Below are positions 1 through 64,000 of a DNA stretch of 64,000 nt, one piece after another (the stretch's first letter is position 1; each line of letters opens with the position of its first letter). The translations under genes were made by a program, and so were the position numbers. Under the pieces are notes generated by a model. That model saw nothing but the letters and a program-made list of their open reading frames with translations, was not told the origin of the DNA and ran no database searches. The stretch is from assembly GCA_030390025.1 (NCBI GenBank), contig CM059432.1:3286001-3350000 (forward strand). Reading direction: 5' to 3'. This DNA comes from Squalus acanthias (Eukaryota).

Positions 1-164
1 ACCTGAAACGTTAACTCTCTCTCTCTCTCTCTCTACTGATGCTGCCTGACCTGCTGAGTATTTCCAGCATTTTCTGGTTTTAAGTTCACCTTAAATCTGT
101 TCCCTCTTGTTATATACTTTTTTTTAAATTAAAAAAAGCCCAATCTTGGTTTTGCAAAGCATAC

Positions 165-430
165 ACGGTGGCATAGTGGTTAGCACTGGTGCCTCACAGC
201 GCCAGGGACCCGGGTTCGAATCTGGCCTCGGGTGACTGTCTGTGGGGAGTTTGCACATTCTCCCCGTGTCTGCGTGGGTTTCCTCCGGGTGCTCCGGTTT
301 CCTCCCACAGTCCAAAAATGTGCGGGTTAGGTTGATTTGGCTATGATAAATTGACCCTTAGTATTAGGGGGGAATTAAATACGTGGGGTTACGGGGATAG
401 GGTGGGATATGTGTCGGTGCAGGCTCGATG
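165..430 (+). mobile_element. V-SINE (HE1-like) tRNA-derived SINE
   Basis: A box GGTGGCATAGTGG, B box GGTTCGAATC, and V-domain GTTTGCACATTCTCCCCGTGTCTGCGTGGGTTTCCTCCGGGTGCTCCGGTTTCCTCCCACA. Confidence 0.85.
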
Positions 431-1887
431 GGGATTCTGTGTGAGAAAGCAGGGACAGGGTACTGGATTTGGATGATCAGCCATGATCGTATTGAATGGT
501 GGAGCAGGCTCGACGGGCCGAATGGCCTACTCCTGCTCCTAGTTTCTATGTTTCTATACATTTTTTTTTATTATATAAAAAGGATTTGTACTGACAGTGT
601 ACAGGTTTTTTTTTTAACCCAAACAACCGTCTGGTGACACTCGCTTCACACGGAACGCCTCACCGACCTGAAATATCATTGATCGCAGCAAATGTGTGAA
701 TAGACTGTTTCAAACCAATACATGCCGATTAACACCTTTCACAAAGTACTCTGTTCAAATATAAATATAGATTTGCGGCAAAAAAAAGATCGAGAACGAC
801 AAGAGGCATCGAGAGCGATGGGGGATGTCCAGCAAATTGTTTTACAAACACCACCGCAGTTTCCATCGAATCGCACGGCACAGCAGGAGGCCATTCGGCC
901 CATCGTGCCTGTGCCGGCTCTTTGAACAAGCTCTCCAATTAGTCCCACTCCCCCACCCCCTGCTCTTTCCCCACAGCCCTGCAATTTCCCCTGCCCGCCG
1001 CCCCACATCCCTTCGAAATATTTCTCCAATTCCCCTTGTGAAAGTCTCTATTGAATCTGCTTCCACCGCCCTTTCAGGCAGCGCGTTCCAGATCACAACA
1101 ACTCGCTGTGTTAAAAAAAAAAATTCTCCTCCTCTCCACTTTGGTTCTTTTACCAATTACATTAAATCTGTGCTCGTCTGCCAGTGGAAACAGTTTCTCC
1201 TTATTTACTCCATCAAAACCCCTCATGATTTTGAACACCTCTATAGACTCTCCTCTTAACCTTCTCTGCTCCAAGGAGAACAACCCCAGCTTCTCCAGTC
1301 TCTCCACCACGTAACTGAAGTGCCTCATCCCCGGCACCATTCTAGTAAATCTCCTCCGCACCCTCTCCAAGGCATTCAAATCCTTCCTAAAGTGCGGTGC
1401 CCAGAATTGGACACAATACTCCAGCTGGGGCCTAACCAGTGATTTGTAAATGAGGACAAGAGAAATCATGTACTTCTCTGCGCAACTTTCCGGACTGGGA
1501 AAGACACTGCAGTCTATCTGCCTCAAGTCTCAAGAGCGTGTACAGATTATATAAATACAACCTGGGGAATGACATCTACCATCTGATCTAACAATTGAGA
1601 TCTAAGCCAGTAAAGGGATACAGACTAAGACTTTGTTATTGATCTCAACCATTATTCCTGCAATTCAGTAAGCTTACGTAGGACATGGGAGATTAAGGGG
1701 ACAGGGGTTTAGGCTTTTAAGATTGAACATCACTTTGTTCCGAAGTGCAGGGATATTTCTGCTCAAAAAAGGGAAAGTTAAACATTTTTAACGTAAACAG
1801 TATTTCACAAGATGAAAGAGTCATCAAAAAAAGAAACAGAAGCGACTCTCGGTAACAGTTCCACCCTCTTCACTTGTGCAATAAATT

Positions 1888-2646
1888 CTGGGGGGGGAAT
1901 TAGCCTCGGACGGCGGCGCAAACCGGGCGGGAACGGACCAGCCAGCCGTTTATACGCAGCGCCCGATATCCAGTTCCACTGCAGTCAATGGAATTAAATA
2001 TCAGGCGCCACGCACAAGAACATAAGAATTAGGAGCACAAAGTAGGAGGTTGTTTCCCCCTGGCTGGAGAGTCTAGAACCAGAGGTCATAGTCTCAGGAT
2101 AAGGGGTCGGCCATTTAGGACTGAGATGAGGAGAAATTTCTTCACTCAGAGGGTTGTGAATCTTTGGAATTCTCTGCCCCAGAGGGCTGTGGAGGCCCAG
2201 TCGTTGAGTATATTCAAGACCGAGATCGATAGATTTTTGGACTCTCGGGGAATCGAGGGATATGGGGATTGGGCGGGAATGTGGAGATGAGGTCGAAGAT
2301 CAGCCATGATCTTATTGAATGGCGGAGCAGGCTCGAGGGGCTGAATGGCTGACTCCTGCTCCTAAATTCTTATGTTCTTATACGGCCGAATTCCCATATC
2401 CCTTGATTCCCTTAATATTCAGAAATCTATCAATCTCTGTCTTGAATATACTCAATGACTGAGCCTCCACAGCCCTCTGGGGTAGAGAATTCCAGAGATT
2501 CACCACCCTCTGAGTGAAGAAATTTCTCCTCATCTCAGTCCTCAATGGCCGACCCCTTATTCTGAGATGTGACCCCTGGTTCTATAACGGGCGGCCGATC
2601 TGATTGCGCCCGTTTTGCGCCATCGTCCAAGGTGAATTTCGAGGCC
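1888..2646. mobile_element. Palindromic MITE interrupted by two oppositely oriented CR1 3' fragments (about 2014-2585)
   Basis: The left end GGACGGCGGCGCAAAACCGGGCG is complementary to the right end GCGCCCGTTTTGCGCCATCGTCC, with CR1 tail sequence in between. Confidence 0.55.
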
Positions 2647-3884
2647 TTGTATTCTTCAGCAACTTAATGAAAAAAAACAGTACCCCATATTAAATTAGAA
2701 CAGAGATCATAGCGACATCAGGCTGAAACCTCTTCGGACTGTAGCGATTACGGCACCAGCCGAATCTGGTTAGTAGCAGGCAAGGATTCATTCTTCAGAA
2801 TTGAGACACAACTTAGGGAATGTCCGACAACAACGACAAAAGACGTTGCGGACCGACTTGCACAGGAACAGGAGAAGGCCATTCGGCCCCCGGAGCCTGT
2901 TCCGCCATTCAACGATCCCCAAGGAGCGATTATCAAATAAAAGCGGCCCCGAGCCACATAAGGAGAGCAGGGCGGGTGACCAAAATCTTGGTCAAAGAGG
3001 TCGGTTTTAAGGAGCGTCTTAAAAATGTGGAGAGAGAGAGAGGTGGAGAGGCGGAGAGGTTTAGGGAGGGAATTCCAGAGCTTAGGGCCCAGGCAGCTGA
3101 AGGCACGGCCGCCAATGGTGGAGCGAATGCTGAAGAGGTCAGAGTTGGAGGAGCGTAGAGATCTCAAGAGATCCACTGGCTGGCAAGTTATTTTAATTGA
3201 AACAAGCTCTATGGAATTGCTGGGGTGCAGGTTTATTCTGTTCTTGCTTGTTTCGCAGTGTGGTCGACATAACTTTTGCAGGTCACTCGACGGTCATGTG
3301 GCCTCAACAAATTGATAAAATTGGAACAATCTACAGGCGGCCAGAAAATTCATCAGCAGAATAGAAATGAAAGCAGAGAAATGTATTCAGCCCCTTGTGT
3401 CTGTACTACTCTACCAAGTGGAGCTTTCTACTGTAATCCCATTTCCTTTATCCCCGTTTATATTCTTCCTTTTCAGATACTTATCCAATTGCTTTTTACA
3501 GCCAGACTCTGGCTCAGTAGCCACTAGGTAACGAGTTCCCATGTTCTCAACACAGAAAAACACTCTCGACTTCTCTCTTCATTCCACTAGTGATAATCCG
3601 GAGTTTATCCCACTTGTTATCAGTTTGTCGAGCATTGTGAACAATCTTTCACTTTCTACCCCCTCAAAACCTTCCTTAAATCTTGAAAACATAATCCACT
3701 TCTGGCTATGGAACTAGTGTACAATAGATTCTAGACATGACGGAAATCCATCCTACTTCTGCCTGAGGAGGGAGGAGAGGGGGAAGGAGGGGGAAGGGGG
3801 GGGAGAGAGGAAAGGGGGGAAAGGGGAGAGAGGAAAGGGGGGAAGGGGAGAGAGGGAGAGAGGGGGAGAGGAGAGAGGGAGAGG

Positions 3885-4384
3885 NNNNNNNNNNNNNNNN
3901 NNNNNNNNNNNNNNNNNNNNNNNNNNNNNNNNNNNNNNNNNNNNNNNNNNNNNNNNNNNNNNNNNNNNNNNNNNNNNNNNNNNNNNNNNNNNNNNNNNNN
4001 NNNNNNNNNNNNNNNNNNNNNNNNNNNNNNNNNNNNNNNNNNNNNNNNNNNNNNNNNNNNNNNNNNNNNNNNNNNNNNNNNNNNNNNNNNNNNNNNNNNN
4101 NNNNNNNNNNNNNNNNNNNNNNNNNNNNNNNNNNNNNNNNNNNNNNNNNNNNNNNNNNNNNNNNNNNNNNNNNNNNNNNNNNNNNNNNNNNNNNNNNNNN
4201 NNNNNNNNNNNNNNNNNNNNNNNNNNNNNNNNNNNNNNNNNNNNNNNNNNNNNNNNNNNNNNNNNNNNNNNNNNNNNNNNNNNNNNNNNNNNNNNNNNNN
4301 NNNNNNNNNNNNNNNNNNNNNNNNNNNNNNNNNNNNNNNNNNNNNNNNNNNNNNNNNNNNNNNNNNNNNNNNNNNNNNNNNNNN
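3885..4384. other. Assembly gap (500 N), preceded by a purine-only low-complexity tract at about 3765-3884
   Basis: Run of N. Confidence 1.
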
Positions 4385-4644
4385 GTACATTCTATCGGTA
4401 CGTATCTACCCGGTCAAGGTAGGATCTAATGATGCACTACCAGTGAAAAGAACATGGTCCTCTTCAAAGCCACTTTCAAGATGATTGGCTTTGCGATCCT
4501 TTAGGCTGCAGAACCACATTTCAGGCTCAGTATCTAATCTACTTATTTGGTATTTGCTCTTCCGCTTTGGTTTTTTAAATATTTAATTGGGGGGGAAAAA
4601 TCTCATGGAAAATACCATTGGTCAGAGGCACAGAATTACATAGA

Positions 4645-4911
4645 CCCCGACTTTAACTCCGGGTGGATTCCCCGCTCAGGCCTGAGTTAGAATTACAGTC
4701 GGGTCTCAATAATGTCATCGGGCCGCAACACGCCTGTGTAAAGAAGGACCCCCGTTGGCTCCGGGCGGGTGTCCTCGCCGCCTGCTCAGGAGAGTCGGTT
4801 AAAATCGCAGATGTCGCGATCGTGGCGGCTTTCGGACAGGTGAGAGCCCGGGGCGATTTTAACTGCCCGCCCGCCAGGTTTCTGCTGAGCGAGTCGGGTT
4901 AAAATTGCCCC
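4645..4911. mobile_element. Palindromic MITE-like element
   Basis: GC-rich, with recurring inverted GATTTTAAC/GTTAAAAT motifs; ends in GTTAAAATTGCCCC. Confidence 0.45.
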
Positions 4912-6179
4912 CATAGTGTCTACAGCACAGAAACAGGCCATTCGGCCCGACTGCTCCATGCCGGTGTTTATGCTCCACACGAGCCTCCTCCCACCCCTCT
5001 TCATCTCACTCTATCAGCATAACCTTCATTCCCTTCTCCCTCATGTGTTTATCCAGATTCCCCTTAAATGCATCGATGCTATTCGCCTCAACCACTCCCT
5101 GTGCTAGCGAGTTCCACATTCTCACCGTTCCCTGAGTAAAGAAGTTTCTCCCGAATTCTTTGTTGGATTTATTAGTGACTATCTTATACTTATGGCCCTG
5201 TGAAAAATGAAAAAAAAACAGTCCTAGCAAACCTCAGCAACCTTTTCTGTGTCCTCTGGTTACCAACTCTCCAGCCACTGGGAATAGTTTCTTCCTATCT
5301 ACCCTTATCAAAACCCCATAAAATTTTGAACACCTCCATTAAATCTTCTCTGCTCTAAGGAGAACAATCCCAGCCTCTTCAGTCTCTCCACATAACTGAA
5401 GTCCCTCATCCCTGGTAAATCTCCTCTGCCCCTCCTTCCTAAAGCCTAGATTGATCCCTGGGAAGAGAGGGCTGTCCTATGATGAGAGATTGAGCCTATA
5501 CTATATTTAGAAGAATGAGAGGTGATCTCATTGAAACGTATAAGATTGAGGGGGATTGACAGGGTAGATGCCGAGAGGCTGTTCCCCCCTGGCTGGAGAG
5601 TCTAGAACCGGGGGTCACAGTCTCAGGATAAGGGGTCGGCCATTTAGGACTGAGATGAGGAGAAATTTCTTCACTCAGAGGGTTGTGAATCTTTGGAATT
5701 CTCTGCCCCAGAGGGCTGTGGATGCTGAGTCGTTGAGTATATTCAAGGCTGAGATCGATAGATTTTTGGTCTCTAGGGGAAATCGAGGAATATGGGGATC
5801 GGGCGGGAAAGTGGAGTTGAGGTCGATGATCAGCCATGATCTTATTGAATGGTGGAGCAGGCTCGAGGGGCTGAATGGCCGACTCCTGCTCCTAATTCTT
5901 ATGTTCTTGAAGTGCTGTGTCCAGAATTGGACGCAATACTCCAGTTGAAGCCTACCCAGCGATTTATAAAGAAAAGCTTTAGCATAACCTTTCTGGGTTT
6001 TTTTTTTTAAAGGCTCAAGTTAGTCAATGAATAAATTTGCTGATCTGCTGATTAAGATTTTAATTAAAGGTCGGTGGCAATGTAAAGCAGAAGCATTAAT
6101 CTCTGACAGCTGGTATTTATTCACCCAGAATATTTGGTAAATCAAGTGAAGGTGCGTTCTCTGCTGATGTATACAGTAC

Positions 6180-6352
6180 CTCTCTGTCAAGGCCAGCTGC
6201 TACAGTGATTATATCTCCAGTCTCATTATTGATGGTAAACATGTTTGAAGAAGGGCTGCTTGGCGTTTGAGAAAGGATCTTGTATCTCAATACGCCGTTG
6301 GACGATTTGGGATCATCAGCATCAACTGCAGTTACTGTCATTACAAACGTGC
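6180..6352 (-). CDS. cdh2: N-cadherin coding exon, exon 7 equivalent (EC2)
   Basis: (G)[57 protein letters not shown]. Acceptor ttcccgAG|GC, donor GAG|GTACTG. 173 bp; the phase matches the preceding exon. Confidence 0.96.
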
Positions 6353-6530
6353 CTCGGGAAGAAAAAGGAAAGATTAATCTCCAATATAAGGTAAACAGTT
6401 TATATAAAACTTACAGCAGGGTTTACTTTAAGACTCTTGACTTGATACATGTTATTAATATATTGTATAAACACACTTATCGTCCAATACATTAATTCTT
6501 CCACATGAAATGGAGATTAAAGCTATCATG

Positions 6531-6970
6531 TGTCAGCAGGTAGCCCCCGCGCCTCTGAGTCAGAAGGTTGTGGGTTCAAGTCCCACTCCAGAGACTTGAG
6601 CACAAAAAGCTAGGCTGACACTCCAGTGCAGTACTGAGGGAGTGCTGCACTGTCGGAGGTGCCGTCTTTTGGATGAGACGTTAAACCGAGGCCCCGTCTG
6701 CTCTCTCAGGTGGACGTAAAAGATCCCAAGAGCAGGGGGAGTTCTCCCCGGTGTCCTGGGGCCAATATTTATCCCTCAATCAACATCATTAAAACAGATT
6801 ATCTGGTCATTATCACATTGCTGTTTGTGGGAGCTTGCTGTGCGCAAATTGACAGCCGCGTTTCCTACATTACAACAGTGACTACACTTCAAAAAGTACT
6901 TCATTGGCTGTAAAGCGCTTTGGGACGTCCTGAGGTTGTGAAAAGCACTGTAGAAATGCAAGTCTTTGTT
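6531..6970 (+). mobile_element. DeuSINE (SacSINE1-like)
   Basis: Same head, core and tail as 58942-59412. Confidence 0.8.
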
Positions 6971-8019
6971 TGAAGAGTACACATTTCCTAACGAGACCAG
7001 GAATTCTCAATCTGCTGTTTTCTTATGAACCTATACCTTTGTTTGCAGACCCAAGCTGTCTCTCTACCACTGCACCCGTTGGGGATGCCATGGGGATAGT
7101 GTACAGCTCTTTCACCTCTAGTTTCTGAGTTCGATTCAATAGGAGGACTTACTCTGCCACCCAGAAGGACTCAGTTGTGGGTACTACACCTCGGGAAGGA
7201 TATATTGGCCTTGGAGGGGGAGCAGCGCAGATTCACCAGAATGATACCCGGGGATAAAAGGGTTAAATTGTCAGGAGAGGTTGCACAGACTAGAACTTGT
7301 ATTCCCTCGAGTGTAGAAAATTAAGGGGTGATCTAATCGAGGTGTTTATGATGATCGGAATAGATAGAGTCAATGGACAGAAACTATTTCCTCTGGTGGG
7401 AGAGTCCAGAACAAGGGGGCATCACCTTAAAATTAGAGCCAGGCCGTTCAGGGGGCAATTCTTCACACAAAGGGTGGTGGAAATCTGGAACACTCTCGCC
7501 CAAAAAGCTGCTGAGGGGGGGGGGGGGGGTCAATAGAAAATGTCAAAACTGAGATTGATAGATTTTTGTTGGGCGAGGGGTATTAAGGGTTACGGAACCA
7601 AGGCGGGTAGATGGAGTTAAGATACAGATCAGCCATGATCTCACTGAATGGCGGTACAGGCTGCAGGGGCTGAATGGTCTCCTCCTGGGCCTTATGTTCC
7701 TGCGCGATATTCAGCAGCCTCCACCCACTTCCTCATGTAATTACAACACAAAAGCTGGCAGAAACGTAGCACTTTTTTGGCACTACACTGTGGCTTCAAC
7801 TCAGAGCCTGGTGTTTAAAGTGAGAATACATCCGGCCGAGGCAGTGAGGGATCTTGTAGGAGTGGCACTACAACAACAACAACTTGCATTTAATAAAGCA
7901 CCTTTTAAATGTCGTGAAACATCCCAAGGCGCTTCACAGGAGCGTTATCAGACAGACCACCGAGCTACCTAGAGAGATACTAGGATAGCAAGGAGGTAGG
8001 TTTTAAGGAGTACCTTAAA

Positions 8020-8021
<2 letters not shown>

Positions 8022-8108
<87 letters not shown>
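8022..8108. repeat. (GA)n microsatellite expanded inside an L2 fragment
   Basis: Pure GA repeat. Confidence 0.98.
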
Positions 8109-8111
<3 letters not shown>

Positions 8112-8579
8112 GCGAGGCGGAGAGGTTTAGGGAGGGAATTCCAGAGCTTCGGGCCCAGGCAGCTGAAGGCACGGACGACAATGGTGGAGCGATTAAAGTC
8201 AGGGGGATGCGCAAGAGGCCAGAATTGGAGGAGAGCAGAGATCTTCGGCAGGGGGGGGCGGGGGGGGAGAAAGAGAGGGCTGTAGGGTTAGTAGAATACG
8301 CTTTACTTTCCATCTGACTAAGCTACGCCTAAAATGGGAAAATCAATCGGGTCACTGGATGGAAAAAGTGAATAAACAATCAGCATCAAAATAAAATACA
8401 GACCACCCACCCCACTGTACAGTGTGAGGAGAGAGAATCTAATAATGAGTGCTTAGAACTGTGCACCCGATGGGGGAAAATGGCCACTAGTAAGCATTTC
8501 ATTCATAGGATGTGGGCGTCGCTGGCAAGGCCGGCATTTATTGCCCATCCCTAATTGCCCTCGAGAAGGTGGTGGTGAC

Positions 8580-8855
8580 AACTGAGTGTCTTGCTAGACT
8601 ATTTCAGAGGGCAGTTAAGAGTCAACCACATTGCTGTGGGTCTAGAGTCACATATAGGGCAGACCGGGTAAGGGCATGAGTGAACCAGATGGGTTTTTAC
8701 CATTACTGATACTAGCTTTTTTATTCCAGATTTATTTAATTAAGTGAATTTAAATTCCCCAGCTGCCGTGGTGGGATTTGAACTCCCGTCTACTGGATCA
8801 TTGGTCCAGGCCTCTGGATTACTAACCGAGTGACATTACCACTACGCTGCCACAC
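8580..8855 (-). mobile_element. Third tRNA-derived SINE family
   Basis: Minus strand GGCAGCGTAGTGGTAATGTCACT..GGAGTTCAAATCCCACCACGGCAG (A and B boxes). Joined at about 8495-8580 to the same 3' end as the LINE fragments at 8985-9240. Confidence 0.65.
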
Positions 8856-9699
8856 CAGTTTCTATTCACCGTCCTACACAAGATGTTAACCAAATGAAGA
8901 AAAAAAACACTTTGGTGTTTGCAGTAGATGCAACCAGCAATTCGAACGAACGAACGAGCGAGCGGATTTTTTTCCATTCTCGAGATCTGGGTGTCGCTGG
9001 CAAGGCCAGCTGGCATTTATTGCCCATCTCTAGTTGCCCTCGAGAAGGTGGTGGTGAGCCGCCTTCTTGAACCGCTGCAGTCCGTGTGGTGAAGGTGCTC
9101 CCACAGTGCTGTTAGGGAGGGAGTTCCAGGATTTTGACCCAGCGACGATGAAGGAACGACCGATATATTTCCAAGTCAGGATGGTGTGTGACTTGGAGGG
9201 GAACTTGGAGGTGGTGGTGTTCCCATGCGCCTGCTGCCCTTGTGCAGGGAGTGAATGTTTAAGGTGGTGGATGGGGTGCCAATCAAACAATTTAATAACA
9301 TTCAATAGATGGTGAATAGAAATCTTCAGGCTTATTGATGAAAATAATCCTATGTTTCACGACAAGCAAAACAAACATGGCACATCAGGTGCAATAATAC
9401 TATTACCCGTTTGCTTTACAAAGAAAGGTCAGATACCTGTAAAATAGGCAACTAAATAGTGCAACGTCCTGGTATCTGGGATAACACAAGACTAGTTTTA
9501 CAGGGGGAAAAAAAATCAATTCACAATTAAGTCGTCAAGTTGAAAGGGGAGAATATGCCATTATGGTGCATTTGTTTGGAAGGTTTTCATACTGGATGTC
9601 TCCTTCACACAGTTTAGAGGATCACGCTTGCGATTTAAAATGCCGAAATAAAATGGCAGCATTCCGATGACTGCTGCTCCGTTCCGAGTATTACTGTCC

Positions 9700-10056
9700 T
9701 GTCCTGTCTCTGTAATCTCCTTCAGCCCCACAACCCCCGCCCCGAGATATCTGCGCTCCTCTAATTCTGCCCTCTTGAGCATCCCTGATTATAATCGCTC
9801 AACCATTGGCGGCCGTGCCTTCTGTTGCCTCGGCCATAAGCTCTGGAATTCCCTCCCTAAACCTCTCCGCCTCTCTCTCCTCCTTTTAAGACGCTGCTTA
9901 AAACCTACCTCTTTGACCAAGCTTTTGGTCACCTGCCCTAATTTATCCTTATGTGGCTCGGTGTCAAATTTGTTGTCTTAAAATACTCCGGTGAAGCGCC
10001 TTGGGACGTTTTACTACGTTAAAGGCGCTATATAAATACAAGTTGTTGTTGTTGTT
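9700..10056 (+). mobile_element. L2 LINE 3' end
   Basis: LRSS..GGRAF..LWNSLP motif and GGCGCTATATAAATACAAGTTGTTGTTG tail. Other copies at about 2920-3170, 7870-8250, 15015-16340, 36935-37240, 38170-38435, 42790-43160, 52780-53195 and 61725-62120. Confidence 0.85.
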
Positions 10057-10094
10057 TGGCGCCTGACACAATTGAGGATCTGAGCAGCGGTTAC

Positions 10095-10239
10095 CTGGCT
10101 TCGAACCCTCAGGGACAGAGCCATTCCAAACTGGATGCAGAAACTCTGGCCGGTTATCGTTCATATCAATGACATTTATAACGATGTCAATCGGATTCTC
10201 CACCTGATTTCCATTCAAGTCCACTGCATGAGCTCGTAG
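10095..10239 (-). CDS. cdh2: N-cadherin coding exon, exon 6 equivalent (EC1 HAV motif, EC1-EC2 linker)
   Basis: [48 protein letters not shown](G), with HAV and DxNDN calcium motifs. gcAG|CTA acceptor, CCAG|GTAACC donor. 145 bp. Confidence 0.97.
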
Positions 10240-11016
10240 CTGCAAGGCAATAATCACATCAACACATCATCTGAGAGCGCGCTACGGAAAACCTCAAAAA
10301 CTAACAATACTTTCAAGCACTGGGGCCACAAAGGTCATGACTTGTGGCAAAACTACCGAATAGTGCAAACCCCCCTTTATCCGGATCCTTTCTAAGGAAG
10401 TAGCTTTTCCCCAATTCAGTGCTTCAGAACAATATTTCCAACATTAAAATACGTTGCATCAGCATTTGTTGTCAAGTCTAATAACTTTTTGAATGGCAAA
10501 AAAAACAATTTTCGTCAAAAAGAAATCTAAAACTTTGCGGAAAGATATCTTAATGTGTGAAACTGTTTCGCATAGTGGCTGTAATGAGGCCCCCGACAGC
10601 CATGGATTTTATTTTGAGTAGGGTCATTTCAAAGTTGCTTCTGACGGACATAAAATCAGAGAGCAAAAGGAGGCCATTCGGCCCATCGTGCCTGTGCCGG
10701 CTCTTTGAAAGAGCTCTCCAAATTCGTCCCACTCCTCCCCTGCTCTCTCCCCATATCCCTGCAAATTTTTCCCCTTCAAGTATTTATCCAATTCCCTTTT
10801 GAAAGTTACTATTGAATCTGCTTCCTTTCAGGCAGCGCATTCCAGATCACAACAACTCGCTGCGTAAAAATAATTCTCCTCATCTCCCCTCCTGGCTTTT
10901 TTGCCAATTATTTTAAATCTGTGTCCTCTGGTTACCGACCCTCCTGCCAGTGGATACACTATCTACTCTAGCAAAACCCTCATGTTCAAATCTTATTCAA
11001 AAAATCAAAAACTTAC

Positions 11017-11172
11017 ATGGTATGAAGCTATCTGTTCCCGATCCAAAGGCTTGGTCACAGCTAACTCCCCAGAGATCGGACTAATGCTAAAAATCCCAGT
11101 AGGTGGTTGATCAGCTCCTGGTCCCGTGACACTGTAGCGTAACGAACGGTTTTTATCACGATCAGATCGGAT
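11017..11172 (-). CDS. cdh2: N-cadherin coding exon, exon 5 equivalent (EC1)
   Basis: [52 protein letters not shown], with CDH2-type rather than CDH4-type residues. ccAG|ATC acceptor, CAT|GTAAGT donor. 156 bp. Confidence 0.96.
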
Positions 11173-11224
11173 CTGGATGTCCAGAGAGAAAAAAATATAT
11201 ATTTCAGAGACATTAGTTAATAAA

Positions 11225-11660
11225 AGAACATGGATTTCTATAGCACCTTTCATTCCCTCAGGATGTCAAAACTCGCTTTACAGCCAATAAAGTACTTTTG
11301 AAGTGCAGTCACTGTTGTAATGTAGGAAACGCGCACAGCACAGCAAGCTCCCACAAACAGCAATGTGATAATGACCAGATCAGATTTGGTTGAGGGATAA
11401 ATATTGGGCAGGGCACCAGGGAGAACTCCCCTGCTCTTCTTTGAAATAGTGGCAGTGGTATCTTTCAGGGACAGCAGACAGCGCCTTGGTTTAACGTCTC
11501 AGCTGAAAGACAGCACCTCTGACAGAGCGGCGCTCCCTCAGTACTGCGCTGGGAGTGTCAGCCTAGATTTCTGTGTTCAAGTCTCTGGAGTGGGACTTGA
11601 ACCCACGACCTTCTGACTCAGAGGCGAGAAAGAGTGCTACCCACTGAGCCACGGCTGACA
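11225..11660 (-). mobile_element. DeuSINE (SacSINE1-like)
   Basis: Reverse-complement copy, ending about 50 bp from the exon 5 acceptor. Confidence 0.8.
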
Positions 11661-12194
11661 CCAATAAAAAGACATTAGTTACTATAGCAACAATACCTAC
11701 TCTGGGGTGGTTATGAGCTTATACTGCGCTACAGCACGCAGGTTAATAAATCCCTTCTGCTTGAAGGGATTGTGTGGGTATTTTTTTAATATATTAAACC
11801 CATGAATGTGAGGAGGTTTTAATTTAATGATTCATCTTGAACCAACAAGAGTGCTGAAGGTCGTCCAGAATTTTATGGGGGGGGGGGGGGGTGAAAAAAA
11901 ACAGTACATCTCTCAAAATATTTTCTGCAAACCTTGGACTGGATTTTACCTGAGGAGGCGGGACTGCCGGGAAAATGGCAGAAACTGGGAGCGGGTACCA
12001 ACCCCGCTCCCAACCCGCCTCCGTGCCATCTTTCCGGGAGGCGCAGGGACCGGTCTCCTCGAGGCGGGAAGGGGATTAGAGCCAATTAACTGCCTGTTAA
12101 CAGGTATGATGCGGAGATGCCGATGTTGGACCAGGGTGGCCAAATGTGAGAAGTCGCACAACACCAGGTTATAGTCCAACAGTTTTATTTGAAA

Positions 12195-12231
12195 TCACAA
12201 GCTTTCGGAGCGCTGCTCCTTCGTCAGGTGA
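12195..12231 (-). ncRNA. Minimal type I hammerhead ribozyme motif (family A)
   Basis: Minus strand reads TCAC-CTGACGA-A-GGAGC-AGC-GCTCC-GAAA-GC-TT-GTGA: stem I TCAC/GTGA, CUGANGA box, 5-bp stem II, GAAA box, palindromic AAGCTT stem III. Confidence 0.8.
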
Positions 12232-12342
12232 AGTGAAGAGATGTATATAGACAGAAAGATTAACTGTAGTCGTCTGACATTGTACGCTGCACAGGCATTG
12301 TTCTCTGTCTATATATGCTTTGTCGATTCGTATTCCTTCACT

Positions 12343-12379
12343 TCACCTGACGAAGGAGCAGCGCTCCGAAAGCTTGTGA
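12343..12379 (+). ncRNA. Minimal type I hammerhead ribozyme motif (family A)
   Basis: TCACCTGACGAAGGAGCAGCGCTCCGAAAGCTTGTGA; all core nucleotides present. Confidence 0.8.
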
Positions 12380-13079
12380 TTTCAAATAAAACTGTTGGAC
12401 TATAACCTGGTGTTGTGCGACTTCTCACATTTGTTAACAGGTAGTTAACAGGCAGTTGAGGCTTATCCCCATTTTAGCCCTGCAAGTGCGGGCTTCCCGA
12501 CGGCTGCGAACCTCGCCAGGGTCAGCGAGGCGAGCAGTGGGTTTGCGGAGGTGAGAGGGGTCGAAATGTCCGCTGTGGGAGGTGAGTGATGGGTGCAAGT
12601 GTGGACAGGTAAAGTATGAGAGGTGAGTGTAAAGTGTTGGAAAAAGTTTCCTTACCTTTGCTTCTTTCTGCAGGCTTCAGCCCTTGGGGATCCGGAGGTG
12701 CCTCATCTCAATGGCAAGAGATGGCAGAATGGCTGCTGCATTCTCAGATGCAGCAGCCATCTGCTTTCTGCTGAGGAGAGGGGTTTCTGAGAGCCTTCTG
12801 TGCAAGGGCTCACCTTAGAACAGAGAATGTCAGTGTTTGACAGCTTCTCAAAAAATTTGCGACAGATGAAGCGTCATACGCTGATGTCCTCAGTCACCGG
12901 CTTTCTCTTGATATGGCCGGTAGGTCAAGGTCAATCAAGGGAAAATAGCGTGACGACGTTGAGAGCGGGACTGAAACCCGAAAACCAGCAGTCCTGCCCC
13001 CCAACGACAAAATCCAGCCCCTTTGTACCTATGCCCAGGTGAAAACCCATCTGATGCGCAACTGAGGCAGCAAGCTTAC

Positions 13080-13250
13080 CCTGACCAATTCCTGCGGGAA
13101 AGGACCTCGAGAGTTTTCAGGCACGTTGATTGGAGGGATGACCCAGTCTCTCTTTAGGCGTTTCAGCTGACCCTGGCTCTCTGGCTGGAGCTGTGGAAAC
13201 ACGATGTCTGGAATATTCTGAGGCAGGGCAACACTACTGGACTTCCAGCT
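13080..13250 (-). CDS. cdh2: N-cadherin coding exon, exon 4 equivalent: end of prodomain, furin site, start of EC1
   Basis: Not in the ORF track; translated by hand as [57 protein letters not shown]. Poly-T tract followed by tacAG acceptor, AGG|GTAAG donor. 171 bp, phase 0-0. Confidence 0.93.
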
Positions 13251-14302
13251 CTGTAGATTTACAAAAAAAAAAAATAATTAGCATATTTTAATTATACTAA
13301 ATACATTTGCTTACCGCAGATAACGGGTGACTTTTTTTCTTGCCTTCAGCTCTTCCAGGGCCGAGCTTCTCTTGAATGGGCAAGAGTGTATATTGGGAAT
13401 TCAGGCACGTGCCTCATTTTCCACCCATCCGTTCACCTGAATTCCTGATATCCACGGCCAGCAAGTGAAGCTCTTCACCAAGAGCGAAGAAGAGGGAAGA
13501 GTTATCCGGATAGACGCCACAAATCATAACGTTGCTTGTGGCTGACCAGCTACTACAAACCGCATCCAGTTACAAAATCCTCCTGCATGTTAGAACTTCT
13601 AAATCACCCCCCCCCCGGCCAAAAATAAGTAAAGATTTTTTGCGTCTGTGGGAGGGAGAGAAAGAGCGTTAATGTTTCAGGTCGATGGCCTTTCGTCGGA
13701 ACTGGTAGATGTCAGGAGACTTAACAGCTCTTAAGCGAAGCCTTTGGCCTTTTTTCAACTTCGCAGTTCAGATTGGAGGTGGTAGCCACAAATGGGAAAC
13801 ATGGCCTAGCAGAGGAGGGTTGTCTCTACTGTACAGACCTGGATTTGGGGCCTGCTACTGTTCACAAGGGACTTGGAGGAAAGCGCTTGTATAGCTGCAG
13901 CATGACTTCTAACCCCTTGTATTCTAGTCCTCTAGATTTAAAGGCCAGCATTCCATCAGCCTTTCTGATAATTTTTTGTACCTGTCCATGACATTGATCT
14001 ATGTACCTGGACACCCCACCCCCCCCAAAGTCTCCTTGGACCTCCACTGCTTCTAGCTTTTCACCATTTAGAAAGTAACCCTATTTGCATATCCTTCGAT
14101 CCCTTTCTCCCTCATGTGTTTATCCAGCTTCCCCATGAATGCATCTGTGCTATTCGCCTCAACCACTCCCTGTGGTAGCGAGCTCCACATTCTCACCACT
14201 CTCTGGGTAAAGAAGTTTCTCCTGAATTCCTGATTAGTGACTATCTTATATTTGTGAGAAGCCGCACAACACCAGGTTATAGTCCAACAGCTTTATTTGA
14301 AA

Positions 14303-14339
14303 TCACAAGCTTTCGGAGCGCTGCTCCTTCGTCAGGTAA
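14303..14339 (-). ncRNA. Minimal hammerhead ribozyme motif (family A)
   Basis: Minus strand TTAC-CTGACGA-A-GGAGC-AGC-GCTCC-GAAA-GC-TT-GTGA; stem I is retained through a U-G wobble. Confidence 0.75.
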
Positions 14340-14399
14340 AGTGAAGAGATGCATATAGGCACAGACTATATATGCTGTGCCTATATGCATCTCGTCACT

Positions 14400-14436
14400 T
14401 CACCTGATGAAGGAGCAGCGCTTCGAAAGCTTGTGA
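14400..14436 (+). ncRNA. Minimal hammerhead ribozyme motif (family A)
   Basis: TCAC-CTGATGA-A-GGAGC-AGC-GCTTC-GAAA-GC-TT-GTGA; canonical CUGAUGA, with a G-U wobble in stem II. Confidence 0.8.
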
Positions 14437-17108
14437 TTTCAAATAAAGCTGTTGGACTATAACCTGGTGTTGTGCGACTTCTCACATTTGCCCACCCCAG
14501 TCCAACACCGGCATCTCCACATCATATCTTATATTTATGATCCCTGGTTCTGGTCTCCCCCACAAGTAGAAACATCTTCTCTACGTCTACCCTATCAAAC
14601 CCTTTCATAATTTTAAAGACCTCTATCAGGTCACCCCTCAAGCCTTCCCCTTTCTAGAGAAAGGAGCCCCCGCCTGTTCAGCAGTGGTGTTGGGGGGGCG
14701 GGGGCGGAGAGAGGAGGGAGAAAGAGAAGGAAGAGAAAGAGGGGATTGTTGCTAACTCGGGGAGGAGAGAGAGAAAAAAAACTAGCAATCCGAAACAAAT
14801 ACAAAGCGGTACCAATCGGCATGCGTATTCACATTTAAGGTATAACCTTGTCAGAACTGCAGTACTTAATACTAACACTTCAAAAAAGAATAAATCACAT
14901 TTGCTGAAGAATGGGAATTTAATTGCAGCATTGTTGAATAAAAGAAGTGCAGATGACATTTAGGAATTAGTTAGACGGAATATTTAGGAAAGGCAGTTGA
15001 ACGTTAGCAGATAAGAGGCCTATTCCAACGCACTCCTGGCTGGCCTCCTACATTCCACCCTGTGTAAACTTGAGATCATCCAAAACTCGGCTGCCCGTGT
15101 CCTAACTCGCACGAAGTCCCGTTCGCCCATCACCCCCTGTGCTCACTGACCTACATTGACTCCCGGTTAAGCACCGCCTCGACTTTAAAATTCTCATCCT
15201 TGTTTTCAAATCCCTCCGTGGCCTCGCCCCTTCCTAGCTCTGTAACTTCCTCCAGCCCCACAATCCCCCCCCCGCCACCGAGATATCTGCGCTCCTCTAA
15301 TTCTGCCCTCTTGAGCATCCCTGATTATAATCGCTCAACCATTGGCGGCCGTGCCTTCTGTTGCCTAGGCCCTAAACCTGGAACTCGCTGCCGACGGAAG
15401 TGGTGGAAGCGGAGACACTCAATGTTTTCAAGGGGAGACTGGATAGACACTTGAGGGAAATAAACTTGCAGGGCTACGGGGATAGAGCGGGGGAATGGGA
15501 CTGACTGGATTGCTCTGCAGAGAGCCGGCACGGACTCGATGGGCCGAATGGCCTCCTTCTGTGCCGTTATGACTGACTCCTCTCTACCTCTCTTCCCTCC
15601 TTTAAGACGCTCCTTAAAACCTACCTCTTTGACCAAGCTTTTGGTCACCTGCGCTAATTTATCCTTATGTGGCTTGGTGTCAAATTTTGTGTCTTCAAAT
15701 ACTCCTGTGAAGCTTTACTAGGTTAAAGGCGCTATATAAATACAAGTTGTTGTTATCCATCAAATGCTTACTTCCACCTCGGAGACACTGTCGGACCCAG
15801 ACTCTACCCTTTCCCACATAACCCTTATCCATGGAGTCACCGCTAGTCCAGGGTTCTGGCATGCCTTCCTCGTCAGTCTCCCACCCTCCATTAACGACAA
15901 ATCCTTCAGGACTGCTACTCTTCCCCCGTTCACCCATCACCCACTGAGCTCGCTCACCTGCATTGGCAACGCTTCGATTTAAAAATTCTCATCCTTGTTT
16001 TCAAATCCCTTCACGGCCTCGCCCCCTCCCTATCTGTGTAACCTCCTCCAGCCCTACAACCCAGAGATCTCGGTGCCCCTCCAATTCTGACCTCTTGAGC
16101 ATCCCCGATTTCCATCGCTCCAGCATTGGCGGCCGTGCCTTCAGCTGCCTCGATCACAAGCTCTGGAATTCCCTCCCTAAACCTCTCCGACTCTCTCTCA
16201 TCCTTTTAAACACTCCTATTTTGGTCACCTGTCCTAATATCTCCTTATATGGCTCGGTGTCAAATTTTGTTTGATAATCGCTCCTGTGAAGCACCTTGGG
16301 ATGTTTTACTACGTTAAAGGCGCTGTGTAAATACAAGTTAAACATTTCAGGTCGACGACCTAGGAACAGAAGGAGGCCATTCAGCCCCTCGAGTCTGTTC
16401 CGCCATTCAATAAGATGATGGCTGATCTGTATCTCAATTCCATCTACCTGCCTTGGTTCCGTAACCCTTAATACCCCCTCGCCCAACAAAAATCCATCAA
16501 TCTCAGTTTTGAAATTTTCGATTGACCCCCCAGCCTCAACAGCTCTTTGGGGAGAGAGTTCCAGATTTCCACCACCCTTTGTGTGAAGAAGTGCTTCCTG
16601 ACATCACCCCTGAACGGCCTGGCTCTAATATTAAGGTTGTGCCCCCCCTTGTTCTGGACTCCCCCCACCAGAGGAAATAGTTTCTCTCTCTCTACCTGAG
16701 CAACTCCTTTTAATCATCTTCAGCCTCTCAATTAAATCACTCCTTAATCTTCTACATTCAAGGAATGCAAGCCTAGTCTATGCAACCAGTCCTGATAAGA
16801 TAACCCTTTCAATCATTCTGGTGAATCGGAGGTGTGGGGCCCAGAACTGAACTCAGTACTCTAAATGGGGTCTAACCAGAGCTTTATACAACTGTAGCAT
16901 AACTTCCACCCCCTTTGTATTCCAATCCCCATGAAAGAGAAAGGCCAAGGTTCCATTAGCCTTTTTAATTATTTTCTGTACCTGTCCTCTAGATGCGGAG
17001 ATGCTTTAATAATGAGATGATAGCAAAATACTGCGGATGCTGGAAAATTGAAACAGAAAACGCTGGAAAAACGCAGCAGGCCAGGCAACATCCGTGGAGA
17101 GAGAAACA

Positions 17109-17146
17109 GAGTTAACGTTTCAGGTCGAAACCCTTCGTCAGAACTC
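17109..17146 (-). ncRNA. Minimal type I hammerhead ribozyme motif (family B)
   Basis: Minus strand GAGTT-CTGACGA-A-GGGT-TTCG-ACCT-GAAA-CG-TT-AACTC: 5-bp stem I, intact core, palindromic AACGTT stem III. Confidence 0.8.
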
Positions 17147-17868
17147 AAAGCGTTTTGCTTTAATAACGAGATGGGGTATTGGGTCGGTCATTGTTACAGA
17201 ATGTAGGAAGGGCTTCCTGACATCACTCCTGAACGGCCTGGCTCTAATTTTAAGGTTACGCCTCCCCCCCCACCCCCCACCTTCATCCATCAGAACTGGA
17301 AGACGTTAGCGATGAACAGCTTTTAAGCAATTGCAGAGGCAGGGCAAAGTGGGCAGGGAAAGATCAAAAAGGGAAAGGCCCGTGATTACACGACTAAAGT
17401 GATGATGGTGCAAGGCTAAATTGTTTCAGTTTTGATGCTTGGGGAAAATAGAGTGCGAGAAACTCCAACCTCTCAAAATTCAATAATGTGGTACTTTAAC
17501 ATTGGAAAAAGTCAAAGCAGCTTGCAGCTGCATCACACCATAGCGAGAGTCGAACATGCGCAGCGCCGAACCTACACAGCTGGAGAATTTTAAAGTAGTC
17601 ATGCCTCTTGGCTTTTGATTGCTAATTAACGTACAACCAAGGCAGGCTAAAAATAGCACCTCTTTTTTAAACTGCAGATATAAAGAGTCATCGGAAGTTT
17701 ACGAGCATCATAAAATTTGCTCAATCGAGATTTTAAATATTTACTGATTTCCAACAATGCCTTTTTGGTAGTAAGCCATTTGAATAACATTCGGGTTCCC
17801 GTCATTGAACTAGTAAACAATCTCTGCACAGAACAGCTGGATCGTACACTGTGAGTGTCACCACCACA

Positions 17869-20316
17869 TAGGGTTGCAAAATTCCGAGAATTTTTAAAAG
17901 AGGAAACTTTCCATGGGAATTTATGGGAATTGAGTTTTTTTGCACACTGATGGTTTTTGTCGCTGACCCTTATCATCAAAATAGACATACTGTTCCATAC
18001 AAATAAAAACAGCTTATTTAGCCTGTAATTTGTCCTTATTTTGTCCCTTTGAGTCTTCTGCTCATCATTGCTCCTCCTGATTCTCTGACTCTGGCTCTGA
18101 CGTGTCCATTTCCTCCTCTGTGTCACTGTCTAGCTGTGTGGTGGACACTTCTGTATCTGGCTCAGTAAGTTGTAGGTTCGCCCGGATAGCCACCAGTTTC
18201 TCCACTCTCTCGTTAGTCAGCCTGTTGCGCACCTTTGTATGCGTATTCCCAAAAAGTGACCAGTTTCGTTCAGAGGCCGCTGAAGAAGGTGGGATTTGGA
18301 GTATCGCCGATGCAATGGGTGACAGGGCCTCAGATGCACAAAGTCCCTTCCACCAGGTATGTGCACTGATATGCTTGCATGATTCCCATATCCCGTCCCC
18401 ATTCCAAAGACCTTGCTTGGTAGCGAACTTTGCCAGACTTCCCAGAACTTTGTCCACGTCCAGATTGAGGTGGTGTGAGAGGGTAGAAACCACACTGTAA
18501 GCGCTGTTGATCTGTTCTCCAGAAAGTATTGGTCTCCCAACATGCTTTGGGTCCAGCACGTATGCTGCAGCATGAATCGGCTTGACACAAAATTCTTGAC
18601 GAGTCTGTATGAATTGAACAATTGCCTTCTCCTCTGCTTTGAGCAGCAGGGATGTGGGTAGGGCAATGCTGATTTGTTCTTTTAAATCAGCAAAAAGCCT
18701 GAGAACATCTGACAAGACAGCGTCATCTCCTTCAATCTGAGCAATTGCAGATGCTACTGGTGAGAGTAGTTTAAGGCTGCTAACCACTCTCTCCCAAAAC
18801 ACATCATCCAGCAGTATTTTCTTGATGGTGGTTTCCATATCCCCAGACTGGGATATTGCCATTTCTTGCAGTGACTCCTTACCCTCCAGAAGGCTGTTGT
18901 ACATTATGACAACGCCACCCCATCTAGTGTTGCTGGGCAGCTTCAGTGTGGTGTTCTTGTTCTTTGTCGTTTGCTTGGAGTTGTAGGTTGCTGCAACTAC
19001 CTGTCTTCCCCTGACATACTTAACAACTTGCTTGGCTCTCTTGTACAGTGTTTCCATGGTTCTCAAACCCATGATGTCCTTGAGCAGGTTGTGCCGCGCA
19101 CCCAATAGACGTAATATGAGGGTAGGCCTCCTCCACTTGAGCCCAAGCAGCCTTCATATTCGCAGCATTGTCAGTAACTACGGCAAAGACCTTTTGTGAT
19201 CCAAGATCGTTGATGACCGCTTTCAGCTCATCAGCAATGTATGTGCCTGTGTGTCTGTTGTCCTTCGTGTCTGTGCTCTTGAACACTGGGAGAGGAGTGG
19301 AGACGATGTAGTTTATGATGCCCTCCCCTCGTACATTTGACCACCCATCTGAGATAACTGCAACACAGTCTGCCATCTCTATCGTTTCTTTGAGCTTTCC
19401 TTGGACTCTGTTATACTCAGCCTTCAGCAAATAAGTAGACAAAGCATGTCTGGTGGGAGGACAGCGTGCAGGGCGAATAACATTGAAAAATCTCTTCCAG
19501 TACACATTGGCTGTGAGCATGAGGGGTGAGCCTGTCGCATATACAGCTCGAGCAAGGCACTCATCTGCATTCTTCTGGCTATGGTTATCCATTGTATCAA
19601 AGAACCTTCCAAGTGGGCCAGGAGTTGCTGATGATAAGGAGCCTGATGCTGAATGTGAACCAACATCTTCTTGAATGGAAGCAGAGGAACTCTGGGCTGA
19701 CTGCTGTGAGCTCTGAGTGAAGTTGTTGCATTTGGATAAATGCTGCTGCATCTTTGTGGCATTCTTTACATATAGGTTTGTACAGTGTTTGCACATGTAC
19801 ACAGTCTTTCCATCTTTAATGCCTGGGGTAAAATGCTTCCACACATCCGACAGTAAATGTGGCATTGTTGTATGCAGAGAAATAAAGGGCATTCGTCTCG
19901 GTGTCGAACTGCGGTCGATCAGCACGATTGCAACAGGGTGAGTACATTTTTCCTGATGCTCCATGTGATGGAAGCATGACCTGTGCACGCACGACGCTAC
20001 ATCACCAATAGAGGGAGCTAATCGCTCATCCACCCATCCAACCAATCAGGACACATCTGTTCACAGTCACACACAAAACTTGTAATTATTAAAACAAGCC
20101 AAGAAGATAAACATATATTGATTAAGAAATTCCTTAATAATTAAGATTCCATCTCTGTTAGTAATTTTAAGAGGACGACCTGTGGAAAAAAAAAGAAATA
20201 CAAAAAAAAACAATATTATGCTAGCATGTGCTTTTTTGGGCAAAATTCCCAAGCTAAACTTCCCGTGGAAAATTTCCAGAAATTTACCGGAAACTTTCCA
20301 CCCCTTCGCAACCCTA
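17869..20316 (-). mobile_element. hAT-superfamily DNA transposon, full length (2448 bp)
   Basis: TIRs TAGGGTTGCAAA and TTCGCAACCCTA (1 mismatch in 12). Perfect 8-bp TSD CCACCACA at 17861-17868 and 20317-20324. Subterminal GGAAA/GGGAATT repeats at both ends and an internal transposase. Confidence 0.95.
18065..19865 (-). pseudogene. hAT transposase with one frameshift near 19090
   Basis: BED zinc finger (VWKHF..CKHC..MQQHL..C), SDGWSN, VVTDNAANM, CAA(H), TRWG and C-terminal dimerisation motif PPSSAASERNWS. Split between ORFs 19020-20045 and 18065-19105; likely ATG at 19865 (MPHLLSDVW). Confidence 0.9.
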
Positions 20317-22587
20317 CCACCACATACATCCCTTCAATTCTGGGCAGAACTTTGGGAGAGGGTTCAGAAGAGATTTACTAGAATGGTTCCAGGGATGAGG
20401 GATTTCAGTTACGGGGAGAGATGGAGAAGCTGGGGTTGTTCTCCTTGGAGCAGAGAAGGCGAAGAGGAGATTTGATAGAGGTGTTCAAAATTATGAAGGG
20501 TTTAGACAGAGTAAATAAAGAGAAACTGTTTCCAATGGCTGAAGGGTCGATAACCAGAGGCCACAGATTTAAGGTGATTGGCAAAAGAACCAGAGGCGAC
20601 ATGAGGGGAAAAACCTTTTTACGCAACGAGTTGTTAGGATTTGGAATGCACTGCCCGATAGGGTGGTGGAGGCAGAGTCAATAGTAGCCTTCAAAAGGGA
20701 ATTAGACAAATTGAAGGGGAGAAAATTGCAGGGATATGAGGAAAGAGCGGGGGAGTGGGACTAACTGGATCGCTCTTCGAAAGAGCTGGCGCAGACTCGA
20801 TGGGCCGAATGGCCTCCTTCTGTGCTGTACTATTCGATGACAGCCTCAACAGTAGAAAAGAACCAAAAGATAAGTAACATATTTAAATACTTATAGCCTT
20901 TACCTAAGAAAATAAGTGCAGTCTGAAGGATTTCAATTTTTAACTCAACTTTTAAAATAGGTCAACTTCGAATTCTCTGCAGCAGATTCTAAAAACACTA
21001 ACTTTCTGCTGCATAAATGATCATTTTATCACCAGCAAGAAATGGTTTCCACTGGCAGCAGGGTCAGTAACCAGAGGACACAGATTTAAGGTCATTGGCA
21101 AAAGAACCAGGAGGGGGAGATGAGGAAACATTTTTTACGCAGCGAGTTGTTGTGATCTGGAACGCGCTGCCTGAAAGGGCGGTGGAAGCAGATTCAATAG
21201 TGACTTTCAAAAGGGAAATTGGAGAAATACTTGATGAGGACTAATTTGCAGGGCTGTGGGGAAAGAGCGGGGGGGGGGGGACTAATTGGAGAGCTCGACC
21301 AAAGAGCCGGCACAGGCACGATGGGCCGAATGGCCTCCTTCTGTGCTGTACCCTACGTACAGCCCTGGGGTAATGGGGTAAGTTTCCCTCTTCTCCGCCC
21401 GAGTGTTAACCTGCCACCACCCGGATTTTATTTCATTGAAACCCCGTTTGCGAGCTCCCTGCACTAGCGGGTTTGCAGTTGACCCCTTAAGCTGCGCGTT
21501 TCCATCCGGCAGATTTACAATCAGCTTCGGGAGCCTATCGCCACAAAACAGAGCGAGCACAACTACACTCATCCACTAATTGTATTCACGGTACGACATA
21601 GCAGGAGGAAGAGAAAGCAAGACTGCCGAAACAGGGCTTATCCTTACACTGAGGTAAGGACTAAGGCAGATTGTCAGAATAATGCGGAGGATTGACCTGA
21701 AGAAAGACTATGCTGAAACCACGAACATGCAGCAAACCTCGTTCCATTTCTCAATTACAAAGCCCTCCTTTCTGCGAAGCTATATGTGGGTTTCAGAGTC
21801 CGTATGATTATATTGATCGAACCAACCCATTACATGGGATAGAATTCACAGCACAGAAACAGGTCAGTCGGCCCAACTTCGGCAGCACCTCCCAAACCCG
21901 CGACCTCTTCCACCTAGAAGGACAAGGGCAGCAGGCGCACGGGAACACCACCACCTCCAAGTCACACACACCATCCTGACTTGGAAATATATCGGCCGTT
22001 CCTTCATCGTCGCTGGGTCAAAATCCTGGAACTCCCTCCCTAACAGCACTGTGGGAGTACCTTCACCACACGGACTGCAGCGGTTCAAGAAGGCGGCTCA
22101 CCACCACCTTCTCAAGGGCAACTAGGGATGGGCAATAAATGCCGGCCTTGCCAGCGACGCCCACTTCCTCACGACCAAATTTAAAAAAAAACTGGTCTGT
22201 GCCGGTGTTTATGCTCCATATGAGCCTCCTCCCACCTTTCTTCATCTAATCCCAAACATATCCTTCTATTTCTTTCTCCCTCATGTGTTGATCCAGCTTC
22301 CCCTTAAATGCATCTGTGCTATTCGCCTCAACTACTCCCCACATTCTCACCACTCTGGGTAAAGAAGTCTCTCCTGAATTCTTTTTTGGTAATACCATTC
22401 AGCACCTCCTCTAAGTAGTAATATATAGTATTTATATGCAATGCGTGTCTGCAAAGTTTTAATTTGCCTCATCCTCCATCACGACTGGCAGTGCTGGCGG
22501 CTACAAGTGCAGGGTGGGACAGATTGAAAGAATGGAGCTGGTTGGTGGAAATCTGCATCACAATCTTCCAATAGCGGTTAGGAATTT

Positions 22588-23035
22588 AAAAGACTTGCAT
22601 TTCTATCGCGTCTTTCACAACCTCAGGACATCTCAAAGCGCTTTACAGCCAATAAAGTATTTTTTTTTTGAAGTGTAGTCACTGTTGTAATGTAGGAAAC
22701 ACGGCTGCCAATTTGCGCACAGCAAGATCCCACAAACAGCAATGTGATAATTACCAGATAATCTGTTCTTATGTTGATTGAGGGATAAATATTGGCCCAG
22801 GACACCGGGGAGAACTCCCCTGCTCTTCTTCGAAATAGTGGCCATGGGATCTTTTACGTCTTTCACGGGGCCTCGGTTTAACGTCTCATCCGAAAGACGG
22901 CACCTCTGACAGTGCAGCACTCCCTCAGCACTGCACTGGGAGAGTCAGCCTGGATTTTTGTGCTCAAGTCTCTGGAGTGAGACTCGAACCCACAACCTTC
23001 TGACTCAGAGGCGAGGGTTCTGCCCACTGAGCCAC
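22588..23035 (-). mobile_element. DeuSINE (SacSINE1-like)
   Basis: Reverse-complement full-length copy. Confidence 0.8.
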
Positions 23036-24117
23036 TGCTTTGACACATGACATTTGAATTAGCAACAAGGAAACCACCCAAATTAAGTCTAGAATTATGC
23101 TGATGTTAATTCTAATTTGGTTCTTGTTAAGTGACAGAAGGAAAGCAACATTTTGGGAAGTATTTAGCTGAAGTTTGCTACTGAATCAAGTTCAATTCGA
23201 TAAAGTACAGCACATCTCAGGTCGAATGATCTGTTAAGCCTTACAGGTGCACTGTATTGTGTGAGGTTCGAATACAAAATCTGTGCCACGTTACCTCAGG
23301 GTTTATGTTGTCTATTAAGATGGGTTGAGGAGTGCAGCGGAAAGCCAAAGGACCAACATTTCACACATTTAACTTTGTCGGTTGCTGGGGGCATTTGTAC
23401 CAGTTTCAAATGGGAATCCTTACAGCATAGAAGTTTACGGCACAGAAGGAGGCCATTCAGCCCATCGTGTCTGTGCCGGCCGACAAAGAGCTATCCAGCC
23501 TAATCCCACTTTCCAGCTCTTGGTCCGTAGCCCTGTAGGTTACGACACTTCAAGTGCATATCCAAGTACTTTTTAAATACCATGAGGGTTACTGCCTCTC
23601 CCACCCTTTCAGGCAGTGAGTTCCAGACCCCCACCACTCTCTGGGTGAAAAAAGTTCTCCTCAACTCCCCTCTAATCCTTCTACCAATTAATTTAAATCT
23701 ATGCCCCCTGGTTATTGACTTCTCTGCTAAGGGAAATAGGTCCTTCCTATCCACTCTATCTAGGCCCCTCATAATTTTATACACCGCAATCAAGTCTCCC
23801 CTCAGCCTCCTCTATTCCAAAGAAAACCACCCCAGCCTATCCAATCTGTCCTCGTAGCTAAAATTCTCCAGTTCTGGCAACATCCTGGTAAATCTCCTCT
23901 GTACTCTTCCTGTACCCAACACGTGTTCCAATAATCCTGGCTCAACAAGTGGCGGCAACTGAACGTCTACATAGATGGAAGAGAGTCTTAAGCAACAAAG
24001 TCTTCTATTGGCATTCAAAACTTCCCCATTTCAGACTTACTCCCCCTTTCTCTTCCCAAGAGGCAGCTTATTTTGGGGACAATTGCCACAAGTGGTAAAG
24101 TAACTACTTGACATCCA

Positions 24118-24495
24118 GTGTTAGCTGTGGCTCAGTGGGTAGCACACTCGCCTCTGAGTCAGAAGGTTGTGGGTTCAAGTCCCACTCCAGAGACTCGAGC
24201 ACAAAATCTAGGCCGACATTCCCAGTGCAGTGCTGAGGGAGTGCTGCACTGTCGGAGGTGCCCTCTTTCGGATGAGACGTTAAACCGAGGCCCCGTCTGC
24301 CCTCTCAGGTGGATGTAAAAGATCCCACGGCCACTATTTCGAAGAAGAGCAGGGGACTTCTCCCCGGTGACCTGGGGCCAATGTTTCCTACATTACAACA
24401 ATGACTACACTTCAAAAAAGATACTTTATTGGCTGTAAAGCACTTTGGGATGTCCTGAGGTTGTGAAAGGCGCTATAGAAATGCAAGTTTTCTTC
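24118..24495 (+). mobile_element. DeuSINE (SacSINE1-like)
   Basis: Head, core and tail present, with an internal deletion. Confidence 0.78.
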
Positions 24496-25839
24496 TTCAT
24501 TCTTCAACAACATATACTTACATACCATTCCTCACGTAGAAACTCGTTTAAAAGAGTGCGTACAAGAAGGAGACACCAAACACGAGGTGGAGGGGAGGGG
24601 GGAGAAGAGAAAGATGGAAGAGGAGTAGACACGAAACAGTTAAAGAGATTTTTTTTCTCCAAAAAAGGAGGCTTTTGAAGAAGAGCTAACAAGGCACAGT
24701 GGGAAGAGAATGTTCCAGGTGGCAGGGGTACACAGTAGCTCAAGAATCGACCTCAAGTGGAGGGGTGGAGAACAAGCAGTAATCAGGAGAACAGAGATCG
24801 TAGAGCCGAGATATTTAAGCTGGAGAAAATTGCCACGTAGGATGGGGCGGTTTGAAAACGCAAGACAAATGTGTTTTTGAAAATGGGATTAAGATCTTTA
24901 AAAGGAAAAACATCTGAATCACTGGGAGACAGACAGCCAATAGCCCTGGGCAAGAGAAGTGATGGGTGTGCAGTACCTGGTGTGGGAGGGGATATGAGCC
25001 ACAATGATTTGGATAAGAACATAAGAATTAGGAGCAGGAGTCGGCCCTACGGCCCCTCGAGCCTGCTCCGCCATTCAATATCATGGCTGATCATCGACCT
25101 CAACTCCACTTTCCCGCCCGATCCCCATATCCCTCGATTCCCCTAGAGTCCAAATATCTGTCGATTTCAGCCTTAACGATTCAGCATCCACAGAGAATTC
25201 CAAAGATTCACCACCCTCTGAGTGAAGAAATTTCTCCTCATCTCCGTCCGAACTGGCCGACCCCTTATTCTAAGACTCTGCCCCCTAGTTCTAGACTCTC
25301 CAGCCAGGGGGAAACAGCCTCTCAGCATCTACCCTGTCAAGCCCTCTAAGAATTTTATACATTTCAATGAGATCACCTCTCATTCTTCCAAACTCCAGTA
25401 CAAAGAGGCTAGCATTAATAAGCTGATCGTCATGGTGATGGAGGTGTAGGTGAGTGTTTGAGGAGTGGAGCGACATTGTCTGCTATATTCTGGAGTTAGA
25501 AGGTGACGGTCTATTTTAATGTGGTGAGCGGGGGAGGTACAAAGCTCAGCTCAAGGTCATAAATAATCGATACTACGAACGATAAATATAAGAGAGTCAA
25601 TAAATATTCCAATAAGGAATTCAGGAGAAACTTCTTTACCCAGAGAGTGGTGAGAATGTGGAACTCGCTACCACAGGGAGTGGTTGAGGCGAATAGCGCA
25701 GATGCATTTAATGCTAGATAAATGGAATAGAAGGATAGGGCGAGATGAAGAGGGGTGGGAGGAGGCTCGTGTGGGGCATAAACACTAGCACGGAGCAGTT
25801 AGAACATAGAACCATACAGCACAGGAGGCCGCCATTCGT

Positions 25840-26050
25840 GCTCAGTCTCTCACTGCCCGCTCTTCTGTAATCATCTGGCAGTGTTCTCTGACTATATATG
25901 CTGTGCCTATATGCATCTCTTCACTTCACCTGACGAAGGAGCAGCGCTCCGAAAGCTTGTGATTTCAAATAAAGCTGTTGGACTATAACCTGGTGTTGTG
26001 CGACTTCTCACATTTGTCCACCCCAGTCCAACACCGGCATCTCCACATCA
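25840..26050 (+). mobile_element. Penelope-like terminus (family A), single copy, with a hammerhead motif at 25926-25962
   Basis: Near-identical to the right arm and tail of the 14253-14524 element; contains TCACCTGACGAAGGAGCAGCGCTCCGAAAGCTTGTGA. Confidence 0.75.
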
Positions 26051-27837
26051 CAACACAAGGAGTCACGGCAGGGGCAAGTTAGTGTAAGTATTTAGTTTAT
26101 TGGTTAGTGTTTTCAGTGGCTAGAGTTGATTTTTTAAATAGTGCTTCGAGTTTTTAATAACCGTTCGAGGTTTTTTTTAAACAGTTGAGTTTTTTTTATA
26201 TAAATGGTTGGTGTTTAGTGTTCGCTAAACAGTTAAATCGGCTAAAAGCTAAACAAAGAGCTTGTAATAACTGTTCGTGGACATGGCAGGACAGCTGGAG
26301 CCCGTCCCCTGCACATCCTGTGCGATGTGGGAACTCCAGCACTTTGTGTGCCCTGGAAAACCAGATATGGAGGATGTTTGCTGCCAACTGTTCCGAGCTC
26401 AAGGGGCGGCTGGAGTCACTGCAGCGCTTACGGGAAGCTGAGAGATTTGCGGAGAGCACATTTCAAAAAGAGATAATCACCCCCGCAGCTACAGAGAGTT
26501 CACGGGAGAAGAGGGAGTGGGTGACCACCGGCCAGCCAGCCCAGGAGCAACAGGCAGGAATCCCCTGGGAGTGTGGCACTCGCATTCAGTGCTGAAGACG
26601 GGAGCGAGGGTGACAGAAATCACAGAAATTTCCACAATTCTGTGACGACGCCTCGGGCGGAGTGCAGTCAGGAGCAAATCCATGGCACCGAGAGAGACTC
26701 GGCTACACAAGGGGGCCGCAAGAAAGTGTAGAAATGCAGTTGTTATAGGGGATTCGATAGTCAGGGTGTTAGGACAGACGTTTCTGCAAGCACAGACACG
26801 AGTCCCGAATGGTGTGTTGCCTCCCTGGTGCCAGGGTGAAGGATATCACTGAACGGGTGCAGGACATTCTGCGAGGGGAAGGGGAACAGCCAAAAATCGT
26901 GGTCCATGTTGGAACCAATGACATAGGTAGTGACATGAATCATAGAAACATAGAAGATAGGAGCAGGAGTAGGCCATTCGGCTGATCATCCAAACTCAGT
27001 ACCCTGTACCTGCCTTCTCCCCATATCCCTTGATACCTTTAGCTTTAAGAAATATATCCAACTCCTTCTTGAATATATTTAATGAATTGGCCTCAACTGC
27101 CTTCTGTGGTAGAGAATTCCACAGGTTCACCACTCTCTGGGTGAAGAAATTCTTCCTTATTTCTGTCCTAAATGGCTTACCCCTTATCCTTAGATTATGA
27201 CCCCTGGTTCTGGACTCTCCGACCATCGGGAACATTTTTCCTGCATCTAGTTTGTCCAGACCTGTCAGAATTTTATATGGAATTTCATGTGGAAATGACT
27301 TATGAAATAATACTGGGCGGCCTGCTGGTGGCGCTGTCCAGGGAGAGTATAAATACATGGGCCCAGCTTGCTCAGGACATTCTTTAACAGGAACTAATGA
27401 AGGACACAACTAGATCTCCATGTTGAGAGAGAGTTGATTAAAGCTTTGTTTAATACTCAGACCAAGTGCCTAGTAGTTTTCTTACGTCAGGTAGGTTAAT
27501 GGTTGAGGTCCTACAGGCAGCGTTTCTAAATTTAAAAAAAATTAAAACAGGACCTCAAAAGGTGATAATCTCTTGATTACTCCAGGTGCCACGTGCTAGT
27601 GAGTACAGAAACAGGAAGATAGTGGAGGTGAATGCGTGGCTGGAGAAGTGGTGCAGGGAGGGAGGGCTTCAGATTGCTGGCGCTTTGGGACCAGTTCCGG
27701 GGCAGGCGGGACCTGCACAAGCCGCACCTGAACAGGGCTGGGACCAATGTCCTCATGGGGAGGTTAACGAGTGCTGTGGGGGGAGGGTTTAAGCTAATTT
27801 GGCCAGGGGGAAGGGCACCAGGATGTAGCAGCAGAGA

Positions 27838-28700
27838 GGAACATAGGAACAGGAGGAGGAGGCCATCCAGCCTCTCGAGCCTCTTCCGCCATTCAATGAG
27901 ATCATGGCTGATCTGCGACCTAACTCCATATACCCACCTTTGGTCCATATCCCTTCATACCTTTGGTTAACAAAAATCTATCAATCTCAGATTTAAAATT
28001 AACAATTGATCTAGCATCAATTGCCGTTTGCGGAAGAGAGTTCCAAACTTCTACCACCCTTTGTGTGTAGAAGTGTTTCCTAATTTCACTCCTGAAAGGT
28101 CTGGCTCTAATTTTTAGACTCTGCCCCCTAGTCCTAGACTCCCCAACCAGTGGAAATAGTTTCTCTCTGTCGACCCAATCTGTTCCCCTTAATATCTTGA
28201 AAACTTCCATCAGATCACCCCTTAACCTTCTAAATTCTAGGGAATACAACCCTAGTTTGTGTAATCTCTCCTCGTAATTTAACCCTTGAAGTCCGGGTAT
28301 CATTCTGGTAAACCTGCGCTGCACTCCCTCCAAGGCCAATATATCCTTCCTAAGGTGTGGTGCCCAGAACTGCTCACAGTGCTCCAGGTGTGGTCTAACC
28401 AGGGTTTTGTACAGCTGCAGCATAACTTCTGCCCCCTTGTATTCTAGTCCTCTCGATATAAAGGCCAGCATTCCATTAGCCTTTCTGATTATTTTCTGTA
28501 CCTGTTCATGACATTTTAATGATCTATGTACCTGGACCCCGAAGTCTCTTTGGACCTCCACTGTTTTTAGCTTTTCACCATTTAGAAAATACCCTGTTCT
28601 ATCCTTTTTAGGCTCAAAGTGGATCACTTTGCAATTGCCTACACTGACATCCATTTGCCACAGCTTTGCCCATTCACTTAACCTATCAATGTCTAGGTGC
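27838..28700 (-). mobile_element. CR1 LINE 3' fragment (RT C-terminus plus 3'UTR), nested in the larger CR1
   Basis: ORF 27920-28702: ..LYKTLVRPHLEHCEQFWAPHLRKDILALEGVQRRFTRMIP..RLRGDL..FYTQRVVEVWNSLP. Confidence 0.9.
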
Positions 28701-29196
28701 ATAGAAAACTAGGAGGGACAAACAGCAACAGAACAAATGATAGCGCAGAAAGAACAGGAATTAGATGGAGGGGAAAAAGCGAAGCTGACTAAAGCCTGGT
28801 GTTGGAAGGCAGGCGTGTCAATGCGAGGGAGTGCTACAATGTTCCCTTTAAGCTGCGCGGCCGCACAGCGATCTGCAGCTCCCGCGCAGCCGGCTCACGC
28901 ACGCGCGGTAATTTGAATGGACCATCCAGCCCCTTAAAGGGGCCCTGCACCCAAAGAATTAGCGGGAACATTAGTTCCAAATAAGGTTGAGGAGCTGCAG
29001 ATGCAAATTGTCACATAGGATATGATATAGTGGCTGTAAGGGAGACCTGGCTTAAACATGGGCAGGAATGGGAACTAAACATTCCTGGCTACGATATATT
29101 CAGGAGGGATAGGGAAGGAAAAAAGACAGGAGGGGGGTTAGCAGTATCGATCAAGGATAATTTTCCAGTTCTACAGAGGGACGATATACTAAGGAT

Positions 29197-29695
29197 GTGA
29201 AGGCCTTAGAGAGGGTGCAGAAAAGATTTACGAGAATGATTCCAGGGATGAGGGACTTCAGTTACGTGGATAGACTGGAGAAGCTGGGATTGTTCTCCTT
29301 GGAGCAGAGAAGGTTGAGAGGAGATTTGATCGAGGTGTTCAAAATCATGAGGGGTCTGGACAGAGCAGATAGAGAGAAACTGTTTCCCATTGGCGGAAGG
29401 GTCGAGAAACAGAGGACACAGATTTAAGGTGATTGGCAGAAGAACCAAAGGCGACATGAGGAAAAACTTTTTTACGCAGCGAGTGGTTAGGATCTGGAAT
29501 GCACTGCCTGAAAGGGTGGTGGAGACAAACTCAATCACGGCTTTCAAAGGGAATTGGATAAGTACCTGAAAGATAAAAATTTGCAGGGCTACGGGGAAAG
29601 GGCGGGGGAGTGGGACTAGCTGAAGTGCTCTTGCAGAGAGCCGGCACGGGCTCGACGGGCCGAATGGCCTCCTTCTGTGCTGTAGCCATTCTATG
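29197..29695 (+). mobile_element. CR1 3' fragment nested in the larger CR1 endonuclease region
   Basis: ORF 29197-29427 KALERVQKRFTRMIPG..RLRGDLIEVFKIM, followed by a CR1 3'UTR. Confidence 0.85.
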
Positions 29696-31144
29696 ATACT
29701 CAAGGGCTCAAAAACTAAATCCATTTGGTTCGAGTTAAGGAACAGAAAAGGAGCTGTTACACTGCTGGGTGTTTACTATAGACCCCTAAATAGTGAGAAG
29801 GAGATAGAGGAGCAATTCTGTCGGCAAATTTCAGAGAAATGTAAAAATAATAGAGCAGTAATGGTAGGGGATATAGACCGGGGTGTTGGGCCGGGGGGGG
29901 GGGGAGAGAGACAGAGTTAAGGGCAAGGAGGGTGAAGAATTCCTAAAATGTGTACAGGAGAACTTTCTTAATCAGTATGTTTCTAGCCCAACGAGGAAGG
30001 AAGCAGTGCTGGATCTAGTGCTGGGGAATGAAGTAGGGCAAATGGAGTGTGTTGCAATGGGCAATAGTGATCATAATATAATTAGGTTTCAAGTAGTTAT
30101 GGAAAGGGACGAAGAAGGGACAAAGAAAAATCAACAGTGAAAATCCCCAACTGGGAGAGAGCCAATTTCAGTGATTTGAGAAGGGATCTAGCACAGGAGG
30201 ACTGGAAACAAAGACTAGCCAGGAAAACAGTAAATGAGCAATGGCAGGCCTTCAAGGCAGAGATAGTTCGGGTACAAACCAAGCACATTCCCATAAGGAG
30301 GAAAGATGGGGTATCAATGCTAGAACTCCCCGGATGACAAAGGAAATAGAGATTACAATAAAACAGAAAAAAGGAGGTTTACAACAAATGTCAGGTACAG
30401 AATACAATCGAAAACCATGCTGAATACAGAGAGTGCCGGGGGAAATTGAAAAAGAATACAAAGAGAATATGAGAAAAGATTGGCGGGTAACATAAGGGAA
30501 CCCAAAAATGTTTTTATAAACCTAAATGGTGGGGCCGATTAGGGACAAAAAAATAAATCTTCTTGGAGACAGAGGCTATGACTGAGGTACTGAATAAGTA
30601 CTTTGCATCTGTCTTCACCGAAGAAATGGATGAAGTTAATGTCGGAGTAGAGATGAGGAAAGTAGATTTATCGGATAGGATAAAAATAGATAGAAAGGAG
30701 GTGCTAAATAGGTTGGCATCACTCAAAGTTAACAAGTCACCTGGTCCAGATGGGATGCATCCTAGGTGGCTGAGGGAAGTAAAAGGTGGAGATACCAGAA
30801 GCACGGACCACAATCTCCTTGGATATGGAAGTGGTGCTAGAGGACTGGAGGGCTGCCAATATTACACCCCTATTTGAAAAAGGGGAGAGGAATAAACCTG
30901 GTAAACTACAGGCCAATCTGTCTAACGTCAGTGGTGGGAAAACTACTAGAGACCATTGTCAAGGACAAAATTAATTCTCACTTGGAGAAGCATGGGTTAA
31001 TAAGAGACAGCCAGCACGGATCGAAGTATTCACAATCACGAGGGGTTTTAATAGACCAAGTAGGAAGAAACTGTTTCCTCTGACAAGTGGGTGGGTAACC
31101 AGAGGTCACAGATTTAAAATAATTGGCAAATGAACTAGAGGGGA

Positions 31145-32122
31145 AGTGCCTGGTTCCCTCAACCACTTCGCTCAACCTTCTCTCGACCCCTCCACGGTCT
31201 CTAAATTGTCAAGGCTGCTTGTCCGACATCCAGTTCTGGAAGAGCAGAAATTTTCTCCAATTAAATATTGGGAAGACCGAAGTCATTGTTCTCGGTCCCC
31301 GCCACAAACTCCGTTCCCTAGCCACTGACTCCATCCCTCTCCCTAACATCTGTCTGAGGCTGAACTACACTGTTCGCAACCTTGGTGTCATATTGGACCC
31401 TGAAATGAGCTTCCGACCACATATCCGCGCCATAACCAAGACCGCCTATTTCCACCTCCGTAACATCGCCCGTCTCTGCCCCTGCCTCAGCTCATCCGCT
31501 GGTGAAACCCTCATCCATGCCTTTGTTACCTCTAGACTTGACTATTCCAATGCACTCCTGGCTGGCCTCCCACATTCCACCCTACGTAAACTTGAGGTCA
31601 TCCAAAACTCGGCTGCCCGTGTTCTAACTCGCACCAAGTCCCGTTCGCCCATCACCCCTGTGCTCGCTGACCTACATTGGCTCCCGGTTAAGCAAACCTC
31701 AATTTCAAAATTCTCATCCTTGTTGTCAAATCCCTCCATGGCCTTGCCCCTCCCTATCTCTGTAAATCTCCTTCAGCCCCACAAACCGCCCCCCCACAAA
31801 AGAGATATCTGCGCTCCTCTAATTCTGCCCTCTTGAGCGTCCCTGATTATAATCGCTCCACCATTGGTTGCCGTGCCTTCTGTTGCCTGAGCCCTAAGCT
31901 CTGGAATTCCCTCCCTAAACCTCTCCGCCTCGCTACCTCTCTCTCCTCCGTTATGACCATCCTTAAAACCGACCTCTTTGACCAAGCTTTTGGTCACCTG
32001 CCCTAATTTCTCCTTATGTGGATCGGTGTCAAATTTGTGTGTCTTCTAATACTCCTGTGAAGAGCCTTGGGACGTTTTACTACGTTAAAGGCGCTATATC
32101 AATACAAGTTGTTGTTGTTGTT
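31145..32122 (+). mobile_element. L2-clade LINE 3' fragment
   Basis: ORF 31123-31836 LQLNIGKTE..VRNLGVILD..LIHAFVTSRLDYSNALLAGLP..QNSAARVL..LHWLPV; ends in AAGGCGCTATATCAATACAAGTTGTTGTTG. Confidence 0.9.
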
Positions 32123-32871
32123 GTGGAGAAATTTCTCCAGATGTTAAGATCTGGAACGCACGACCTGAAAGGGTGGTGGAATCAGATTCCATAGGAACTT
32201 ACAAGAGGCAACTAGACATGTACTTGAAGAGGACTAATTTACAGGGTTTATGGGCAATGTTCCCTCTAAATTTTTTGGGCGCGCGGCCCATTCAAATTTC
32301 CCCGCACGCGTGGTTTTTCCATTGAGCCGGCTGCGCGGGACCTCCAGACCAGTGCCCGGCCGCGCAACTTAAAGGGAAGATTAGTTATGGGGGAAAAAGC
32401 TGGGGTGAGGCACTAAACTGGACAGCTCCTTGAAAGAGCCGGCACAGGCACGATGGGCCGAATGGCCTCGACGATTTATTTAAGAATCATTCCAGCGCCG
32501 CTGCTCATGTTTTCCTCTAACCCTGTTCATACCAAACAAACACAATTCTGCACAAATATGGCCAAGGTTATGGAACAAGTTTCTAGTCATAACAATGAAC
32601 CCCAGATACTGAAAAAAGTTACTAAAACAAAAACACGATACTGCGGATGCTGGAATTCTAAAATTAAAACATAAACTGCTGGAAACACTCAGTCACAACT
32701 TTTATTGATATAACGCCTTTAATGTAGTAAAATGCTTCACAGGAGCGATTATCAAACAAAATTTGACACCGAGCCACACAAGGAGATATTAGGACAGGCT
32801 TGGTCAAAGAGGGAGGTTTTAAGGAGCGTCTTAAGGAGGAGGTCAGGCAGTAACTGTAGAGAGAGTAACAG

Positions 32872-32908
32872 AGTTAACGTTTCAGGTCGATTAACTTTCA
32901 TCAGAACT
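32872..32908 (-). ncRNA. Hammerhead motif (family B, stem II mismatch)
   Basis: Minus strand AGTT-CTGATGA-A-AGTTAATCGACCT-GAAA-CG-TT-AACT. Confidence 0.6.
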
Positions 32909-34723
32909 GGAAGTTAGAGGGTTTTTTTTAAGCAAGTAGAGGGGCTGGGAAATGGGGGAGGGGAGGGCAGAACAAAAGGGAAGGTCTGTGATAGGGTGGA
33001 AGGCAGGAGAGATTAAGAGACAAAAGGGATGATGGTGCAAGGACAAAAGGGGGTGGCAATGAGACAAGAAATAAAAAATGGGTCCAGAGGACTTGCATAG
33101 AATTACATAGGATACACGGCACAGAAACAGGCCATTCGGCACAACCAGTCCATGCCGGCGTTTATGCTCCACTCGAGCCTCCTCCCGTCTTTCCTCATCT
33201 AAATCTATCAGCGTAACCCTCGATTCCCTTCTCCCCCATGTGCTTGTCCAGCCTCCCCTTAAATGCATCTATACTATTCACTGCAACCACTCCCTGTGGT
33301 AGCGAGTTCCACATTCTCACCACTCTCTGGGTAAAGAAGTTTCTTCTGAATTCCCTATTGGATTTCTTGGTGACTATCTTATATTAATGGCCTCTAGTTT
33401 TGCTCTTCCCCTCAAGTGGAAACACTCCGTGTTTACTCTATCAAAACCGTTCATAATTTTAAAGACCTCTATTAGGTCACCCCTCAGCCTTCTCTTTTCA
33501 AGAGTAATAAAAGAGACTCGTTAAATCTCAAACTTCTTCCAGTCCCGACGAGAGGCCGTCAACCCGAACCTCTGATTCTCTCCCCACAGATGTTGCCTGA
33601 CCCGCTGAGTGTTTCCAGCATTTTCTGTTTTTGTTACAGAAAGTTACAGTTGCTTTGCTTCATACAAAATCCATCATGAATCATCTCCCAGCCCAAAAAT
33701 GGGTTGTTCTGCTCGAGGTGGAAAATGACAAGGACCGCTGGAATTTTCTTGTGTAAAAGGTATCAAGGGCTATTGAGGAAAGGCAGGTAAATGGAGTTGA
33801 GGTTCAGATCTCTGGAATATAGGAGTTTTAAGGGGTGATTTGATTGAGGCTTTCAGGATTTTGAAAGGGATCAATAGGGGAGAAAGCGAGAGAAACTTTT
33901 TTCCGCTGGTGGGGGAGTCATAGAGGCATAACGACATAGAAGGAGGCCATTCGGCCCATCGAGTCCGTGCCGGCTCTCTGCAGAGCAATCCAGTCAGTCC
34001 CATTCCCCCGCTTTATCCCCGTAGCCCTGAAAGTTTATTTCCCTCAAGTGCCTCTCCAGTCTCCCCTTGAAAACATCGAGTGTCTCCACTTCCACCACTT
34101 CCGTCGGCAGCGAGTTCCAGGTCATCACCACTCGCTGCGTAAAAAAGTTTTTCCTCACATCCCCCCCTGTATCTCTTCTAGGACAAGGGGACAGAACCTT
34201 AAAATCAGAGCTAGGCTATTCAGGAGTGAAGTTAGGAAACACTTCTTCACACAAAGGGTGGTAGAAGTGTGGAACTCTCTCCCACAGAAAGGCAGTAGAT
34301 GCTGGGGCTCAACTAATAATTTTTTTTATTCATTCCCGGGATGTGGGCATCGCTGCCAAGACCGGCATTCATTGCCCATCCCCAACTGCCCTCGGAGGCT
34401 GATAATTTTTTTTTGCTAGACAAGGTTATAAAAGGCGATGGAGGCAAGGCGGGTAGATTGAGTTAAGATACAGATCAGCCATGATCTCACTGAATGGCGA
34501 GAACAGGCTCGAGGGGCTGAATAGGCCTCCTCCTCCTGGTTCCTATGAGCCACGGGCTGATAGAATGTGACGGAACAGGTTGGAGGGGCTGAAAGGCTTG
34601 GAGGCCAAGGACAGGAGGTACACAGCGCCATTACAAAGGGCAATGTTGGGGCATTGAAGCTGGAAGACATGCGGAGAGTCCATGAACGCGACACTGTTAG
34701 CGCTAAGTGTTATCACGCGGTAC

Positions 34724-34953
34724 CTTCTGTCCACTGTGCTTGATATTACTTTCATGTCTCACGGTCAGCTTGACAACAGCCTGCCATTGTTCCTGGGTTT
34801 GGGTTTCACGGGCCGTTATCACAAACTTCAACTGTTTCCCGGGGAGGTGAAAGCTTTCTGCCGCGTACACCACACCGTCACGCTGGACCCTGAAATTCGG
34901 GTTGCTCGTTTCGTACTGCACCGCCACGCTTCCATAGCAGTCGTTAAAGCCCA
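34724..34953 (-). CDS. cdh2: N-cadherin (cdh2/cdh2-like) coding exon, exon 3 equivalent, prodomain
   Basis: Encodes (V)GFNDCYGSVAVQYETSNPNFRVQRDGVVYAAESFHLPGKQLKFVITARETQTQEQWQAVVKLTVRHESNIKHSGQK, resembling the CDH2 prodomain. Acceptor ttttccAG|TG, donor AAG|GTAccg. 230 bp, phase 1 to 0. Confidence 0.85.
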
Positions 34954-37270
34954 CTGGAAAAGAAAACAGTGCAACATCTTTAGTTCCCGTGGCATTCAGA
35001 CAGGCCTTCAAAAACCTGCACAAAAAACGTTTGCTGGGCTAGAGGGGAAAGAGCAGCGGGACTCTTTGGAGAGCTCTTTCACAAAGAGCTGGCACGGGCA
35101 CGATGGGCCGAGTGGCCTCCTCCTGCGTTGCATCACACTACGATATTACATGAACATGCGCCCGCCCCCCCACCAACGTTCCCTCTAACCCGCACAGCCC
35201 CGGGACTGGCTTTTCAAATGTGAAATTTCGCGCACATGCGAGACTTTGTATCGGCCGCGCAGCCCGTTAAAGGGACCGCGCTCCCCGGAAAAAAAAAGTT
35301 AATTAGGGGGAAGCATTGGTCCCCACTAACTTAAAAATGCTCACGTTTAAATCAGGCACTCGCTTAAATCGGCCAAAAAAACCCACTAATTATCATACAT
35401 TAAAGTTAATTTCAAAGTTGCTGCTTACAGCGGGTCATTCACTCTGTACTCTGGGCAACATCACGTGTTACTATTGTCATAGAATCTCTCAGCACAGGAG
35501 GAGGCCATTCGGCCCATCGTGCCTGTGCCGGCTCTTTGAAAGAGCTCTCCAATTAGTCCCACTCCCCCTTGCTCTTTCCCCACAGTCCAGCAAATTTCTC
35601 CTTTTCAAGTATTTATCCAATTCCCCTTTTGAAAGTTACTGTTGAATCTGCTTCCACCGCCCTTTCAGGCAGTGCGTTCTCATTTTTTATATCAGATTTC
35701 AGTCGTCGTCCCCACACCCCGCCCCTTTAATGCAGGACAATAGGTTGATTATGGGATAGGCTGTGAGCAACAGATTTCGTAGAGTTTGGAGTGCGTGTCG
35801 GGTACAGCATGGGATCCTTGTGAGGAATGTTGAGCGAGCGAAGCTTTGGAGAAAATCCAGCCTGGAGGAGATAACAAAAAAGGTACGCATAATTCGGTGG
35901 CAGTGACAGCGAGGTACAGGTGGGGTCGTGCCCCGTCTGCTCTCTCAGGTCGATGCAAAAGATCCCACGGCACTATTTCGAAGAAGAGCAGGGGAGTTAT
36001 CCCCGGTGTCCTGGGGCCGATATTTATCCCTCAACCAACATCACTAAAACAGATTATCTGGTCATCACATTGCTGTTTGTGGGAGCTTGCTGTGCGCATA
36101 TTGGCTGCCGCGTTTCCTACATTAAAACAGAACCCAATTCAAAAGTACTTCATTGGCTGTAAAGCGCTTTGAGACATCCTGAGGTCGTGAAAGGCGCGAT
36201 AGAAATGCAAGTCTTTCTTTTTCTATTTTTAACACCAAGATTCCTTAAGGTGCGTCAGTGTCAGCCGCAGGCTCAGTGGGCAGCACCCTCGCCTCAGGTC
36301 AGAAGGTTGTGGGTTCGAGTCCCACTCGAGTGTGAGTTGAGTGCGTAATCTAAGCGGACACTCCAGTGCAGCACTGAGGGTGTGCTGCACTGTCAGAGGT
36401 GCCGTCTTTAGGTATGCTGATAGGGTGAGATGAACGATGGTCGGAGGTCGGCTCGTGTGGAGCATAAACACCGACATGGACCTGTTGGGCCGAATGGCTG
36501 GTTTCTGTGCTGTAAATAGTATGTAAGATGTTTTTTGAAAGAGAGATCTGTATCCGTGGCACCGTGACGGTTCTAGGTTCAGACCTATGCAGGATCCCAA
36601 GATAAAAGGTTGTCAAACTGCACCCTGCCTCGCTTGTAAAGCTAAACCAACAGTAGGAACGTGACCAACTGGATGATGCTCTTCCACTTCCCAAAACACC
36701 GATTAAAATGACGATGTTCTCCTTGCTAACTTAACCTTCAATTTAGGAATGAATAACTCAACACGCGTTCCTCCATCAAAAACAAACCAGGGATCCTCAG
36801 AGACATCGAGTGCCGACACAATGGGTGGAACGTGAAAGTGTTGACCCTCATACTACGGTACACGAAGAGATGGTCAAGTGAAATAATCCGCCCCAATTAC
36901 CTCCCTGGGGTTTCTGAAGGTTATGACTCCTTGCTCCAGCAATTCTGGCCTCTTGCGCATCGGATTTCCATCGCTCCACCATTGGCGGCCGTGCCTTCAG
37001 CTGTCCAGTTACCAAGCTCTGGAATTCCCTCCCTAAACCTCTCCTCCTCGCAACCTCTCTCTCCTCCTTTAAGACGCTCCTTAAAGCGTCTGCCTCTTTC
37101 ACCAAGCTTTCGGTCACCTGTCCGGATATCTCCTTATGCGGCTCAGTGTCAAATCTTGCTTGCTTAACTCTCCTGTGAAGCGCCTTGGGACGTTTTACTA
37201 CGTTAAAGGCGCTGTATAAATACAAGTCGTTATTGTTGCTGGGATATGATCCCATCAACATCAAACGTCG

Positions 37271-37416
37271 CCAATGTTCCCTTGGATTTTCCTTTTGGGT
37301 GCGCGGCCCATTCAAATTCCAGCGCAAGCGCGGTTATTCCTATTGTAAAGCCGGTAAGCAGCCTGTGCGGGAGCTCCAGACAGCTGTGCGGCCGAGCAGC
37401 TTAACGGGAACATTGG
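37271..37416. mobile_element. Short MITE family with CAATGTTCCC/GGGAACATTG TIRs (probably hAT-mobilised)
   Basis: Perfect 11-bp TIR in this copy. Related copies at 28837-28973, about 32255-32383, 35173-35318, 48830-48945, 55141-55289, 55486-55554 and 63518-63650. Some have 8-bp-like duplications (TTATGGG, GTGGGAGG). Confidence 0.75.
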
Positions 37417-38621
37417 TCATCCCACAACTAGCCGTTATTTTAGGTCAGTGTTGGTCGCAAGTGTCATCAGGAGCTTTTACTTTCTTTTACAACTTGACAG
37501 CTTCCCCTTTCCACCCCCCCCCCATCATCCCACCAATTCCCGGCCACACAACAATGCCTCGTCCAAGTGGCCAAGCTAAATGTGCAAGCCTGGAGCAATC
37601 AATCGCTTGCTCGAAAACCTTCAACCGTGACGACATCAAAGTCAAACCAGAACCAGTCATCAAACAGCATCCACCTACTCGCCTTTCAAGAGTCGCAAAT
37701 AGGTGTCAAGAGCAGGAACCTTGGCCTGATGTTTCTCCACCCCCAACACAGGCAATTCGTGACCAATTCAAGCACACCCACTGATTCCCAGCCGAGATGA
37801 GTCCACTTGCTCGGCACAGAGGACTGAACCAGAGATCCTTCTAGTTCATGAAAGAAAGACTTGCATTTCTACAGCGCCTTCCACGACCACCGGACGTCGC
37901 AAAGCGCTTTACAGCCAATGAAGTACTTTTTGAAGTGTAGTCACTGTTGCAATGTGGGAAACGCGGCAGCCAATTTGCGCACAGCAAGCTCCCACAAACA
38001 GCAATGTGATAATGACCAGATAATCTGTGTTTGTTATGTTGGTTGAGGGATAAATATTGGCCAGGGCATGGTCCATTTTCCACCAAGTTATTGGGGTAAC
38101 AATCAGATGAAAAGCTCAAAGTTCAATTACAATATATTGCTTAAACTTAGCTGTGGAGTTATACAGTCACAACAAAACAACCTGCATTTATATAGCGCCT
38201 TTAAACGTCCCAAGGCGCTTCACAGGAGCGATTATCAGACAAAATTTGACACCAAGCCACATAAGGAGATATTAGGACAGGTGACCAAAAAGCTTGGTCA
38301 AAGAGGTAGGTCTTAAGGAGCGTCTTCAATGAGGAGAGAGAGGAAGAGAGAGGCGGAGAGGTTTAGGGAGGGAATTCCAGAGTTTAGGGCCCAGGCAGCT
38401 GAAGGCACGGCCGCCAATGGTGGAGCGATGGAAACCAGGGGATGGTCAAGAGGCCAAATTAGTATTGAGAGGGAGGAGGTACTAGCGGTTTTAGCGGACT
38501 TAAAAGTGGATAAATCCCCAGGCCCTGACGGGATGTATCCCGGGCTGCTGTGTGAGGCAAGGGAGGAGATTGCAGGGGCTCTGACACAAATTTTCAGAAC
38601 CTCTCTGGCCACAGGGGAGGT

Positions 38622-38846
38622 CAAAATTGAGAGGTCGCACAACACCAGGTTATAGTCCAACAGTTTTATTTGAAATCACAAGCTTTCGGAGCTATCGATT
38701 TGCTCCTTCCTCAGGTGACCTGAGGAAGGAGCAAATCGATAGCTCCGAAAGCTTGTGATTTCAAATAAAACTGTTGGACTATAACCTGGTGTTGTGCGAC
38801 CTCTCAATTTTGTCCACCCCAGTCCAACACCGGCATCTCCGCATCA
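38622..38846. mobile_element. Penelope-like terminus (family A variant), perfect palindrome inserted in CR1 ORF2
   Basis: 95-bp perfect arms at 38622-38716 and 38718-38812 around one G, plus a tail to 38846. TSD CCACAGGGGAGGT at 38609-38621 and 38850-38862 (16 bp with one mismatch if extended). Splits the CR1 peptide SLATGEV/PEDWRTANV. Confidence 0.85.
38676..38718 (-). ncRNA. Minimal hammerhead ribozyme motif (family A, expanded loop 2)
   Basis: Minus strand TCAC-CTGAGGA-A-GGAGC-AAATCGATA-GCTCC-GAAA-GC-TT-GTGA. The mirror copy on + at 38716-38758 has a shortened stem I. Confidence 0.75.
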
Positions 38847-40529
38847 TGACCACAGGGGAGGTGCCAGAGGACTGGAGAACAGCTAACGTAGTACCATTGT
38901 TCAAGAAGGGTAGTAGGGATAAACCAGGGAATTACAGGCCAGTGAGCCTAACATCAGTGGTAGGGAAATTATTGGAAAAAATTCTGAGGGACAGAATCAG
39001 TCTCCACTTGGAGAGGCAAGGATTAATCAGGGATAGTCAGCATGGCTTTGTCAGGGGGAGATCATGTCTAACCAATTTGATTGAATTTTTCAAGGGGGTG
39101 ACTAGGTGTGTGGATGAGGGTAGTGCAGTTGATGTAGTCTACATGGACTTCAGTAAGGCTTTTGACAAAGTCCCACATGGGAGACTGGTCTAGAAGGTAA
39201 GAGCCCACGGGATCCAAGGCAATTTGGCACATTGGATCCAAAATTGGCTTAGTGGCAGGAGGCAGAGGGTGATGGTCGAAGGTTGTTTTTGTGACTGGAA
39301 GCCTGTGTCCAGTGGTGTACCACAGGGATTGGTGCTGGGTCCTTTGCTGTTTGTAGTGTACATTAATGATTAAGATATGAATGTAGGAGGTATGATCAGT
39401 AAGTTCGCAGATGACACGAAAATTGGTGGAGTGGTAAATAGCGAGGAGGGAAGCCTCAGGCTACAGGACGATATAGATGGGTTGGTCAGATGGGCAGAAC
39501 AGAATTTAACCCTGAAAAGTGTGAGGTGATGCATTTTGAGAGGACAAACAAGGCAAGGGAATACACAATGAATGGTAGGATCCTAGGAAGGACAGAGGGA
39601 CCTTGGTGTGCATGTACATAGATCCCTGAATACAGCAGGACAGGTAGATAAGGTGGTTAAAAAGGCATATGGGATACTTATATTCTATGCCTCGGCTAAT
39701 GAAGGCAAGAGCCAGGGAGGTTATGATGGAGCTGTACAAAACGCTAGTTAGGCCACAGCTGGAATACTGTGTGCAGTTCTGGTCGCCACACTATAGGAAG
39801 GATGTGATTGCATTGGAGAGGGTGCAGAGGAGATTCACCAGGATGTTACCTGGGCTGGAGCGCTTCAGCTATGAAGAGAGACTGGACAGGCTGGGGTTGT
39901 TTTCCTTCGAGCAGAGAAGGCTGAGGGGGGACCTGATTGAGGTGTACAAAATTATGAGGGGCAAAGATAGGGTAGATAGAAAGGAACTTTTCCCTTAATA
40001 GAGGGGTCAATAACCAGGGGGCATAGTTTCAAGGTAAGGGGCAGGAGGTTTAGAGGGGATTTGAGGAAAAACTTTTTCACCCAGAGGGTGGTTGGAATCT
40101 GGAACTCACTGCCTGAAAGGGTGGTAGAGGCAGGAACCCTCACAACATTCAAGCAGCATTTAGATGAGCACTTGAAACGCCATAGCATACAAGGCTACGG
40201 ACCAAGTGCTGGAAAATGGGATTAGAATAGACAGGGCTTGATGGCCGGCGCGGACACGATGGGCCGAAGGGCCTCTTTCTGTGCTGTATAACTCTATGAC
40301 TCTAATTGGAACATAGAAGTGTTGTAAAAGCTACAATTTTTGAAATTAAACTGACAGTCTCAACACAGAGAGAGTTAGGAGCAAATGTCAAAATCGGAAG
40401 GCCTCGTGGTAAAGGTTATTTATCTTGACTTTACAGGAAAAAAGGAATACGGCACACAATTTAGGTCATGTAATATGCAAAGTGTGCTGGCAGTACAGTG
40501 AGGGAATTCTAGAAACAAAGGATGGGGAG

Positions 40530-40611
40530 GGAGCGGGGCAGGCAGAGGGAGAGCGCGCGGGGCAGGCAGAGGGAGAGCGCGGGGCAGGCAGAGGGAGAGC
40601 GCGGGGCAGGC

Positions 40612-40673
<62 letters not shown>
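40530..40673. repeat. GGGGCAGGCAGAGGGAGAGCGC minisatellite (about 3 units) followed by (GA)n
   Basis: Directly visible tandem units adjoining an L2 fragment. Confidence 0.9.
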
Positions 40674-40677
<4 letters not shown>

Positions 40678-41506
40678 AGACAGAGGGGGAGAGAGGGTGA
40701 GAGAGAGGCAGGGAGAGGTAGAGAGGTTTAGGGAGGGAATTCCAGAGCTTGGGGCCTGGGCGAATGAAGGCTCGGCCGCCAATGGTGGGGCGATGGAAGT
40801 GGGGGATGCGCGAGAGGCCCGAGTCGGAGGAGCGCTGAACGGTCTGCTTGCAGAAGGACCCCAGCCAACACAATAAATTAAAAATAGCAATTGCACAAGC
40901 AATTATCAGAGGCGCACTTGAAAAGGAGCAGACTTTGGGGCTGTGGCTGAGGAACTGCAGGCGTACACACTGTCCGGCTAAGTGTAACCCATTAACCCTG
41001 CGTGAATTCCTCACTACAAAAGCATTCTTAAAGTTCAGGTTGTGTGGAGCAGAATTACCTTATGGCCCTGAGAGTGCATTAGCATTCTTATTTATAACTT
41101 GAAATGACAGCGGGAGACCGCAGACAATTTGTCAGCTTGTTCTGGTACACACCGCTCTTAAAGAGATTTAACTTTGAAGTTACACAGCGTATCATCTAAA
41201 TTATTACACGTTGCCATCATCCCGTAATCCAATGTACTACAGTGTGCGTTAAAGCAGGCAATTAAATTCTCTGGCCTGTGGTTTCCATTGGCGTGCGGCT
41301 TAATTAAATTGTAATCAGCTCTGCTTTTGTTAATGAGATGAAAATTGGGAATCCACGGGCAGTCTCATTTTCTTTTCAGCGTCTTGCAGCCTCATCCCAC
41401 AACTCTCGAGGCCTCGGCGCTATAGCGCCATCGGATGAGACAACAATGGCACCGGGGACAAGGCCTCTGTAGATGTACAAAAAACAGTGACTGTGCAGGT
41501 CGCGCG

Positions 41507-41549
41507 CACACACACACACAAACAAACACACACACACACACACACACAC
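41507..41549. repeat. (CA)n microsatellite
   Basis: Interrupted CA repeat. Confidence 0.95.
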
Positions 41550-43676
41550 AAACAAAACCAGCAGTCAGCAGTACAAGCTACAATTGCTACCGAGTCAATA
41601 ATGACATTCATTTGTTATACTCCTGCCTTTTTCCCCAACCCCCCACCCCACCACCTACTTTCCCCAAATACCCCACTGCTTTCTCGTAACCACAACAGAG
41701 AATTTGCAGAAAACCTCAAGCTTGCAGTTGCTTTATTTATTTATTTTTTTTAATAGAAAGGGAAGGGAATCACTCGCGAAATCACGAGTGCGAGCCCTGA
41801 AACGGTTTCCCGGGACACAGCGCAGAAAACTCGCTGACACGCTAGACTGAGTGATTTCTGGATTAAATGCTGTCGCGGGCATTTTGCTTTGCTCTGCTGC
41901 CTGATTTTCTCTCTTTTGTTGAGCGGGAGCTACACAAATCCCTCAGCGCTGACATCTGCATCAGTTGGCCGGGGGGGTGGGGGCTACTGTGAACAGTAGC
42001 TTTAATTCCGCATCACCGAGCAGGCCTACCAGGAGTATTGTAGTATCGATAACCCAACACCAAGCTGAAACACGAGCAGCTGAAACACAAGCAGCTTAAA
42101 AAAAAACACACAACGTGCTCGAGCTACTAAAGGACAAAACACAGGAACAGGCTGGAGGGCCATTCAGCCCCTCGAGCCTGTTCCGTCACCGAGTTAGACC
42201 ACGGCTGATCTGTATCTTAACCCCAGCTACCCGCCTTGGTACCGTCACCCTTTGCCTAACAAAAATCTATCAATCTCAGGTTTTGAAATTTTCAATTGAC
42301 CACCCCCCCCCAACAACTTTTGGGGAGGGAAAGAAAGTTCCAGATTTCCGTTCCCCTTTGTGTGAAGAAGTGCTTCCTGACATCACCCCTGAACGGCCTG
42401 GCTCTAATTTTAAGGTCCTGCCCCCTTGTTCTGGACTCCCCCCACCAGAGGAGATAGTTTCTCTCTCTCTACCCTATCAACTCCTTTAATCATCTTAAAC
42501 ACCTCGATTAGATCACCCCTTAATCTTCTATATTCATGGGAATAAAAGCTCAGTCTATGCTATTTAATAATTTCACCCTTTTGGCCCGAGTATCATAAAA
42601 CCTTACTGGTCAACTGGGGCACAAGTCAGCTGATGATCAACATATGAGCATCTTTCACTCAAACAATGAAGTATGTGATCTATTTATATCTGTGTTACAA
42701 ATACACTGTGAATGTATTTTGCCAGCAGAAATGACAATAGCATTATGTAAATCAGTGGGCATAGATGAGAATAGAGGAAGGAAGGTTTACAGATTTTACA
42801 AAGTGCCTTTAACGTAGTAAAACGTCCCAAGGCCCTTCCACGGGAGCGTTGTCAAACAAAATTTGACACCGAGCCACATAAGGACCTAACCAAAAGCTTG
42901 GTCAAAGGAGGTAGGTTTTAAGGAGCGTCTTCAGGGAAGTGAGGGGCGGAGAAGGTTTAGGGAGGGAATTTCGGAGCTCAAGGCCCAGGCAACTGAAGGC
43001 ACGGCCGGCACTTGAGCATCCCTGATTTTCATCGGTCCACAAGAGACCAGAATTGGAGGAGCGCAGAGATCTCGGGGGGTCGTGGGGCTGGAGGTGGTTA
43101 TAGAGATGGGGAGGGGGGCGAGGCCCTGGAGGCATTTAAAAAAACGAGGATGAGATTTTAAAATAAAAAATAAATCAGAAAATGCTGGAAACACTCAGCG
43201 GGTCCGGCAGCATCTGTGGAGAGAGAGAGACAGTTGACGTTTCAGGTCGCTGACCACCTCTGCCATTTTCTCGGGCGGCTGGTGCTGTGATGGCGGACGG
43301 CTGCACCTGAGCCGCTGGGAGTGGAGGAGGTGTGAGCTGGTGCCTGTGGTAGGGGATCCCAAGCATGGGGTGGGTCCGCACCCCTGGAGTCTACCCTCCT
43401 TTCTCTGCCACATTCCTGGGCACGGGGGCGTCCTCCTCTTTCCCAGATTGTACATGCTTCCCTTCCCTCCTCTGCTATTCTGCTGTAGCCATTTCCAGCT
43501 CCTCTGGGCCCATCTTTGTTTCTCTACGTGTCCCGTCGCCTCCCCATTTGGCCCTCGCACCATCATCCCTTTTGTCATCTAATCACTCCTGCCTTCCACC
43601 CAATCACAGACCTCCTCTCCTCCAACACGTCTTTTTCCCCAGGCTCTGCACTTGTGTTAAAAACGGTGTTAAAAAC

Positions 43677-44256
43677 ATGGCGAGACCATGCAGACACTGA
43701 GACAACGTATGAACGGACACCGCGCAACAATCGCCAGGCAGGATTGTTACCTCCCAGTCGGGGAACACTTCAGCAGTCAAGGACATTCAGCCTCGGATCT
43801 GCGGGTTAGCGTTCTCCAAGGCGGCCTTCGAGACACACGACAACGCAAAATCATCGAGCAAAATCATCATAGCCAAGTTCCGCACCCATGAGGATGGCCT
43901 CAACAGGGATCTCGGGTTCATGTCACGCTACAGAACGTGACTCGACATCGTTGTCTGTCTTTCCAGTTTTTAAAAAAACACCAAAAAAAAGTTAAAAGCT
44001 CAACTGCAGACGGCAACATTTGACACGTTGGACCCCCTGTGACCCACCTCATTGTCTTAGCTGTACTCTGATGTGTCTTTGATGTAATGCCTCCCTAACA
44101 GATTGTATCTCTGCAGACAAATTGCTCTCTGTGTATATATACTGTGTAATAGATTCCCTCACTGTACCTTTACCCGACGAAGGGGCAGCAGCTCCGAAAG
44201 CTCGTAATTTTAAATAAAACTGTTGGACTATAACCTGGTGTTGTGCGACTTCTCAT
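43677..44256 (+). mobile_element. 5'-truncated Penelope-like retroelement: GIY-YIG endonuclease C-terminal remnant plus 3' region with hammerhead
   Basis: Peptide GETMQTLRQRMNGHRATIARQDCYLPVGEHFSSQGHSASDLRVSVLQGGLRDTRQRKIIEQ, then (frameshifted) IAKFRTHEDGLNRDLGFM, typical of PLE GIY-YIG. Ends in the family A terminus. TSD TTGTGTTAAAAAC at 43652-43664 and 44257-44269. Confidence 0.85.
44170..44207 (+). ncRNA. Hammerhead motif (family A, diverged; core U4C change)
   Basis: TTAC-CCGACGA-A-GGGGC-AGCA-GCTCC-GAAA-GC-TC-GTAA; compensatory stem I change from TCAC/GTGA to TTAC/GTAA. Confidence 0.65.
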
Positions 44257-45659
44257 TTGTGTTAAAAACTGTTCAATCTCAGACTTCTTCCAGTTCTGTT
44301 ACACTCTCGTAGAATGATACAGCACAGGAGGCGGCCATTCGGCCCATCGTGCCTGTGCCGGCTCTTTGAAAGAGCTCTCCAATTAGTCCCACTCATCGCC
44401 CCCACCCCCAACGCCCCCCTACCCCGCTCTTTCCCCAAGGTCCTGCAAAATACATATATCCCATTCCCCTTTAAATGGCTTCCAGCTTCCTTTCAGGCAG
44501 CGAGTTCCAGATCATAATAACTCGTGACGGAAAAAAATTCTCATCTCGCCTCTGGTTCTTTTGCCAATCTGTGTCCTCTGGTTACCAACCCTCCTGCCAT
44601 GCCACTGGAAACAGTTTCTCCTTATTTACTCTTTCAAAACCCTGTGTAATTTTGAACGCCTCCGAGTCAGATGGTGGTGGGTTCAAATCCCACTCCAAGA
44701 GGCCTGAGCACAAAAATCTAGACTGACACAGCGAGTGGAGTGCGGAGGGAGCGCTGAAATGTGGGAGGTGCGGTATTTCAGACGAGGCGTTATAACTGCC
44801 CCCCTCAGGGTGGACTTAAAAGATCCCACGGCACTATTTCGAAGAGGAGCAGGGGAATTATCCCCCGGTGTCCTGTGGCCAATAGTTATCCCTCAATCAT
44901 CATGAAAACAGGTTATCTTGGTCATTTATCACATTGCTGTTTCAGGGAGCTTGCTGTGCACAAATTGGCTGCCGCGGTTCCTACATTACAAGAGTGACTC
45001 CACTTCATTGGCTGTGAAGCGCTTGAGGGCACCCTGAGGTCGTGAAAGACGCTGGAGAAATGCGAGTCTTTCTTTGTATTAAATCTCCCATTATCCTTCT
45101 CTGCTCCAAAGAGCACCATCTCAATCCGAATCAAAGTACTATTGAGTCCTTAAACAGCATTGCTGCCTTTAGCTTCCAAAAATCCTGCAACTATTTGCAG
45201 ATGTCCCATCAACTAGGTACATTCTCCCAATCGTTGAACTCCAACACAGTTGCAATAAATCTGCATGAATATGTGCATTTTAAGTACCCATCCCATTAGG
45301 AGATACTTGAATCTAAACACTTCTTGCAGCATTGACTTATTTCACCTTGATTCCACCCCCCCTCAAGGTACTGCTTTCACATGCACAGCATCATTAACTA
45401 CCATTAGCGGTGTGACTGCACAATGGAATGTCTTCAATAGCAACCATTCACGATTTCTTTGCTGGGATTTGGGAAAACTAAATGGCTGTCAACTACAGGT
45501 TTAACATAAACACATTCACATTTCAATAAGAAGCTCATCAAAACGAACAGCCAATTAAAAAAAAAATTTCATTCACGGGATGTGGGCGTCGCTGGCAAGG
45601 CCAGCGTTTATTGCTCATCCCTAATTGCCATTGAGAAGGCGGTGGTGAGCCGCCTTCTT

Positions 45660-46797
45660 GAACATAAGAAATAGGAGCAGGAGTCGGCCGTTCGGCCCCT
45701 CAAGCCTGCTCCACCATTCAATGAGATCATGGCTGATCTTCTACCTGAACTCCACTTTCCCGCCCGATCCCCATATCCCTTGATTACCTAAATATTCAAA
45801 AATCTTATCGATCTCTGTCTTGAATATACTCAATGACTGAGCCTCCACAGCCCTCTGGGGTAGAGAATTCCAAAGATTCACCACCCTCTGAGTGAAGAAA
45901 TTTCTCCTCATCTCAGTCTAAATGGCCGACCCCTTATCCTGAGACTGTGACCCCTGGTTCTAGACTCCCCAGCCAGGGGAAACATCCTCCCTGCATCTAC
46001 CCTGACAAGCCCTGTAAGAATTTTGTATGTTTCAATGAGATCACCTCTTGTTCTTCTAAACTCTAGAGAATATAGGCCTAGTCTACTCAATCTCTCCTCA
46101 TAGGACAATTCCCCCCATCCCAGGATTCAGTCTGGTGAACCTTCGTTGCACTCCCTCTATGGCAAGTATATCCTTCCTTGGGTAAGGAGACCAAAACTCT
46201 ACATAATACTCCAGGTGTGGTCTCACCAGGGCCCTATATAATTGCAGTAAGATGTCTTTACTCTTATACTCAAATCCTCTTGTAATAAAGGCCAACATAC
46301 CATTTGCTTTCCGAATTGCTTGCTGTACCTGCATGTTAACTTTCAGTGATTCGTGTATAAGGACAACAAGGTCTCTCTGAATACCAACATTTCCCAATCT
46401 CTCGCCATTTAAAAAATACTCTGCTTTTCTATTTTTCCTACCAAAGTGGATAACTTCACATTTCTCCACATTATATTCCATTTGCCACGTTCTTGCCCAC
46501 TCACTTAGCCTGTCTATATCCCCTTGAAGCCTCCTTGCATCCTCCTCACAACTTACATTCCCACCTAGCTTTGCATCATCAGCAAACTTGGATATATTAC
46601 ATTTGGTCCCCTCATCCAAATCATTGATGTAGATGTGAATAGCTGAGGCCCAAGCACTGATCCTTGCGGTACCCCACTAGTTACAGCCTGCCAACCCGAA
46701 AATGACCTGTTTATTCCTACTCTCTGTTTTCTGTCCGTTAACCAATCCTCAATCCATGCTAGTACATTACCCCCAATCCCATGAGCCCTAATTTTGT
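45660..46797 (-). mobile_element. CR1 LINE 3' fragment
   Basis: ORFs 46565-46951, 46098-46619 and 45908-46108: SGVPQGSVLGP, KFADDAKL, RPHLEY, RTRGHSL. Confidence 0.9.
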
Positions 46798-49700
46798 TGA
46801 ACTGCTGCAGTCGGTGTGGTGAAGGTGCTCCCACAGTGCTGTTATGGAGGGAGTTCCAGGATTTTGACCCAGCGACGATGAAGGAATGGCGATACATTTC
46901 CAAGACAGGGTGGTGTGCGACTTGGAGGTGGCACTTGCAGGTGGAGTTCAACGTTCAATACAAGTTCTATGTGCCGCTCCCACGCAGCCTGGCACAGGCT
47001 TTTTCAATGTCAAGTTTCTTGCGCGAAACTCTGAAGCAGCCGCTTAGTTCTTGCCTATCAGGAGATGTTGCTGCAGTTTCAGTCACGAGTTCGGTTTGCT
47101 GTAGTTCGTAGAGACTCTATTTAAATAGACTCTGTAGACTGCTTGCTGTAGTGCGCTGTTTAAATATACTGTTTACCGTATTTCTTCTCTCTTCCCCCTC
47201 ATTGGCTGACACACAGTGGTGTCAATAAAGGAACACAGGAACAGGAGGAGGCCATTCAGCCCCTCGAGCCTGTTCCGCCATTCAATGAGATCATGGCTGA
47301 TCTGTTACCCAAGTCCATAGACCTGCCTTTGCACCATATCCCTTACTACCTATGGTTAACAAAAATCTATCAATTTCATAAATTAACAATTACATAGGAT
47401 ATACAGTACAGAAACAGGCCATTCAGCCCAACCATTCCATGCCAGCGTTTATGCTCCACTCGAGCCTCCTCCTTCTTTCCTCATCTAACCCTATCAGCAT
47501 AACCCTCTATTCCCGTCTCCCTCATATGCTTGTCTAGCCTCCCCTTAAATGCCTCTGTACTATTCGCTTCAACCACTCACTGTGGTAGCGAGTTCCACAT
47601 TCTCGCCACTCTCTGGGTAAAGAAGTTTCTTCTGAATTCCCTATTGGATTGTTGGGGATGGGTTGAAGTAGGGAGGCCTACTAGGATGGCGCAAGAGAAA
47701 CTGAGCCTTCAGGTGCCCTTGGAGAGATAGAGGTGAAGGTGGTTAATGTTGTGGAGGTGAATGGAAGTGGTCTTTGTAACAGAGCGGACATGGGGCTGGG
47801 TTTGGGATCTAGGAGGTATGCCAAGCTTCCTACTACCACCCTTTCAGGCAGTGAGTTCCAGACCCCCACCACCCTCTGGGTGAAAACATATCTCCTCTCC
47901 CAATTACTTTAAATCTATGCCCCCTGGTTATTGGGCTCTCTGCTAAGGGAAATAGGTCCTTCCTATCCACTCTATCTAGGCCCCTCATAATTTTATACAC
48001 TTCAATTAAGTCTCCCCTCAGCCTCCTCTGTTCCAAAGAAAACCCCAGCCTCTCCAATCTTTCCTCATAGCTAAAATTCTCCAGTCCTGGCAACATCCTG
48101 GTAAATCTCCTCTGCACCCCCTCTAGTGCAATCACATCCTTCCTGTAACGTGGTGACCAGAACTGCATGCAGTATTCTAGCTGTGCCCTAACTAGTGTTT
48201 TATACAGTTGAAGCATAACCTCCCTGCTCTTATATTCTATGCTTCAGCTAATAAAGGCAAGTATCCCACATGCCTTCTTAACCACCTTATCTACCTGTCC
48301 TGCTACCTTCAGGTATTTAGAAATCACTCCTTTCTAAAGTAATGTAAAAAAAAACACTACTACTTTCTTGGGAGTTCGAAAAACTAAACAACCGCATCTT
48401 CGCTCACATTTTGTGGCTTTGAACAGTGAATGAAGTTGGTGAAATTCCTCTATTTAAAAACAACAAAAAAAAGCAAGAGATTGGCATATTTTCTCTCTAA
48501 TTAATGAGCATGCCAGCACCACTGAACGTTTCAACTCTGCACTCCCCTGCTAGTTGGTCAGAGGTCCCGTTAGTTACGGAGATAAACAGGCATTCGCCCA
48601 TGGTGCATTAGCAGAGGAATTTCAGGTCTCAAGTGTCTTTTGAAGAGGTCACTGTAAACACTGGAAAAGCTGTAGAGGTGTCACCGCCTGCATCAACCCC
48701 ACTCTTTTCCCGAACGCTAGTTAGAGCCTCCCGGTCAATTCATAGAGTGACACGGCACAGATGGAGGCCATTCGGCCCATCGTGCCTGCTCTTTGAAAGA
48801 GCTCTCCGATTAGCCCCACTCAATCGCCTCAATGCGCGGCCCATTCAAATGTTCGCGCGTGCGCGGTTCCTTCAGTGTAAAAAGCCGGTGAGCGGCCTGC
48901 GCGGGATGACCCTCCAGACCGCTGCGCGGCTCAACGGGAACGTTGGGCCCACCACCCCCCTGCTCTTTCCCCGTATCCCTGCAATTGTTTCCCTTCAAGT
49001 ATTTATGAAATTCCACTTTTGAAAGTTACTACTGAATCCGCTTCCCTTTCAGGCAGCGCGCTCCAGGTCACAACAACTCACTGTTGTTCCCGTACCGAGT
49101 TTTCAACACGGCCACTGTGGTCAATAAACGAGTGGGTCATTTCCGCCTCTTTTGGCATGTTCATAGAATCTCGCAGCACAGGAGGAGACCATTCGGCCCG
49201 TCGTGCCAGTGCTGGTTCTTTGAAAGAGCCGTTGTGTTTAGTCCCACAGTGCTGCTTTGTGTCTACAGCCCTGTAAGCTCCTCATCCTCAAGTACCTCTC
49301 CAACTCCCTGCTCATAGAAATTCATAGATTCACAGCAACTTACAGCACAGAAGGAGGCCAACTGTTTTATTATTAGCTTCCACCACCTTTTCAGGTCGAG
49401 CGTTCCAGATCCCCACAGCTCAGTGAAAACATCCTCATTGTATTTAGTCGATAGGAAAAAAACTTAAAAGTATAAAATTGATTTCTGCATCCTTTAAATC
49501 TAACACAATATTACAATCACAGGAACTTACAGCACAGAAGGAGGTGGCCATTCGGCCGGTCGAGCCTGTGCTGGCTTATATATGTGAATCATGGCCGACA
49601 CCGAACATCCTCACTGGGGAAGCCCGTTGTTGGACGACTTATTGTACCGTAGCGGCTAATCGGGTGTTTATCCGCTGGCTATGCGGAAAGCAAATGTTTA

Positions 49701-49921
49701 CACACGTTCGAGCTGCTAACTAACCTAATCAGGAAAATATCCAGTTGTAAAGTGTTTATTAGGCTATGTTTATCCCGATCATTTACCAATTTGGCCAGAT
49801 GTGATCAGTCAGGTTGATCTTGGCAGAGTACCGTGCGCGCTCAGTTTTATGTAACGGATCAATAAGTAATTGAACTCCCTGTACTGTAGTACAGTACTCG
49901 GACGGGAGGCGGGCAGCAAGA

Positions 49922-50340
49922 GGTCAGCCGGGGCTCAGTGGGTAGCACTCTGAGTCAGGAGATCGTGGGTTCAAGTCCCGCTCCAAAGACAAAATCTAGG
50001 CCGACGCTCCCAGTGCAGTGCTGAGGGAGCGCTGCACTGTCGGAGGTGCCGTCTTTCAGATGAGACGTGAAACCGAGGCTCCGTCTGCCCTCTCAGGTAG
50101 ACATAAAAGATCCCAGGGCACTATTTCGAAGAAGAGCAGGGGGAGTTTCCCAGGTGTCCTCAGCCAATATTTTTCCCTCAATCATCATCAGTAAAAAAAA
50201 AAACTTGGATTAGTTGGTCATTATCTCCTGCATTACAACAGCGACTATACACGTCAAAAAAGTACTTCATTGGCTGAAAAGCACGTTGGGATGTCCAGAG
50301 ATCGTGAAAAGCGCTATAGAAACGCAAGTCTTTCTTTTAT
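49922..50340 (+). mobile_element. DeuSINE (SacSINE1-like)
   Basis: Head, core and tail present. Further partial copies at about 35925-36220, 36258-36410, 37850-38067, 44662-45075, 55952-56295, 56690-57015 and 63650-64000. Confidence 0.75.
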
Positions 50341-50714
50341 CTCATTGCTGTTTGTGGGACCTTACTGTGCGCAAATTTGCCGCCGTGTTTTGGACAGTAC
50401 ATCAAGTGCTTTGGGTTGCCCCCCCGAGGTCGTGAAGGGCGCTACACAAATGCAAGTCATTCTTTTGCTTTTGATCTGAAGTCTGTCAGATGCTGCCATG
50501 TTGCGAGAGACCGATTCAAAGTCTGTTTGATCACACAGCAAGATGCCGAACTTCAGACAAATGGCACTGGGGCTCACAGCTCTCAGCCGTGATGTATTAT
50601 TTACTGTTATTCCGTACAGCAGGCTCCTCGTGGTCCTGAGGGCTCCATGGCAACACACAACAGCATTTAAGCCAAGACGAACAAATAAATTCTTAACTGA
50701 AACATTTTTTTTTT

Positions 50715-51055
50715 TTAAATTCGTTCATGGGATGTGGGCATCGCTGGCAAGGCCAACATTTATTGCCCATCCCTAATTGCCCCTTGAGAAGGTGGTGGTG
50801 AGCCGCCTTCTTGAACCGCTGCAGTCCGTGTGGTGAAGGTACTCCCACAGTGCTGTTAGGGAGGGAGTTCCAGGATTTTGACCCAGCGACGATGAAGGAA
50901 CAGCCGATATATTTCCAAGTCAGGATGGTGTGTGACTTGGAGGGAACTTGGAGGTGGTGGTGTTCCCATGCGCCTGCTGCCCTTGCCCTTCTAGGTGGAA
51001 GAGGTCGCGGGTTTGGGAGGTGCTGCGGAAGAAGCCTTGGCGAGTTGCTGCAGTG
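50715..51055 (-). mobile_element. 3' end of another CR1/L2-group LINE family
   Basis: Minus strand encodes HTILTWKYI..FIVAGSKSWNSLPNSTVG.PSPHGLQRFKKAAHHHLL*. Copies at about 8985-9240, 21880-22185, 45570-45660 and 46797-46925. Confidence 0.7.
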
Positions 51056-54000
51056 CGCTTAACTAGATTGAAAGAATCCCCAGGGAGCAAAAACGTGCTG
51101 AAATACATTTATCGTATAATCAGAGAATCTGACAGCACGGAAGGAGGCCATTCGGCCCATCGTGCCTGTGCCGGCTCTTTGGTCGAGCTCTCCAATTAGT
51201 CCCACTCCCCCCTGCTCTTTCCCCATAGCCCTGTAAAATTTCTCCCCTTCAAGTATTTATCAAGTAAGAACACATTTGGCTCGGGTATAAATTTTTTGAA
51301 GAATCTGTCAGTGATGTGAACACGAAGGGAAGGTTCTAATTAAAGAGAGGAAAGGGGAGTGACATTCAGTAGCTGTACAAGAAACTGAAGTTGGCTTGGC
51401 AAAGTTGACTGAACAAACGCCTGGCAGCTGGAACTAATAAGAGAATTTTGCTAAACATTTCTGCAAGTCAAAGGTTTACTGTGATAACGACAGGCCAGGG
51501 AGGAGGAAACAACACAGATACAGAAGATCAACTGATTCATCGAAATAAAACGGCATCATAGGAGGTTCAAGGAAAAGAAAAGCTGAAACATGACAACAGC
51601 TTGCCTTTACACCGCGTCTTTAACTTTGTGAAACGTCCCAAGGCGCTTCACAGGAGCGATTATCAAACTAAATTTCACACCGAGCCACATAAAGAAAAGG
51701 AAGACAGACTTGCATTTCTATAGCGCCTTTCACGACCACCGGACGTCTCAAAGCGCTTTACAGCCATTGAAGTACTTTTTGAAGTGTAGTCGCTGTTGTA
51801 AGGAGATATTAGGGCAGGTGACCAAAGGTCTGGTCAAAGAAGTAGGTTTTAAGGAATCATAGAATCGCACAGCACAGAAGGAGGCCATTCGGCCCCATCG
51901 AGTCTGCACTGGCTCTTTCGAAGAGCAATCCAGTTAGTCCCACTCCCCCGCTCTTTCCTCATATCCCTGCAATTTTTTCTCTTTCAAGTATTTATCCAAT
52001 TCCCTTTTGAAGGCTGCTGTTGAATCTGCCTCCACCACCCTATCAGGTAGCACGTTCCAAATCCTAACGTTAAAAAGTTTTTCCTCATGTCGCCTCTGGT
52101 TCTTTTGCCAAACATCTTAAATCTGTGACCTCTGGTTATCGACCCTTCAGCCATTGGAAACAGTTTCTCTTTATTTACTCTGTCTAAACCCTTCATGATT
52201 TTTAAACACCTCTATCGCATCTCCCCTCAACCTTCTTTGCTCCAAGGAGAACAACCCCAGCTTCTCCAGTCTATCCACGTAACTGTAATCCCTCATCCCA
52301 GGAACCATTCTGGTAAATCTCTACTGAACTCTCTCCAAAGCCTTCACCTCATTCCTAAATTGTGGTGCCCAGAATTGGAGCGTCTAAAAAGGAGAGAGAG
52401 AGAGAGAGAGAGGGAGAGGCAGAGAAGGTAGAGCGATCCCATTAGTCCCACTCTCCCTGCTCTTTCCCCACAGCCCTGCAAATTTTTCCCCTTCAAGTAT
52501 TTATCCAATTCCCTTTTGAAAGTTACTATTGAATCTGCTTCCACCGCCCTTTCAGGCAGCGCATTCCAGATCACAACAACTCGCTGCGCAAAAAAATTCT
52601 CCTTATCTCGCCTCTGGTTCTTTTGCCAATCACCTTAAATCTGTGTCCTCTGGTTACCGACCCTCCTGCCAGTGGAAACAGTTTCTCCTTATTTACGCTA
52701 TCGAAGCCATTCATGATTTTGAACACCTCTATCAAAGCTCCTCTTAACCGTCTCTGCCGGCCACATCCTAAATCACATCAGGTCCTGTTCACCCATCACC
52801 CCTGTGTACATTGGCTCCCTCCAGTAGTGCCTTACATTTAAAATTCAAATCCCTCCATGGCCTCGCCCCTCATTATCACTGTAATCTCCTCCACCCCCAC
52901 CCCGAGATCTCGGCCCTCCTCCAATTCTGGCCTCTTGCGCATTCCCCGATTTCCTTCGCTGCACCATTGGCGGCCGTGCCTTCAGCTGCCTGGGCCCCGA
53001 GCTCTGGAATTCCCTCCCTAAACCTCTCCGCCTCTCTCTCCTGCTTTAAGACGCTCCTTAAAACCTGCCTCTTTAACCAAGCTTTTGGTCACCTGGCCTA
53101 ATATCTCATGTGGCTCGGTGTCAAATTTTGTCTGATAATCGCTCCCTGTGAAGCGCCCTGGGACGTTTCACTACGTTAAAGGCGCTGTTGTTGTTCACCC
53201 GGGAGGACAGAAAGAGTGGTGAGAAAAGGAAAATCCCAGGAGGTAATTTCCCCATATGTGGCCGCTCACAAATATCTCCCAGTACACTGGCCAGTTTCAG
53301 CAGCAGCACTCACTTTCCTACTAAATTAGGGACAAGTGGTGTAATACACAATGCTCAAGAACTGGTAATATTGGGCCGTGAATGCCAATACAAAAAGGCA
53401 AATAGCACAGCCGGAAAATAAAGGGAAACAACCGTATAGAACCGCTGGTTGGTGAGTCTAGGACTAGGGGGGCAGAGTCTAAAAATTAGAGCCAGGCCTT
53501 TCAGGAGTGAAGTTAGAAACACTTCTACACACAAAGGGTGGTAGAAGTAGAATCATAGAAAGGTTACAGCACAGTAGGGGGCCATTCGGCCCGTCAAGCC
53601 CGTGCCAGCTCTCTGCAAGAGCACTTCAGCTAGTCCCACTCCCCCACCCTTTCCCCGTAGCCCTGCAAATCTTTTCCTTCAGATACTTATCCAATTCCAT
53701 CCAATTCCCTTTTGAAAGCCACGACTGAGTCTGCCTCCACCGCCCTATCAGGCAGTGCATTCCAGCTCCTAACCACTCGCTGCGTAAAAAAGTTTTTCCT
53801 CATGTCGCCTCTGGATCTTCTGCCAATCACCTTAAACCTGTGTCCTCTGGTTCTCGACCCTTCCGCCAATGGGAACAGTTTCCTTCTATCTACTCTGTCC
53901 AGACCCCTCATGATTTTGAACACCTCTATCAAATCTCCTCTCAATCTTCCCTGCTCTAAGGAGAACAATCCCAGCTTCTCCAGTCTATCCACGTAACTAA

Positions 54001-54516
54001 AGTCCTGCATCCCTAGAACTATTCTTGGAAAGTTTGGAACTCTCTTCCACAAACGGCAATTGATGCTAGATCAATTGTTAATTTTAAATCTGAGATTGAT
54101 AGATTTTTGTTCACCAAAGGTATTAAGGGATATGGGCCAAAGGCGGGTCTATGGAATTAGGTCACAGATCAGCTGAGATCTCATTTGAAGGCTCGACGAG
54201 CTAAATGGCCTACTCCTGTTCCTATGTGTTTGTTCGAGTTTTGCATTTTTTCCCCCAATGCCCAGAATCCACCCCATAATTCTGAACAGGAAGTGTTGAT
54301 TCTCCAGCCAGGTGAAACAGCCTCTCAGCATCGTATCTCTCAGCATCTACCCTGTCAAGCCCTCTAAGAATCTTATATGTTTCAATGAGATCACCTCTCA
54401 TTCTTCTAAACTCCAGAGAGTATAGGCCCATTCTACTCAATCTCTCCTCATAGGACAGCCCTCTCATCCCGGAATCAATCTAGTGAACCTTTGTTGCACC
54501 GCCTCCAAGGCAAGTA

Positions 54517-54856
54517 CAGTAAACTCTCGTTTAAACGGCACCTAATTATCCAGAATTCTCTAATAACCGGCAAAATTGATACTCAGAAAACAACACCTCA
54601 ATAACCGGAAATGTTGCCGAGTCCGAGTCCGAGTCTCCCGTGGTGGCCGAGTTAGTCAGTGGAGGTAGTTCTCCAAACTGCCACTACTCGGCTTCTTGGC
54701 GCTGTCGGAAGTCTCTTCCGATCCGAACACCTCAATAGCCAGAAATGTTGCTGAGTCCGAGTCTCCCGTGGTGGATATACCTCTCCGTTATCCGGAATTT
54801 TTAATCAACCGGCACCATCCCGGTCCCGTCGGTGCCGGATACGAAAGAGTTTACTG
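54517..54856. mobile_element. Tc1/mariner-pogo (Tigger-like) MITE inserted in a CR1 fragment
   Basis: TIRs CAGTAAACTCT..CGGCACC and GGTGCCGG..AGAGTTTACTG, with a TA duplication on both sides. Internal duplicated segment GAAATGTTGCyGAGTCCGAGT..CTCCCGTGGTGG. Confidence 0.85.
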
Positions 54857-57039
54857 TACATCCTTCCTCGGGTACGGAGACCAAAACTGTGCACAGTACT
54901 CCAGGTGTGGTCTCACCAAGGCCCTGTACAACTGTTACTCTTGTACTCCAACCCCCTTGCAATAAAGGCCAACATGCCATTTGCCTTCCTAATTGCTTGC
55001 TGTACCTGCATGCTAACTTTCTGTATTTCCTGTACAAAGACACCAAAATCCCTCTGAACATCAACATTTAATAGTTTCTCACCATTTAAAAAATGTGGGG
55101 AATCCAAAACTGGGGGCCATAAATAGAAGATAGTCACCATCAAATGTTCCCTGTAATTCTTTTTTTGGTGCGCGGGTCCTTTTTAAGTGGCTGCACTGCG
55201 CACTGAAATCTCCGTGCATGCGGAGGTATACCAACTGAAAAGCCGGCGCGCGGCCTGCGCGGGACCTCCAGACCTCAACGGGAAGGTTGGTCACTAATAA
55301 ATCCAAATCGGGAATTCGGGAGAGACTTCTTTACCCAGAGAGTGGCGAGAATGTGGAACTCGCTACCACGGAGTGGTTGAGGCCAATAGCGTAGATGCAT
55401 TTAAGGGGAAGCTGGATAAGCACATGAGGGAGAAAGGAATAGAAGGACATGTCGATAGGCTGAGATGAAGAGGGGGGTGGGAGGGCAATGCTCCCGTTAA
55501 TGAGCCGGCTGCACGGGAGGTCCAGGGAAGCTGCCCGGCTTAAAGGGAACATTGGTGGGAGGAGGCTCGTGTGGAGCATAAACGTCGGCATGGACCAGTT
55601 GGGTCGATTGACCTGTCTCGGTGCTGCAGACAGGCGATGGTAATAATGATAGAGGTTCAAACTGCCTCATTTTAGAAATTATAACAGCAATGTTCAATCC
55701 GTGCTGGGTCTTTAACCTCCACATGAGCAGTAATCCTATTCCCATGTGCGTGGGCTGCTCCCAGTTCACTTTTCCATTAACAAATTATCTAACCTATCCT
55801 TAAATGTGGACATAGCCTCTGCTTCAATCACCAACTTGCGGCAGTGCAGCACACGGCTTCACAAGCCTGTGTTTAAAAAAAAAAGTTCTTCCTACATTAA
55901 TGACTTGGATGAAGGAATAGAGTGTGTTTCCAGATGACAGTGCATTAGGAGGCAGTGCTGAGGGAGTGCTGCACCGTTGGAGGTGCCGTCTTTCGGGTTG
56001 GACATTAAACCGAGTCTGCGCTCTCAGGTGGATGTAAAAGATCCCAGGGCACTATTTCGAACAAGAGCAGGGGAGTTTCTCCTGGCCAATATTAATCCCT
56101 CAATCAACATCACTAAAAACAGATTATCTGGTCATTATCACATTGCTGTTTGTGGGAGCTTGCTGTGCGCAAATTGGCTGCCGCATTTCCTACATTACAA
56201 CAGTGACTACATTTCAAAAAGTACTTCATTGGCTGTAAAGCGCTTTGGGACGTCCTGAGGTCGTGAAAGGCGCTACAGAAATGCAAGTTCTTTCATAGCA
56301 AGTTCTATGGGAGGGAGCAGGAGGTTACAAAGAGACATAGACAGAACAAAGTGAGTGAGCAGAACTGTGGCAGATGGAGTTCAATCTAGGGAAGGGCGAG
56401 GTCAGCCACGTCTGATAAGAGAAAGACAAATTGGAATACGTTCTTAATGGTGTGAGAGACTCTGAACAATGGAGGAGTAAAGAGATTTAGGTGTCCTTGT
56501 ACACAAATCACTAAAGGCTAGCACACAGGCACAGAATGTAATCAAAAAGGTTAATGGAATGTCGGGCTTTATCTCAAGGGGCCTGAAATACAAAAGTGAG
56601 GAGGCTTCGGAATTCGGTTTTGGGCACCCAGTCACAGGAAAGATATTTTGGCCTTGGAGGGGGCACAGCACAGATTCAGCAAGAAAAAAGGACTTCAATT
56701 TCCATTGCATCTTTTCACAACCTCAGCACTTCACAAAGCGCTTTAGAAGCAATGAAGTGTAGTCACTGTTGAAATGTGGCAGCCAATTTTGCGCACAGCA
56801 AGCTCCCACAAACAGCAACGAGATAATGACCAGATAATCCGGGTTTTTTTTAAAAAAAAAGTTACGTATAAATATTGGCCAGGACACCGGGGAGAACGCC
56901 CCTACTCCTCTTCGGAATAGTGCCCGTGGGATCTTTTACGTCCACCTGAGAGCGCAGACGGGGCCTCGGTTTAACGTCTCATCCGAAAGACGGCACCTCA
57001 GACAGTGCAGCGCTCTCTTGGATCACAACCACCGCTTCC

Positions 57040-57410
57040 CATATCCTCAGGCAGCAGGTGCTGGTAATGGTTCCGCTGTAGCCATTCACACCTCCTCTAG
57101 ACCCATCTTTTGTTTCTTTACTTGTCCCATTACCACCTCCTTTTTGCCTCGCACCATCGTCCCTTTTGTCATTTAATCTCTCCTGGCTTCCACCTCATCA
57201 CAGACCTCCCCCTTTGTTCATTCCCCTCTCTACTACCTCCCCACTTTCCCCAGGCTCTGCACTTGCTTATAAACTGTTAAATCTCTAACTGTTAAATCTC
57301 TAACTTCTTCCAGTTCTGATGAAAGGTGGTCTACCTGAAACGTTAAACTCTGTTTCTCTCTCTCCACGGATGCTGCCCAACCTGCTGTGCATTTTCCAGC
57401 ATGCTCGGTG
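57040..57410 (+). mobile_element. Family B repeat tail, probably a Penelope-like 3' terminus
   Basis: Pyrimidine-rich segment, then the hammerhead, then CTCTGTTTCTCTCTCTCCACGGATGCTGCC...TTTCCAGCAT. Related copies at 1-80, about 13640-13740, 17025-17146, 32840-33090, 33520-33635, 43170-43255 and 43480-43664. Confidence 0.6.
57312..57349 (+). ncRNA. Hammerhead motif (family B)
   Basis: AGTT-CTGATGA-A-AGGTG-GTC-TACCT-GAAA-CG-TT-AAACT (one extra A in stem I). Lies within a repeat tail at about 57040-57410. Confidence 0.7.
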
Positions 57411-58941
57411 TTCAGATCTGGTCAGGCCGCGTTATTTCTGATGTCGTGTTAAGTAGCTTGCTAACGTCCCTCTTTCCAGCCTCCAGAGGAAGTACCATAA
57501 TTGTTCAAAATGCCATTGCTTGTGCCCTGTCCGCCCATTAATCTCCACGTATCAAAAGTTTAAAATCACGGTCTCTACCCTCTTCAAATCCCTTCGCTGC
57601 CTCACACCAGGCCCTTTCTCTGCAACCCACTTCAGCCTCATTCCCTCCCCCACTGCCACTCTCGAAGAGAGACTATGATGTGCACACAGTGAATGTTTCG
57701 CTCTTTAACCAGCCCCCGCCCCACAACATTGTTTATTTGGTGAGGGGCAGAGGTGGAAAAGAGGAAACCTGCCCTGACTTGCCCCCATTCAGAGAGCACA
57801 GTGAAAACCCTAAGCCCAGTCTAAAATCAGAAGCATACAGGACAGACGGAGGCCAGTCGGCCCATCGTGCCTGTGCTATCCAATTCGTCCCACTCCCCTG
57901 CCCTTTCCCCGATAGCTCGGCACTGCTAATTTTTCCTTTTCAAGTATTTCTCCAATTCCCTTTTGAAAGTTATTACTGAATCTGCTTCCACCGCCCTTTC
58001 AGGCAGCGCGTTCCAGATCACAACAACTCGCTGCGTAAAAAAAAATTCTGCTCATCTCCCCCCTCTGGTTCTTTTGCCAATTACTATAAATCTGTGTCCT
58101 CTGGAAACAGTTTCCCCTTATCTACTCTTCGCAAAACCCCATCAATTTTGACCACCTCCGTTAAATCTCCCCATATACCTTCTCCAGTCTCTCCACATAA
58201 CTGAAGTCCCTCATCCCGCCTACCATTCTGGTCAATCTCCTCTGCGCCCTCTCAAAGGCCTCGACATCCTTCCTAATGAACGCTGCCCGGAATTGGACAC
58301 AATACTCCAGCTGAGGCCTAACCAGCAATTACTTTAAACCTGTGTCCTCTGGTTACCGACCCTCCTGCCAGTGGAAACAGTTTCTCCTTATTCACTAAAG
58401 CCCCATAAAAATCAATAGTCTTCAACAGCACAGAGTTATACACCAAAGCCTCAAAGTGCTGCAGCGCTCATAATGCCTGACCAACGGATGTGTAAAAGGA
58501 ATGCTGTGCTTTATAATAGGAACAAAGGGCCAGGGAATTATAGACAAGCCATTGTGGTAAACATGAAATGGAGGCCTGTATACCAGAATGTACAGTGAGC
58601 AACCACAGCACAATTCCGAACTCCATTTGTACCGAGGCTTCTTTTTTTAAATGTGTAAGCAGGCCCGATAAACAAAAGTGCAAATGGAAGAACCCTTTTT
58701 CAGTCGGTCTATTTTTGAACCAAGTACCACTGGGAACTTGCACCACAAACACCTTTTTCATATTACACATTACAACAGTGACTACACTCCAAAAGTACTT
58801 CATTGGCTTTTAATGCGCTTTGAGACGTCCGGTAGTCGTGAAAGGCACTACAGAAATGCAAAGTCTTTCTTTCTTTCGTAAAGCCCGCATCAGTGTGAAG
58901 CAGCTTCGACTCCCCGACTTCTTCCGCAAACGGCAATTGAT

Positions 58942-59412
58942 GTCAGCCGTGGCTCAGTGGGTAGCTCTCTCTCGCCTCTGAGTCAGAAGGTTGTGGGTTC
59001 AAGTCCCCACTCCAGAGACTTGAGCACAAAAATCTAGGCTGACAATCCCAGTGCAGTGCTGAGGGAGTGCCGCACTGTCGGAGGTGCCCGTCTTTCGGAT
59101 GAGACGTTAAACCTAGGCCCCGTCTGCCCCTCGGGTGGACGTAAAAGACCCCACGGTCACTATTTCGAAGAAGAGCAGGGGAGTTATCCCCGGTGTCCTG
59201 GTCAATCAACCAATCCCTCAATCAACCACTAAAAAAACCCAGATTATCTGGTCATCACATTGCTGTTTGTGGGAGCTTGCTGTGCATAAATTGGCTGCCG
59301 CATTTCCTACATTACAACAGTGACTACACTTCAAAATAGTACTTCGTTGGCTGTAAAGCGCCTTGGGACATCTGGTGGTCGTGAAAGGCGCTATAGAAAT
59401 GCAAGTCTTTTT
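58942..59412 (+). mobile_element. DeuSINE (SacSINE1-like), full-length representative
   Basis: tRNA head GTGGCTCAGTGG..GGTTCAAGTCCC, central GGATGAGACGTTAAACC..AAAAGA..CCCA..CTATTTCGAAGAAGAGCAGGGGAGTT, L2-like tail GGCGCTATAGAAATGCAAGT. Confidence 0.8.
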
Positions 59413-62400
59413 TTCCTTCAACTTCAATTGTTAATTTTAAATCTGAGATTGATAATACCTTTGGTTAACAAAAAGCTAAGTGAAATGGGGCAAAGACTGG
59501 GTACATGGAGTTAGGTCGCAGATCATCCATGATCCAGACTCGAGGGGCTGAATGGCCTCCTCCTGTTCCTATTATTGCTAACATGCCAGTTAAGTTAGTG
59601 TGTTGCTTAGATTTAGTTTCATTTTATGCAAAAATATTGAATGTGGTTGGGGGGGGGGGGGGAAGAGAAGAGCAAATCCCGACAGTCGATTGTGAAACGA
59701 GTCTTGTATCGCTCAGATTCCAACGTGAAAAATTCTAAATGTGGCTGGGTCTCATCCTTAGCGTAATGACCCCAAGGAAAGAACCGGTTCCATTCTCAAC
59801 CAGGGTCCAGTTATCGTATATCGAACAAGCTGGCCGGCAGCACTTGATTATATACCCCAATCTAAATGCTTACTACACAATGTTAAACTTTACAATCCCA
59901 TTACAGCATTCAAAGATTGAATGCGTTTTACGTGACTTTTGAAACTCTTATATAGCTAATCTTTGGAAGAATCCATGAAGTACTATCCTAAAATTAATAT
60001 AATTCAAATATTGCATTTAAGGGAAAGCTAGATCAGCACATGAGGGAGAAAGGAATAGCAGGATATGCTGATAGGGTGAGATGGAGAGGGGAAGAGAGGA
60101 GGCTCATGTGGAGCATAAACACCGGCACGGACCAGTTGGGCCGAATGGCCTGTTTCTATCCTGTAAGTTCTGTGCAAAAATAAAAACAAATTCTCAACAC
60201 AGAGTGAGGCAGAGAGTTATAATCTTGTGTTATATTGAATGTACAGCACAGAAACAGGCCATTCGGCCCAACTGCTCCGTGCCGGTGTTTCTGCTCCACA
60301 CGAGCCTCCTCCCGCTCCTCTTCATCTCACCCCATCACCATATCCTTCGATTCCTTTCTCCCTCATGTGTTTATCTAGCTTCCCCTTAATGCATCTGTGT
60401 TATTCGCCTCAACCACTCCCTGTGGTAGCGAGTTCCACATTCTCACCACTCTCTGGGTAAAGGAGTTTCTCCTGAATTCCTGATTGGATTCATTAGTGAC
60501 TATCTTCTATTGATGGCCTCTAGTTTTGGATCTCCACAAGTGAAAACATCTTTACTACACCTACCCTGGTGAACCCCTTCATAATTCACCAGGTTCACCA
60601 GACTGATTCCTGGGATGGGGGGGATTGTCCTATGAGGACAGATTGAGTAGACTAGGCCTATATTCTCCAGAGTTTAGAAGAATGAGAGGTGATCTCATTG
60701 AAACATACAAAATTCTTACAGGGCTTGACAGGGTAGATGCAGGGAGGATGTTTCCCCTGGCTGGGGAGTCTAGAACCAGGGGTCACAGTCTCAGAATAAG
60801 GGGTCGGCCATTTAGGACTGAGATGAGGAGAAATTCCTTCACTCAGAGGGTGGTGAATCTTTGGAATTCTCTACCCTAGAGGACTGTGGAGGCTCAGTCG
60901 TCGAGTATATTCAAGACAGAGATCGATAGATTTTTGAATATTAAGGGAATCAAGGGATATGGAGATCGGGCAGGAAAGTGGAGTTGAGGTCGAAGATCAA
61001 CCATGATCTTATTGAATGGCGGAGCAGGCTCGAGGGGCCAAATGGCCGACTCCTGCTCCTAATTCTTATGTTCTCTTTTCTAGAGAAAAGAGCCCATTTA
61101 CTGGTGCCCTCCCCAATTACTGGTTACATCACGTGAACAAGTGACGATTCGTCAACGGGTACGTCTGGACAGGGGAACGTGCACTTTGATTTCTATTCTC
61201 ACTGCCCACTTGTCACTCCACAAAGTGCGTTGTAAAGCTGCAGCTATTAAGTTGGGAAATGTGCAGAGAGTGAAACAGAATGGGCTGGGAATACTATAAG
61301 CTTGGCCCTTGGTGCCATCCGGCCTGCACGGCAGGATTTAAGAGCGGCCCACTTACCTTGGTAAACAAACTCAAGTCGCAAGCGAGAGAGTGTGCACAGC
61401 TGCACCATCTCGCTTTGATTGATGAGTTTCACACAAGGCTCTAAAACACACAACATTCCGACAGAAGAGGCAGGGCCAGAGACGGGCGATGTTACGCTTG
61501 ATACTGGTTGCGGCCAACAAATCTAGAGTCTACAATTTGCCATTGGACCGTGCACGTTAAATGGCTGCCCCCGACCACCCCACCCCCCAGTGTTTTGTTC
61601 TTTAACACCTACAAATATGGACTTCGAAAGTTTTCTATAAAAGTGGCACTGTAAAGATCCAAAAGGGACCTCGAAGGTCCTCAAAGTGATCTGGATGAGG
61701 TATCTGAATTCCCCACCACTGGTTTCAACAACTTGTATTTATACAGCGCCTTTAACATAGTAAAAACGTCCCAAGGTGCTTCACAGGAGTGATTATAAAA
61801 CAACATTTTTGACACCGAGCCACATGAGGAGATATTAGGGCAGGTGACCAAACGCTTGGTCAAAGGGGTAGGTTTTAAAGGAGCGTCTTAAAGGAGGAGA
61901 GAGAGGCGGAGAGGTTTAGGGAGGGAATTCCAGAGCTCGGGGCCCAGGCAGCTGAAGGCACGGCCGCCAATGGCGGGGCGATTAAAATCGGGGATGCGCA
62001 AGTGGCCAGAATCGGAGGAGCGCAGAGATCTCGGAGGGTTGTAGGGCTGGAGGAGGTTACAGAGATAGGGAGGGGGTGCGAGGCCATGGGAGGGGTTCGA
62101 AAACAAGGATGAGAATTTGCCACATCTGGAAGTGAGATAATTCTTCCTAATGCAGCCACTGAGAAAAAAAAATCTTTATAGCAGACAGACAGTGCACCGA
62201 TGCACGGTTGGTTCTACATAATATCCTTCAACCCAGTTCTGTCAGTTCTCTTCTCTAGGCCCCGACCTTCCCAAACTTCAAGAGTACTTGTTGTCTTATC
62301 TCCCATGGTGCTTCAGTCCATATCCACAAAAGCAAATTCATTTCAAAAGTTTGGACCAGTTATACTGGCTCTACCAAACAAGGCAGGCTGAACACGCCGG

Positions 62401-62489
62401 GGATCTTTTTTCTAGAAAGGAGAAGGCTGAGGGGTGACCTGATAGAGGTCTTTAAAATTATGAAGGGGTTCGAAAGGGTAGACTTTGGT

Positions 62490-63272
62490 AGGAAGAATAG
62501 AAAAACAGAATATTTTTTTAAATGCTGAGAAACTTTCAAATGCTGGTGTTGAGAGAGATTTGGGTGTCCTCGTGCAAGAAACACAGAAAGCTACTATGTA
62601 GGTACAGCAAGCAATAAGGAAGGCAAATGGCATGTAGGCCTTTATTGCAAGGGGGTTGGAGTATAAGAGTACGGAAGTCTTGCTACAATTGTACAGGTGT
62701 GGTCTCACCAAGCCCTGGAGTACTGTGCACAGGTTTGGTCTCCTTATCTAAGGAAGGATATACTTGCTTTGGAGGCGGTGCAACGAAGGTTCACTGGATT
62801 GATTCCTGGGAGGAGAGGGCTGTCCTATGATGAGAGATTGTGTAGAATGGGCCTATACTCTCTGGAGTTTAGAAGAATGAGAGTTAATCCAGTGGAAACA
62901 TACAAGATTCTGAAGGGGATTGACAGGATAGATGCGGAGAGGTTGTTTCCCCTGGCTGGAGTGTCTAGAACTAGGGGGCATAGTCTTAGGATAAGGGGTT
63001 GGCCATTTAAGACTGAGATGAGGAGGTATTTCTTCACTCAGAGGGTTGTGAATCTTTGGAATTCGCTGCTCCAGAGGGCTGTGGATGCTGAGTCTTTGAG
63101 TATATTCAAGGCCGAGATAGATAGATTTTTGGACTCTAGGGGAATCAAGGGATATGGGGATCGGGCGGGAAAGTGGAGTTGAGGTCGAAGATCAGCCATG
63201 ATCTTATTGAATGGCGGAGCAGGCTCGAGGGGCCGTATGGCCGACTCCTGCTCCTATTTCTTATGTTCTTAT
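62490..63272 (+). mobile_element. CR1 LINE 3' fragment
   Basis: ORF 62697-63182 plus the CR1 3'UTR. Similar fragments at about 875-1448, 5450-5910, 7170-7700, 16360-16990, 20350-20840, 23425-23905, 47830-48312, 51855-52760, 53455-54515 and 60590-61075. Confidence 0.9.
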
Positions 63273-64000
63273 GACGTTTCCACTTGTGGGGCAATCCAAA
63301 ACTAGGGGCCGTAAATATACAATAGTCACTAATAAACCCAATAGGGAATTCAGGAGAAACTTCTTTACCCAGAGAGTGGTGAGAATGTGAACTCGCTACC
63401 ACAGGGAGTGGTTGAGGCGAATAGCACAGATGCATTTAAGGGGAAGCTGGATAAACACATGAGGGAGAAGGGAACAGAAGGTTATGGTGATGGGGTGAGA
63501 TGAAGAGGGGTGGGAGGCAACGTTCGCGCTAATTTTTCTTTTGGCTGCGCGGCCCGTTCAAATTTCCACGCATGCGCGCTTTTTCCATTTAAAAGCCGGT
63601 GAGCGGCCTACGCGAGACCGCCAGAGTGCTGCGTGGCCGTGTAGCTTAAAAAGAAAGACAGACTTGCATTTATATAGCGCCTTTCACGACCACCGGACGT
63701 CCCAAAGCGCTTTACAGCCAATGAAGTACTTTTTGAAGTGTAGTCACTGTTGTAATGCAGGAAACGCAGCAGCCAAATTGCGCACAGCAAGCTCCCACAA
63801 ACAGCAATGTGATAATGACCAGATAATCTGTTTTAGTGATGGTTGATTGAGGGATAAATATTGGCCCCGGGACACCGGGGAGAACTCCCCCTGCTGTTCT
63901 TCGAAATAGTGGCCGTGGGATATTTTACGTCCACCTGAGGGAGCAGACGGGGCCTCGGTTTAACGTCTCATCCGAAAGACGGCACCTCCGACAGTGCAGC

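Follow-up and report, generated by a model that had tools for sequence, protein, structure and literature searches.

The hammerhead motifs in and around the cdh2 gene of this shark belong, with a probability of roughly 0.85, to dead, 5′-truncated insertions of a high-copy, Neptune-type shark Penelope-like element (PLE), passengers that do not cut the cdh2 pre-mRNA. The evidence comes from the anatomy of the motifs, the target-site duplications (TSDs) and paired termini of the insertions that carry them, a GIY-YIG remnant with shark relatives, and the orientation of the copies within the host gene.

Hammerhead motifs and the insertions that carry them

A descriptor comprising the core, one extra nucleotide, helix II and GAAA-NN′-UH matched ten sites in the window, the whole 64,000-nucleotide stretch analysed, where 200 dinucleotide shuffles averaged 0.005 hits and never gave more than 1 per shuffle. 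Two matches represent a second family (family B). The other eight are family-A motifs and coincide in position and strand with all eight stretches reported by the first-pass annotation. The core CUGANGA ... GAAA ... UH, which had been ascribed to every copy, is exact in seven; the copy at 44170 reads CCGACGA, a U4C change. Similarly, the AAGCUU palindrome of stem III holds in seven copies and is AAGCUC in the 44170 copy. All eight have an extra nucleotide between 9 and 10.1, a G10.1-C11.1 pair and a palindromic 15.1-16.1 segment, AGCU, without a helix III loop. The core, the G10.1-C11.1 pair and the loop-less palindrome match the PLE class, bearing out the proposed minimal type I anatomy. The eight motifs do not, however, count as eight independent pieces of evidence, since they resolve into five insertions, namely three inverted pairs arranged head to head and two copies that stand solo:

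12107-12431, unstranded: insertion 1, head-to-head inverted pseudo-LTR (pLTR) pair, tail on the left (-) arm
12195-12231, - strand: minimal hammerhead in cdh2 sense, cleavage predicted after 12199
12343-12379, + strand: minimal hammerhead, predicted cut after 12375
14254-14524, unstranded: insertion 2, inverted pair whose right (+) arm has the tail
14303-14339, - strand: minimal hammerhead in cdh2 sense, helix I with a U-G wobble
14400-14436, + strand: minimal hammerhead, U at N7, helix II with a G-U wobble
25865-26050, + strand: insertion 3, solo tailed pLTR end, antisense to cdh2
25926-25962, + strand: minimal hammerhead, consensus-like, predicted cut after 25958
38622-38849, unstranded: insertion 4, perfect fold-back pair with its centre at 38717 and a tailed right arm
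38676-38718, - strand: minimal hammerhead, sense to cdh2, loop II of 9 nt
38716-38758, + strand: minimal hammerhead, loop II of 9 nt, helix I cut by the junction
43677-44256, + strand: insertion 5, 5′-truncated PLE, antisense to cdh2, pLTR end without tail
44170-44207, + strand: divergent hammerhead with U4C, a CUC site and a compensated change in helix I from C-G to U-A

TSDs of 12-13 bp flank four of the five insertions. Insertion 1 lies in the cdh2 intron flanked by the 13.1-kb and 11.1-kb exons, within a 12-bp TSD (12095-12106 / 12432-12443), and its arms are identical across 97 nt. The arms of insertion 2 (12-bp TSD, 14242-14253 / 14525-14536) differ at 5 of 111 nt and meet in a palindromic centre over a TATA-like motif. 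Insertion 4 entered a LINE-like RT fragment (13-bp TSD, 38609-38621 / 38850-38862); its arms are identical across 95 nt, and the fold-back centre interrupts helix I of the 38716(+) motif, leaving 2 contiguous pairs. Insertion 5 entered a family-B element, which is recognisable on both sides. Its 13-bp TSD (43652-43664 / 44257-44269, with an additional 11-bp copy at 43666-43676) surrounds both the GIY-YIG remnant and the hammerhead, enclosing a GIY-YIG C-terminal part, a 3′ UTR and a pLTR end. Insertion 3 is covered by family contigs over ~25865-26050; no flanking repeat of at least 7 bp was found in the windows searched around it. Each of the three inverted pairs carries the tail on one arm only. 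Inverted pLTRs, one-sided tails, TSDs and junction palindromes are all described PLE traits, and the insertions in the window offer what look like young, TSD-bounded footprints of PLE integration.

An Rfam covariance-model scan of the window returned no hammerhead model among its 15 matches (E up to 10); the miRNA-like matches in that scan are the inverted pairs. In viral and metagenome contigs, exact-pattern scans found 0 loci, and profile scans gave 211 and 62 pattern matches, of which 0 were confirmed.

The element and its termini

The GIY-YIG remnant said to adjoin one hammerhead ends 237 nt before C3 of the 44170 copy, inside the same TSD:

43679-43937, + strand: GIY-YIG endonuclease remnant, frameshifted near 43862

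It shares 84-92% identity with its best shark RT/GIY-YIG relatives, including 90% with residues 559-642 of shark protein P0005 (tblastn, E 7e-36), and these closest relatives agree with a shark host, as had been proposed. RVT_1 lies upstream of GIY-YIG in the relatives P0005 (90%) and P0026 (70%), and the window retains the EN end. Pfam did not recognise the 61-aa and 25-aa GIY-YIG pieces, so the assignment rests on homologues. The direct link to GIY-YIG belongs to the divergent 44170 copy; the other seven copies are connected to it through 82% identity over 140 nt. With the shark RT/GIY-YIG homologues, TSDs, two 3′ termini and fit to the published consensus, the suggested PLE origin is supported.

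The shark homologues have a C-x4-C-x2-C linker between RT and EN, a region absent from the truncated window copy, and C505 and C510 of this linker are nearly invariant in the homologue alignment (A1). A linker of the CX2-5CxxC type separates Neptune/Nematis from Penelope/Poseidon. By the linker motif of its relatives, taken by itself, the element would be a Neptune-type PLE. Like the Neptune EN+ PLEs (Craig et al. 2021, PMC8557442), the shark relatives have a C-terminal GIY-YIG after RT and a CX2-5CxxC linker; other shared features are a pair of cysteines ahead of the YIG motif, two later histidines, an inverted 5′ copy and a one-sided tail.

Termini and variants of the family were read from contigs of four public runs. 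These contain two 3′ ends ~35 nt apart, the longer including the PLE ‘tail’: tailed contigs end at 26047-26052 in all four runs and untailed ones at 26012-26015 in three of the four among the ends listed. Two features of insertion 3 typify the terminus:

25893-25927, + strand: TATA-like and initiator-like motifs upstream of helix I, putative pLTR promoter
26016-26050, + strand: optional 35-nt 3′ tail, present in 4/8 arms

TATATA at -37 and an Inr-like motif at -9 relative to C3 occur in half of the eight copies, and the same TATA/Inr layout has been published for a rotifer pLTR. A sigma-70 promoter scan gave a chance-level result, with a model irrelevant to a eukaryote. After the tail, family contigs continue with TG, which is likely to be part of a start codon; no ATG follows helix II in the shark family. 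The Poseidon element PAc of Anolis (Frangieh et al. 2024, PMC11167929) likewise has two 3′ termini separated by a tail, and the distance from helix II start to tail end is 113 nt in the shark family and 111-118 nt in PAc. PAc belongs to another clade, however, and its ORF, unlike that of the shark family, starts at helix II; nor are the shark TSDs all AT-rich.

In the preferred reading, each arm is a 3′ pseudo-LTR end made up of TATA/Inr-like motifs, the hammerhead, ~55 nt of spacer and the optional 35-nt tail. By analogy with other PLEs, the GIY-YIG enzyme would make target nicks staggered by 12-13 bp, and reverse transcription would start at either of two sites ~35 nt apart, giving tailed or untailed ends. 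Early abortion together with a second copy in the opposite orientation would yield the head-to-head pairs observed, again if the steps known from other PLEs apply.

Minimal hammerheads in metazoan PLE pLTRs have been described since 2014 (Cervera & De la Pena, PMC4209133). The shark motif shares with that study's consensus the type I form, CUGANGA plus an extra nucleotide, G10.1-C11.1, a short helix I, a palindromic 15.2-16.2 without loop 3, flanks that are rich in U on the 5′ side and in AU on the 3′ side, and opposite-strand copies 100-700 bp apart; unlike that consensus, the shark family has a recurring U4C variant. Among the published entries, Chrysemys (turtle) has GAAAGCUU as in the shark motif, and lamprey has the same helix I. 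The parts of the supplement examined contain no shark alignment row and no match to ‘shark’ or ‘Callorhinchus’, and a literature search found no publication on this shark family. The motif class is already known, and is extended here to a very abundant shark family.

Position within cdh2

The host gene, which runs on the minus strand, is supported as cdh2 by its best PDB matches (Cadherin-2, E 3.8e-34, vs Cadherin-1, 1.8e-20). Three exons were located:

34741-34953, - strand: cdh2 prodomain exon, Pfam Cadherin_pro E 2e-17, lower boundary approximate
13080-13230, - strand: cdh2 exon encoding the propeptide cleavage site and the beginning of EC1, approximate at its upper boundary
11016-11172, - strand: cdh2 EC1 exon, Pfam Cadherin, lower boundary approximate

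The first-pass annotation placed all copies in cdh2 introns. Five do lie between these exons; the three at 38.7 and 44.2 kb are presumed intronic, because they lie upstream of the first exon found, and a crude motif search upstream of 35.1 kb found no further exon. The two solo copies run antisense to cdh2, and each of the three sense copies is enclosed in a hairpin of ~100 bp. The inverted pairs fold at -201 to -225 kcal/mol, with a hammerhead helix probability of 0.000 on both strands. Given this antisense orientation and hairpin masking, cutting of the cdh2 pre-mRNA is predicted to be unlikely, and any suggested action on cdh2 is unsupported. The data give no indication of a new RNA class or of cdh2 regulation.

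The same arrangement could reflect selection. If the pLTR were a compact TATA-Inr promoter whose hammerhead removes a ~36-nt capped leader, and if the ribozyme were also active in host pre-mRNA, only antisense or hairpin-masked intron copies would persist. We consider this unlikely: sense solo family-A copies number 0/2, too few to show a strand bias, and the presence at 17114(-) of a sense family-B hammerhead with no opposing arm counts against a general purge of sense copies. If true, a solo-versus-paired strand bias would report in vivo PLE hammerhead activity across the genome, and the family would be a convenient system for studying the in vivo role of slow ribozymes.

Conservation, folding and activity of the hammerhead

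Comparison of core with flanks, proposed earlier as a check, gave a clear result inside the motif and a weaker one against its surroundings. Among the variants listed for the four runs, those reaching at least 10% affect 0/33 constrained and 4/4 free motif positions, common variants being confined to N7 and loop II. Across the whole covered flank, 18 of 149 positions are variant among those listed (p=0.02 against the motif), a contrast that weakens to p=0.10 if one variant beyond those listed fell in the core; a narrower flank, from first to last listed variant, gives p=0.0005, considered post hoc. U4C reaches 5.5-7.7% of depth in two runs, and CpG decay in the family includes G12 at 8-10% in two runs. 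Among the eight copies, one helix change is two-sided and three are wobbles; covariation is not significant, as high a value being reached in 152/500 shuffles, with the 38716 mismatch gapped by the aligner.

As an isolated 47-mer, the 25926 copy forms helices I and II at probabilities of 0.85-0.99. A possible A14-U17 pair extends the palindrome, the 6-bp form being 2.6 kcal/mol more stable. Cofolding lent the hammerhead dimer no support: the best ViennaRNA dimer, at -30.5 kcal/mol, is not a hammerhead dimer, a partial version of which reaches -19.5 kcal/mol. A full hammerhead dimer is not expressible as a nested structure.

It is quite improbable that the motif is now a non-cleaving, hammerhead-shaped remnant kept as a protein-binding or promoter-proximal structure. 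The stretched palindrome and the frequency of U4C would suit such a role, as would the CUU site, which belongs to the weakest class of cleavage triplets, and PAc, whose ribozyme is dispensable for insertion in vitro (PMC11167929). No RNA-seq ends were found at the PAc ribozyme site (PMC11167929), which weighs against the preferred reading. Against a non-cleaving remnant, variation is free at N7 and loop II but no common variant touches the catalytic positions, weak cleavage is seen with dimers of related minimal hammerheads, the PAc hammerhead cleaves with protein (PMC11167929), and U4C in a viroid lowers function without abolishing it. In the preferred reading, the hammerhead would be under selection in active master elements, where it most likely cuts the element's own RNA ~36 nt past the putative start, slowly, either by dimerising at the AGCU palindrome or aided by the element's protein; the five insertions would be passengers that leave the cdh2 pre-mRNA uncut.

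We give little credence to the short copies being a self-propagating non-autonomous family of retrozyme- or MITE-like palindromes instead of abortive PLE insertions. Four of the five insertions lack coding sequence, three are TSD-bounded palindromes, and animal retrozymes have been published as PLE derivatives; the type I, PLE-derived non-LTR retrozymes, like the shark motif in both respects, occur in one chondrichthyan genome (bioRxiv 10.64898/2026.07.22.740005). Those retrozymes are head-to-tail tandem units, however, whereas the window holds solo or head-to-head copies and no head-to-tail tandem arrays, the three palindromes differ in centre and length with the tail on either arm, and one copy still has its ORF end.

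Domestication of the hammerheads to process cdh2 pre-mRNA, as proposed for conserved intronic amniote hammerheads and favoured here by three copies sense to cdh2 in its introns, is scarcely credible: the antisense arm, transcribed first, sequesters all three sense copies, the insertions look young (arm differences 0, 0 and 5), and the family is very abundant and decaying at CpGs.

Hammerhead motifs and their conservation

All eight hammerhead stretches proposed by the first-pass annotation (family A) were located in the sequence, and they resolve into five insertions, three head-to-head inverted pairs and two solo copies. A second pseudo-LTR (pLTR) family, which we call family B, also carries a minimal hammerhead, with an ACGU palindrome.

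12107–12431, family A inverted pair, insertion 1, motifs at 12195(−) and 12343(+)
14254–14524, family A inverted pair, insertion 2, motifs at 14303(−) and 14400(+)
38622–38849, family A inverted pair, insertion 4, motifs at 38676(−) and 38716(+)
25926(+), family A solo copy
44170(+), family A solo copy
17114–17141(−), family B
57316–57344(+), family B
32876–32904(−), family B
1–70, family B remnant
13651–13727, family B remnant
33520–33621, family B remnant
43182–43259, family B remnant
44267–44298, family B remnant

A structural descriptor matched ten times in the window, at the eight family A copies and two of family B, against a mean of 0.005 matches in 200 dinucleotide shuffles. The CUGANGA core and AAGCUU palindrome, claimed for every copy, occur together in seven; the 44170 copy departs from them with a U4C core change and CUC at the predicted cleavage site. 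Helix I of 38716(+) has just two contiguous pairs. The Rfam scan matched no hammerhead model, all 15 of its matches at E ≤ 10 being unrelated, and covariation across the eight window copies was not significant.

The stretch 25860–26052 is present, whole or in part, in 24 public runs from 13 studies, 16 of them with at least half the words; contigs were examined from four of the 24 (5913, 31076, 2360 and 2824 contigs). Among the 40 variant rows listed, variants reaching at least 10% in any run hit none of the 33 positions in core and helices and each of the four free ones, in N7 and loop II (p=1.5e-5), the positions not being independent and contig depth being a rough weight. With CpG changes excluded, three of the four free positions in those rows remained variant (p=5e-4). 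The expectation of a conserved core is mostly borne out; the contrast is weaker against the flanks, where 18 of 149 covered positions in the same rows were variant (p=0.02, rising to 0.10 if one of 11 further, unlisted rows fell in the core).

In two runs, CpG decay reached 8–10% at G12 and 9% at C11.1, which indicates neutral decay of most genomic copies. U4C made up 5.5–7.7% of depth in runs X5 and X1 and is therefore a shared variant; copies bearing it may form a subfamily whose core is altered. A viroid hammerhead with U4C is described as much slower, yet functional in vivo (PMC3088659). The same two runs carry a helix I G-to-A change at 3–8% alongside U4C (window 44174–44180).

Carriage by a Penelope-like element

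The GIY-YIG remnant at 43679–43937(+), a 237-nt spacer and the 44170 hammerhead are enclosed as a single unit by one target-site duplication (TSD; 43652–43664 and 44257–44269). Of 68 candidate proteins, 45 matched the first 61 residues of the remnant. Identity is 84–92% for the top six, the named ones coming from Heptranchias, Scyliorhinus, Mustelus and Chiloscyllium. Two shark relatives, P0005 and P0026, have RVT_1 upstream and a C-x4-C-x2-C linker, which Craig et al. (PMC8557442), in the part drawn on here, assign to Neptune and Nematis but not to Penelope/Poseidon. The remaining seven copies are linked to the 44170 copy by 82% identity over 140 nt. The shared TSD and the shark RT/GIY-YIG relatives support the first reading, that the hammerheads are carried by the termini of a shark Penelope-like element (PLE).

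The GIY-YIG segment also occurs inside shark RefSeq isoforms of XRCC5, septin 5a, FAM210B, PPP1R12A, IQCK, FSTL5 and USP8 (P0006, P0009, P0017, P0021, P0035, P0039 and P0042), as either exonisation or an annotation artefact.

Hammerhead-bearing PLE ends are an already known kind, to which the shark family is an added member. In the portions of PMC4209133 consulted, the shark motif fits the 2014 minimal-hammerhead consensus at every point, and a turtle entry in the supplementary alignment shares GAAAGCUU with it. Inverted pLTRs, tail and TSD are likewise standard PLE traits. Whale shark is listed with Penelope elements (PMC8455134), and type I hammerhead repeats are noted in one chondrichthyan (bioRxiv 10.64898/2026.07.22.740005). 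Our literature search found no description of a hammerhead in this shark PLE family; PMC6155905 was ruled out as a shark hammerhead report, 'shark' there being the ribozyme's shape.

Insertion anatomy and a proposed mechanism

TSDs of 12, 12, 13 and 13 bp flank four of the five insertions; at the 25.9-kb solo copy the search detected no duplication as long as 7 bp. The arms of the three pairs differ at 0 of 97, 5 of 111 and 0 of 95 aligned positions, and one arm of each pair has a 35-nt extension absent from the other. Loose contig ends with mixed flanks cluster at 26047–26052 in all four runs and, among the ends listed, at 26012–26015 in three; these are two PLE termini. The tail end here lies 113 nt past the start of helix II; reverse transcription of PAc, the Poseidon element of Anolis, starts 111–118 nt after the ORF start, which coincides with the helix II start (PMC11167929, in part).

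The insertion 1 arms (12232–12262(−) and 12294–12346(+)) differ upstream of helix I and may derive from different templates, because a TATA-like motif lies 15 nt closer in one. Elsewhere, a 500-base assembly gap occupies 3885–4384, and at 60127–60280 two 35-bp inverted arms enclose a loop of 84 nt; this repeat, which matched a miRNA model below threshold, is apparently a pair of LINE 3′ ends.

Four parts of the mechanism are directly shown: the truncation of the insertions, their TSDs, the existence of two termini and the conservation of the core. By analogy with other PLEs, GIY-YIG would nick the target in staggered fashion, reverse transcription would begin at two internal start sites, and the inverted arm would arise by two-ended priming or self-priming. 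Relative to C3, TATATA stands at −37 and an initiator-like motif at −9 in four of the eight copies, from three insertions, and their spacing is constant though the 21-nt spacer has eight differences between 12343 and 25926. This placement, together with a similar layout reported for a rotifer pLTR (PMC3846280), suggests that the ribozyme may take a leader of ~36 nt off the element's own RNA. Predicted cleavage should be slow, since helix III requires a partner strand, related motifs cleave weakly as dimers (PMC4209133; review PMC6765202, in the parts used), CUU is placed in the weakest class of cleavage triplets (PMC8879150) and folding predictions did not favour the hammerhead dimer.

Placement within cdh2

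Minus-strand exon-like stretches match Cadherin_pro and Cadherin domains, and for one of them the top PDB matches are Cadherin-2. The inverted pair at 12107–12431 lies within cdh2 intron 13079–11173, and the stretch separating the 34.9-kb exon from the 13.2-kb exon contains a second inverted pair and a solo copy. The intronic placement proposed for all copies holds for these; it can be inferred for those at 38.7 and 44.2 kb, which sit upstream of every exon identified.

The cdh2 pre-mRNA carries only the minus-strand copies, and each of the three belongs to an inverted pair whose antisense arm precedes it in transcription. The two solo copies run antisense to the gene. The pairs are predicted to fold at −201 to −225 kcal/mol, with a hammerhead helix probability of 0.000 on both strands, compared with 0.85–0.99 for the isolated 25926 motif. 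With sense copies thus buried behind antisense arms and solo copies antisense, hammerhead cutting of cdh2 pre-mRNA is predicted to be unlikely.

The family B copy at 17114(−) is sense to cdh2 and unopposed. A hAT DNA transposase, apparently young, with two long overlapping frames (DUF659 and Dimer_Tnp_hAT), occupies 18065–20045(−) in a cdh2 intron.
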